Source: Eimeria praecox (lineage: Eukaryota). From it: a DNA stretch of 64,000 nucleotides. This document shows positions 1 to 64,000 of the stretch, piece by piece (positions within the stretch are counted from its first letter, which is position 1; every line of letters begins with the position of its first letter). Position numbers and translations under genes: made by a program. The notes under the pieces were generated by a model. It was not told where the DNA came from. It did not search any database and saw only the letters and a program-made list of their open reading frames with translations. The DNA is taken from assembly GCA_963920595.1 (NCBI GenBank), contig OY986946.1:310001-374000 (forward strand), read 5' to 3'.

Positions 1-479
1 GGAGACTATTGCCATCGTACGTGCGAAAGCATTCACGACCTCCAGTCGGTCAACAAGCAACTAGCAATAGGGCAAGGCGGAGCAGGGCCATGCCACAAAT
101 GCAAACCGTTCTGAGGCAGTCGGGATGTGTCCAGGCAGGCATTGATATCTAGACTGTGGTTGCCTCTTTAACAGGTTCGGCTGCAGCCTTCCTGAGTTGC
201 TGTAGTACAGCAAAAAGGCAAAGCATGGCTATTTGCTTGTTGGCTCAGTGCTTCGCGACCGCAAGCAGCGTGCGTTTGCAAGAAGTGGTGACATGCGGCT
301 CTCTTTGTTGCATAAAGGTCTCTTTTGATTTAGTATTTCATATATAAGGACGTACATCCTGCGTTGACCAAGCACAGGAGGAACCAGATTCGTCCTGTGA
401 TGCCGCGCCTCAGCCTCCGGGGCAGTATGCCCACGTAAGCTTCCCCGACGGTTTTCGTTGATGAACCTATAACACGATA

Positions 480-1340
480 TATATTGGTGGCCGTCGTGCT
501 CTTCCCAAACATCCACCAGAATTAGCCCAGACACGTGATGCGACGCCCCACGCTGCTCAGCACTTCCCACTCGTGCTGGTTGGGAAACGTAAGCGGCCGT
601 GCTTCGCTTTCCTTACAAAGCACAACATAACAACGATTGACACTCAGATATATCAGGCAAACCTGAGAGCGTACAGGCTAGACAAGTGATGCCGTTGTCA
701 CCACAACAAGTTTCCATGTTGCAAGGTGAACAATGCGTCAACTAAGAGCATTGCAGCACCATTCTTCCAATACCAAAACTACTGGGACGAACGTCCAAGG
801 ATGCCGAATTTGCTGCAGACGCAATTCCATCAGGTGCCCATTCACGGTGAACCCCATTACGGAGAGCCCGACCTATTTTGCGTCACATTGTCTCTCGGGA
901 AGGCTCCCCCATACAATACGTATTTGCAGCGAATTTCACGTAGGTCCAACGTTCAAGAGGGCTGGATATTCACAGCTCGTTCAAAGAAGGCTGGCTAGTC
1001 ATGGCCCTCTAAGACGTTCAGTCATGTTTGTTTGGGAGGGCGGGAGACGTTCGACGGTGGCAGCTTACAGACTATGTCAAATACGGATGAACTAGTTTTG
1101 CGGTCTCAGTCCAGCACCGTATGGTGCACTACGCCATCGGAGCAACTGTGTCGTACAGATGAGAACCAAGACCAGGCTGCTTCCGTACAGAGAGAGGCAT
1201 GAATGCCTTGCCTGGTTCCGGGCTAAGCAGGCGCAGAGTCGCTTTAACTCCGGTATTGTTGCACAGTATTCATGGCCATACGAAGCAGGTGACTGGATCG
1301 CAACGCAGTTCTCCACCAGCGTACTATGCAACGCGCTTTG
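480..1340 (+). mobile_element. Possible highly decayed Ty3/gypsy (chromovirus-like) integrase remnant
   Basis: Manual translation across stops and frameshifts gives integrase-like motifs in the expected order: YWWP (~485), TTSFH...TMRQLRAL (~700-755), QNYWDE / AEFA (~775-815), EFHVG...GPLRR...VAAYRL (GPY/F-like, ~930-1075), and a weak chromodomain-like YSWPYEAGDW (~1265-1295). Spacing is shorter than in intact elements. No LTR or RT seen. Confidence 0.4.
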
Positions 1341-1379
1341 GTGAGCGTCGCCCTTGCCACTCGTGCCTATTACTCCGCA

Positions 1380-1860
1380 TGCACTACCCTACCGAATTCC
1401 TGCAGCACCTTCCAATGAAAGGCGCTGTCTGGTAAATTAACGCCAGAGCGTCTGATCAGAGTGGGCTTAGAATGCTGGGGAAACTCCAAGCCTAAGGTGA
1501 TGGATTCCTGGGATCTCTTGAATGTGCACGTTTCCCCATAGAATCGCGCCTCCATCTGAAAGCACATGGCTGTGTGCGAACAGACTGCGCGCAAGGTGTC
1601 ATGCCTGAGGGAATAGATGCTTGGCCCAGTTAAATTCCCTGATGATGGCTGAGAGCTCTTGCTCATATTGCTCTTTGCAGCCATCTGAGTCAGTCTACCA
1701 TGCCTGCATACTGGCTGAACAGTAGAGCAAGGGATAGCAAAGGAAACGATTGCAACGCCGCGGCTGAGCGGGCGAGCGCATGCCCAGCATATATCTTTGG
1801 TGTAGGAAAGGCGGCCTTCAACAGGTTTTGCGTACTGCACACTGCACAGAGTCACAGCGC
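1380..1860 (-). pseudogene. Degenerate SAG-like domain unit (ancient repeat family member)
   Basis: GCATACTGGCTG at 1706. Minus strand shows a GTGTGCAG acceptor (~1835), then TQNLLKAAF, SFAIPCSTVQPV, EQELSAIIREFN, HLARS and HWK across frameshifts. DNA similarity to 11200-11615 (ACTGCGCGCAAGGT, CCTTCCAATG). Confidence 0.5.
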
Positions 1861-2010
1861 GTTCATCGCCAAACACCGCACAACGTAGCTGCCTCCGCGA
1901 GTTGAAAGGCCGATGGCATGTCAAAGCTTCCAACGCATGCGAAACTCAATGCGCAAGGAGAACCGCTTACCACCCGGCATAGGGTAGTAGTTGTAGGTGC
2001 TGCAAAACCG

Positions 2011-2048
2011 TGACAGCGGAGATAGGCAATGACAGCGAAGATAAGCAA
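2011..2048. repeat. 19-bp tandem duplication
   Basis: TGACAGCGGAGATAGGCAA followed by TGACAGCGAAGATAAGCAA. Confidence 0.85.
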
Positions 2049-2631
2049 ACAGCTGCGTAATCGTGGCAGACTCACCGACTGCATTCAAATGAAAGCCAAG
2101 CATTCTGGCAGATCCCATAAAGCCATATGCTGGCCGCAAACTACACGGTGCACGTGCATGCAGGCAAGCGCAAATACACCAGCCGCCCGGACCAAACAGG
2201 TCCCCGCACCTCGTCCACCACACGCCCGGATCTCAGGGCAATCGGATTCACCTCGCCTGTCTTGTATCGTACCGCATACACATTAACGTTCCCCTGCCCG
2301 TCGCAGCTAGGAATGGCAGAACCTGTCTGGCCGCGGCAAAAAGCCTCAAGGCGGATCCGGTGCTCTGGGTTTCCAATCAACGCAGCGAGTAGGCCCACAT
2401 ATACAAAGTAAAAAATCAAAAATGCGTTTTATTGGATAGGGATATCCACATGTCGAACCTTTATGTCAGGCTAGGGGTTGTGTTTTAACGCCAGTTCTTA
2501 ATCTGCTGTGTCGCCCGACTTTATCAACGCCGGACAAGAGCAGAACCAGCGTCAAGCGATTGCATGCCTCTCCTCCGTTCGCTTGCTGCCTTTTACAGGC
2601 TCATATGCATGTAAATGCAGACGTTCATCCG

Positions 2632-2685
2632 GGCTTGCGCAAGGCACAAGGCAGCATGCGGCTTGCGCAAGGCACAAGGCAGCAT
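2632..2685. repeat. 28-bp tandem duplication
   Basis: GGCTTGCGCAAGGCACAAGGCAGCAT occurs twice at a 28-bp period. Confidence 0.95.
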
Positions 2686-3429
2686 TTTATCTATAAAAAA
2701 GCCTCAGTCCTCATGCTTGCCCTCAGCAAGCCTCGAAGCCGCTGCTCATAATATTTTCTGCTGGTTGCCTCCGCGCACCTCCCCTACTGCCAATACATAC
2801 GTCCTGGGAAGGGGTGCATGCAGCTGCAAGAAGAAAAGATGGCACTACGCACCTACAAATGCAGGCAAATTAACTGCATTCTCATTCGTTTTCCATAGCG
2901 TATATGCCAAGCCCAAATTTGCAAGGGTAAAGAATCAGCGAAGCACCTAGCCCTGGTAGGTGCCTATGCTGAGGCGTTCCATGGGAGGCCGGTGACATAC
3001 GGCATGGGTCTAATGCATGAGAAACGATGCTCATCCACTGCATTTGGCCGCTCCCCCTGAGACTCAGGCAATCACGTGTAAGCGCTTTCCAGATTTCAGC
3101 TGCAAAACAGCAACTCCGGACGCCAGCAACACACGAACTATAAGCAGCTGCTGGCGAGCAAGCATTATGCCCATCCCGTCCATACTACCGAGTCATGCGT
3201 CTGTCTCTGGTACATGCTGCAAGCTCAGCCAGACCGGCATGCTCATGCACATCAATCGTATCAACCGGGCTGCCGCCGCACCTTGCCTCCGCATGCCCGG
3301 ATATGGGGAACCTCATTCTGACCGCGTTGAGGATGTACGAAATCCCAGGGGCAGTGCCTCAGCCAATGACGGCTGAAGCACGTAGTGCCAGTGACTGTTC
3401 CGCAAGTGCAGGCCGAACCAAAGGATCAA

Positions 3430-3720
3430 GTACCTAAAGAATACCAAAGCCTTGCCAAAACGAAGTGATTCTTCGTTGTTTTGGAATGCTTACCCCTTCG
3501 TTTGTAAGAACGTATACATGTGAAAGGACCGCTGCGCCTGCCCTTACAATCATCGCACGATCGCATGCGCGTTGGGAAGCGGCCCGCACCAAATGAGTGC
3601 CCTCATCATGTGCCACAATCGCTGCTTGCAGTGCTTCGTGCAACCCTAAGAGCACGGCCGCTTTAGGTATTTGCATACTGGCTGGGCAAAACGCTCAATG
3701 TCAAACAATATCATCATGCC
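3430..3720 (-). pseudogene. Degenerate SAG-like domain unit, cut off by the AT satellite
   Basis: GCATACTGGCTG at 3673. Minus strand reads RFAQPV, then HEALQAAIVAHD...ACDRA, which aligns by eye with VEAFKAIIMRMD...ASDRS at ~11500. Confidence 0.45.
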
Positions 3721-3769
3721 GCACATTTAGGCCTGCGGGCATGAACACCATATATACGTTTGATTGAGC

Positions 3770-3770
<1 letters not shown>

Positions 3771-3850
<80 letters not shown>
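3771..3850. repeat. (TA)24(GA)16 compound microsatellite
   Basis: Read directly from the sequence. Confidence 0.97.
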
Positions 3851-3852
<2 letters not shown>

Positions 3853-5989
3853 CACATATACAGATATATAGATATATACATATATAGATATATAGATATA
3901 TAGATATATAAATATATAGATATATAGATATACAGATATATAGATATATAGATATATAGATATATAGATATATAGATATATAGATATATAGATATATAGA
4001 TATATAGATATATAGATATATAGATATATAGATATATAGATATATAGATATATAGATACATATATATATAGATATATAGATATATAGATATATAGATATA
4101 TAGATATATAGATATATAGATATAGAGATATATAGATATATAGATATATAGATATATAGTTATATAGATATATAGATATATAGATATTTAGATATATAGA
4201 TATATAGATATATAGATATATAGATATATAGACATATAGATACATAGATATATAGATATATAGACATATAGATATATAGATATATAGATATATAGATATA
4301 TAGATATATAGATATATAGATATATAGATATATAGTATATATATATAGATTATAGATATATAGATATATAGATATATAGATATATAGATATATAGATATA
4401 TAGATATATAGATATATAGATATATAGATATATAGATATATAGATATATAGATATATAGATATATAGATATATAGATATATAGATATATAGATATATAGA
4501 TTATATATCTATATATCTATATATCTATATATCTATATATCTACTTAGATATGTAGATATATAGATATATAGATATATAGATATATAGATATATAGATAT
4601 ATAGATATATAGATATATAGACATATAGATATGTAGATATATAGATATATAGATATATAGATATATAGATATATAGATATATAGATATATAGATATATAG
4701 ATATATAGATATATAGATATATAGATATATAGATATATAGATATATAGATATATAGATATATAGATACATAGATATATAGATATATAGATATATAGATAT
4801 ATAGATATATAGTTATATAGATATATAGATATATAGATATATAGATATTTAGATATATAGATATATAGGTATATAGATATATAGATATATAGACATATAG
4901 ATACATTGATATATAGACATATAGATATATAGATATATAGATATATAGATATATAGATATATAGATATATAGATATATAGATATATAGATACATAGATAT
5001 ATAGATATATAGACATATAGATATATAGATATATAGATATATAGATATATAGATATATAGATATATAGATATATAGATATATAGATATATAGATATATAG
5101 ATATATAGATATATAGATATATAAATATATAGATATATAGATATATAGATATATAGATATATAGATATATAGATATATAGATATACAGATATACAGATAT
5201 ATAGATATATAGATATATAGATATATAGATATATAGATATATAGATATATAGATATATAGATATATAGATATATAGATATATAGATATATAGATACATAG
5301 ATATATAGATATATAGATATATAGATATATAGATATATAGATATATAGATATAGAGATATATAGATATATAGATATATATCTATATAGTTATATAGATAT
5401 ATAGATATATAGATATATAGATATTTAGATATATAGATATATAGATATATAGATATATAGATATATAGACATACAGATACATAGATATATAGATATATAG
5501 ATATATAGATATATAGATATATAGATATATAGATATATAGATATATAGATATATAGATATATAGATATATAGATATATAGATATATAGATATATAGATAT
5601 ATAGATATATAGATATATAGATATATAGATATATAGATTATATATCTATATATCTATATATCTACATATCTATATATCTACTTAGATATGTAGATATATA
5701 GATATATAGATATATAGATATATAGATATATAGATATATAGATATATAGATATATAGATATATAGATATGTAGATATATAGATATATAGATATATAGATA
5801 TATAGATATATAGATATATAGATATATAGATATATAGATATATAGATATATAGATATATAGATATATAGATATATAGATATATAGATATATAGATATATA
5901 GATATATAGATATATAGATATATAGATATATAGATATATAGATATATAGATATATAGATATATAGATATATAGATATATAGATATGCAG

Positions 5990-5990
<1 letters not shown>
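3851..5990. repeat. (GATATATA)n 8-mer satellite with variants and two short inverted tracts
   Basis: About 2.1 kb at an 8-bp period. Variants include GATACATA, GACATATA, GTTATATA and GATATTTA. Inverted (TATATCTA)n tracts at ~4502-4543 and ~5639-5680. Confidence 0.97.
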
Positions 5991-5994
<4 letters not shown>

Positions 5995-6034
<40 letters not shown>

Positions 6035-6126
6035 TAGATAGATAGATAGATAGATATAGATATAGATATAGATATAGATATAGATATAGATATAGATATA
6101 TAGATATAGATATAGATATAGATATA
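5995..6126. repeat. Transition zone (TA)n-(GATA)n-(GATATA)n
   Basis: Read directly from the sequence. Confidence 0.93.
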
Positions 6127-7680
6127 GATTATAGATTATAGATTATAGATTATAGATTATAGATTATAGATTATAGATTATAGATTATAGATTATAGATT
6201 ATAGATTATAGATTATAGATTATAGATTATAGATTATAGATTATAGATTATAGATTATAGATTATAGATTATAGATTATAGATTATAGATTATAGATTAT
6301 AGATTATAGATTATAGATTATAGATTATAGATTATAGATTATAGATTATAGATTATAGATTATAGATTATAGATTATAGATTATAGATTATAGATTATAG
6401 ATTATAGATTATAGATTATAGATTATAGATTATAGATTATAGATTATAGATTATAGATTATAGATTATAGATTATAGATTATAGATTATAGATTATAGAT
6501 TATAGATTATAGATTATAGATTATAGATTATAGATTATAGATTATAGATTATAGATTATAGATTATAGATTATAGATTATAGATTATAGATTATAGATTA
6601 TAGATTATAGATTATAGATTATAGATTATAGATTATAGATTATAGATTATAGATTATAGATTATAGATTATAGATTATAGATTATAGATTATAGATTATA
6701 GATTATAGATTATAGATTATAGATTATAGATTATAGATTATAGATTATAGATTATAGATTATAGATTATAGATTATAGATTATAGATTATAGATTATAGA
6801 TTATAGATTATAGATTATAGATTATAGATTATAGATTATAGATTATAGATTATAGATTATAGATTATAGATTATAGATTATAGATTATAGATTATAGATT
6901 ATAGATTATAGATTATAGATTATAGATTATAGATTATAGATTATAGATTATAGATTATAGATTATAGATTATAGATTATAGATTATAGATTATGGATTAT
7001 AGATTATAGATTATAGATTATAGATTATAGATTATAGATTATAGATTATAGATTATAGATTATAGATTATAGATTATAGATTATAGATTATAGATTATAG
7101 ATTATAGATTATAGATTATAGATTATAGATTATAGATTATAGATTATAGATTATAGATTATAGATTATAGATTATAGATTATAGATTATAGATTATAGAT
7201 TATAGATTATAGATTATAGATTATAGATTATAGATTATAGATTATAGATTATAGATTATAGATTATAGATTATAGATTATAGATTATAGATTATAGATTA
7301 TAGATTATAGATTATAGATTATAGATTATAGATTATAGATTATAGATTATAGATTATAGATTATAGATTATAGATTATAGATTATAGATTATAGATTATA
7401 GATTATAGATTATAGATTATAGATTATAGATTATAGATTATAGATTATAGATTATAGATTATAGATTATAGATTATAGATTATAGATTATAGATTATAGA
7501 TTATAGATTATAGATTATAGATTATAGATTATAGATTATAGATTATAGATTATAGATTATAGATTATAGATTATAGATTATAGATTATAGATTATAGATT
7601 ATAGATTATAGATTATAGATTATAGATTATAGATTATAGATTATAGATTATAGATTATAGATTATAGATTATAGATTATA
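6127..7680. repeat. (GATTATA)n 7-mer satellite, ~222 copies
   Basis: Almost perfect 7-bp period; one A>G variant noticed near 6994. Confidence 0.97.
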
Positions 7681-8879
7681 GATATAGGTATAGATATAGA
7701 TATAGATATAGATATAGATATAGATATAGATATAGATATAGATATAGATATAGATATAGATATAGATATAGATATAGATATAGATATAGATATAGATATA
7801 GATATAGATATAGATATAGATATAGATATAGATATAGATATAGATATAGATATAGATATAGATATAGATATAGATATAGATATAGATATAGATATAGATA
7901 TAGATATAGATATAGATATAGATATAGATATAGATATAGATATAGATATAGATATAGATATAGATATAGATATAGATATAGATATAGATATAGATATAGA
8001 TATAGATATAGATATAGATATAGATATAGATATAGATATAGATATAGATATAGATATAGATATAGATATAGATATAGATATAGATATAGATATAGATATA
8101 GATATAGATATAGATATAGATATAGATATAGATATAGATATAGATATAGATATAGATATAGATATAGATATAGATATAGATATAGATATAGATATAGATA
8201 TAGATATAGATATAGATATAGATATAGATATAGATATAGATATAGATATAGATATAGATATAGATATAGATATAGATATAGATATAGATATAGATATAGA
8301 TATAGATATAGATATAGATATAGATATAGATATAGATATAGATATAGATATAGATATAGATATAGATATAGATATAGATATAGATATAGATATAGATATA
8401 GATATAGATATAGATATAGATATAGATATAGATATAGATATAGATATAGATATAGATATAGATATAGATATAGATATAGATATAGATATAGATATAGATA
8501 TAGATATAGATATAGATATAGATATAGATATAGATATAGATATAGATATAGATATAGATATAGATATAGATATAGATATAGATATAGATATAGATATAGA
8601 TATAGATATAGATATAGATATAGATATAGATATAGATATAGATATAGATATAGATATAGATATAGATATAGATATAGATATAGATATAGATATAGATATA
8701 GATATAGATATAGATATAGATATAGATATAGATATAGATATAGATATAGATATAGATATAGATATAGATATAGATATAGATATAGATATAGATATAGATA
8801 TAGATATAGATATAGATATATAGATATAGATATAGATATAGATATAGATATAGATATAGATACAGATATAGATATATAG
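7681..8879. repeat. (GATATA)n hexamer satellite, ~200 copies
   Basis: Almost perfect 6-bp period; variants only near the edges. Confidence 0.97.
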
Positions 8880-9602
8880 CCGTGACGGCACCGCAGGTAG
8901 TCCAACCCCCCAACTTGGTAGCCAACAACAGCAAGACGCAGTTCGCTGCTTTTGTTGAAAGGCGCGCAAGACGAGGATATACGTTCCAGGTATGATAAAC
9001 GGCATGAATGGGCTGAGTTGTGAGTCCCTGCCTACGCCAGGAATATCACAGCTCGACAAAAAATGAATAGCGCACTTTTACATTGCAGCCGGCCCACATA
9101 GGCACTCGATTCAATCATGCTGGGTAAGCGTTGAAGCACTTACATGTCAAGTAGTTTTCCAGATTCCACACCGTAGAACTGAGTATGTAAATATATGGCT
9201 ATACCTAAAGTTAGTTTTGCTAGGATTAACCAGTACTCATGCTACTAGCATTACCAACCCACCTCAACTAGTAGTGTAGCAATTAGCAAAATTGCTCTAA
9301 AGACAGTGGCCTACCGCATCTCACGCTTCGCTCGTTCCGGAACTGAAAAGGAATCCATGCCTGCCGCTGCGGCCGTGTGAGGTCCTGGCTAAACAAATGA
9401 TGCAAACCGCTCGTAGTAGCCGAGCTTGTCCAACAAAACTAGACCGAGGCGCTATGCCACCTCGCTTTTTAAATACTCAGGGATCGCCCTTTCAGGGCGA
9501 AACAGTTCCTCGTTGGTCCGCCTCGTGCGCATTTCTTTCCGAATGTCCCCATGCATCTAAGTCCACACAAGTTTTTGCATGCAAAAGGCTTGCAGCACAG
9601 AC

Positions 9603-9610
9603 TGCATGCA
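9603..9610. promoter_or_regulatory. TGCATGCA palindromic octamer (example site)
   Basis: Also present near 2155, 2815, 13648, 42105 and 47941. This octamer is known to be over-represented in Eimeria and is an ApiAP2-type motif in apicomplexans. Function at these sites is not shown. Confidence 0.35.
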
Positions 9611-9879
9611 AAATAGTGGCTCCCACAAACTGCATGTCAGCTTGTTTCACTTTTGCTCCCTAGAATGCATCTGGCAGTCCCCTGATTACTGTGTGTATGC
9701 TTGTTGCTTCGCAGAGCGCTTCGTGCAACTGATGAAGGGGTAATAACACCTGGAATACTGACAAAATGCGCTGCTACCGCGAAAAAAATTCTCGTTGCTC
9801 CTACGGATGCGCCTTTCTTTCCAATGCTTTTCATGCATCTTGCCTTTTCACTTCACGCACGGTGGCATGCACGTAGAAC

Positions 9880-11650
9880 AACAATTGGACCAGATGCATG
9901 TCCTCAGCCCGTCTTGCATTCAGCCCTTGCGTTGCTGCTGACATCTGCTCTCCTGTCTAATATCTGCCTAACTATTATTTCGACTGTTTGCATACTTGCT
10001 GGGTTAAACGAGCAAACCGTTGCAAACGACGAAGGCGCCGTCGCACTGCGTGGGAAGATGAATGCTTGAGGTGAGTACGCCTTCGGTGAGTAATATGCGC
10101 TCTATGAAACCCTCGGCTAAGGGAGGCGAAAAATCTCTTAGCCCCCCCACGTGTTGATCGCCGACAACACGACTGAGGGCCGTTCTCTGTTGACGCATTC
10201 ATGATATTTGCACAGCGAAGGGTTAAAGAAAGTACCAAACGGCCGACACTGTACCCTGCCCCTATGGCTGTGGCTATTATGGCTACTCGCTAAAACGCCG
10301 TCTCCCGCGAGTCGCACAGCTGGGCCAAAAGGAAACCCCATACCTGTTACACGCATTAGAGAGCCAAATATTTCCGCTGATATCAGGCGAAGCACCCACT
10401 GCACCCTCCTTCACTTCTGAGTGGAAAGGTAGTGCCTAATCCGATGAAATGAAAAGCGTTTAATGGATGTTCCTTTCCTAAAAATGCAGATCGAAGGGCA
10501 TGTGGGGCGTCCCCAGAAGAACACCAAATCCGTGCGCCATCGTGAGGGAACGTTTCCCCGTTGCGTCTGTTCCCGTTAATAAGAAATACAAGTCTGACCA
10601 CACAGAGTCGCTGTTGGCAGTGCTCGTTGCCCACTTCTGAGGACCTCTACAACCGCCACTCTAAATAGATGGCATACTTGCTGAGCAGAGCAGTTCGCAG
10701 TCCTCAACAGCATGGAGATTGCATGTGGAAAATGTGTCGCCACACCACACCTGTTGATAGGCACGAATGAACTGTATACCCGCCTACTGTAAGCAGCATG
10801 CATTTTCGTGACAGCTCCGTTAAGGAAAATGCATTCAATCCATCTCGCCATTGGCAGCTGAAAGCAGCGCGGTGTGGTCAGTGTCGATTCAGAATTTCAG
10901 CGCTATAAAGGATTTTGCGGGATCCTGCGCGCACGTGTAGAACTCTACCGTTTTTCCCGATGCTCTGGCCTATTACCTGTAGGTGCTAGAAACCTTTACA
11001 GCGAAGCGAGCAACTTGATGGAATATCACTACCACACCGCTTGCGCTTATCCAGACACCAAACATATTTAGCGACTCCAAATGTAGAATATCCCTATTAC
11101 ACTACATGTTCGTTTAGGACGGTGCAAGCAGAGCAGTCGTCCGGGCCGTATCCTGCACTCTGCGTCTTGCGAAACGCACATCCCGTTCTTGGGTAATTCC
11201 ACATTTTCCAATCCTGCCTTGTACGAGCAATGCAGAGTATGCATTACCCAGTATGTAAAACAGCTTGCAACGACTGCTCGGCGAATGCCTATCGGGGCGC
11301 CGCAAACTCTTGCCACAATGGCATCGACAGAGGCACACTGCCATGGCGCAACCCTTCCGTGCATCCTTCCAATGTCCACAGTTCCGTCCATAAGCGGATA
11401 TTCGATCTGAGCGCAGAACGTTATCTGCATTCGCACTGCGCGCAAGGTCAGTGCTCGCTTCACAGTAGCTGCGATCAGACGCCCTCTTGCAGCATTCGTC
11501 ACAGTCCATGCGCATAATGATGGCCTTAAACGCCTCCACAATAATCAGTCTCAACCATGTGCATACTTGCTGAACAGAACAGCTTGCGATTGCAAATGAA
11601 GGCGTTTCTACGCCGTGTCTTTATATAAAATCAAGTAATCTGCACGTCAT
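9880..11650 (-). pseudogene. Three consecutive degenerate SAG-like domain units
   Basis: GCATACTTGCTG at 9990, 10672 and 11561. Minus-strand peptides: LTQQV...GEQMSAATQGLN; ANCSAQQVCHLFRVAVVEVLRS; and SFAIASCSVQQVCTWLRLIIVEAFKAIIMRMD...SDRSYCEASTDLARS...GHWKDA (the last is open through ORF 11114-11554). Confidence 0.5.
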
Positions 11651-13209
11651 TCCAATGCACATAATGCAGATTCCAGGCAGCGTCGCCTTCGGAGAGTGCA
11701 CGCAGTCCATGTTGCTCTCATGTTGACCTCCAAGGACAGCGCAAAGCAACTCTCTCCGATGCGGTTCTGTCAGTAATCGTTCTTAGTTGAGAGGTGCGCA
11801 CGTTGCGAAGTTATTTGTAATGCACAGGTGACAGCACGCAAGCTTAGAAGGCTGGACGGTTCCGCATAGCACGCTTAAGAGGTCCTGTGCTATCAGTAGC
11901 CGCTGTCTCACTTTCAGGTGCACGCAAGCGAGCGTCTTACTCAGTCCTCTCTTAGTGAGAGGAGGACCGTCAGCCTAACAGCCGAGGCACACATAGCTGA
12001 CCGTCCAGACATAACGGTGCTTTTACTGTAAAACCTGCGTATACAAATGCCTCTTCTGCACACTATTTCCAACGCAGGCCTTGCGCAGCATCAGGCAACT
12101 GCACACTGCCTAATGAATGCTTATATTGGCTTCTACAGAATACAAAGTATGTTTGCTGATTTGAAGGCTTTGCTTTAATCGCCGCCTCATGCATGGAGCA
12201 CAGCATCCTACTCTGTTTTCAGTAGGGCCTGCGTACTAGCTGGAGCTGGTAGCACACAAAGTCAGGCCGCAAATGCGGGCTGCAAGATGGGGAAGATACC
12301 CAGTATCCATGCTGCCTGGGGGATCTTCCTTTTGTATGGGATTATGAGCCACGCGTTTTCCCACGTCCTTCTGTATAATCACGCCTCTTCCGTAGCCCAA
12401 AGCTCACAGGGCGCTACCAGCGCAGAGAATGGATAACAGGGGATATGCGCGGCATTTTGACTAAGTCAATCATGTCTTTTGCAGATCTATTCACCGCGTA
12501 CTGCGCACAATATCCTGTGCGCAGGTCTTCCAAACAGCACATCCCGTGGCTCACGATGCCTTGCAGAAGCAAGCCGGCATCATACTCTCCCCTGGCCTAG
12601 TGACAAAGATAGCTAGAGGCTTGCTGCCCATTCAGGCTCGACAGCACATCCAGAGCGACAGGTACCTTTCTTTAACAAACTCCAATGGGGAAATACATTC
12701 GCTCCTGTGCAGCCTTTCTATTGCAGGCTTCGCGCGTCACTAGGCGCCTGCACGCACTCGTATTAAACGACTATATGTACATATAAACCCGATATAATAT
12801 ATTTGGTGCTTCAGTGGCCTCTAACGCGGCCGCGATCATCGCCGCCGCGATGGAGGGTTCACAATTTGCCGGTCAGCCGTTCTAGCTGTCTCTTCTGCTC
12901 TTACTCAGTATCCTTGCAAGAGTGAAACGGCGCCTCGGCCCCGGTGCTACAACACACGGAAGAGAGCAGTTGCCGTGCTGCTGCCTCCAGCTGTTGATAG
13001 CAAAAGGTTGCGACCATCATAAAATGCCTCTTCACTACAACGCAAATGTTCAAAGCCAGCTTCTGAATATACCCCTGAACGCGATTGCGCAAGCGATTCC
13101 CTAGTACCAAGCCAATGAGCTTCGATATACTCCAGTTTGGGCTGAATATTTGAATTCAAGCTTCTGCTATGAAGACCCCACTACCAAGCAGAAGTACTGA
13201 ATCGTATGC

Positions 13210-14360
13210 CAAACACTGCCTTTTGATTTTCTGTCCTTTCGGCACTCAGCAATATGTCCGCCTGTAAGCCCGATGACTCGCGAACTAGGGCTGTTCCCAT
13301 CAGCATCAAGCTACATATTCCACCAGCGAGTAACACCTTGTATAATAACTGTACGCCAAAGCAACGTACGTGCGAATTGCTGGTCCAAACGTTTGGAGGC
13401 AAAGAGGAAGCGAGGTTATTGCAACAACACCGAAGCAAGGCATTAAGGGGAAAGACTGGAGGAACAAAAAAATGCTGACTTCAAGGAAGCAGGCTCCCCT
13501 ACTGTTCATGCGGCATCATTACTTTTCAACATTAGGGGCCTGCAGAGTTTCCTTTACAACCGAGCTCTCCGCCAGAAAAGGCATGCATTAGTCTCCTGGT
13601 GGGGGCAACTGGTAAGCATGCAAAGAGTGTCTGATGAATGCTGCAACTGCATGCAGGGCAAAAACCACAGTCATGCCTTGTTTGCTTTGACAACTCCAGA
13701 ACTATCTAAGACTCCTTTTGAGGGTCCAGTGCTAAGTGAGTGTTTTTAATAAAAGGTGCCACGCTGGCGTAAATGCACCCTTTGGGCGCCTTACACAAGG
13801 AAATACCGAAGCATCTCAAACAGGAAATCGAATTCTCAGCATAAAGCATCATGATTGCAAAAGCATGTCAACATGTGCTTGCATAGTGAGTTTGCACAAA
13901 TGCCATCGCTTTAAGCCGTTAGCAATCATAAAATTGAAAGGTTACTTCGCATGCCTAACAGGTTCACGGTGTCAGCGACCAGTATCCTCAGAGTGGGCTG
14001 CATTCTTTAAGCCAGTGGATTGTACATAAACCGCTTGCAGGTGCGAAACCTGCAACTCCATTAACATCAGGCTGGAGTGCGGGCATAGGGTTATCTCCAC
14101 GTCACGATGGTAGTACCCGTTACTCCCTTGCAGATCCGCCACTCCCCCCCAAGCTGCGTGGCTCACTACCTAAGCATGGTTACACAAAGTAGAAGGCAGA
14201 GGCATTCTCTGCACAGCTGTCGAAACCATTCCTTGCGTCGATGTCATGCAGTGCATAAACATGCCACACTGATGCAAATGCACCTCTTTAGCGCCGAAGC
14301 GCCGAAACAGCGCAGGGGCAAACTGGAATTCTGCTTAACTCAGCATGATCGCAAGCGCAT
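13210..14360 (+). repeat. Old diverged duplication: 13210-13850 is homologous to ~42487-43140, and 13850-14345 is a diverged copy of the following ~500 bp
   Basis: Collinear shared words AAACACTGCC.TTTGATTT, TGA.TCGCGA.CTAGG, TTGTATA.TAAC, CACCGAAG, AGACTGGA and ATCATTACTT. ACTCCCTTGCA...GCTCACTA.CT.AGCATG occurs at both ~14122 and ~14617. Confidence 0.8.
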
Positions 14361-16199
14361 CCCTATACTTGCTTGCACATTAAGTGCGACCAAGAAACCT
14401 GTCTTCAACTCGTTTGCAATCACCCAAATTATGGCTTACTGAGTATTCTCCGTAGTTGCAGAATGGCCGTCAATGGCATTCACATTTCCAACTGCGCTGC
14501 CCATTAGCAGCTGTTGCTAAGTGTGTTGCAAATCCATGAATGCCTGCCTGAACTGTGGGCATACGGTAACCCCCAGTGCGCAGAGCACGTGCACGCTGCT
14601 TTTTTGCAAATCTGTAACTCCCTTGCATTTCTGTGTTGCTCACTATCTGAGCATGCCCGCGCAGAGTTATTCAAAGGGCAAAGAGGTACTTTTTGGGCGG
14701 TGACATGGTCGGAGGTAGCCATATTACAACGTCCTCAAGGCAGCACACCTAACACAGGTCATACGAGCCTGCAAAGCCCCTAAGCTCGCCGCAGTAGCCC
14801 ATCAAGCTGCCGCTTCCACTGATTTCTACCTCAATCCCTCGCACCAACGAATGCACAGACGCAGAGGGTAAATGCACTGCAAAGCGTTTGCATACACACG
14901 AGGAAGGCCATTGTCGAAGATGACGACGTCCCACCGAGGTTTTCAGGGAGCGTGTATGTGAAAGGCCTGTGGATCATCATTTATTTCCTCCAGGCATGGG
15001 AAGGCGGGGCAGCTGCCTTTGTAATCCTGCCATGCGGTTGCGAAGCCAGTAACGATGCAATGCTGCTAGGCATGAATTATTGGGTGGCAAGTACGCCTCG
15101 GCAGATCCCGCATAATCAGGGCCTCGCCTACACATCAGAGGGGACGTCTGTCAGCGCGATGCCCTAGCACAGTTTGCTTACTGTCGCGCCGCTACCACCT
15201 TCTTGCCCTCCAGCCGTGTCTTGCCGTCAGGAGGGCCTGTAGGCACACAAGCCGCATATCACTCTCAGCACTCTATAGAGCTCCAGCCAGGTCACTGCGT
15301 CAATTTTGCATTCTCGTTTTCATCATCTCTCCACTTAGACAAGCAACTGCAGACGTACATCCTGGAGAGTACCATTGGGGTTGCACACCACATAGTCGAG
15401 CAATAACGTACATCTGCGTGCAATCATAGCCACGGACATCTTCGTTACAAACGCCTATCAAGATGCGTGCCCACCTCGGCACGGCGTCTAGCTCACTCCC
15501 TTTGCGCCAGGATGCATATGCAGCATCTATACAACGACTTGAGTTTGCCGGCGTAAAACTGTCGCTTATTGTTCCACCTGACGGCAGCTAACAGATTCAT
15601 ACCTCGATGCTGTGTTGCTTACAACCTGTATGAAATGTCATATGTGCATAGCAGGGGGTTCTCTTTTGAACATGCCGCTGGGCTCCTCAATTGGGACATT
15701 GTAATGTTCCCAACCCCAGCCATTTCGGGATTCCCTAGAGAAGCCATTCCGATGGATCACCCACGCCGTGATCGACTCAAGGTATGAGAGCTCTTAACTC
15801 ATTCGCTTTAGCTACGTACGCGCAAAGGAATTAACGGTTGGTTCTATAGCACCATTAGTGGCGAGCAGGTTTCGGAATCGCCGTGTGCCAAGAATCTTAC
15901 TCCAGCTGCGCCGTACTGGCATGTTCGTAGCCCCGCAGAAGAATGGGTTTCCTCTTGTTTATTACAATGCATCCAAACCTGCGTGGTACTTCGAGCCTGT
16001 CCGCCACTCGTTTCCCACCCCTCACCCCCTTTACGGGGTGAAACTGGAATGCCAGCACGTTGTGAAGGACCTATCGTGCATCAGGAGCTATAGAAGAGCT
16101 TCCGATGGCTTCATATCAAACTACTGCCTGGAGGCTGTGCGATAGAACACGAACGCACGCTCTGCGGCTCACGTGCATCAATTCCAACAGACGAAGCGC

Positions 16200-18690
16200 T
16201 GCTGGCCATCGCAAAGGTTTTGCCCACTGCTGAACTTGCCCGTCGGCGTTGGTATAGCCCACCACAACGCATTTATTCAGGTCGATTGCTCACTTGCTGA
16301 GCAAAGCAGCAAAAATATAACTCTGGCCGTTGTTGCGCTTTCAAATATGCACCATGCATACGCTTTCCGTATGTACCAAATGACGAGCATCCCAAGCACT
16401 ATGTTGGGCTTGAGCGCAGCTCCGGCTTAATTGTGTGCTGAACCTGCGAACAAGCGCTTGTAATTGGAGACACGAAACAAACACTACTTCGTTGGAGAGC
16501 CTACTACAGACCCGTAATATATAATCTATCAACGTTCGCCCATCGTTTCACGCACAGACTGATTTACGAAAGTGCATGAGGACAGTCAGTTTTTCTGTCT
16601 GCTCCATCTAGGGTGTGACTCAACATCCCCGTCTAAAAGTTGATGGATCAACCAAAATACGGTGTCGCATTCGTGAGTCATGCTGACTTGTGCCTGAACC
16701 AGTAATGTCGCATGTATTAGGCCTCGCTATCGCATAAAATGGAAGCCTGAAGCAGAGGCATGCGCAAGGTGCAGTCTGCAGCGTACCTTCCACCTACACG
16801 CAGTTCGCATCCACCGATCGCAGCAGAAAGCAGGCCGGATAATTTTGAAGTTTGATCGCGTGACTCGTGATTTGATGGCACAATTCATCCATGCACACAC
16901 AGACTTACTCTCTGTATACCACCGTCCGATTCCACACCTGAACAGCCTAATGCCCCCCATGCAAAGCATCTCTACCATTTAAATGGCCATTTTCATCTTA
17001 CGAGCAGCTCTGCAAGTACGTCCTTTGCTGCACACGCGGCTCACTTTCTGTGCCGTGATATGCAGGCACGAACGATCAAAAAACTTCACTGCAGCATTTG
17101 ACATGCCACTTTACGTTGTTTTGCTAAACCCTTGCCATGCAGCTACGCCACTCTCTGAATCAACCACTTGCGTATTGGCTGAGTAGAGCAATGAACTACT
17201 GCTGAAAAAGCACAGCGTGTGCGCCTTGCAGGCAGCCGAAGTAAGGGTGCTGCATCCACGTTTTGCAGGATGCTGCCCACAGTCAAGAATTGCCCTACAC
17301 ACTCCATAAGTTCTAAGCACTCAGCCGTAAGCTTTGACTGTTGATCGAAGTAAGCTGAATCTATAGTCACTTTGATCATTCGATGGGGAAGGAAACCCAT
17401 CATGCATGCGCATTGTAAGCGTATCCCTGCGCCAAAACGGCACTGGGCATTTAAAGGCAAAGGGCCAAGCTTGTTGCCGATGCATGCGGCCACTAAAACA
17501 GGTGCACTTCGGTTACGCAAGGAACCGCCTTGCACGCGATTTCTGTAGGCCGTGCTCGCATTTTATTGGGTCCGCAAAAGCACGCAACAAGACGCACACA
17601 TTACTTACGAAGGTCTGACTAGACTGCATTTGCGCCTAGGGGTATTTATCAAGGCTACGTGCAGCTAACGCATATTCTGCACGCTCCATGCACTTCCTCC
17701 AAGAAGTGCGTTAGGGTACAGCGTTCACGCAACCGTGCCTCTGACCACTACCTGCACCTCAACCATCGCTTCGGCGGCAGACACGCCATAACCGCCCCAC
17801 CAGCAAGCATGCGCCCTTCACGTTTTCAGCCAGGGTTGAGGCAATGGCACGAGGTATTGGACTCTATCACCACAGCCTGCTCAAGTTCCTTCCTCTATTT
17901 GGCCCTTTAGCTTCGCGCCGCCAATACTCGATACGCTGCACACCACCTAACGGTCACAATCGCTTGTTTACACCTCGTGATGCACGTACGAAGATAACTG
18001 TACAAGCATCTCGCCTTGGATGCAACCCCGCATAAAGCAGAAATTTCTGGGGTGGCTGCCGCAGCGCCAGTACCACTGATCCTTCAAAGCGGCTACTGCG
18101 CAACTCCGCAAGCCTCTGTCAAGGCGTTTTGCATACTGGCTGTACCCAGCAACAACTGCGCGAAGTGTCAACGAGCATTCACAAAACTGCAATTCTTTCA
18201 TAAACGCTCCGACGGGCATTGGCAAGAGTTTTTCACGGCCCAAACAGCACGGCTTCTCGCAGCTCCACACGTATATCTAAATAAGTGCAGCCAGAGCGTT
18301 GCATCCAATTTTCATAGTCCGCCAACGAACGTGCGGGCTTCCGTCCTCTCAGCCAAAAGTGCACACAACGGAGAACAGATGGAGAGAAGCTTGCTTCCAT
18401 CCATTACTGAAGCCAGGCGTATACTTCATACAGCTGGCAAACCTAGGCAGGCCCAACAGCGCTTCGGCTGAGGGCATCGGCCAAAAGGCGCACAGCGCTT
18501 GTCAGCGCCGCTCAAGCGCCAGGAAATGGCACCGCTATCGCTTTGGTCATATCGCTTTGGTCATATCGCCCGCAAAACAATGCATGCTCCCAATGTAACA
18601 TCAAGCCTTTTGCAGCCCCTGAGCCCGTCGCAGGCACCGCTGATAGATCGCCGCTCACTACAATAATCTGTGCAAAACTACTGTTATTTC
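16200..18690 (-). pseudogene. Three degenerate SAG-like domain units leading into the 971-bp array
   Basis: Motif at 16288 (GCTCACTTGCTG), 17170 (GCGTATTGGCTG) and 18131 (GCATACTGGCTG), spaced 882 and 961 bp. Peptides: CLGCSS..SYIFCCFAQQV; FLTVGS/AKRGCSTLTSAAC..AVVHCSTQPI..FDRSCLH; and CCWVQPV. Confidence 0.5.
18536..18569. repeat. 14-bp tandem duplication private to duplication copy 1
   Basis: TATCGCTTTGGTCA occurs twice; the copy-2 homolog (~47365) has one unit. Confidence 0.85.
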
Positions 18691-18700
18691 TCCCTCCCAG

Positions 18701-21700
18701 CTCAGCATCCCCCCCATATAGGCCCCAAATGGCTAGACAGCTGCTGTGCAGCCTACTCTGCATACCCCCGACTCACTCGCTGGATGCACCAATGCATAGT
18801 CACAACGAAGACGCGCCTACTGCGTGCATCCTTCCGTGACTGCGTAACAGTGATGCAACGCAGGGAACCTAGACATCATGCCATGCACGGCCCTGCCCCA
18901 CCCAAACTGCACACCTCTCCCACACCTCTCCACGCAACTTTGAATCCATGCTATAGCCACGCTCCCCAAAACATCGCACGCCCATTTCGGCACACGCTCG
19001 CATCCTACCTTGACCGCCGCCCATGGCCCAGAATCGGCAATAAAGCAACACGCAAACCTTACAGTCGACGCCGAAGACAAGGCTTTGTGTTTCAGAGCAA
19101 GGAAATGCCAACGCACGCAATGGTGTGTTCCCCTTCCTGATGCTAACGGGATGTAAAATCCCTACACCGGCTCACAGCGACCTTCCCGGCCAAACACCTA
19201 CGCAACGGTGCATACAAACGGCACGCCTCCAATAGCCATGAACACCAACACAAACGCCACCGATACAGCCCCGCCCTCATTACCCATATATGTACCTGCG
19301 CATTCCTAAACCTCCCCGCACACTCAACCCTGCCCCGCCACACACCCTATCACTCACTATAGCTGGCTTCCCCCTTGCAACCTAAACCCCCACACCGACA
19401 CTCAGAAAGCATGTGCCTCTTCACAAGTCAATGCAGTGCACCCTAACTCTTCAAAATGCCCCCAAGCAAAACACAAAACAGATTCTGTCAATCCGCGCCT
19501 CCGCATGTAGTAAATACGTCGGCCCCATGCATCCACGCTGGCACGCAACGCTGCAAACGGCTGCAGCTTCTAGTGCATGGTGCAAACACCCCAATTCCTA
19601 TGCTTCACGATTGTCTGCGGCTTCATGCCATGCGCTCTACACGTCGAACCATAGACGTACCTCTCATGCACTCAGCATCACTGCCAAAACAGGCCCCAAA
19701 TGGATAACCAGCTGCTGTACAGCCTACTCTCCACACCCGGAGCTCACTGGCTGGACGCACCCATGCATAGTCACAACGCAGACGCGCTTACTGCGTGCAT
19801 CCTTCAGTGACTGCATAACAGTGATGCAACGCAGGGAACCTAGACATCATGCCATGCACGGCCCTGCCCCACCCAAACTGCACACCTCTCCCACACCTCT
19901 CCACGCAACTTTGAATCCATGCTATAGCCACGCTCCCCAAAACATCGCACGCCCATTTCGGCACACGCTCGCATCCTACCCTGACCGCCGGCCATGCCCC
20001 AGAATCGGCAATAAAGCAACACGCAAACCTTACAGTCGACGCCGAAGACAAGGCTTTGTGTTTCAGAGCAAGGAAATGCCAACGCACGCAATGGTGTGTT
20101 CCCCTTCCTGATGCTAACGGGATGTAAAATCCCGACGCCGGCCCACAGCGACCTTCCCGACCAAACACCTACGCAACGGTGCATACAAACGGCACGCCTC
20201 CAATAGCCATGAACACCAACACAAACGCCACCGATACAGCCCCGCCCTCATTACCCATATATGCACCTGCGCATTCCTAAACCTCCGCGCACACTCAACC
20301 CTGCCCCGCCACACACCCTAGCATTCACTATAGCTGGCTTCCCCCTTGCAACCTAAACCCCCACACCGACACCCAGAAAGCATGTGCCTCTTCACAAGTC
20401 AATGCAGTGCACCCTAACTCTTCAAAATGCCCCCAAGCAAAACACAAAACAGATTCTGTCAATCCGCGTCTCCGCATGCAGTAAATACGTCGGCCCCATG
20501 CATTCACGCTGGCACGCAACGCTGCAAACGGCTGCAGCTTCTAGTGCATGATGCAAACACCCCAATTCCTATGCTTCACGATTGTCTGCGGCTTCATGCC
20601 ATGCGCTCTACACGTCGAACCATAGACGTACCTCTCATACACTCAGCATCGCTGCCGAAACAGGTCCCAAATGGATAACCAGCTGCTGCGCAGCCTGCTC
20701 TGCACACCCGGAGCTCACTGGCTGGGTACACCAATGCATAGTCACAACGAAGAAGCGCCTACTGCGTGCACCCTTCAGTGACTGCGTAACAGTGATGCGA
20801 CCCAGGGAACCTAGACATCATGCCATGCACGGCCCTGCCCCACCCAAACTGCACACCTCTCCCACACCTCTCCACGCAACTTTGAATCCATGCTATAGCC
20901 ACGCTCCCCAAAACATCGCACGCCCATTTCGGCACACGCTCGCATCCTGCCCTGACCGCCGCCCATGCCCCACAATTGGCAATAAAGCAACACGCAAACC
21001 TTACAGTCGACGCCGAAGACAAGGCTTTGTGTTTCAGAGCAAGGAAATGCCAATGCATGCAATGGTGTGTTCCCCTTCCTGATGCTAACAGGATGTAAAA
21101 TCCCTACATCGGCCCACAGCGACCTTCCCGAGCAAACACCCACGCAACCGTGCATACAAACGGCACGCTTGCAAAGGCCATGAACACCGACACAAACGCC
21201 ACCGATACAGCCCCGCCCTCATTACCCATATATGCACCTGCGCATTCCTAAACCTCCCCGCACACTCAACCCTGCAACCCCGCACACCCTATCATTCACT
21301 ATAGCTGGCTTCCCCCTTGCAACCTAAACCCCCACACCGACACCCAGAAAGCATGTGCCTCTTCACAAGTCAATGCAGTGCACCCTAACTCTTCAAAATG
21401 CCCCCAAGCAAAACACAAAACAGATTCTGTTAATCCGCGTCTCCGCATGCAGTAAATACGTCGGCCCCATGCATTCACGCTAGCACGCAACGCTGCAAAC
21501 GGCTGCAGCTTCTAGTGCATTATGCAAATACCCCAATTCCTATGCTTCACGATTGTCTGCGGCTTCATGCCATGCGCTCTACATGTCGAACCATAGACGT
21601 ACCTCTCATACACTCAGCATCGCTGCCGAAACAGGTCCCAAATGGATAGCCAGCTGCTGCGCAGCCTGCTCTGCACACCCGGAGCTCACTGGCTGGGTGC

Positions 21701-24700
21701 ACCCATGCATAGTCACAACGAAGAAGCGCCTACTGCGTGCACCCTTCAGTGACTGCGTAACAGTGATGCGACCCAGGGAACCTAGACATCATGCCATCCA
21801 CGGCCCTGCCCCACCCAAACTGCACACCTCTCCCACACCTCTCCACGCAACTTTGAATCCATGCTATAGCCACGCTCCCCAAAACATCGCACGCCCATTT
21901 CGGCACACGCTCGCATCCTACCCTGACCGCCGCCCATGGCCCAGAATTGGCAATAAAGCAACACGCAAACCTTACAGTCGACGCCGAAGACAAGGCTTTG
22001 TGTTTCAGAGCAAAGAAATGCCAACGCACGCAATGGTGTGTTCCCCTTCCTGATGCTAACGGGATGTAAAATCCTTACAGCGGCTCACAGCGACCTTCCC
22101 GGCCAAACACCCACGCAACCGTGCATAGAAACGGGACGCTTAAAAAGGCCATGAACACCGACACAAACGCCACCGATACAGCCCCGCCCTCATTACCCAT
22201 ATATGTGCCTGCGCATTCCTAAACCTCCCCGCACACTCAACCCTGCCCCGCCACACACCCTATCACTCACTATAGCTGGCTTCCCCCTTGCAACCTAAAC
22301 CCCCACACCGACACCCAGAAAGCATGTGCCTCTTCACAAGTCAATGCAGTGCACCCTAACTCTCCAAAATGCCCCCAAGCAAAACACAAAACAGATTCTG
22401 TCAATCCGCGTCTCCGCATGCAGTAAATACGTCGGCCCCATGCATTCACGCTGGCACGCAACGCTGCAAACGGCTGCAGCTTCTAGTGCATGATGCAAAC
22501 ACCCCAATTCCTATGCTTCACGATTGTCTGCGGCTTCATGCCATGCGCTCTACACGTCGAACCATAGACGTACCTCTCATACACTCAGCATCGCTGCCGA
22601 AACAGGTCCCAAATGGATAACCAGCTGCTGCGCAGCCTGCTCTGCACACCCGGAGCTCACTGGCTGGGTACACCAATGCATAGTCACAACGAAGAAGCGC
22701 CTACTGCGTGCACCCTTCAGTGACTGCGTAACAGTGATGCGACCCAGGGAACCTAGACATCATGCCATGCACGGCCCTGCCCCACCCAAACTGCACACCT
22801 CTCCCACACCTCTCCACGCAACTTTGAATCCATGCTATAGCCACGCTCCCCAAAACATCGCACGCCCATTTCGGCACACGCTCGCATCCTGCCCTGACCG
22901 CCGCCCATGCCCCACAATTGGCAATAAAGCAACACGCAAACCTTACAGTCGACGCCGAAGACAAGGCTTTGTGTTTCAGAGCAAGGAAATGCCAACGCAT
23001 GCAATTGTGTGTTCCCCTTCCTGATGCTAACAGGATGTAAAATCCCTACATCGGCCCACAGCGACCTTCCCGAGCAAACACCCACGCAACCGTGCATACA
23101 AACGGCACGCTTGCAAAGGCCATGAACACCGACACAAACGCCACCGATACAGCCCCGCCCTCATTACCCATATATGCACCTGCGCATTCCTAAACCTCCC
23201 CGCACACTCAACCCTGCAACCCCGCACACCCTATCATTCACTATAGCTGGCTTCCCCCTTGCAACCTAAACCCCCACACCGACACCCAGAAAGCATGTGC
23301 CTCTTCACAAGTCAATGCAGTGCACCCTAACTCTTCAAAATGCCCCCAAGCAAAACACAAAACAGATTCTGTCAATCCGCGTCTCCGCATGCAGTAAATA
23401 CGTCGGCCCCATGCATTCACGCTGGCACGCAACGCTGCAAACGGCTGCAGCTTCTAGTGCATGATGCAAACACCCCAATTCCTATGCTTCACGATTGTCT
23501 GCGGCTTCATGCCATGCGCTCTACACGTCGAACCATAGACGTACCTCTCATACACTCAGCATCGCTGCCGAAACAGGTCCCAAATGGATAACCAGCTGCT
23601 GCGCAGCCTGCTCTGCACACCCGGAGCTCACTGGCTGGGTACACCAATGCATAGTCACAACGAAGAAGCGCCTACTGCGTGCACCCTTCAGTGACTGCGT
23701 AACAGTGATGCGACCCAGGGAACCTAGACATCATGCCATGCACGGCCCTGCCCCACCCAAACTGCACACCTCTCCCACACCTCTCCACGCAACTTTGAAT
23801 CCATGCTATAGCCACGCTCCCCAAAACATCGCACGCCCATTTCGGCACACGCTCGCATCCTGCCCTGACCGCCGCCCATGCCCCACAATTGGCAATAAAG
23901 CAACACGCAAACCTTACAGTCGACGCCGAAGACAAGGCTTTGTGTTTCAGAGCAAGGAAATGCCAACGCATGCAATTGTGTGTTCCCCTTCCTGATGCTA
24001 ACAGGATGTAAAATCCCTACATCGGCCCACAGCGACCTTCCCGAGCAAACACCCACGCAACCGTGCATACAAACGGCACGCTTGCAAAGGCCATGAACAC
24101 CGACACAAACGCCACCGATACAGCCCCGCCCTCATTACCCATATATGCACCTGCGCATTCCTAAACCTCCCCGCACACTCAACCCTGCAACCCCGCACAC
24201 CCTATCATTCACTATAGCTGGCTTCCCCCTTGCAACCTAAACCCCCACACCGACACCCAGAAAGCATGTGCCTCTTCACAAGTCAATGCAGTGCACCCTA
24301 ACTCTTCAAAATGCCCCCAAGCAAAACACAAAACAGATTCTGTTAATCCGCGTCTCCGCATGCAGTAAATACGTCGGCCCCATGCATTCACGCTAGCACG
24401 CAACGCTGCAAACGGCTGCAGCTTCTAGTGCATTATGCAAATACCCCAATTCCTATGCTTCACGATTGTCTGCGGCTTCATGCCATGCGCTCTACATGTC
24501 GAACCATAGACGTACCTCTCATACACTCAGCATCGCTGCCGAAACAGGTCCCAAATGGATAGCCAGCTGCTGCGCAGCCTGCTCTGCACACCCGGAGCTC
24601 ACTGGCTGGGTGCACCAATGCATAGTCACAACGAAGAAGCGCCTACTGCGTGCACCCTTCAGTGACTGCGTAACAGTGATGCGACCCAGGGAACCTAGAC

Positions 24701-27700
24701 ATCATGCCATCCACGGCCCTGCCCCACCCAAACTGCACACCTCTCCCACACCTCTCCACGCAACTTTGAATCCATGCTATAGCCACGCTCCCCAAAACAT
24801 CGCACGCCCATTTCGGCACACGCTCGCATCCTACCCTGACCGCCGCCCATGGCCCAGAATCGGCAATAAAGCAACACGCAAACCTTACAGTCGACGCCGA
24901 AGACAAGGCTTTGTGTTTCAGAGCAAAGAAATGCCAACGCATGCAATGGTGTGTTCCCCTTCCTGATGCTAACGGGATGTAAAATCCTTACAGCGGCTCA
25001 CAGCGACCTTCCCGGCCAAACACCCACGCAACCGTGCATAGAAACGGGACGCTTAAAAAGGCCATGAACACCGACACAAACGCCACCGATACAGCCCCGC
25101 CCTCATTACCCATATATGTGCCTGCGCATTCCTAAACCTCCCCGCACACTCAACCCTGCCCCGCCACACACCCTATCACTCACTATAGCTGGCTTCCCCC
25201 TTGCAATCTAAACCCCCACACCGACACTCAGAAAGCATGTGCCTCTTCACAAGTCAATGCAGTGCACCCTAACTCTTCAAAATGCCCCCAAGCAAAACAC
25301 AAAACAGATTCTGTTAATCCGCGCCTCCGCATGCAGTAAATATGTCGGCCCCATGCATCCACGCTGGCACGCAACGCTGCAAACGGCTGCAGCTTCTAGT
25401 GCATGATGCAAACACCCCAATTCCTATGCTTCACGATTGTCGGCGGCTTCATGCCATGCGCTCTACACGTCGAACCATAGACGTACCTCTCATACACTCA
25501 GCATCGCTGCCGAAACAGGTCCCAAATGGATAACCAGCTGCTGCGCAGCCTGCTCTGCACACCCGGAGCTCACTGGCTGGGTGCACCAATGCATAGTCAC
25601 AACGAAGACGCGCCTACTGCGTGCATCCTTCAGTGACTGCGTAACAGTGATGCGACCCAGGGAACCTAGACATCATGCCATGCACGGCCCTGCCCCACCC
25701 AAACTGCACACCTCTCCCACACCTCTCCACGCAACTTTGAATCCATGCTACAGCCACGCTCCCCAAAACATCGCACGCCCATTTCGGCACACGCTCGCAT
25801 CCTACCCTGACCGCCGCCCATGGCCTAGTATCGGCAATAAAGCAACACGCAAACCTTACAGTCGACGCCGAAGACAAGGCTTTGTGTTTCAGAGCAAAGA
25901 AATGCCAACGCACGCAATGGTGTGTTCCCCTTCCTGATGCTAACGGGATGTAAAACCCTCACAGCGGCCCACAGCGACCTTCCCGACCAAGCACCTACGC
26001 AACCGTGCATACAAACGGCACGCCTCCAATAGCCATGAACGCCGACACAAACGCCACCGATACAGCCCCGCCCTCATTACCCATATATGCACCTGCGCAT
26101 TCCTAAACCTCCCCGCACACTCAACCCTGCCCCGCCACACACCCTAGCATTCACTATAGCTGGCTTCCCCCTTGCAACCTAAACCCCCACACCGACACCC
26201 AGAAAGCATGTGCCTCTTCACAAGTCAATGCAGTGCACCCTAACTCTTCAAAATGCCCCCATGCAAAACACAAAACAGATTCTGTCAATCCGCGTCTCCG
26301 CATGAAGTAAATACGTCGGCCCCATGCATTCACGCTAGCACGCAACGCTGCAAACGGCTGCAGCTTCTAGTGCATGATGCAAACACCCCAATTCCTATGC
26401 TTCACGATTGTCTGCGGCTTCATGCCCTGCGCTCTACACGTCGAACCATAGACGTACCTCTCATGCACTCAGCATCACTGCCGAAACAGGCCCCAAATGG
26501 ATAACCAGCTGCGGTACAGCCTCCTCTGCACCCCCAAGCCTTACTGGCTGGACGCACCAATGCATAGTCACAACGAAGACGCGCCTACTGCGTGCATCCT
26601 TCAGTGACTGCGTAACAGTGATGCAACGCAGGGAACCTAGACATCATGCCATCCACGGCCCTGCCCCACCCAAACTGCACACCTCTCCCACACCTCTCCA
26701 CGCAACTTTGAATCCATGCTATACCCACGCTCCCCAAAACATCGCACGCCCATTTCGGCACACGCTCGCATCCTACCCTGACCGCCGCCCATGCCCCAGA
26801 ATCGGCAATAAAGCAACACGCAAACCTTACAGTCGACGCCGAAGACAAGGCTTTGTGTTTCAGAGCAAAGAAATGCCAACGCACGCAATGGTGTGTTCCC
26901 CTTCCTGATGCTAACGGGATGTAAAATCCTTACAGCGGCCCACATCGACCTTCCCGACCAAACACCTACCTAACCGTGCATACAAACGGCACGCCTGCAA
27001 TAGCCATGAACACCGACACAAACGCCACCGATACAGCCCCGCCCTCATTACCCATATATGCACCTGCGCATTCCTAAACCTCTCCGCACACTCAACCCTG
27101 CCCCCCCACACACCCTAGCATTCACTATAGCTGGCTTCCCCCTTGCAACCTAAACCCCCACACCGACACCCAGAAAGCATGTGCCTCTTCACAAGTCAAT
27201 GCAGTGCACCCTAACTCTTTAAAATGCCCCCAAACAGAGCGCAAAACAGATTCTGTCAATCCGCGTCTCCGCATGCAGTAAATATGTCGCCCCCATGCAT
27301 CCACGCTGGCACGCAACGCTGCAAACGGCTGCAGCTTCTAGTGCATGATGCAAACACCCCAATCCCTATGCTTCACGATTGTCTGCGGCTTCATGCCCTG
27401 CGCTCTGCACGTCGAACCATAGACGTACCTCTCATGCACTCAGCATCACTGCCGAAACAGGCCCCAAATGGATAACCAGCTGCGGTACAGCCTCCTCTGC
27501 ACCCCCAAGCCTCACTGGCTGGACGCACCAATGCATAGTCACAACGAAGACGCGCCTACAGCGTGCATCCTTCAGTGACTGCATAACAGTGATGCGACCC
27601 AGGGAACCTAGACATCATGCCATGCGCGGCCCTGCCCCACCCAAACTGCACACCTCTCCCACACCTCTCCACGCAACTTTGAATCCATGCTATAGCCACG

Positions 27701-30700
27701 CTCCCCAAAACATCGCACGCCCATTTCGGCACACGCTCGCATCCTGCCCTGACCGCCGCCCATGCCCCACAATTGGCAATAAAGCAACACGCAAACCTTA
27801 CAGTCGACGCCGAAGACAAGGCTTTGTGTTTCAGAGCAAGGAAATGCCAACGCATGCAATTGTGTGTTCCCCTTCCTGATCCTAGCAGGATGTAAAATCC
27901 CTACATCGGCCCACAGCGACCTTCCCGAGCAAACACCCACGCAACCGTGCATACAAACGGCACGCTTGCAAAGGCCATGAACACCGACACAAACGCCACC
28001 GATACAGCCCCGCCCTCATTACCCATATATGCACCTGCGCATTCCTAAACCTCCCCGCACACTCAACCCTGCCCCGCCACACACCCTAGCATTCACTATA
28101 GCTGGCTTCCCCCTTGCAACCTAAACCCCCACACCGACACCCAGAAAGCATGTGCCTCTTCACAAGTCAATGCAGTGCACCCTAACTCTTCAAAATGTCC
28201 CCAAGCAAAACACAAAACAGATTCTGTCAATCCGCGTCTCCACATGCAGTAAATGCGTCGGCCCCATGCATTCACGCTGGCACGCAACGCTGCAAACGGC
28301 TGCAGCTTCTAGTGCATGATGCAAGCACCCCAATTCCTATGCTTCACGATTGTCTGCGGCTTCATGCCCTGCACTCTACACGTCGAATTCTTGACGTACC
28401 TCTCACACACTCAGCATCACTGCCGAAACAGGCCCCAAATGGCTGACCAGCTGCGGTGCAGCCTACTCTGCATACGCGCGACTCACTCTCTGGATGCACC
28501 AATGCATAGTCACAACGAAGACGCGCCTACTGCGTGCACCCTCCAGTGACTGCATAACAGTGATGCAACGCAGGGAACCTAGACATCATGCCATGCACGG
28601 CCCTGCCCCACCCAAACTGCACACCTCTCCCACACCTCTCCACGCAACTTTGAATCCATGCTATAGCCACGCTCCCCAAAACATCGCACGCCCATTTCGG
28701 CACACGCTCGCATCCTACCCTGACCGCCGCCCATGCCCCAGAATTGGCAATAAGGCAACACGCAAACCTTACAGTCGACGCCGAAGACAAGGCTTTGTGT
28801 TTCAGAGCAAGGAAATGCCAACGCACGCAATGGTGTGTTCCCCTTCCTGATGCTAACAGGATGTAAAATCCTTACAGCGGCCCACAGCGACCTTCCCGGC
28901 CAAACACCTACGCAACCGTGCATACAAACGGCACGCCTGCAATAGCCATGAACACCGACACAAACGCCACCGATACAGCCCCGCCCTCATTACCCATATA
29001 TGCACCTGCGCATTCCTAAACCTCCCCGCACACTCAACCCTGCCCCGCCACACACCCTATCATTCACTATAGCTGGCTTCCCCCTTGCAACCTAGACCCC
29101 CACACCGACACCCAGAAAGCATGTGCCTCTTCACAAGTCAATGCAGTGCACCCTAACTCTTCAAAATGCCCCCAAGCAAAACACAAAACAGATTCTGTTA
29201 ATCCGCGTCTCCGCATGCAGTAAATACGTCGGCTACATGCATTCACGCTGGCACGCAACGCTGCAAACGGCTGCAGCTTCTAGTGCATGATGCAAACACC
29301 CCAATTCCTATGCTTCACGATTGTCTGCGGTTTCATGCCCTGCGCTCTACACGTCGAACCATAGACGTACCTCTCATACACTCAGCATCACTGCCGAAAC
29401 AGGCCCCAAATGGATAACCAGCTGCTGTACAGCCTACTCTGCACACCCGGAGCTCACTGTCTGGGTGCACCAATGCATAGTCACAACGAAGACGCGCCTA
29501 CTGCGTGCATCCTTCAGTGACTGCGTAACAGTGATGCGACCCAGGGAACCTAGACATCATGCCATGCACGGCCCTGCCCCACCCAAACTGCACACCTCTC
29601 CCACACCTCTCCACGCAACTTTGAATCCATGCTATAGCCACGCTCCCCAAAACATCGCACGCCCATTTCGGCACACGCTCGCATCCTACCCTGACCGCCG
29701 CCCATGCCCCAGAATTGGCAATAAGGCAACACGCAAACCTTACAGTCGACGCCGAAGACAAGGCTTTGTGTTTCAGAGCAAGGAAATGCCAACGCACGCA
29801 ATGGTGTGTTCCCCTTCCTGATGCTAACAGGATGTAAAATCCTTACAGCGGCCCACAGCGACCTTCCCGGCCAAACACCTACGCAACCGTGCATACAAAC
29901 GGCACGCCTGCAATAGCCATGAACACCGACACAAACGCCACCGATACAGCCCCGCCCTCATTACCCATATATGTGCCTGCGCATTCCTAAACCTCCCCGC
30001 ACACTCAACCCTGCCCCGCCACACACCCTAACATTCACTTGTGCCTCTTCACAAGTCAATGCAGTGCACCCTAACTCTTCAAAATGCCCCCAAGCAAAAC
30101 ACAAAACAGATTCTGTCAATCCGCGTCTCCGCATGCAGTAAATACGTCGGCTCCATGCATTCACGCTGGCACGCAACGCTGCAAACGGCTGCAGCTTCTA
30201 GTGCATGATGCAAACACCCCAATTCCTATGCTTCACGATTGTCTGCGGTTTCATGCCCTGCGCTCTACACGTCGAACCATAGACGTACCTCTCATACACT
30301 CAGCATCGCTGCCGAAACAGGCCCCAAATGGATAACCAGCTGCTGTACAGCCTCCTCTGCACCCCCAACCCTCACTGGCTGGACGCACCAATGCATAGTC
30401 ACAACGAAGACGCGCCTACAGCGTGCATCCTTCAGTGACTGCGTAACAGTGATGCAACGCAGGGAACCTAGGCATCATGCCATGCACGGCCCTGCCCCAC
30501 CCAAACTGCACACCTCTCCCACACCTCTCCACGCAACTTTGAATCCATGCTATAGCCACGCTCCCCAAAACATCGCACGCCCATTTCGGCACACGCTCGC
30601 ATCCTACCCTGACCGCCGCCCATGCCCCAGAATCGGCAATAAAGCAACACGCAAACCTTACAGTCGACGCCGAAGACAAGGCTTTGTGTTTCAGAGCAAG

Positions 30701-33700
30701 GAAATGCCAACGCACGCAATGGTGTGTTCCCCTTCCTGATGCTAACAGGATGTAAAATCCTTACAGCGGCCCACAGCGGCCTTCCCGACCAAACACCTAC
30801 GCAACCGCGCATACAAACGGCACTCTTAAAAAGGCATGAACACCGACACAAACGCCACCGATACAGCCCCGCCCTCATTACCCATATATGCACCTGCGCA
30901 TTCCTAAACCTCCCCGCACACTCAACCCTGCCCCGCCACACACCCTAGCATTCACTATAGCTGGCTTCCCCCTTGCAACCTAAACCCCCACACCGACACC
31001 CAGAAAGCATGTGCCTCTTCACAAGTCAATGCAGTGCACCCTAACTCTTCAAAATGCCCCCAAGCAAAACACAAAACAGATTCTGTCAATCCGCGTCTCC
31101 GCATGCAGTAAATACGTCGGCCCCATGCATTCACGCTGGCACGCAACGCTGCAAACGGCTGCAGCTTCTAGTGCATGATGCAAACACCCCAATTCCTATG
31201 CTTCACGATTGTCTGCGGCTTCATGCCCTGCGCTCTACACGTCGAACCATAGACGTACCTCTCATACACTCAGCATCACTGCCGAAACAGGCCCCAAATG
31301 GATAACCAGCTGCTGTACAGCCTACTCTGCACACCCGGAGCTCACTGTCTGGGTGCACCAATGCATAGTCACAACGAAGACGCGCCTACTGCGTGCACCC
31401 TTCAGTGACTGCGTAACAGTGATGCGACCCAGGGAACCTAGACATCATGCCATGCACGGCCCTGCCCCACCCAAACTGCACACCTCTCCCACACCTCTCC
31501 ACGCAACTTTGAATCCATGCTATACCCACGCTCCCCAAAACATCGCACGCCCATTTCGGCACACGCTCGCATCCTACCCTGACCGCCGCCCATGCCCCAG
31601 AATTGGCAATAAAGCAACACGCAAACCTTACAGTCGACGCCGAAGACAAGGCTTTGTGTTTCAGAGCAAGGAAATGCCAACGCATGCAATGGTGTGTTCC
31701 CCTTCGTGATGCTAGCGGGATGTAAAATCCTTACAGCGGCCTACAGCGACCTTCCCGACCAAACACCCACGCAACCGTGCATACAAACGGCACGCCTGCA
31801 ATAGCCATGAACACCGACACAAACGCCACCGATACAGCCCCGCCCTCATTACCCATATATGTGCCTGCGCATTCCTAAACCTCCCCGCACACTCAACCCT
31901 GCCCCGCCACACACCCTAACATTCACTATAGCTGGCTTCCCCCTTGCAACCTAAACCCCCACACCGACACCCAGAAAGCATGTGCCTCTTCACAAGTCAA
32001 TGCAGTGCACCCTAACTCTTCAAAATGCCCCCAAGCAAAACACAAAACAGATTCTGTTAATCCGCGTCTCCGCATGCAGTAAATACGTCGGCTACATGCA
32101 TTCACGCTGGCACGCAACGCTGCAAACGGCTGCAGCTTCTAGTGCATGATGCAAACACCCCAATTCCTATGATTCACGATTGTCTGCGGTTTCATGCCCT
32201 GCGCTCTACACGTCGAACCATAGACGTACCTCTCATACACTCAGCATCACTGCCGAAACAGGCCCCAAATGGATAACCAGCTGCTGTACAGCCTACTCTG
32301 CACACCCGGAGCTCACTGTCTGGGTGCACCAATGCATAGTCACAACGAAGACGCGCCTACTGCGTGCACCCTTCAGTGACTGCGTAACAGTGATGCGACC
32401 CAGGGAACCTAGACATCATGCCATGCACGGCCCTGCCCCACCCAAACTGCACACCTCTCCCACACCTCTCCACGCAACTTTGAATCCATGCTATAGCCAC
32501 GCTCCCCAAAACATCGCACGCCCATTTCGGCACACGCTCGCATCCTACCCTGACCGCCGCCCATGCCCCAGAATTGGCAATAAGGCAACACGCAAACCTT
32601 ACAGTCGACGCCGAAGACAAGGCTTTGTGTTTCAGAGCAAGGAAATGCCAACGCACGCAATGGTGTGTTCCCCTTCCTGATGCTAACAGGATGTAAAATC
32701 CTTACAGCGGCCCACAGCGACCTTCCCGAGCAAACACCCACGCAACCGTGCATACAAACGGCACGCTTGCAAAGGCCATGAACACCGACACAAACGCCAC
32801 CGATACAGCCCCGCCCTCATTACCCATATATGCACCTGCGCATTCCTAAACCTCCCCGCACACTCAACCCTGCAACCCCGCACACCCTATCATTCACTAT
32901 AGCTGGCTTCCCCCTTGCAACCTAAACCCCCACACCGACACCCAGAAAGCATGTGCCTCTTCACAAGTCAATGCAGTGCACCCTAACTCTTCAAAATGCC
33001 CCCAAGCAAAACACAAAACAGATTCTGTTAATCCGCGTCTCCGCATGCAGTAAATACGTCGGCCCCATGCATTCACGCTAGCACGCAACGCTGCAAACGG
33101 CTGCAGCTTCTAGTGCATTATGCAAATACCCCAATTCCTATGCTTCACGATTGTCTGCGGCTTCATGCCATGCGCTCTACATGTCGAACCATAGACGTAC
33201 CTCTCATACACTCAGCATCGCTGCCGAAACAGGTCCCAAATGGATAGCCAGCTGCTGCGCAGCCTGCTCTGCACACCCGGAGCTCACTGGCTGGGTGCAC
33301 CAATGCATAGTCACAACGAAGAAGCGCCTACTGCGTGCACCCTTCAGTGACTGCGTAACAGTGATGCGACCCAGGGAACCTAGACATCATGCCATCCACG
33401 GCCCTGCCCCACCCAAACTGCACACCTCTCCCACACCTCTCCACGCAACTTTGAATCCATGCTATACCCACGCTCCCCAAAACATCGCACGCCCATTTCG
33501 GCACACGCTCGCATCCTACCCTGACCGCCGCCCATGGCCCAGAATCGGCAATAAAGCAACACGCAAACCTTACAGTCGACGCCGAAGACAAGGCTTTGTG
33601 TTTCAGAGCAAAGAAATGCCAACGCATGCAATGGTGTGTTCCCCTTCCTGATGCTAACGGGATGTAAAATCCTTACAGCGGCTCACAGCGACCTTCCCGG

Positions 33701-36700
33701 CCAAACACCCACGCAACCGTGCATACAAACGGGACGCTTAAAAAGGCCATGAACACCGACACAAACGCCACCGATACAGCCCCGCCCTCATTACCCATAT
33801 ATGTGCCTGCGCATTCCTAAACCTCCCCGCACACTCAACCCTGCCCCGCCACACACCCTATCACTCACTATAGCTGGCTTCCCCCTTGCAATCTAAACCC
33901 CCACACCGACACTCAGAAAGCATGTGCCTCTTCACAAGTCAATGCAGTGCACCCTAACTCTTCAAAATGCCCCCAAGCAAAACACAAAACAGATTCTGTT
34001 AATCCGCGCCTCCGCATGCAGTAAATATGTCGGCCCCATGCATCCACGCTGGCACGCAACGCTGCAAACGGCTGCAGCTTCTAGTGCATGATGCAAACAC
34101 CCCAATTCCTATGCTTCACGATTGTCGGCGGCTTCATGCCATGCGCTCTACACGTCGAACCATAGACGTACCTCTCATACACTCAGCATCGCTGCCGAAA
34201 CAGGTCCCAAATGGATAACCAGCTGCTGCGCAGCCTGCTCTGCACACCCGGAGCTCACTGGCTGGGTGCACCAATGCATAGTCACAACGAAGACGCGCCT
34301 ACTGCGTGCATCCTTCAGTGACTGCGTAACAGTGATGCGACCCAGGGAACCTAGACATCATGCCATGCACGGCCCTGCCCCACCCAAACTGCACACCTCT
34401 CCCACACCTCTCCACGCAACTTTGAATCCATGCTACAGCCACGCTCCCCAAAACATCGCACGCCCATTTCGGCACACGCTCGCATCCTACCCTGACCGCC
34501 GCCCATGGCCTAGTATCGGCAATAAAGCAACACGCAAACCTTACAGTCGACGCCGAAGACAAGGCTTTGTGTTTCAGAGCAAAGAAATGCCAACGCACGC
34601 AATGGTGTGTTCCCCTTCCTGATGCTAACGGGATGTAAAACCCTCACAGCGGCCCACAGCGACCTTCCCGACCAAGCACCTACGCAACCGTGCATACAAA
34701 CGGCACGCCTCCAATAGCCATGAACGCCGACACAAACGCCACCGATACAGCCCCGCCCTCATTACCCATATATGCAGCTGCGCATTCCTAAACCTCCCCG
34801 CACACTCAACCCTGCCCCGCCACACACCCTAGCATTCACTATAGCTGGCTTCCCCCTTGCAACCTAAACCCCCACACCGACACCCAGAAAGCATGTGCCT
34901 CTTCACAAGTCAATGCAGTGCACCCTAACTCTTCAAAATGCCCCCAAGCAAAACACAAAACAGATTCTGTCAATCCGCGTCTCCGCATGCAGTAAATACG
35001 TCGGCCCCATGCATTCACGCTGGCACGCAACGCTGCAAACGGCTGCAGCTTCTAGTGCATGATGCAAACACCCCAATTCCTATGCTTCACGATTGTCTGC
35101 GGCTTCATGCCCTGCGCTCTACACGTCGAACCATAGACGTACCTCTCATGCACTCAGCATCACTGCCGAAACAGGCCCCAAATGGATAACCAGCTGCGGT
35201 ACAGCCTCCTCTGCACCCCCCAGCCTTACTGGCTGGACGCACCAATGCATAGTCACAACGAAGACGCGCCTACTGCGTGCATCCTTCAGTGACTGCGTAA
35301 CAGTGATGCAACGCAGGGAACCTAGACATCATGCCATCCACGGCCCTGCCCCACCCAAACTGCACACCTCTCCCACACCTCTCCACGCAACTTTGAATCC
35401 ATGCTATAGCCACGCTCCCCAAAACATCGCACGCCCATTTCGGCACACGCTCGCATCCTACCCTGACCGCCGCCCATGCCCCAGAATCGGCAATAAAGCA
35501 ACACGCAAACCTTACAGTCGACGCCGAAGACAAGGCTTTGTGTTTCAGAGCAAAGAAATGCCAACGCACGCAATGGTGTGTTCCCCTTCCTGATGCTAAC
35601 GGGATGTAAAATCCTTACAGCGGCCCACATCGACCTTCCCGACCAAACACCTACCTAACCGTGCATACAAACGGCACGCCTGCAATAGCCATGAACACCG
35701 ACACAAACGCCACCGATACAGCCCCGCCCTCATTACCCATATATGCACCTGCGCATTCCTAAACCTCCCCGCACACTCAACCCTGCCCCCCCACACACCC
35801 TAGCATTCACTATAGCTGGCTTCCCCCTTGCAACCTAAACCCCCACACCGACACCCAGAAAGCATGTGCCTCTTCACAAGTCAATGCAGTGCACCCTAAC
35901 TCTTTAAAATGCCCCCAAACAGAGCGCAAAACAGATTCTGTCAATCCGCGTCTCCGCATGCAGTAAATATGTCGCCCCCATGCATTCACGCTGGCACGCA
36001 ACGCTGCAAACGGCTGCAGCTTCTAGTGCATGATGCAAACACCCCAATCCCTATGCTTCACGATTGTCTGCGGCTTCATGCCCTGCGCTCTACACGTCGA
36101 ACCATAGACGTACCTCTCATGCACTCAGCATCACTGCCGAAACAGGCCCCAAATGGATAACCAGCTGCTGTACAGCCTACTCTGCACACCCGGAGCTCAC
36201 TGTCTGGGTGCACCAATGCATAGTCACAACGAAGACGCGCCTACTGCGTGCACCCTTCAGTGACTGCGTAACAGTGATGCGACCCAGGGAACCTAGACAT
36301 CATGCCATGCGCGGCCCTGCCCCACCCAAACTGCACACCTCTCCCACACCTCTCCACGCAACTTTGAATCCATGCTATACCCACGCTCCCCAAAACATCG
36401 CACGCCCATTTCGGCACACGCTCGCATCCTACCCTGACCGCCGCCCATGCCCCAGAATTGGCAATAAAGCAACACGCAAACCTTACAGTCGACGCCGAAG
36501 ACAAGGCTTTGTGTTTCAGAGCAAGGAAATGCCAACGCATGCAATGGTGTGTTCCCCTTCGTGATGCTAGCGGGATGTAAAATCCTTACAGCGGCCCACA
36601 GCGACCTTCCCAACCAAACACCTACGCAACCGTGCATACAAACGGCACGCCTGCAATAGCCATGAACACCGACACAAACGCCACCGATACAGCCCCGCCC

Positions 36701-39700
36701 TCATTACCCATATATGTGCCTGCGCATTCCTAAACCTCCCCGCACACTCAACCCTGCCCCGCCACACACCCTAACATTCACTTGTGCCTCTTCACAAGTC
36801 AATGCAGTGCACCCTAACTCTTCAAAATGCCCCCAAGCAAAACACAAAACAGATTCTGTCAATCCGCGTCTCCGCATGCAGTAAATACGTCGGCTCCATG
36901 CATTCACGCTGGCACGCAACGCTGCAAACGGCTGCAGCTTCTAGTGCATGATCCAAACACCCCAATTCCTATGCTTCACGATTGTCTGCGGTTTCATGCC
37001 CTGCGCTCTACACGTCGAACCATAGACGTACCTCTCATACACTCAGCATCACTGCCGAAACAGGCCCCAAATGGATAACCAGCTGCTGTACAGCCTACTC
37101 TGCACACCCGCGCCTCACTAGCTGGATGCACCAATGCATAGTCACAACGAAGAAGCGCCTACTGCGTGCACCCTTCAGTGACTGCGTAACAGTGATGCGA
37201 CCCAGGGAACCTAGACATCATGCCATGCGCGGCCCTGCCCCACCCAAACTGCACACCTCTCCCACACCTCTCCACGCAACTTTGAATCCATGCTATAGCC
37301 ACGCTCCCCAAAACATCGCACGCCCATTTCGGCACACGCTCGCATCCTACCCTGACCGCCGCCCATGCCCCAGAATTGGCAATAAAGCAACACGCAAACC
37401 TTACAGTCGACGCCGAAGACAAGGCTTTGTGTTTCAGAGCAAGGAAATGCCAACGCATGCAATGGTGTGTTCCCCTTCCTGATCCTAGCAGGATGTAAAA
37501 TCCCTACATCGGCCCCCAGCGACCTTCCCGACCAAACACCCACGCAACCGTGCATACAAACGGCACGCTTGCAATAGCCATGAACACCGACACAAACGCC
37601 ACCGATACAGCCCCGCCCTCATTACCCATATATGCACCTGCGCATTCCTAAACCTCCCCGCACACTCAACCCTGCAACCCCGCACACCCTATCATTCACT
37701 ATAGCTGGCTTCCCCCTTGCAACCTAAACCCCCACACCGACACCCAGAAAGCATGTGCCTCTTCACAAGTCAATGCAGTGCACCCTAACTCTTCAAAATG
37801 CCCCCAAGCAAAACACAAAACAGATTCTGTCAATCCGCGTCTCCACATGCAGTAAATACGTCGGCCCCATGCATTCACGCTGGCACGCAACGCTGCAAAC
37901 GGCTGCAGCTTCTAGTGCATGATGCAAACACCCCAATTCCTATGCTTCACGATTGTCTGCGGTTTCATGCCCTGCGCTCTACACGTCGAGCCATAGACGT
38001 ACCTCTCATACACTCAGCATCACTGCCGAAACAGGCCCCAAATGGATAACCAGCTGCTGTACAGCCTACTCTGCACACCCGGAGCTCACTGTCTGGGTGC
38101 ACCAATGCATAGTCACAACGAAGACGCGCCTACTGCGTGCACCCTTCAGTGACTGCGTAACAGTGATGCGACCCAGGGAACCTAGACATCATGCCATGCG
38201 CGGCCCTGCCCCACCCAAACTGCACACCTCCCCCACACCTCTCCACGCAACTTTGAATCCGTGCTATAGCCACGCTCCCCAAAACATCGCACGCCCATTT
38301 CGGCACACGCTCGCATCCTACCCTGACCGCCGCCCATGCCCTAGTATCGGCAATAAAGCAACACGCAAACCTTACAGTCGACGCCGAAGACAAGGCTTTG
38401 TGTTTCAGAGCAAAGAAATGCCAACGCACGCAATGGTGTGTTCCGCTTCCTGATGCTAACGGGATGTAAAATCCTTACAGCGGCTCACAGCGACCTTCCC
38501 GACCAAACACCCACGCAACCGTGCATACAAACGGCACGCTTGCAATAGCCATGAACACCGACACAAACGCCACCGATACAGCCCCGCCCTCATTACCCAT
38601 ATATGCAGCTGCGCATTCCTAAACCTCCCCGCACACTCAACCCTGCCCCGCCACACACCCTAGCATTCACTATAGCTGGCTTCCCCCTTGCAACCTAAAC
38701 CCCCACACCGACACCCAGAAAGCATGTGCCTCTTCACAAGTCAATGCAGTGCACCCTAACTCTTCAAAATGCCCCCAAGCAAAACACAAAACAGATTCTG
38801 TCAATCCGCGTCTCCGCATGAAGTAAATACGTCGGCCCCATGCATTCACGCTAGCACGCAACGCTGCAAACGGCTGCAGCTTCTAGTGCATGATGCAAAC
38901 ACCCCAATTCCTATGCTTCACGATTGTCTGCGGTTTCATGCCCTGCGCTCTACACGTCGAGCCATAGACGTACCTCCCATACACTCAGCATCACTGCCGA
39001 AACAGGCCCCAAATGGATAACCAGCTGCTGCGCAGCCTACTCTCCACACCCGGAGCTCACTGTCTGGGTGCACCAATGCATAGTCACAACGAATAAGCGC
39101 CTACTGCGTGCACCCTTCAGTGACTGCGTAACAGTGATGCGACCCAGGGAACCTAGACATCATGCCATGCGCGGCCCTGCCCCACCCAAACTGCACACCT
39201 CTCCCACACCTCTCCACGCAACTTTGAATCCATGCTATACCCACGCTCCCCAAAACATCGCACGCCCATTTCGGCACACGCTCGCATCCTACCCTGACCG
39301 CCGCCCATGCCCTAGTATCGGCAATAAAGCAACACGCAAACCTTACAGTCGACGCCGAAGACAAGGCTTTGTGTTTCAGAGCAAGGAAATGCCAACGCAC
39401 GCAATGGTGTGTTCCCCTTCCTGATGCTAACAGGATGTAAAATTCTCACATCGGCTCACAGCGACCTTCCCGGCCAAACACCCACGCAACCGTGCATACA
39501 AACGGCACGCCTGCAATAGCCATGAACACCGACACAAACGCCACCGATACAGCCCCGCCCTCATTACCCATATATGTGCCTGCGCATTCCTAAACCTCCC
39601 CGCACACTCAACCCTGCCCCGCCACACACCCTATCACTCACTATAGCTGGCTTCCCCCTTGCAACCTAAACCCCCACACCGACACCCAGAAAGCATGTGC

Positions 39701-41670
39701 CTCTTCACAAGTCAATGCAGTGCACCCTAACTCTTCAAAATGCCCCCAAGCAAAACACAAAACAGATTCTGTCAATCCGCGTCTCCACATGCAGTAAATA
39801 CGTCGGCCCCATGCATTCACGCTGGCACGCAACGCTGCAAACGGCTGCAGCTTCTAGTGCATGATGCAAACACCCCAATTCCTATGCTTCACGATTGTCT
39901 GCGGTTTCATGCCCTGCGCTCTACACGTCGAGCCATAGACGTACCTCCCATACACTCAGCATCACTGCCGAAACAGGCCCCAAATGGATAACCAGCTGCT
40001 GTACAGCCTACTCTGCACACCCGGAGCTCACTGTCTGGGTGCACCAATGCATAGTCACAACGAAGACGCGCCTACTGCGTGCACCCTTCAGTGACTGCGT
40101 AACAGTGATGCGACCCAGGGAACCTAGACATCATGCCATGCGCGGCCCTGCCCCACCCAAACTGCACACCTCCCCCACACCTCTCCACGCAACTTTGAAT
40201 CCGTGCTATAGCCACGCTCCCCAAAACATCGCACGCCCATTTCGGCACACGCTCGCATCCTACCCTGACCGCCGCCCATGCCCTAGTATCGGCAATAAAG
40301 CAACACGCAAACCTTACAGTCGACGCCGAAGACAAGGCTTTGTGTTTCAGAGCAAGGAAATGCCAACGCACGCAATGGTGTGTTCCCCTTCCTGATGCTA
40401 ACAGGATGTAAAATTCTCACATCGGCTCACAGCGACCTTCCCGACCAAACACCCACGCAACCGTGCATACAAACGGCACGCTTGCAATAGCCATGAACAC
40501 CGACACAAACGCCACCGATACAGCCCCGCCCTCATTACCCATATATGCAGCTGCGCATTCCTAAACCTCCCCGCACACTCAACCCTGCCCCGCCACACAC
40601 CCTAGCATTCACTATAGCTGGCTTCCCCCTTGCAACCTAAACCCCCACACCGACACCCAGAAAGCATGTGCCTCTTCACAAGTCAATGCAGTGCACCCTA
40701 ACTCTTCAAAATGCCCCCAAGCAAAACACAAAACAGATTCTGTCAATCCGCGTCTCCGCATGAAGTAAATACGTCGGCCCCATGCATTCACGCTAGCACG
40801 CAACGCTGCAAACGGCTGCAGCTTCTAGTGCATGATGCAAACACCCCAATTCCTATGCTTCACGATTGTCTGCGGTTTCATGCCCTGCGCTCTACACGTC
40901 GAGCCATAGACGTACCTCCCATACACTCAGCATCACTGCCGAAACAGGCCCCAAATGGATAACCAGCTGCTGCGCAGCCTACTCTCCACACCCGGAGCTC
41001 ACTGTCTGGGTGCACCAATGCATAGTCACAACGAATAAGCGCCTACTGCGTGCACCCTTCAGTGACTGCGTAACAGTGATGCGACCCAGGGAACCTAGAC
41101 ATCATGCCATGCGCGGCCCTGCCCCACCCAAACTGCACACCTCTCCCACACCTCTCCACGCAACTTTGAATCCATGCTATACCCACGCTCCCCAAAACAT
41201 CGCACGCCCATTTCGGCACACGCTCGCATCCTACCCTGACCACCGCCCATGCCCCAGAATCGGCAATAAAGCAGCACGCAAGCCTTACAGTCGACGCCGA
41301 AGACAAGGCTTTGTGTTTCAGAGCAAGGAAATGCCAACGCATGCAATGGTGTGTTCCCCTTCCTGATGCTAACGGGATGTACAATTCCTACATCGGCTCA
41401 CAGCGACCTTCCCGACCAAACACCCACGCAACCGTGCATACAAACGGCACGCTTGCAATAGCCATGAACACCGACACAAACGCCACCGATACAGCCCCGC
41501 CCTCATTACCCATATATGCACCTGCGCATTCCTAAACCTCCCCGCACACTCAACCCTGCACCCCCGCACACCCTATCATTCACTATAGCTGGCTTCCCCC
41601 TTGCAACCTAAACCCCCACACCGACACCCAGAAAGCATGTGCCTCTTCACAAGTCAATGCAGTGCACCCT
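18701..41670 (+). repeat. 971-bp macrosatellite, ~23.8 head-to-tail copies
   Basis: A landmark stop recurs at 19140, 20111, ... 41366 (24 times). Period is 971 except two 918-bp units (53-bp deletion at ~30040 and ~36783) and one 970-bp unit. Units differ by scattered SNPs. The + strand is strongly C/A-rich. Confidence 0.99.
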
Positions 41671-42300
41671 GAAGCTTGAGAATAATCCGGTGGTATCGAT
41701 GACATGCACTATGCTCCGTAAAAGCTAAGCAACCACCCCTGCAAGGAGCAAGCATGGGCGTCCTTGGCAAGTCAATACATTGCAGACTACATCTCGAGAA
41801 TGCCCCTAAGCAAGGCCCGTCATGGCAGACGCTGTCAGTCGGTGCCAGCAGATACAGTCCGTGTCTCTTCCAGTGGCCTTCAAGCTGGCCGTGAGCATTC
41901 GAAAGCCGCAGTGGGTAGTCTCTCACGCCAAAATGAAATGTAGGTGATGTAGGGCCGCCTGTAACTACACGCCCTCGTAGCCTCCGCATCACAGCCAAGA
42001 CGCCGTTAAAGGGTAATGAGCCGCTTTGCAAACGTGTGTCCAAACCAGCAACTCACTGGCTGGATGCAGGATTGCATAGTTGCAAAAGAGGCGTGGCCTC
42101 TGCTTGCATGCAAGATTGAGCAAGTACCACAGCTGCAGCAGTAGCCCTGCCGCCTGGCGTCGACCCAAGGCATTAGGCAGAATGTGCGCTGCTCCGTGGG
42201 CATTGGAAATATTTCTTAATCGCAAAAACAGTACAGCATTACGGAGGATCAGACGCAGCTTCGAAGGAGCTCAGCCAAAGGGTTGTATGCAATATGTGAA
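41671..42300 (+). repeat. Diverged single homolog of the satellite unit
   Basis: CAAGTCAATACATTGCA...AATGCCCCTAAGCAA (~41767-41813) and ACTCACTGGCTGGATGCA..TGCATAGT (42051) match the 971 unit. Minus strand reads ATMQSCIQPVS. Confidence 0.75.
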
Positions 42301-43196
42301 TATCAGAGCTACACGAGTTAACTTGTAAGTTTCCCCTCCTTAGAAAAAACGGGTACTCTGACTGCGAAGCACCAGGACACCCTTCGCATCACAGATATAG
42401 CGGAGTGCAAGCAAACTGCCTCGGCAACAGCGGTGTTCACTGCCATGGCAGCTGCATCGAGACGTTATTTAACCGATTCCTGGGGAAACACTGCCATTTG
42501 ATTTCTCTTTCGCTTCAGCAACAATATGACTACCAAATCCTGCTGATTCGCGAGCTAGGAGTCGTTGGCTCAACTGCATGCCACACAAGTCCCCGTTACG
42601 TATCTGTGCCAGCACCAAAAAGCTCCTGTTTGTATAGTAACGCTACACCGAAGCTATGCACGCGCCGATAGCTGGCCAACAAAGTGTTTGAAGGCAGGGA
42701 AGAAGCGAATAGCGCAGTCACACCGAAGTGAGAGTATACGGGGGTTAGACTGGAACTACACAAAATTGCTTGCTCTACCAGACAGGGCTTGTTTGCTGTG
42801 CATGCCCTATCATTACTTCTCAGCACTAAGGGCGTCCACAGCGTCCTGCTCTAACGCGCTGCCAACCGCTAAAATATGCATCCGTCTCTTAGCTTGGCGG
42901 TCCTCTGATAAGCATGCATGGCGTGTTTGATAAGCGCTGTGCCTACATGCATCACAGCTGTGTCTTGCCGTGTTTGGTAGACTTCAGCATTCCGGAAACG
43001 GTTGTAAAATCATTTTGAAGGGTTAGCGCACTTACAAAATATGCAACATTGATGTCGATATTCCCCCTGCGAGCTTTACATAAGACAATGTCCCATCACA
43101 CCAGAAAGGAACTACAATTCCCTGCTTAATTCACCATAGTTGCAAGTGCATGCCTATACTTGCTTGCAGGTCACCGCCATGGTTGCAAACGCATGT

Positions 43197-46100
43197 CTAT
43201 ACTTGCTTGCACATTAAGTGCGACCAAGAACCCTGTCTTCAACTCGTTTGCAATCACCCAAATTATGGCTTACTGAGTATTCTCAGTAGTTGCAGAATGG
43301 CCGTCAATGGCATTCACATTTCCAACTGCTCTGCCCATTAGCAGCTGTTGCTAAGTGTGTTGCAAATCCATGAATGCCTGCCTGAACTGTGGGCATACGG
43401 TAACCCCCAGTGCGCAGAGCAAGTGCACGCTGCTTTTTTGCGAATCTGTAACTCCCTTGCATTTCTGTGTTGCTCACTATCTGAGCATGCCCGCGCAGAG
43501 TTATTCGAAGGGCAAAGGTACTTTTTGGGCGGTGACATGGTCGGAGGTAGCCATATTACAACGTCCTCGAGGCAGCACACCTAACACAGGTCATACGAGC
43601 CTGCAAAGCCCCTAAGCTCGCCGCAGTAGCCCATCAAGCTGCCGCTTCCACTGATTTCTACCTCAATCCCTCGCACCAACGAATGCACAGACGCAGAGGG
43701 TAAATGCACTGCAAAGCGTTTGCATACACACGAGGAAGGCCATTGTCGAAGATGACGACGTCCCACCGAGGTTTTCAGGGAGCGTGTATGTGAACGGCCT
43801 GTGGATCATCATTTATCTCCTCCAGGCATGGGAAGGCGGGGCAGCTGCCTTTGTAATCCTGCCATGCGGTTGCGAAGCCAGTAACGATGCAATGCTGCTA
43901 GGCATGAATTATTGGGTGGCAAGTACGCCTCGGCAGATCCCGCATAATCAGGGCCTCGCCTACACATCAGAGGGGACGTCTGTCAGCGCGATGCCCTAGC
44001 ACAGTTTGCTTACTGTCGCGCCGCTACCACCTTCTTGCCCTCCAGCCGTGTCTTGCCGTCAGGAGGGCCTGTAGGCACACAAGCCGCATATCACTCTCAG
44101 CACTCTATAGAGCTCCAGCCAGGTCACTGCGTCAATTTTGCATTCTCGTTTTCATCATCTCTCCACTTAGACAAGCAACTGCAGACGTACATCCTGGAGA
44201 GTACCATTGGGGTTGCACACCACATAGTCGAGCAATAACGTACATCTGCGTGCAATCATAGCCACGGACATCTTCGTTACAAACGCCTATCAAGATGCGT
44301 GCCCACCTCGGCACGGCGTCTAGCTCACTCCCTTTGCGCCAGGATGCATATGCAGCATCTATACAACGACTTGAGTTTGCCGGCGTAAAACTGTCGCTTA
44401 TTGTTCCACCTGACGGCAGCTAACAGATTCATACCTCGATGCTGTGTTGCTTACAACCTGTATGAAATGTCATATGTGCATAGCAGGGGGTTCTCTTTTG
44501 AACATGCCGCTGGGCTCCTCAATTGGGACATTGTAATGTTCCCAACCCCAGCCATTTCGGGATTCCCTAGAGAAGCCATTCCGATGGATCACCCACGCCG
44601 TGATCGACTCAAGGTATGAGAGCTCTTAACTCATTCGCTTTAGCTACGTACGCGCAAAGGAATTAACGGTTGGTTCTATAGCACCATTAGTGGCGAGCAG
44701 GTTTCGGAATCGCCGTGTGCCAAGAATCTTACTCCAGCTGCGCCGTACTGGCATGTTCGTAGCCCCGCAGAAGAATGGGTTTCCTCTTGTTTACTACAAT
44801 GCATCCAAACCTGCGTGGTACTTCGAGCCTGTCCGCCACTCGTTTCCCACCCCTCACCCCCTTTACGGGGTGAAACTGGAATGCCAGCACGTTGTGAAGG
44901 ACCTATCGTGCATCAGGAGCTATAGAAGAGCTTCCGATGGCTTCATATCAAACTACTGCCTGGAGGCTGTGCGATAGAACACGAACGCACGCTCTGCGGC
45001 TCACGTGCATCAATTCCAACAGACGAAGCGCTGCTGGCCATCGCAAAGGTTTTGCTCACTGCTGAACTTGCCCGTCGGCGTTGGTATAGCTCACCACAAC
45101 GCATTTATTCAGGTCGATTGCTCACTTGCTGAGCAAAGCAGCAAAAATATAACTCTGGCCGTTGTTTCGCTTTCAAATATGCACCATGCATACGCTTTCC
45201 GTATGTACCAAATGACGAGCATCCCAAGCACTATGTTGGGCTTGAGCGCAGCTCCGGCTTAATTGTGTGCTGAACCTGCGAACAAGCGCTTGTAATTGGA
45301 GACACGAAACAAACACTACTTCGTTGGAGAGCCTACTACAGACCCGTAATATATAATCTATCAACGTTCGCTCATCGTTTCACGCACAGACTGATTTACG
45401 AAAGTGCATGAGGACAGTCAGTTTTTCTGTCTGCTCCATCTAGGGTGTGACTCAACATCCCCGTCTAAAAGTTGATGGATCAACCAAAATACGGTGTCGC
45501 ATTCGTGAGTCATGCTGACTTATGCCTGAACCAGTAATGTCGCATGTATTAGGCCTCGCTATCGCATAAAATGGAAGCCTGAAGCAGAGGCATGCGCAAG
45601 GTGCAGTCTGCAGCGTACCTTCCACCTACACGCAGTCCGCATCCACCGATCGCAGCAGAAAGCAGGCCGGATAATTTTGAAGTTTGATCGCGTGACTCGT
45701 GATTTGATGGCACAATTCATCCATGCACACACAGACTTACTCTCTGTATACCACCGTCCGATTCCACACCTGAACAGCCTAATGCCCCCCATGCAAAGCA
45801 TCTCTACCATTTAAATGGCCATTTTCATCTTACGAGCAGCTCTGCAAGTACGTCCTTCGCTGCACACGCGGCTCACTTTCTGTGCCGTGATATGCAGGCA
45901 CGAACGATCAAAAAACTTCACTGCAGCATTTGACATGCCACTTTACATTGTTTTGCTAAACCCTTGCCATGCAGCTACGCCACTCTCTGAATCAACCACT
46001 TGCGTATTGGCTGAGTAGAGCAATGAACTACTGCTGAAAAAGCACAGCGTGTGCGCCTTGCAGGTAGCCGAAGTAAGGGTGCTGCATCCACGTTTTGCAG

Positions 46101-47505
46101 GATGCTGCCCACAGTCAAGAATTGCCCTACACACTCCATAGGTTCTAAGCACTCAGCCATAAGCTTTGACTGTTGATCGAAGTAAGCTGAATCTATAGTC
46201 ACTTTGATCATTCGATGGGGAAGGAAACCCATCATGCATGCGCATTGTAAGCGTATCCCTGCGCCAAAACGGCACTGGGCATTTAAAGGCAAAGGGCCAA
46301 GCTTGTTGCCGATGCATGCGGCCACTAAAACAGGTGCACTTCGGTTACGCAAGGAACCGCCTTGCACGCGATTTCTGTAGGCCGTGCTCGCATTTTATTG
46401 GGTCCGCAAAAGCACGCAACAAGACGCACACATTACTTACGAAGGTCTGACTAGACTGCATTTGCGCCTAGGGGTATTTATCAAGGCTACGTGCAGCTAA
46501 CGCATATTCTGCACGCTCCATGCACTTCCTCCAAGAAGTGCGTTAGGGTACAGCGTTCACGCACCCGTGCCTCTGACCACTACCTGCACCTCAACCATCG
46601 CTTCGGCGGCAGACACGCCATAACCGCCCCACCAGCAAGCATGCGCCGTACACGCTTTCAGCCAGAGTTGAGGCAATGGCACGAGGTATTGGGCTCTATC
46701 ACCACAGCCTGCTCAAGTTCCTTCCTCTATTTGGCCCTTTAGCTTCACGCCGCCAATACTCGATACGCTGCACACCGCCTAACGGTCACAATCGCTTGTT
46801 TACACCTCGTGATGCACGCACGAAGATAACTGTACAAGCATCTCGCCTTGGATGCAACCCCGCATAAAGCAGAAATTTCTGGGATGGCTGCCGCAGCGCC
46901 AGTACCACTGATCCTTCAAAGCGGCTACTGCGCAACTCCGCCAGTCTCTGTCAAGGCGTTTTGCATACTGGCTGTACCCAGCAACAACTGCGCGAAGTGT
47001 CAACGAGCATTCACAAAACTGCAATTCTTTCATAAACGCTCCGGCGGGCACTGGCAAGAGTTTTTCGCGGCCCAAACAGCACGTTTCCTCGCAGCTCCAC
47101 ACGTATATCTAAATAAGTGCAGCCAGAGCGTTGCATCCAAATTTCATAGTCCGCCAACGAACGTGCGGGCTTCCGTCCTCTCAGCCAAAAGTACACACAA
47201 CGGAGGAGAACAGATGGAGAGCAGCTTGCTTCCATCCACTACTGAATCCCGGCGTATATTTCATACAGCTGGCAACCCTTGGCAGGCACAACAGCGCTTC
47301 GGCTGAAGCCCAAAAGGCGCAGAGCGCCTGTCAGCGCTGCCCAAGCGCCAGGAAATGGCACCACCATCGCTCTGGTCATATCGCCCGAACAGCTATGCAT
47401 GCTCCCAATATAGCATCAAGCTTTCTGCGGCTCCTGAGCCCGTCGCAGGCACCCCTGACACATCGTCCCTCACTACATAAATCCGCGCGAATGCATTGTT
47501 ACCCC
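43197..47505 (+). repeat. ~4.3-kb segmental direct duplication, copy 2
   Basis: See copy 1. Family motifs at 45120, 46002 and 46963. Confidence 0.97.
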
Positions 47506-48440
47506 TCCCCGCATCCTCTAACCTACCCCACCGCAACCCGCGTCATCTGTCACCCCCGTGAAACCTGAACAGCCACGCAACAAGTTGCAAGCATGTGCGT
47601 CTTTCACGGCTCAATGCAATGCAACCTAAGTACAAGTGTTGCCCCCAAGCAAAACCCAAAGCTATCTCTGGCATTCGACGCCACCGGACGCGGTAGCCAT
47701 ATCTGCCCCGTGCGTTCACGTTTGCATGATGGCTTCTAAACAACGAAACGAATAGGGCGAGAGCCTATAGATCAAACAGGACTGCCTTCGGCTTCATGCG
47801 CTATAGTGCGCTTGTCGAGTCGTAGACGCAACTGCCACCACCTCAGCATCACTGCCTAAACATGCCCAAGATGACTAATGAGCACCGCTTCCTTACTGGC
47901 TGGAAGCACCAACGCAGAGTCATAACGAAGGCCTGCCTACTGCATGCATCCTAGACGGACCGCGACCGGCGCTCCAACTCGTCAAACTAAGGCATCGCAT
48001 GTTACAGGCTTTTGAGAGGCCCAAGCTCCACTAGTATATTGCAGCTCTCCATGCGGCTTTGATTTCACGTAATCTCAATGCTTTCTAAGGCGCCGCATGC
48101 CCTACGGGACACTTGCTTGTATCGAACCATCAGCCAATCAGGAGCATATAATGCAGGCCAGAAAGCAATAGGTAAATCACGGAGCAGGAGGCTTGGTCAT
48201 GCAATTGCGTTTGAACACACATCAGATGGCAGCACGCGCAAGTGCATGTACGCGTTTTTAAAGCTAACGACACGAGCTGTGGTTGCCTAGGCCATGTTCT
48301 GCTCCCCCAGCAACACAGCAATGCATCCTCCCAATACGTTGTCTTGCATGATACTGCCACTCACGACGTGGCACCTCCCACCGGTACACCTGCCCCCACT
48401 CCACAAAGCTGCCCACGCTCATTGTCGCTACCCCCCGGCA
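47506..48440 (+). repeat. Unamplified diverged homolog of the 971-bp unit
   Basis: Shared collinear words AGCATGTGC.TCTT, TCAATGCA.TGCA.CCTAA, GCCCCCAAGCAAAAC, CGGCTTCATGC, CTCAGCATCACTGCC and CCTTACTGGCTGGA (47891). Minus strand reads AFVMTLRWCFQPV. Confidence 0.85.
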
Positions 48441-48516
48441 CACGCATCTTAGTCTCACACTTCCGCATACACCCTAAAGCGTCTTGCCACAGAGTGAATC
48501 TTGCGCTTCAGCACCC

Positions 48517-51500
48517 GCCACAACCTGCATATTCTGATATCTTCTCCAGAACATCCAAAATCTGCCATTTCTTAGTCCCACACCTCTGCATACACCCTAA
48601 AGTGTCCTGCCACGGAGTGAGTCTTGCGCTTCATCCGTCGCCTTCATTGGAGCTTCTACAAACGCATCAGCATAATACCAGCCTCTGTATCCTAAACACG
48701 TAATAAAAAACCCACCCTCAGCATCCACGGTGGTTCCCCGAAAGCGACAAGCGAGGCGGCATGTGCTGCTCCCGTATACCTCACCACTTCTGCTAGCGAA
48801 CTATGTTGCTTTCACATAGCCTGAACTGGCCCGTCCAACAAGGCCACGGTCGAGACGCGCTCATGCCAAGAATCAAATGCCGACAATGCACCATTGCCTA
48901 CAACCATATGAACTGCACTCAGCAGGTCGAACCACGGACGCACCTGCCCTCACCTCACTATCATTGCCTAAACATCAACAAGCTGCCTAATACGCAGTGC
49001 TCAGAGCCTCTGCCCACAGAGCCAGCCTACCGACTGCATCCAACATTGCGTTGTCACAACGACGACGCGCTTCTTGTGCGCGTCCTCAAGAACATGTGAT
49101 ACTTGCACAAAACCTCGCAGTGCTCAAACACCTGCGTGTCAGCCTCGCATGCTCTCCCTACTCGTCCTCACTACAAGCTGCATGAATCCTGCGCAGCTCC
49201 ACATATAGCTAAAATCCCGCAGCCTAAGCCGCGTCCGCGACTTGCACTGCCCAACTCAGAACTTGCTGAACCCGAGCCATACACAGAAATACACTTGCAC
49301 AAAAGGCACAAACAATGCTGATAGGCTCGCCAAGAATCATAGGAAGACCTTGTACATTACCCAGAAAGCAAGAGCCCAACCTTGCTGCAGGAAAAAAATG
49401 GGCCTCCCAATATATCATTGCAACATACGGTCTGTGGCAGCGCATGCAAAACGCTCATCGGCTTTTGTATGTAAAGGACAGCACATGGAAGAGCTACAGC
49501 TAATCGATTGAAACCTTGCAAAACCCAGCATTTGCAGACCCAACTTAGATGCGCCTCCGCGTTGACCGCCGCCATTTGCTATGGCTCTAAACACCTTAGC
49601 AGCCACAACCGGCATATTCTGATATCTTCTCCAGAACATCCAAAATCTGCCATTTCTTAGTCCCACACCTCTGCATACACCCTAAAGTGTCCTGCCACGG
49701 AGTGAGTCTTGCGCTTCATCCGTCGCCTTCATTGGAGCTTCTACAAACGCATCAGCATAATACCAGCCTCTGTATCCTAAACACGTAATAAAAAACCCAC
49801 CCTCAGCATCCACGGTGGTTCCCCGAAAGCGACAAGCGAGGCGACATGTGCTGCTCCCGTATACCTCACCACTTCTGCTAGCGAACTATGTTGCCTTCAC
49901 ATAGCCTGAACTGGCCCGTCCAACAAGGCCACGGTCGAGACGCGCTCATGCCAAGAATCAAATGCCGACAATGCACCATTGCCTACAACCATATGAACTG
50001 CACTCAGCAGGTCGAACCACGGACGCACCTGCCCTCACCTCACTATCATTGCCTAAACATCAACAAGCTGCCTAATACGCAGTGCTCAGAGCCTCTGCCC
50101 ACAGAGCCAGCCTACCGACTGCATCCAACATTGCGTTGTCACAACGACGACGCGCTTCTTGTGCGCGTCCTCAAGAACATGCGATACTTGCACAAAACCT
50201 CGCAGTGCTCAAACACCTGCGTGTCAGCCTCGCATGCTCTCCCTACTCGTCCTCACTACAAGCTGCATGAATCCTGCGCAGCTCCACATATAGCTAAAAT
50301 CCCGCAGCCTAAGCCGCGTCCGCGACTTGCACTGCCCAACTCAGAACTTGCTGAACCCGAGCCATACACAGAAATACACTTGCACAAAAGGCACAAACAA
50401 TGCTGATAGGCTCGCCAAGAATCATAGGAAGACCTTGTACATTACCCAGAAAGCAAGAGCCCAACCTTGCTGCAGGAAAAAAATGGGCCTCCCAATATAT
50501 CATTGCAACATACGGTCTGTGGCAGCGCATGCAAAACGCTCATCGGCTTTTGTATGTAAAGGACAGCACATGGAAGAGCTACAGCTAATCGATTGAAACC
50601 TTGCAAAACCCAGCATTTGCAGACCCAACTTAGATGCGCCTCCGCGTTGACCGCCGCCATTTGCTATGGCTCTAAACACCTTAGCAGCCACAACCGGCAT
50701 ATTCTGATATCTTCTCCAGAACATCCAAAATCTGCCATTTCTTAGTCCCACACCTCTGCATACACCCTAAAGTGTCCTGCCACGGAGTGAGTCTTGCGCT
50801 TCATCCGTCGCCTTCATTGGAGCTTCTACAAACGCATCAGCATAATACCAGCCTCTGTATCCTAAACACGTAATAAAAAACCCACCCTCAGCATCCACGG
50901 TGGTTCCCCGAAAGCGACAAGCGAGGCGACATGTGCTGCTCCCGTATACCTCACCACTTCTGCTAGCGAACTATGTTGCTTTCACATAGCCTGAACTGGC
51001 CCGTCCAACAAGGCCACGGTCGAGACGCGCTCATGCCAAGAATCAAATGCCGACAATGCACCATTGCCTACAACCATATGAACTGCACTCAGCAGGTCGA
51101 ACCACGGACGCACCTGCCCTCACCTCACTATCATTGCCTAAACATCAACAAGCTGCCTAATACGCAGTGCTCAGAGCCTCTGCCCACAGAGCCAGCCTAC
51201 CGACTGCATCCAACATTGCGTTGTCACAACGACGACGCGCTTCTTGTGCGCGTCCTCAAGAACATGTGATACTTGCACAAAACCTCGCAGTGCTCAAACA
51301 CCTGCGTGTCAGCCTCGCATGCTCTCCCTACTCGTCCTCACTACAAGCTGCATGAATCCTGCGCAGCTCCACATATAGCTAAAATCCCGCAGCCTAAGCC
51401 GCGTCCGCGACTTGCACTGCCCAACTCAGAACTTGCTGAACCCGAGCCATACACAGAAATACACTTGCACAAAAGGCACAAACAATGCTGATAGGCTCGC

Positions 51501-54500
51501 CAAGAATCATAGGAAGACCTTGTACATTACCCAGAAAGCAAGAGCCCAACCTTGCTGCAGGAAAAAAATGGGCCTCCCAATATATCATTGCAACATACGG
51601 TCTGTGGCAGCGCATGCAAAACGCTCATCGGCTTTTGTATGTAAAGGACAGCACATGGAAGAGCTACAGCTAATCGATTGAAACCTTGCAAAACCCAGCA
51701 TTTGCAGACCCAACTTAGATGCGCCTCCGCGTTGACCGCCGCCATTTGCTATGGCTCTAAACACCTTAGCAGCCACAACCGGCATATTCTGATATCTTCT
51801 CCAGAACATCCAAAATCTGCCATTTCTTAGTCCCACACCTTTGCATACACCCTAAAGTGTCCTGCCACGGAGTGAGTCTTGCGCTTCATCCTTCGCCTTC
51901 ATTGGAGCTTCTACAAACGCATCAGCATAATACCAGCCTCTGTATCCTAAACACGTAATAAAAAACCCACCCTCAGCATCCACGGTGGTTCCCCAAAAAC
52001 GACAAGCGAGGCGACATGTGCTGCTCCCGTATACCTCACCACTTCTGCTAGCGAACTATGTTGCCTTCACATAGCCTGAACTGGCCCGTCCAACAAGGCC
52101 ACGGTCGAGACGCGCTCATGCCAAGAATCAAATGCCGACAATGCACCATTGCCTACAACCATATGAACTGCACTCAGCAGGTCGAACCACGGACGCACCT
52201 GCCCTCACCTCACTATCATTGCCTAAACATCAACAAGCTGCCTAATACGCAGTGCTCAGAGCCTCTGCCCACAGAGCCAGCCTACCGACTGCATCCAACA
52301 TTGCGTTGTCACAACGACGACGCGCTTCTTGTGCGCGTCCTCAAGAACATGCGATACTTGCACAAAACCTCGCAGTGCTCAAACACCTGCGTGTCAGCCT
52401 CGCATGCTCTCCCTACTCGTCCTCACTACAAGCTCCATGAATCCTGCGCAGCTCCACATATAGCTAAAATCCCGCAGCCTAAGCCGCGTCCACGACTTGC
52501 ACTGCCCAACTCAGAACTTGCTGAACCCGAGCCATACACAGAAATACACTTGCACAAAAGGCACAAACAATGCTGATAGGCTCGCCAAGAATCATAGGAA
52601 GACCTTGTACATTACCCAGAAAGCAAGAGCCCAACCTTGCTGCAGGAAAAAAATGGGCCTCCCAATATATCATTGCAACATACGGTCTGTGGCAGCGCAT
52701 GCAAAACGCTCATCGGCTTTTGTATGTAAAGGACAGCACATGGAAGAGCTACAGCTAATCGATTGAAACCTTGCAAAACCCAGCATTTGCAGACCCAACT
52801 TAGATGCGCCTCCGCGTTGACTGCCGCCATTTGCTATGGCTCTAGACACCTTAGCAGCCACAACCGGCATATTCTGATATCTTCTCCAGAACATCCAAAA
52901 TCTGCCATTTCTTAGTCCCACACCTCTGCATACACCCTAAAGTGTCCTGCCACGGAGTGAGTCTTGCGCTTCATCCGTCGCCTTCATTGGAGCTTCTACA
53001 AACGCATCAGCATAATACCAGCCTCTGTATCCTAAACACGTAATAAAAAACCCACCCTCAGCATCCACGGTGGTTCCCCAAAAGCGACAAGCGAGGCGAC
53101 ATGTGCTGCTCCCGTATACCTCACCACTTCTGCTAGCGAACTATGTTGCTTTCACATAGCCTGAACTGGCCCGTCCAACAAGGCCACGGTCGTGATGCGC
53201 TCATGCCAAGAATCAAATGCCGACAATGCACCATTGCCTACAACCATATGAACTGCACTCAGCAGGTCGAACCACGGACGCACCTGCCCTCACCTCACTA
53301 TCATTGCCTAAACATCAACAAGCTGCCTAATACGCAGTGCTCAGAGCCTCTGCCCACAGAGCCAGCCTACCGACTGCATCCAACATTGCGTTGTCACAAC
53401 GACGACGCGCTTCTTGTGCGCGTCCTCAAGAACATGCGATACTTGCACAAAACCTCGCAGTGCTCAAACACCTGCGTGTCAGCCTCGCATGCTCTCCCTA
53501 CTCGTCCTCACTACAAGCTCCATGAATCCTGCGCAGCTCCACATATAGCTAAAATCCCGCAGCCTAAGCCGCGTCCACGACTTGCACTGCCCAACTCAGA
53601 ACTTGCTGAACCCGAGCCATACACAGAAATACACTTGCACAAAAGGCACAAACAATGCTGATAGGCTCGCCAAGAATCATAGGAAGACCTTGTACATTAC
53701 CCAGAAAGCAAGAGCCCAACCTTGCTGCAGGAAAAAAATGGGCCTCCCAATATATCATTGCAACATACGGTCTGTGGCAGCGCATGCAAAACGCTCATCG
53801 GCTTTTGTATGTAAAGGACAGCACATGGAAGAGCTACAGCTAATCGATTGAAACCTTGCAAAACCCAGCATTTGCAGACCCAACTTAGATGCGCCTCCGC
53901 GTTGACTGCCGCCATTTGCTATGGCTCTAGACACCTTAGCAGCCACAACCGGCATATTCTGATATCTTCTCCAGAACATCCAAAATCTGCCATTTCTTAG
54001 TCCCACACCTCTGCATACACCCTAAAGTGTCCTGCCACGGAGTGAGTCTTGCGCTTCATCCGTCGCCTTCATTGGAGCTTCTACAAACGCATCAGCATAA
54101 TACCAGCCTCTGTATCCTAAACACGTAATAAAAAACCCACCCTCAGCATCCACGGTGGTTCCCCAAAAGCGACAAGCGAGGCGACATGTGCTGCTCCCGT
54201 ATACCTCACCACTTCTGCTAGCGAACTATGTTGCTTTCACATAGCCTGAACTGGCCCGTCCAACAAGGCCACGGTCGTGATGCGCTCATGCCAAGAATCA
54301 AATGCCGACAATGCACCATTGCCTACAACCATATGAACTGCACTCAGCAGGTCGAACCACGGACGCACCTGCCCTCACCTCACTATCATTGCCTAAACAT
54401 CAACAAGCTGCCTAATACGCAGTGCTCAGAGCCTCTGCCCACAGAGCCAGCCTACCGACTGCATCCAACATTGCGTTGTCACAACGACGACGCGCTTCTT

Positions 54501-57039
54501 GTGCGCGTCCTCAAGAACATGCGATACTTGCACAAAACCTCGCAGTGCTCAAACACCTGCGTGTCAGCCTCGCATGCTCTCCCTACTCGTCCTCACTACA
54601 AGCTCCATGAATCCTGCGCAGCTCCACATATAGCTAAAATCCCGCAGCCTAAGCCGCGTCCACGACTTGCACTGCCCAACTCAGAACTTGCTGAACCCGA
54701 GCCATACACAGAAATACACTTGCACAAAAGGCACAAACAATGCTGATAGGCTCGCCAAGAATCATAGGAAGACCTTGTACATTACCCAGAAAGCAAGAGC
54801 CCAACCTTGCTGCAGGAAAAAAATGGGCCTCCCAATATATCATTGCAACATACGGTCTGTGGCAGCGCATGCAAAACGCTCATCGGCTTTTGTATGTAAA
54901 GGACAGCACATGGAAGAGCTACAGCTAATCGATTGAAACCTTGCAAAACCCAGCATTTGCAGACCCAACTTAGATGCGCCTCCGCGTTGACTGCCGCCAT
55001 TTGCTATGGCTCTAGACACCTTAGCAGCCACAACCGGCATATTCTGATATCTTCTCCAGAACATCCAAAATCTGCCATTTCTTAGTCCCACACCTCTGCA
55101 TACACCCTAAAGTGTCCTGCCACGGAGTGAGTCTTGCGCTTCATCCGTCGCCTTCATTGGAGCTTCTACAAACGCATCAGCATAATACCAGCCTCTGTAT
55201 CCTAAACACGTAATAAAAAACCCACCCTCAGCATCCACGGTGGTTCCCCAAAAGCGACAAGCGAGGCGACATGTGCTGCTCCCGTATACCTCACCACTTC
55301 TGCTAGCGAACTATGTTGCTTTCACATAGCCTGAACTGGCCCGTCCAACAAGGCCACGGTCGTGATGCGCTCATGCCAAGAATCAAATGCCGACAATGCA
55401 CCATTGCCTACAACCATATGAACTGCACTCAGCAGGTCGAACCACGGACGCACCTGCCCTCACCTCACTATCATTGCCTAAACATCAACAAGCTGCCTAA
55501 TACGCAGTGCTCAGAGCCTCTGCCCACAGAGCCAGCCTACCGACTGCATCCAACATTGCGTTGTCACAACGACGACGCGCTTCTTGTGCGCGTCCTCAAG
55601 AACATGCGATACTTGCACAAAACCTCGCAGTGCTCAAACACCTGCGTGTCAGCCTCGCATGCTCTCCCTACTCGTCCTCACTACAAGCTCCATGAATCCT
55701 GCGCAGCTCCACATATAGCTAAAATCCCGCAGCCTAAGCCGCGTCCACGACTTGCACTGCCCAACTCAGAACTTGCTGAACCCGAGCCATACACAGAAAT
55801 ACACTTGCACAAAAGGCACAAACAATGCTGATAGGCTCGCCAAGAATCATAGGAAGACCTTGTACATTACCCAGAAAGCAAGAGCCCAACCTTGCTGCAG
55901 GAAAAAAATGGGCCTCCCAATATATCATTGCAACATACGGTCTGTGGCAGCGCATGCAAAACGCTCATCGGCTTTTGTATGTAAAGGACAGCACATGGAA
56001 GAGCTACAGCTAATCGATTGAAACCTTGCAAAACCCAGCATTTGCAGACCCAACTTAGATGCGCCTCCGCGTTGACCGCCGCCATTTGCTATGGCTCTAG
56101 ACACCTTAGCAGCCACAACCGGCATATTCTGATATCTTCTCCAGAACATCCAAAATCTGCCATTTCTTAGTCCCACACCTCTGCATACACCCTAAAGTGT
56201 CCTGCCACGGAGTGAGTCTTGCGCTTCATCCGTCGCCTTCATTGGAGCTTCTACAAACGCATCAGCATAATACCAGCCTCTGTATCCTAAACACGTAATA
56301 AAAAGCCCACCCTCAGCATCCACGGTGGTTCCCCGAAAGCGACAAGCGAGGCGACATGTGCTGCTCCCGTATACCTCACCACTTCTGCTAGCGAACTATG
56401 TTGCTTTCACATAGCCAGAACTGGCCCGTCCAACAAGGCCACGGTCGAGGCGCGCTCATGCCAAGAATCAAATGCCGACAATGCACCATTGCCTACAACC
56501 ATATGAACTGCACTCAGCAGGTCGAACCACGGACGCACCTGCCCTCACCTCACTATCATTGCCTAAACATCAACAAGCTGCCTAATACGCAGTGCTCAGA
56601 GCCTCTGCCCACAGAGCCAGCCTACCGACTGCATCCAACATTGCATTGTCACAACGACGACGCGCTTCTTGTGCGCGTCCTCAAGAACATGCGATACTTG
56701 CACAAAACCTCGCAGTGCTCAAACACCTGAGTGTCAGCCTCGCATGCTCTCCCTACTCGTCCTCACTACAAGCTCCATGAATCCTGCGCAGCTCCACATA
56801 TAGCTAAAATCCCGCAGCCTAAGCCGCGTCCACGACTTGCACTGCCCAACTCAGAACTTGCTGAACCCGAGCCATACACAGAAATACACTTGCACAAAAG
56901 GCACAAACAATGCTGATAGGCTCGCCAAGAGCCATAGGAAGACCTTGTGCATTACCCAGAAAGCAAGAGCCCAACCTTGCTGCAGGAAAAAAATGGGCCT
57001 CCCAATATATCATTGCAACATACGGTCTGTGGCAGCGCA
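48517..57039 (+). repeat. 1085-bp macrosatellite, ~7.9 head-to-tail copies
   Basis: A landmark recurs at 48803, 49888, 50973, 52058, 53143, 54228, 55313 and 56398 (exact 1085 period). Units are nearly identical. A ~65-bp diverged partial copy precedes the array at ~48446-48510. Confidence 0.99.
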
Positions 57040-60000
57040 GGCAATAGTGCCGAAGTTGCAAGTAACTGGGAAGAGAATGTTTACGACGCCATCGCCACTC
57101 GAAAGGTGGGCTTGGGCTCGCTACAAACGCGTGCCAACGCCTTTCCGGTTTCTCGTGCAGATAGTGTGAGCAACCTGCGGAAGCGAATATGCGGCCGTTC
57201 TGCAATCGCATCCAGGCCACTAATTACCCCCTGTATTTCTACTGAACGGCTGTTACAGCCTACCACCCGACGCGCCGGACCAGTGGGCACATTGTAGTTT
57301 CCGGTACCTCAACTGCCATGCGAGAGAGTACGCTTCTCCTACGCAAAATGTGTACGAGAAACGGAATGGCAGATTCATTCAGGCCTGCGCAGGCGATTCT
57401 GGCTGTTCAGTATGATCGCATGTTCTTTGATAATCAAGCAGGGAACAGGGCAAAAGCTATATCTCCGAATCCGTGTGACCAACGTACCCATTGTTATGAA
57501 ACACTATTCAAAGCAAATGCGTGAACGCTCCCTGAAATGTTTACGCCTAGGGTCAACCCAGGCAACCTAGGGCTTAGGAAGGTCTAACATCGATGCGCGC
57601 AACTGGCCAAGTTCCTTTTTCCTAACGCTTGTGCAGAGGTATTTTTATCTCCCATTCCTACGCAGACCGCAGGCTGCTACGTAGCACCCATTTGCACCGT
57701 TTCAAACAAAAGCTATATATGCATCAGCCCCTCCATCACCGTTCACCGTTGGCGCTCAAGCCATGCCGCGCGACGACGCGTTTCTACACGGATTGCGCGT
57801 TCAGTGCCAGGAAGCAACAGCACACAGGCGCACCCGCAACTCCTGATTTCAGTGGCGGCGTTCTTTAACGCATTACTGTAGCATTTTGTAACAAAGAATA
57901 GAGGGCTTCCGCGTACGAACAATACTAACTTGCCGCAACCGAAGGCTTGCAGTTTGCTGGCCACTGTGCACAGGCTTTCCAGAATTCTTTTCCAGCAGCT
58001 TCTCCCCCTTCTGCCGTACAAAGGTGCATGCGTCGAATTTTCATAGTACACCATCGCCAATTAACCGTAGCGCTGGTGCACTAACTTAACTCTGAATCGG
58101 CCTGTTTTTATTGTTACGTCGACTAATCATTGACTGACAGGTTGCACCTACTTTCGCGTCTTTGTTGAAAATGCACGATGCAGCCCCTGTGCGCCGACTG
58201 GGCTACATTAGGGCCCTAGTGGGTTTGCCGCACCCCTGAATTCCATCTATCGAGCCCTCAAAACCTTCGCTGGTGCCACCACGGCAGCCGCATTACTACT
58301 TGTCACTTGGCAAAGGCGCATTGCGTACATCCACTCCTGTGTACAATTTTTGCAAGGCGTTTGGTTGTAAGATACTTGTCACCTAAGTTCCCTGCTGCTG
58401 CAGGCACTTAACAGGTTCCAGACGCTCCCCCTATCGACGAAAGAATCCTAACGCTGCTCCTTAGAACCGATACCATGACATACTTTATTAATGGCCACGC
58501 AGCGCCACGCATTTGCTTCCCATTTGTTGTTATTAGAGAAGCAGCCGAATGCCATGCCAAACTTGATGTCGGCATCGGGATCTCCATTTCCTTCTCTGGA
58601 AGAGAAATAATGAGCAGAATTCACCTGTCTTGCTACAACCCTTATGCTTGAGGTCGCACCATACACCTAATAACGCTAGTAGAAAATGCATTCAGATCTT
58701 CTGTTCTAGCTCTAAGTTAGCGGCTGCCGTCGCACTTCATATCTCTTTGCCCAGAATGATACGCCGCTGCCCTCAGCGCAGATTTGCATGCGCCAGGCAG
58801 CTTCTGTCTTGCCGCCTGGCCTGGAACTCACATCCTGCAATACCAAAATGCTGCAAACCGTATATGCTGTGTAGGCATGTGCAGGCCAGATTCAGCGCTC
58901 AGCCATGATCCAAATTCTGCAGGTGTAAGCTGCCACGCGCTCATGGCTTGCCTGAGTACGTCCTAGTGGGGATCACTACGGTAAGAACCAGCCATCGTCC
59001 TAAGGAAGCATTTGCTTGCCCTCGCATAGGCTTCTACGCACGTGTTGGGAGCCACAAAGTTGTCCCTGAAGCCAAACCACAGCACGCAAGTATTTCGAAT
59101 AATACAGCCTTGGAGAGAAGGCAAAACTTTGACGCATCCCGAACACTACCCTAATCCAGCACATAGTTTGCATACGCATAACACCACGCTTATTATGGCC
59201 GCCATGCTATGAGTGCCGACTTACATCATTACATTCACCCTGTTTGCAGCACACCTTGAATGAGAATAGTGCTGCGAAAGCCAGTCGCTTGACAGGCGTG
59301 TGCAGGGTAGGCGCCACCTGTGCACGCCTTGACCCCCGCTAAAATCCAACAGCCAACTACTGCTCCCGCATATGCATGCGCTCACCGCCATTTATACGGA
59401 CTTGTTGGCAGACTTGCACCAGCTGAAATCAACCGAGGCCAATGTGTTCTACTGCACGCACTTCCTGAGGCATTCGAAAACTCTTACTAATGCAATGTGG
59501 ATAAGAGCGCTAGTGGTACTGCAGCCTTTCTTGTTCTTGCAACCATGCATTGTTTCCTATCTTGCTGTACAAACTTGCGATGCAGCAACGATGAGGATCG
59601 AAAGGAGTTAGTGTCTAAAGCGAGGGCTCTGAAGCACACGGGTTATTGCCGCTTCCTGCGCGGGAACTGGCGGCGTGTCCCATTGTTGGCTTAACGCGCC
59701 AGGGGCAGGAAGCTGTTCCATTGCAATTCTCTGGCGCACTTCCTGAATCAGGACAAGGGCCCCACGTGGCCAGAGATAAGCCAAACGAGACCATTTGGTA
59801 TGTGAGCTTCGTCGTAGTCTCCTGACTGAGCGGTAAGTTCAATGCACGAATTGTGACCCACAGCTGCCCATCCGGCGCCTGCTCAACCTTACGTCTACAC
59901 TCACGAAGGCAGCAAGTACGCCTGCAAACAATCCTGGTGTTGTTATCAGTGCGGCTGCTCCCGCGTCAAGACAGCTGAGACACAGGGTACCGTCAAGCTG

Positions 60001-62495
60001 ATGAAAAAGTCGGTTGTTCTTGACGCAGTAATGTCACAACGCAGATTTGTTGCACCAAGCACATCTATCACAATCTAATGCTCTTCGCATAGCGCCGTTA
60101 GGAACGCTGTAGGCCGACGCAGAGATGGGCCTCTTTGCTGCTTCATAGGTGCACGATGAAAAACAGCAGAAGTGCTCAAGCGTTTGCGCAGCAGCAAGTG
60201 GAGCAGGAGCAGTGCCGTGTACAAATACGACGGCAAGCAGACATGCCTATTTACTCTGTTTCTGATAACCTCAGCACATAGCGTCCTCTCATGTTGAGAT
60301 TGTCAGCAATGGGTAAGATGAACCTAAGCGCGGATACGGGATCTACGTTTTGCAGCGGATTGGCATTTAATAGTACCCCCCGGAGGTCGCTCTGAAGGCC
60401 AGTTAGTCGATAGTTCGGTACATGCCACTCCTTCTGCAAAACAGGCGAGCTGGCACACAAGCCTGCGCTCGTAGGGCTAAATGCCGCAAAAGAATTGGTG
60501 TCCCAGCTGGAGGATGCTGGGGATGTTGAGCTAGGTTAGCAGGTCAGGCATTCCTGAATAATTTGCGCATACTCGGCAAAAATTTGACGTCAAAACGCTA
60601 AAGCACGCTAGAGTAGGATGGGTGAGTGGCTACGGCTACAGCACCCATGCACAAGGCACGCAAATAGCTGGAGGTGCATCCTTTTAAACCAGTTGGCGGC
60701 TCTGCTTCGGCTGGACATCTCGACGAATTCTCCATTACCTTAGATGCGGGATCGTACTTCGTTCTACGAGCACAAACTCCATTGATGCCTTCCAAATGAT
60801 TCTCAAAAGTTCACCCTCCCTGCAGTGGGTACTGCGTGCCATCAGCGTAATGCCGTTCAATACAACGTGCAATCATATTTTGAGGAACCGTTGTTAACAA
60901 TCCCGCGGAGGACCCCAAACAAAGAGCGTCCTATGTAAAACAGGGCAAATGCCCACCCGCGCTCAAAAGGCCTCCCCCAAGTAGTGAAACTAGGCCTTTT
61001 ACAGCAAATAGTCGACCACTGCAGGCAGCCCCCAAACGCTACGTATTTTTAATGCCGTCCTGGGAAGTCACTTGAACTTCTAATGCTCACCTGTTCCTTT
61101 TAATGCATACGTTCAATGCGTATGAAAGCGTGTTCATCTGCCTGGCCCACTAGTTGGTAGCTCTCCCGGTTCCCCACGCATGTGTCTAGCAACATGAATC
61201 CAGCACGAACCATTCGAATAGGTCTGCGTGACGCACAAAAGTGCGGCTGTCAAAGACTCCAAGTGCTTTGTTCTTTCTTCATGCAGTTATCACTGCCATG
61301 AGCAGAGCGAGACTAGAGGAACTGGCCCCTTCTGCGCTTCGGGACCACGCATATATCCGACAAGCTGACGGCAGCTATTAACGGCATATGGCATCTTTAC
61401 CCCAACGGGGATGCTGTGCTGGCGCTGTGCTGATGCTGTGCTGAAACCGCACCTGCGAGCTCGCAAAGTCCATTATCCCTGCAGATGGTGCAAGCAATAT
61501 GATCAATCACAACTGGAAAAGTAGCAGACCACTAAACCATATTAGTTCCTCCTGCTTGAAGAACCCATGACAAGCACTTTCCTTTGATAGCGCTGCCCGA
61601 TACGCGCGGCCTGTTGCATCTAAAAATAGCACCTGTGGAGCGCCTGTGCGCTGGATTACCGAAGGGGGGAAGTATACTGGGTCTCCACTGACGGCTAAAG
61701 CCAGCAAGAATGCGCACAAACCGAGAGCACAACCTCACACGAGAGGATTCGAACTGTATGCTCAATGCTTGGAGGCAGCATGCCAGATACGTCAAGAAGG
61801 CCGACTCGTCAGCGATGGGCAAGACCCCAAGCTAACTTTTGTACGAAGAATGCATTCCGGAAAAGCAGCTATTTACAAGCGTAAGCTCTGGGGCGGATGC
61901 CTCTGTCATGGATTTAGCAAACACCAAGTTAACCGGGCCCAAATGTGCTATGCCGACCTTTCTTCAGAGTAGTGTAGGTACAATATAGAAGGCAACGACG
62001 AAATATACCAAGCGTCTCAGGAAGTACAGCTAAACAGTCCTGATTCCCCGCGCAAAGATATTTTTATTGGAATATTTGCCTCACGCTAGAGAGCCTACTG
62101 AGCCCTTCCCACCGTCGCTTACGCGACCACGTGCAACAGCCTGCAACGGCAATATCACCCTGCACACGCCGGAAAAGGCTGCAGTACGATGGTGCCTTTG
62201 CTTCCCGGGAAACAACTCACTAGCCATTCACCACAACGACTCAACAGCCTCCTGCTAGAGAAGCTTTCGCCTTTTGAGTGTAGGTCTCTACAGTGAAGCA
62301 TCTCACACGTGGGGAGATTTCTCTGTTACCACAGACTCCCGAGATAAGGCGCAGTTCCTGTTTTCCCCTCGAATATTTCGGTCGCCCACTTGCCAGATGC
62401 CCGCGGATGTACCATTAGCTCAGCGTGCATCTACACTTTCCCTGTCCCTTTCTGTACGTGGCATACACATCAAGCTTCGGCTGGCCAAGACCTAC

Positions 62496-62813
62496 GGTGC
62501 ATAAGCCTGAATCTTCCTCCGCAAGCCTTCGCTTATTCACTCCATAGAAGCTCGGTCGGTTGGCCGCCTGGTCGGCTTGGAGAACCTTGACGCAGTGAAG
62601 GACTAGAAACATTGTAGCGAGTGTTGCGGCCAGTACGGTTACCGCTACGAGAGGCGATCTTCTGCGCCTCCTGTAAGAACTCAGGCCATTTTGTTGGAAA
62701 ATGAGATCGGGGCTTGAAATAGGATTGGTCGGTTCGGTCGGTATATGAGCGGCCTCATTCACTTCTACTAGAAGTGCCATAGAGGCAGCGAAAAGTAGTT
62801 TGAAAGAGCGCAT
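62496..62813 (-). pseudogene. Likely first exon of an Eimeria-type TM/RRL-motif secreted-protein family gene; no intact downstream exon found
   Basis: ATG at 62813 (or 62780). Basic run RRRRR, hydrophobic PLVAVTVLAATLATMFLVLHC, then NKRRLAEEDSGLCT, ending at a GTAGGT donor (62495). Candidate TGCAG acceptors at ~62160 and ~62141 run into stops within ~20-30 codons. Confidence 0.55.
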
Positions 62814-64000
62814 TTCACGGGGGTTGTAGTAAAGAGTTAGCAATAGAATTAAAAGGAGCCACCTGAAAATTTCAAAGTAGACGTGGTAATGGTGTTCCTT
62901 AAGAGCTTGAGGCCGCTCACCTCTTGACCTACTCTGTGGTGGCCTGGCATGTACGCAGGATACTGCAATGGCCTACCCACCCGGCGCAGGTCCAACTCAA
63001 CTCTTCTTCTGTAGATGCAAAAGCCATGCATATTCTCTTACTATTTGAGAATACACTTACCCTTTACCATGACGCTATGTGCGATATGTAAAGTGTGCAT
63101 TCTGTGCTGCCAACTGCCTCAGAATCTATCGAAGATCGGGCGCGAGGGCATGTGTGGGTGGTCAGCTGGCTTCTGCAGAACTCTAACGAGCATAAGAGGC
63201 GAAATAGATTATTTATTCTTAAATAAAAATCCTATTATTCAGGTTTCGTGTGCCCTTGGATCCTGTGAGTTCTCGTAGCCGGAGCTTCGCCCGTGTGTCG
63301 AGGCTCGTCGAACTGAGCGGGGGAGGACCTTCTTTATTTTCGCTGGAGACAGACGTGAATTGATAGTTTCACAACCCACACTTGAATTTTCCCCCAAGCT
63401 TTCAGGCGGCCTGTTCACAGTGCCACAAGGGTCTGGGGTATGAGCATAGAGGGCTACGGCTTGGCGACGGTGAGGATGAGGGTTGTTGGTCATTGTTGTG
63501 GGTCGCTCTGACGTGGAACCGAGCCGCTGGCATAAGAAAAGAGTTATCGAAAAGCAGAGAACGCCCTCCTCCAGTCCTCAAGAAACCCTCTAGACAGTGG
63601 GATTGGGGCAGGTGCAAGGAGGAGGCTGTAGGGAGTATTTTCAGTCGTAGCTGAGAACCGTCGCGAGCTCCAATAATCAAAAGCATCCCCAAAAGCAGCT
63701 GACACTCTCCCTTGCTTCCGGAATTCTTGAGCTTATTGGCTTAAGGACCTGGGGCTCTTGTGGAGTCGTACCGGCCCGTGCGAAGCTACAAAGTAACTTG
63801 CCGCAGCTAGTTCTGCAAGGCAGCTTCAAACGCACGCAGAACAAATTCGCTCATTTCCTGCAGGCTCTAACACAATAGAATGTACCTCAGGCATTCTTTA
63901 AGCACTCATTTGCCCCTCTACAGATAGCCTGCGAACGCCTAAGGAGACGAGGCCCTAAACCACACAAGCGTGTATCCGTCCCAACTCAACCCCACGAGGC

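Follow-up and report, generated by a model that had tools for sequence, protein, structure and literature searches.

Exons of 3 nt are hard to recognise by exon definition, and exon-bearing tandem macrosatellites, or intragenic tandem exon duplications, consist of homogenised kilobase units within a gene. Isolated 3-nt exons are among those described for Drosophila homothorax (PMC7392893), MAP4K5 (PMC8632122) and RPS24, the latter as part of a 3/18/22-nt trio (PMC12207440). For the micro-exon genes (MEGs) of Schistosoma mansoni, isoforms generated by exon skipping are among the results shown (PMC4015677). Here we analysed a window of 64,000 nt of Eimeria praecox DNA, which probably represents the first 62 kb, from the 5′ end, of a single minus-strand gene of an Eimeria-type gut parasite, with a predicted first exon followed by 113 sites that would be spliced as single-codon exons. 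A description of a similar array in Eimeria or Apicomplexa was not found in the open-access literature.

Acceptor and donor motifs three bases apart

The initial annotation had noticed a recurring 12-mer, GCATACT(G/T)GCTG. Its exact form is present on the plus strand at 1706, 3673, 9990, 10672, 11561, 18131 and 46963 and absent from the minus strand, with a chance expectation far below one, as had been claimed (0.003 in 25.1 kb). Read on the minus strand, the 12-mer is CAG-NNN-GTRNG: a splice acceptor, exactly 3 bases and a splice donor. The non-redundant sequence (25.1 kb) contains YAG-N(3)-GTRNG 36 times on the minus strand and 6 times on the plus strand, whereas the other 30 gaps k within 0–30 give 3–13 occurrences each of YAG-N(k)-GTRNG on the minus strand. 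An order-3 Markov simulation of the loose pattern at k = 3 yielded a mean of 8.9 and a maximum of 19 (300 runs), and chance is expected to produce about 8 of these 36. With a strict donor, the same DNA contains 32 sites at k = 3 compared with at most 6 at any other gap. Up to k = 30 the sole peak is at k = 3, with none at 6, 9, 12 or elsewhere, so that the candidate exons are symmetric (a multiple of 3). The triplets inside the sites are of 22 different kinds. When sites with homologous flanks were merged, 19 groups remained, no more than the highest simulated count of the loose pattern; with the strict donor, 18 groups remained, and no other gap gave more than 6. The whole window holds 113 candidate acceptor-3 nt-donor sites, 74 of them with a strict donor.

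For features outside the search pattern, the flanks of the 36 sites were compared with those of 177 control sites. The pyrimidine fraction at −20 to −4 is higher at the sites (0.58 versus 0.47, p 1.5e-6) and the AG count lower (0.75 versus 1.50, p 4.5e-6), which marks an AG-poor zone. Pyrimidines prevail at +6 (33/36 versus 94/177, p 5e-6) and at −5 (32/36 versus 92/177, p 2e-5), and TGAC is found at 8/36 sites versus 9/177 controls (p 0.002); four of five branch-point patterns tried were not enriched at the sites in this comparison. When site positions were projected blind after masking of the core, 11 pairs scored higher than any shuffled one; seven of them fell exactly on another site (baseline 1%), and the other four missed a site, one of these being a known pair shifted by a 22-nt indel. 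Homologous sites keep AG-3 nt-GT and differ in the triplet (TCG/CCA, GAC/CAA, ATA/GTA). Among 23 aligned copies of the 971-bp unit, AG, GT and the +5 G are invariant and 10 of 14 neighbouring columns vary, in a column window picked afterwards; the invariance of the five splice columns is not significant by itself (0.32).

The idea that the donor closes a longer exon was rejected: upstream AGs lie at inconsistent distances, and without splicing the minus frame is no more open than usual (42 versus 40 codons, p 0.11). Two sequence sets, X1 and X2, behave as DNA and contain no splice-like joints; they provide no independent support because they come from one sample, perhaps the source of the window. 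For a further locus in this sample, the match to the window is confined to 11556–11595, the core of one site. A pattern scan for related loci returned four, all of them GC-rich and matching by chance, and none with a peak at k = 3.

Map and repeat ancestry of the window

The features are listed in Table 1. The array of candidate sites at its low-coordinate end reaches the window edge; no terminal exon lies within the window, and the 3′ end falls outside.

Table 1. Positions of predicted and repetitive features in the window
Feature	Position	Strand	Details
Predicted first exon	62496..62813	-	318 nt, 106 codons, ATG; phase-0 donor GTAGGT begins at 62495
Three candidate 3-nt exons	58832..59742	-	GAA 59740-59742, GAA 59462-59464, GAT 58832-58834
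1085-bp macrosatellite	48517..57044	-	8 copies with ~99% identity; each unit has three candidate 3-nt exons
Candidate 3-nt exons of the 1085-bp unit	e.g. 57024-57026, 56626-56628, 56189-56191	-	ACC, TCG and GGT, respectively
Two candidate 3-nt exons	47897..48473	-	GGT 48471-48473, CCA 47897-47899; in a diverged unit related to both macrosatellites
4.35-kb duplicate of 14344-18694	43178..47509	-	97%; 10 candidate sites and broken-donor site 46008-46010
Candidate 3-nt exon	42057..42059	-	CCA
971-bp macrosatellite	18690..41683	-	24 copies, ~95-96% identical; two sites per unit, one strong, one weak
Triplets of the 971-bp array		-	strong site: CCA 13, ACA 8, CTA, AGA and CGA 1 each; weak site: GGT 24
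Candidate 3-nt exons (first base)	14167..18139	-	18139 CCA, 17946 GTG, 17047 AAA, 16911 AGA, 16558 TCT, 16296 CAA, 16161 AGC, 15625 GTT, 15361 GAT, 14646 ATA, 14169 GTA
Broken site within 14167..18139	17178	-	CCA, donor AT
Candidate 3-nt exons (first base)	9627..12239	-	12239 CTA, 12109 GCA, 11569 CAA, 10680 CAA, 9998 CAA
Site with weak donor (first base)	9629	-	TTT; probably chance
TATAGATA-type microsatellite	3771..8879	.	5.1 kb, intronic by prediction; on the minus strand it lies 80-90 nt upstream of site 3681
Candidate 3-nt exons (first base)	356..3681	-	3681 CCA, 3137 TTC, 2803 GAC, 2078 TCG, 1714 CCA, 1071 TCT, 677 CCT, 358 GAT

The initial annotation had proposed that most of this DNA is one old tandem array at several stages of decay. 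The spacings given for its anchors are all correct, and its second unit motif, GCCTACCGACTG, is exact in 8/8 units of 1085 bp; GCTCACTGGCTG, said to occur once per 971-bp unit, is exact in 9/24 units and replaced by variants in the remaining ones. Collinear homology extends beyond the 12-mer at 57–65% identity. It links the 971-bp unit with 47.4–48.4 kb (57–60%, E down to 6e-59), the 971-bp with the 1085-bp unit (62–65% over ~225 nt) and 1505–1765 with 11355–11620 (60%). By nhmmer, 1706, ~2795, 3673, 9990, 10672 and 11561 were linked in register, as were 18131 and 49025; the unit at ~2795 is the one missing from a gap of 1967 nt, which had been read as about 2x983. On the other hand, many anchor pairs fall to background score once the 12-mer is masked, a single weak nhmmer link (E 0.025) was obtained for 57040–64000, and homology is not demonstrable for all of the ‘unique’ DNA. 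The results support a common origin, through old tandem duplications, for the two macrosatellites and much of the ‘unique’ DNA. A single old array in decay is not the preferred reading, however: what has survived is specifically the acceptor-3 nt-donor arrangement on the minus strand, and a fixed period of 0.9–1.1 kb is contradicted by the underlying sites, which are spaced 123–5948 nt apart (median 404). Among the positions named in the annotation, 14 of 16 fit YAG-NNN-GTRNG, the exceptions being 17170 and its duplicate 46002 with AT for GT. Many extra sites with unrelated triplets, not resembling the 12-mer, sit between these positions.

Predicted first exon and joined codons

The protein predicted from the first exon has a hydrophobic N-terminus, a second hydrophobic stretch at about residues 53–75 and an RRLA..C-x end; by hydropathy only, it reaches 1.1 at the N-terminus and 2.1–2.2 in windows starting at 53–57. 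A search with this exon gave 24 full-length homologues among 25 matches, P0001 (a 945-aa repeat) being left out as spurious. In 20 of the 24, C-x-V stands at the end of the exon, which fits the expected read-through of a conserved phase-0 donor. Named homologues (6/20 looked up) come from E. praecox, E. brunetti, E. maxima and E. mitis and are hypothetical proteins (CDI82648.1, CDJ46364.1, EMWEY_00041840, EMH_0044320, EMH_0018780, EBH_0049650). They have 37–53% identity over the first exon and the RRLA..C-x end in common with it, whereas their models of 105–218 aa mostly run on into the intron and in no case contain the micro-exon stretch. The named homologues are all from Eimeria, and no descent from Schistosoma MEG families is indicated. 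Longer homologues of the exon were not found, which is weak evidence, and there is no second copy within the window. No Pfam family is common to more than one of the 25 members, and four homologue gene numbers are absent from the family sheet searched for the Eimeria-specific families esf1/esf2 (PMC4199364).

Joined in phase 0, the triplets read without stops and give a Pro/Gly/Thr/Ser-rich stretch, while the other phases contain 4 and 3 stops; zero stops among 36 triplets is not significant by itself (0.24). Disorder-type residues are encoded by 29/36 triplets versus a background of 55% (p 0.001, sites not being independent). As predicted from DNA only, the 113 candidate sites would contribute 339 nt compared with 318 nt of the first exon.

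The sequence features point to a probable micro-exon gene with single-codon exons, likely enlarged by duplication of intron+codon units. With a splice signal around just three bases as its recurring motif, the 62-kb stretch is likely one gene, which would encode a flexible protein segment at one amino acid per exon, up to about a hundred times. The spliceosome would join many codons serially, which would yield a low-complexity stretch rich in Pro, Gly, Thr, Ser, Gln and Asp behind a predicted membrane segment. Since each exon would be one whole codon, any subset could be skipped with the frame kept, and transcripts could differ in length and sequence, as they do for schistosome MEGs. Macrosatellites and older, diverged units alike probably arose when blocks of two to three introns and codons were duplicated in tandem, which is likewise frame-neutral. 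More tentatively, there may be a coccidian gene family with a variable, host-facing low-complexity segment encoded at one codon per exon in ~100 serial 3-nt exons; it might diversify by skipping and by changes in macrosatellite copy number, and annotation might have missed it, so that Eimeria databases would contain nothing of it but truncated models of the first exon.

If spliced, the locus would be an extreme test of spliceosomal exon recognition, with ~100 consecutive 3-base exons over 60 kb, and a hidden source of protein variation in a major livestock parasite. It would also explain a family of short hypothetical proteins that lose sense right after a conserved cysteine, and some apparent satellite DNA in Eimeria genomes may be coding.

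Alternative readings and known systems

Decay of a former micro-exon gene into a pseudogene, in which macrosatellites and microsatellite expanded without selection, appears unlikely. It would fit the broken and weak sites: GT is lost in both copies of site 17178/46010, site 13284 carries GC, and the GGT site of the 971-bp unit scores weakly (0.7/3.5, leave-one-out since the site matrices were trained on k = 3 sites), its counterpart in the aligned unit at 47.5 kb being broken. It would also fit a gene that contains a microsatellite of 5 kb and satellite DNA amounting to 31 kb, and a 3′ exon not seen within the window. However, the first exon is intact with ATG and donor, all 24 copies of the 971-bp and all 8 of the 1085-bp satellite retain sites, and the exact AG-3 nt-GT arrangement persists in units at ~60% identity.

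Quite unlikely, too, is that the 3-nt exons are real but that each transcript includes just one or a few of them, the others being mutually exclusive with these or mostly left out, thereby providing single-residue variation or stepping stones across a very long intron in a recursive type of splicing. The poor suitability of exon definition for such exons and the redundancy of many triplets speak for it, as do the triplets at 15625, 14169 and 17946, which start with GT, so that zero-length AG/GT sites exist. Nevertheless, zero-length sites (k = 0) are at background without excess (8 loose, 4 strict), introns of 123–900 nt require no ratchet, redundant codons such as the 13 CCA in one array offer little choice, and the joined phase-0 reading has no stops and a biased composition.

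An ancient non-coding ~1-kb tandem array in decay, with the 12-mer as a chance survivor or binding site, is very improbable and already largely refuted by the gap spectrum. It accounts for the 57–65% collinear homology among many units but leaves unexplained the peak at k = 3 and its 22 kinds of triplet, as well as the pyrimidine tract, the AG-poor zone, the +6 bias and an upstream exon of matching phase.

That the plus strand carries coding remnants (read as AYWL / CILAE), such as SAG surface-antigen pseudogenes in a tandem cluster, is hardly credible: Eimeria sag genes and pseudogenes are described in tandem clusters (PMC7979774, PMC4199364) and the sole change that destroys a GT (17170) is silent when read in the AYW frame, but open frames are not in excess around the sites (median 57.5 versus 50 codons, p 0.44), Pfam gave E 0.02 at best for 13 ORFs and six-frame read-throughs of ~26 kb, a PDB search with one 971-unit frame gave 0 matches, and 0/6 motifs were found in SAG alignments. 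The conserved cysteines and NxxR of SAG proteins were likewise not found in the units, in a comparison of limited sensitivity for very decayed copies, and a SAG gene cluster was rejected. The best ESM Atlas value for ORF 9701–10066 (0.86, low recognition) is uninformative.

The favoured reading, a micro-exon gene, has counterparts in part. Homogenised kilobase units inside a gene are common to exon-bearing macrosatellites and this locus, whereas here merely 6–9 nt per kilobase unit are predicted to be coding. The homothorax, MAP4K5 and RPS24 examples show that 3-nt exons can be spliced, one per gene as described there, in contrast to the long runs predicted here. In the S. mansoni MEGs, as far as they are portrayed in PMC4015677, and in the layout predicted here, a parasite gene starts with a leader exon for a hydrophobic N-terminus and continues with numerous tiny, symmetric exons whose skipping leaves the frame intact. 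Unlike in the MEGs, the predicted tiny exons here are all one codon long and number up to ~110, the host genome is apicomplexan, and whole intron+codon blocks appear to have been amplified as macrosatellites.

Acceptor-triplet-donor sites on the minus strand

The 12-mer GCATACT(G/T)GCTG, which the initial annotation had singled out, was matched at all seven of its reported plus-strand positions and at none on the minus strand, the expectation being 0.003 copies in 25.1 kb of non-redundant DNA. Viewed from the minus strand, every copy consists of a pyrimidine-rich stretch, CAG, three bases and then GTATGC, GTGAGC, GTAAGG or similar, the layout of a candidate splice acceptor and a candidate splice donor enclosing one triplet. 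Within the non-redundant DNA, YAG-N(k)-GTRNG was counted at every gap k = 0-30, with 36 minus-strand sites at k = 3 and 3-13 at each other k; the plus strand gave 6 at k = 3. Markov simulations (n = 300) reached a mean of 8.9 and a maximum of 19 compared with the 36 observed, of which approximately 8 are expected by chance. With a stricter donor, 32 sites were found at k = 3 versus at most 6 at other gaps. Outside the search pattern, pyrimidines were commoner and AG rarer upstream of the sites, and TGAC upstream and a pyrimidine at positions +6 and -5 were further features; these flanks agree with the candidates being true splice sites. Four other branch-point patterns tested at the sites showed no enrichment. 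Because 22 different triplets are represented among the 36 sites, most of these are unlike the 12-mer. An A or a T fills the third position of the triplet at 29 of the 36 sites, and none ends in AG. The whole window contains 113 sites (74 strict), none of them upstream of the first exon.

Principal features of the window and distribution of candidate 3-nt exons
Feature	Position	Strand	Sites	Remarks
TATAGATA-type microsatellite, 5.1 kb	3771-8879			Self-comparison; terminal TA and TC runs
Duplicate, 97%	14344-18694 = 43178-47509			Self-comparison
971-bp array	18690-41683		48	Self-comparison
1085-bp array	48517-57044		24	Self-comparison
Elsewhere			41	
Predicted first exon, intact 318-nt frame	62813-62496	minus		Ends C-T, then GTAGGT in phase 0

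Predicted first exon and product

A search of 1.84 billion representatives with the predicted first exon returned 25 matches, 24 of which cover the whole exon at 37-53% identity; the 25th, a repeat protein, was dropped. Among 20 matches looked up, six were named, all from Eimeria species. A regular expression found C-x-V at the exon end in 20 of the 24 homologues, the outcome expected when a GT donor is read through. The homologous models are 105-218 aa long. Together, these findings assign the window to an Eimeria-type coccidian and suggest that the family drops out of gene-caller predictions beyond exon 1. Short stretches at 62120-62161 (first intron) and 63785-63846 (upstream region) are common to other loci of the same sample and may be regulatory elements conserved within the family.

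Joining all 113 triplets gave no stops in phase 0 and four and three in the other phases; for the strict sites the numbers were 0, 3 and 2. The predicted phase-0 product starts with two Glu, one Asp and eight Thr-Ser-Gly repeats, followed by a mixed stretch, approximately 24 Pro/Thr(-Gly) repeats, the same mixed stretch once more and a Gln/Pro/Ser/Asp-rich tail. Disorder-type codons make up 29 of the 36 non-redundant sites compared with 55% expected, the sites not being independent. From the sites and the first exon, both directly seen, we infer that the locus is probably transcribed and that many single-codon exons are most likely joined one after another by splicing, giving a flexible low-complexity segment located behind a predicted membrane segment. 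Skipping of exons and duplication of exon blocks would both be frame-neutral and could feed variation.

That the locus is a dead remnant seems unlikely. Individual sites do die, as at 17178 and its duplicate (AT in place of GT) and in the 47.5-kb homologue, whose counterpart of the weak 971-unit GGT site is broken; the first exon is intact. Homologous TAG-NNN-GCGA sites at 13284 and ~42290, within the two site-free gaps, are possible GC-donor or decayed 3-nt exons. Use of a few sites per transcript, or as stepping stones, is unlikely as well; the triplets joined in phase 0 are free of stops. No terminal exon was found in the window, and no longer homologue of the first exon.

Growth of the array and repeat layout

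The initial annotation had read most of the window as one old, decaying tandem array of ~0.9-1.1-kb units. The old homology stood: collinear alignment extends beyond the 12-mer, since self-comparison and nhmmer gave homologous, in-register units. The 971 unit, the 1085 unit, the unit at 47.4-48.4 kb and the stretch at 41.7-42.1 kb share 57-65% identity, and nhmmer additionally linked 1706, ~2795, 3673, 9990, 10672 and 11561 mutually and 18131 with 49025; 57-64 kb showed a single weak link only. Many sites still had flanks that aligned in register once the core was masked, and with the 12-mer masked many anchor pairs dropped to background. With the 99.9th null percentile as cutoff, 37 sites (the 36 and a broken one) formed 19 groups, the largest of 15, by single linkage over 666 pairs, of which a few links may be chance. 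In a blind search from masked flanks, 7 of 11 above-null matches fell exactly on another site (baseline 1%). For the pair 14169/43480 the alignment runs over ~1 kb; both splice sites are preserved in it and the triplet differs. An alignment of 23 copies of the 971-bp unit varies in 20% of its columns; AG, GT and +5 G are constant and 10 of 14 neighbouring columns vary, this invariance alone not being significant (0.32). Because flank homology is in register and splice sites are kept, the ~1-kb unit appears to comprise two or three introns together with their codons, a block duplicated at different times. This minus-strand exon reading replaces the decaying array, which as a plain repeat is very unlikely: it would account for the homology and not for the excess at k = 3. 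Plus-strand SAG-like pseudogenes are scarcely credible.

Within the 971 array, three successive units at 24605-26547 recur 8685 bp away at 33290-35232 with 1, 1 and 6 differences, a recent higher-order duplication. Two units (30378 and 37121 blocks) have a 53-bp deletion in common, which spares the GGT site. The microsatellite was inserted at most ~90 nt from a candidate exon. A diverged inverted repeat pair (279-414 and 2330-2465, E 1.5e-6) may represent a small intronic mobile element; a near-palindromic stretch lies at 12814-12860 (E 0.02). Other diverged local duplications (11917-12205 and 12562-12866; 9445-9571 and 9734-9861) have no candidate exon as anchor.

The assembly was checked with contigs from two runs of one sample, possibly the window's own source, which cover the stretches compared. 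The stretches 57010-60749 and 60780-64000 are covered by single-copy unitigs, with short pieces bridging them, which supports exon 1 being linked to the array. Contig depth, a rough guide, was ~490-530 for unique sequence, roughly twice that for the duplicate, ~4030 across the 1085 array and ~16,000 for the 971 array, which on this rough measure may be longer than assembled (~34 copies versus 24). Other loci of the sample matched only at 11556-11595 (core of one site) and 62480-62547 (the end of exon 1 with its donor).

Comparison with published systems

Searches of the open-access literature returned no description of such an array in Eimeria or Apicomplexa. None appears in the parts consulted of PMC4199364, PMC7979774 and PMC8474931. 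Isolated 3-nt exons are known (PMC7392893, PMC8632122, PMC12207440). The serial single-codon exons proposed here would be expected to work similarly to schistosome micro-exon genes (PMC4015677), a likeness of working and not membership by descent.

Follow-up and report, generated by a model that had tools for sequence, protein, structure and literature searches.

The window analyzed here, a 64,000-nucleotide stretch of an Eimeria praecox contig, contains two tandem arrays accompanied by decayed relatives of their units. Array A occupies 18701-41683 on the minus strand and, with one unit as the blastn query, resolves into 23 full units and a partial unit of 758 bp; TRF returns a period of 971 over 18720-41670, which confirms the 23-kb array of 971-bp units proposed in an earlier, sequence-only reading. 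With head-to-tail units on the kilobase scale, present in many copies at a single locus, array A is a macrosatellite.

The array A unit is homologous to at least 12 other modules, and the resulting family of at least 13 modules, 0.7-1.1 kb each, all on the minus strand, extends from 1.2 to 57 kb of the window, with neighbors in one run spaced 0.7-1.1 kb apart. This family, which spans about 56 kb and of which array A is a young layer, is missing from the wording of the sequence-only reading. At the left lie the decayed modules P1, P3 and P2 (1198-3699, minus strand), with a conserved box, described below, at 1717, 2806 and 3684, respectively, followed by Q1, Q2 and Q3 (9353-11611, minus strand; boxes at 10001, 10683 and 11572), also decayed and flanked by a module fragment at 9353-9517. 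A 4.35-kb block carrying modules O, N and M is present twice, at 14344-18694 and, with 97.4% identity, at 43178-47509; in the second copy the boxes of O, N and M stand at 45131, 46013 and 46974, giving spacings of 882 and 961 and then 928 to module J. At the left edge of array A the first block copy is joined to a mid-unit position, while the other copy continues into J (47381-48452, minus strand; box at 47902), a single decayed full-length paralogue; the right edge adjoins module K (41690-42250, minus strand; box at 42062), another decayed paralogue. An AT-rich microsatellite of 5.1 kb (about 85% A+T) also lies inside the module cluster.

Array B (48517-57044, minus strand) consists of 7.9 copies of a paralogous 1085-bp module that are about 99% identical, as delineated by TRF, nhmmer and contig depth; its seven full copies differ from one another at 0-12 positions. 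Array B was amplified separately from array A, and likely more recently.

The relationship of the array unit to the decayed units that flank it, claimed from the outset, holds at the nucleotide level: nhmmer links unit A to J (47381-48452) with an E value of 9e-60 and to K (41713-42135) with 3e-21, and units A and B match at 1e-14. Identity over alignments ranges from 36 to 58% among A, J, B, K, M and N, J being closest to A at 58%, and from 40 to 51% among the P and Q modules; the weakest pairs are not significant singly (3 of the 15 pairs among A, J, B, K, M and N have z ≤1.0). Profile searches recover M, N and O in both copies of the 4.35-kb block and, further to the left, P1-P3 and Q1-Q3. 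When the box is left out, leave-one-out profiles still recover three of eight distant modules (P1, P2 and Q1; E 3e-6 to 2e-4) and return nothing for the remaining five; P3 is matched by a box-free profile with an E value of 1.2e-9, and the reversed control gives no match.

Internal History of Array A

Most full units are 971 bp long (19 units); two are 970 bp and two, u12 and u19, are 918 bp owing to a common 53-bp deletion, an allele that thus occurs twice at a distance of seven units. Copies are about 4% apart, with a mean of 38 pairwise differences (range 2-65), and these differences form a mosaic in which blocks of units are duplicated at lag 3 and at lag 9. At lag 9, the near-identical pairs u07/u16, u08/u17 and u09/u18 are separated by 2, 4 and 5 differences; at lag 3, u03/u06 differ at 2 positions. 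The four-gamete test finds 1869 of 5778 site pairs incompatible; with about a third of informative site pairs in conflict, the copies do not fit a simple tree. The lag-3 and lag-9 blocks and the incompatible site pairs are signs of concerted evolution via recombination. Variation is distributed unevenly over the unit (p 0.008 for the lowest 150-bp window), which could reflect constraint or conversion tracts. The minus strand of the array is G-rich and carries one extended G-quadruplex-type match per unit; the same search finds no such match in array B.

Signatures quoted by the sequence-only reading recur throughout the array. Both AG contexts, GTGTGCAG and GCGCAG, are found in 24 of 24 units. 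The peptides fared less well: each is present in 11-22 of the 24 units, yet the four lie in three different frames. CLGSL[RG][CR]ITV[TM]QSLK[DG]AR occurs in 22 units and FDV*SA[WG]HEAADNREA in 11, both in a common frame; HFEELGCTALTCEEA occurs in 20 and FMAI[AG][GS]VPFVCTVA in 13, and the HFEELG and FMA peptides occupy the second and the third frame.

Could such an array be a product of assembly? Contig depths from three public runs (X1, X2 and X3; two studies), one of which is possibly the source of this stretch, bear on the question, with the caveat that contig depth does not equal copy number in any of the ratios that follow. Single-copy contigs have depths of 490-524 in X2 and 49-52 in X3; contigs of the duplicated 4.35-kb block reach 900-950 and 85-98, about twofold higher, and the array B contig reaches 4031 and 385, about eight times the single-copy flank. 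Such values are consistent with a block present twice and a B unit present about eight times. Contigs also reveal, elsewhere, an additional copy of the segment at about 47290-47420. Array A contigs in X3 have depths of 596-743, 12-14 times the flank; array A depth indicates many copies and does not give a count. That single A contigs in X3 reach merely 12-14 times the flank depth, and that none of the contigs listed for the three public runs spans the array, is what one would cite for an assembly artefact. Against this, the copies differ by 2-65 bases in a structured pattern, the 918-bp deletion unit is seen as a joint in run X1, and depth is raised in all three runs from the two studies, which makes an artefact barely credible.

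A Conserved Splice-Like Box

The best-kept feature of the family is a box of about 20 bp in which a pyrimidine-rich segment is followed by CAG, a variable triplet and GTRNG; an example in an array A unit lies at 20712-20736 on the minus strand and looks acceptor-like, and also donor-like. Among non-redundant minus-strand sites, GTRNG follows CAGC[CA]A in 9 of 27 (6 of 23 with the seeds removed), against a background of 1.3%; on the plus strand this is seen at 1 of 35 sites. Just upstream of the box, the pyrimidine fraction is 0.69 as compared to 0.49, and the distance to the previous AG is at least 15 bases in 10 of 12 modules versus 37% of 309 background CAG sites. In P3, the pyrimidine tract, the CAG and the V-C codons are kept and the middle triplet is different. 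Most positions from 0 to +10 hold 1.1-1.3 bits of information, compared to about 0.3 elsewhere, a contrast that is overstated because most of the distant modules were chosen by the box and that counts A, J, B and K, which are not independent of one another.

Judged by this sequence pattern, the box is likely a splice acceptor that would open an exon beginning with x-V-C, and a donor or a protein-binding box would fit too. As a candidate splice signal at homologous positions, the box could be of either kind, acceptor or donor; the dinucleotides that A, J, B and K have conserved show no overall excess of AG or GT. A purely donor reading of the box was considered and is weakened by the acceptor features upstream and by homology that extends downstream.

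Coding Past and Selection

Array A copies appear to be under no present protein constraint, as the N/S ratio among them is near 1 in each of the six frames (0.93-1.23). The minus strand has 35 stops per unit, compared to 45 ± 5 in base shuffles, and at 26 of its 47 stop sites the stop is fixed among all copies covering the site. The sequence-only reading took such shared stops to mean that amplification followed inactivation. The sharing is real, and the lack of protein-level selection among copies fits amplification of a non-functional unit; however, shared stops are expected in any homogeneous repeat and are no proof of a gene origin.

Older traces of coding were sought between paralogues. 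In anchored blocks there is no codon-position signal (permutation p 0.16-0.71); an apparent codon bias, with one pooled p of 0.037, was not reproduced in these blocks and was set aside. Nor is there a signal of in-frame indels, multiples of three making up 17 of 136 alignment gaps. A coding past is thus weakly supported at best. A Pfam search of 75 stop-free ORFs gives five weak matches, all below the cut-off, and Rfam gives none.

One feature might suggest that array A is instead an expressed multicopy gene: a plus-strand frame of 176 codons is stop-free in 21 of the 22 units examined. This frame, however, has an N/S of 0.97 and its first ATG near the middle; it lies on a C/A-rich strand with few stops, and the longer open frame that encloses it (19386-20108) has no Pfam match. 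Expression of array A as a gene of this kind is therefore very unlikely.

Surface Antigen Ancestry

The sequence-only reading identified the unit as an exon plus intron encoding one domain of a surface antigen (SAG). The gene-derived part of this claim is favored by the homologous decayed modules and the splice-site-like box, but the SAG identity is unproven. That the modules are remnants of SAG genes of the TA4/CAP fold, with a period corresponding to a single SAG domain or gene piece, is a tentative possibility, and SAG-A is the leading candidate for the parent family, itself unproven. Several observations point this way. In 7 of 13 modules, the acceptor-like CAG is followed by codons for P/Q/D-V-C; in a comparison by eye, this resembles the x-V/L/I-C cysteine of the SAG-A alignment, in the portion of it available (PMC7979774, supplement 4). 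Sag genes are arranged in tandem clusters, and seven species are reported to contain 357 sag pseudogenes in total (PMC10301564). On the minus strand of unit A, a W-x6-G-C-x4-C patch at 20394-20450, the HFEELGCTALTC of the sequence-only reading, resembles CAP/SAG strand C; it outscores the rest of the non-redundant sequence, about 25 kb, with a score that 5 of 200 shuffles reach, for a generic CAP pattern that was picked post hoc, after the sequence had been inspected. In J, K, B, M and N this pattern does not reach significance.

Motif chains speak less clearly. The SAG motifs scored (NxxR, cysteines, YWK, SFVALYNP and PF) are degenerate, were read from the part of the SAG-A alignment available (PMC7979774) and come with no positive control. 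Anchored at the box, a chain of five motifs across 13 modules gives a marginal Stouffer z of 2.3, which 4 of 200 scrambled motif sets reach, a comparison that has no positive control; this signal is carried by P1 and K (z about 3), and unit A itself scores 0.6. An unanchored chain of nine SAG-A motifs, likewise run with no positive control, is at chance in seven regions, with minus-strand z at or below 1.7 in all of them, and for the strand-C motifs of SAG-B/C and SAG-A in array A, 16 and 22 of 200 shuffles score at least as high.

Motif tests therefore range from chance to marginal, and neither Pfam, PDB nor a set of 1.84 billion representative proteins yields a relevant match. Pfam finds nothing relevant in 9 and 20 translated references, and PDB searches with one frame and three profiles give no match at E 10. 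An hmmsearch with all three minus frames of three consecutive units against the 1.84 billion representative proteins returns nothing at E 0.001; on frameshifted remnants these searches, like those of Pfam and PDB, have low power. Word-seeded protein searches return nothing relevant at E 10. The P1 ORF has no match in the ESM Atlas; an ORF at 62.4-62.9 kb has none there or among longer proteins. The modules also differ from Eimeria sag genes in that they display no demonstrated intact gene, signal peptide, NxxR motif, cysteine set or GPI tail. Unlike the modules, published sag genes, as far as the accessible text describes them, are single-domain and have four (sagA) or five (sagB/C) exons (PMC4199364), which makes them a poor simple fit to a scheme in which one domain equals one exon and one intron. 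In other respects the modules do recall Eimeria sag clusters and pseudogenes as portrayed in the available parts of several sources: they are tandem paralogues on one strand, lie in CAG-repeat-poor DNA and carry weak motif echoes (PMC4199364, PMC4413850, PMC10301564, PMC7979774).

Origin of the Array

The best explanation, to which we assign a probability of roughly 0.6, is that array A is a young, likely neutral macrosatellite that arose from one member of an old family of decayed modules of about 1 kb, and that these modules likely go back to exon-and-intron segments of a tandem gene cluster that is now dead. The gene origin is suggested by the splice-like box; recombination as the mechanism, and lack of function of array A, are likewise our inferences. 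In an old tandem cluster, misaligned recombination would duplicate single modules; unequal crossing-over together with gene conversion would then enlarge array A to its about 24 copies and mix them, and the same process, in a later round, could have produced array B.

It is also possible, if rather doubtful, that the modules never coded for protein and instead form an old satellite library with a putative protein-binding box, in which A and B are young homogenized layers, possibly pericentromeric. The absence of coding signal in codon position, N/S and gap lengths would suit such a library, as would the failure of the 75 ORFs to match Pfam above the curated cut-off, the blank Rfam search, the microsatellite within the cluster and the box, which is the sole strongly conserved part among distant modules. 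The box, however, shows acceptor features, namely a pyrimidine tract and an AG-free stretch, its middle triplet is free to vary in P3, and the estimate of its conservation is biased by site choice; furthermore, the literature search found no description of an Eimeria centromere. A variant in which debris of a surface-antigen gene cluster was built into a layered satellite domain that marks a centromere or pericentromere is unlikely. Descent from a dead gene cluster is the preferred reading.

Comparison with Known Systems

In the D4Z4/DUX4 macrosatellite, a kilobase-scale, gene-related unit with an intact frame is repeated head to tail in tens of copies. Array A resembles it in the scale, orientation and number of its units, the gene relation being inferred here; unlike D4Z4, it evolves neutrally in all frames and has no named parent gene. 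Alpha-satellite DNA has a CENP-B box and is layered, the young arrays being homogeneous and organized in higher-order blocks and the monomers around them old and divergent. The region shares with this layered organization the old modules around young arrays, the block duplications and a short conserved box, but its monomers are about 1 kb long, its arrays merely 8-23 kb, and its box is splice-site-like.

Closer in phylogeny, B1 of Toxoplasma gondii is reported at 9-19 copies and the 529-bp repeat of the same species at 85-205 copies, a number that changes in progeny (PMC8092015). These too are coccidian single-locus tandem arrays of sub-kilobase to kilobase units, as far as that text goes; here, by contrast, decayed paralogues flank the array and two different modules have been amplified side by side. 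Arrays of kilobase units of such a kind in Eimeria were not found described in the literature covered, which is incomplete, and the accessible portions of PMC7564333, PMC10739835, PMC9141347, PMC12659853, PMC4287421 and PMC11912684 contain no matching array description.

Array A is a fresh example of a known process in an unusually complete context; with neither a function nor a confirmed parent gene, the finding is modest. What the locus offers is the birth of a satellite with the source still present. Two different modules of one likely dead cluster have been amplified separately, to arrays with about 4% (A) and about 1% (B) divergence, beside a dozen relatives that have not been amplified, so that the locus offers a clear setting in which to ask what makes certain modules expand. 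The 24-copy array A is also a potential sensitive target for PCR or strain typing, as are B1 and the 529-bp repeat in Toxoplasma.

Other features of the window concern its taxonomic affinity. GC content is near 51%, TGCA is found 357 times compared to 113 expected and TGCATGCA 7 times compared to 0.4, and one membrane-protein-like ORF carries an RRLAE motif. The GC content, the TGCA and TGCATGCA excess and the RRLAE ORF presumably point to Eimeria or a close coccidian.

Duplication and amplification of the module family

The two tandem arrays of related modules are accompanied by a 4.35-kb direct duplication (14344-18694 and 43178-47509), whose copies share 97% identity, falling to 83% over the final 400 bases, and which is extended by an older paralogy of ~67% between 13.2-13.9 kb and 42.5-43.3 kb. 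A stretch at ~47287-47420 is present in contigs from three public sequencing runs (two studies), where it is bordered by sequence absent from the window; consequently, a close copy of it likely resides elsewhere in the genome, as judged from these contig sequences.

The second array (48517-57044, minus strand; 1085 bp x 7.9) is a paralogue of the 971-bp-unit array (18701-41683, minus strand); its copies are 0-12 differences apart, and it is likely the younger of the two. Among copies of the 971-bp unit, variable sites are unevenly spread, with columns ~145-295 set against columns ~913-92: the quietest 150-bp window holds 9 variable sites (p 0.008) and the busiest 44 (0 of 2000 permutations). 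Both arrays display strong strand skew, with GC skew of ~-0.35 in the 971-bp-unit array and ~-0.27 in its paralogue, and the G4Hunter maxima for the minus strand are 1.8 and 1.0 per respective unit.

Putative coding remnants and flanking sequence

Decay has gone least far in the frames of modules Q3 (11114-11620) and P1 (1370-1945), both on the minus strand, which run for ~150 and ~114 codons, respectively, without a stop after the box, the splice-site-like stretch common to the modules of this family. Neither frame had a Pfam match, and an Atlas search with P1 returned no hit. At the right end, an ORF (62415-62972, minus strand) encodes a hydrophobic stretch, then C-V and an RRLAE motif; database searches with it returned no match. 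It resembles an Eimeria-specific membrane-protein family. A 5.1-kb (TA)n/(TAGA)n microsatellite (3771-8879; ~85% A+T) begins ~90 bases from the box of another decayed module, P2.
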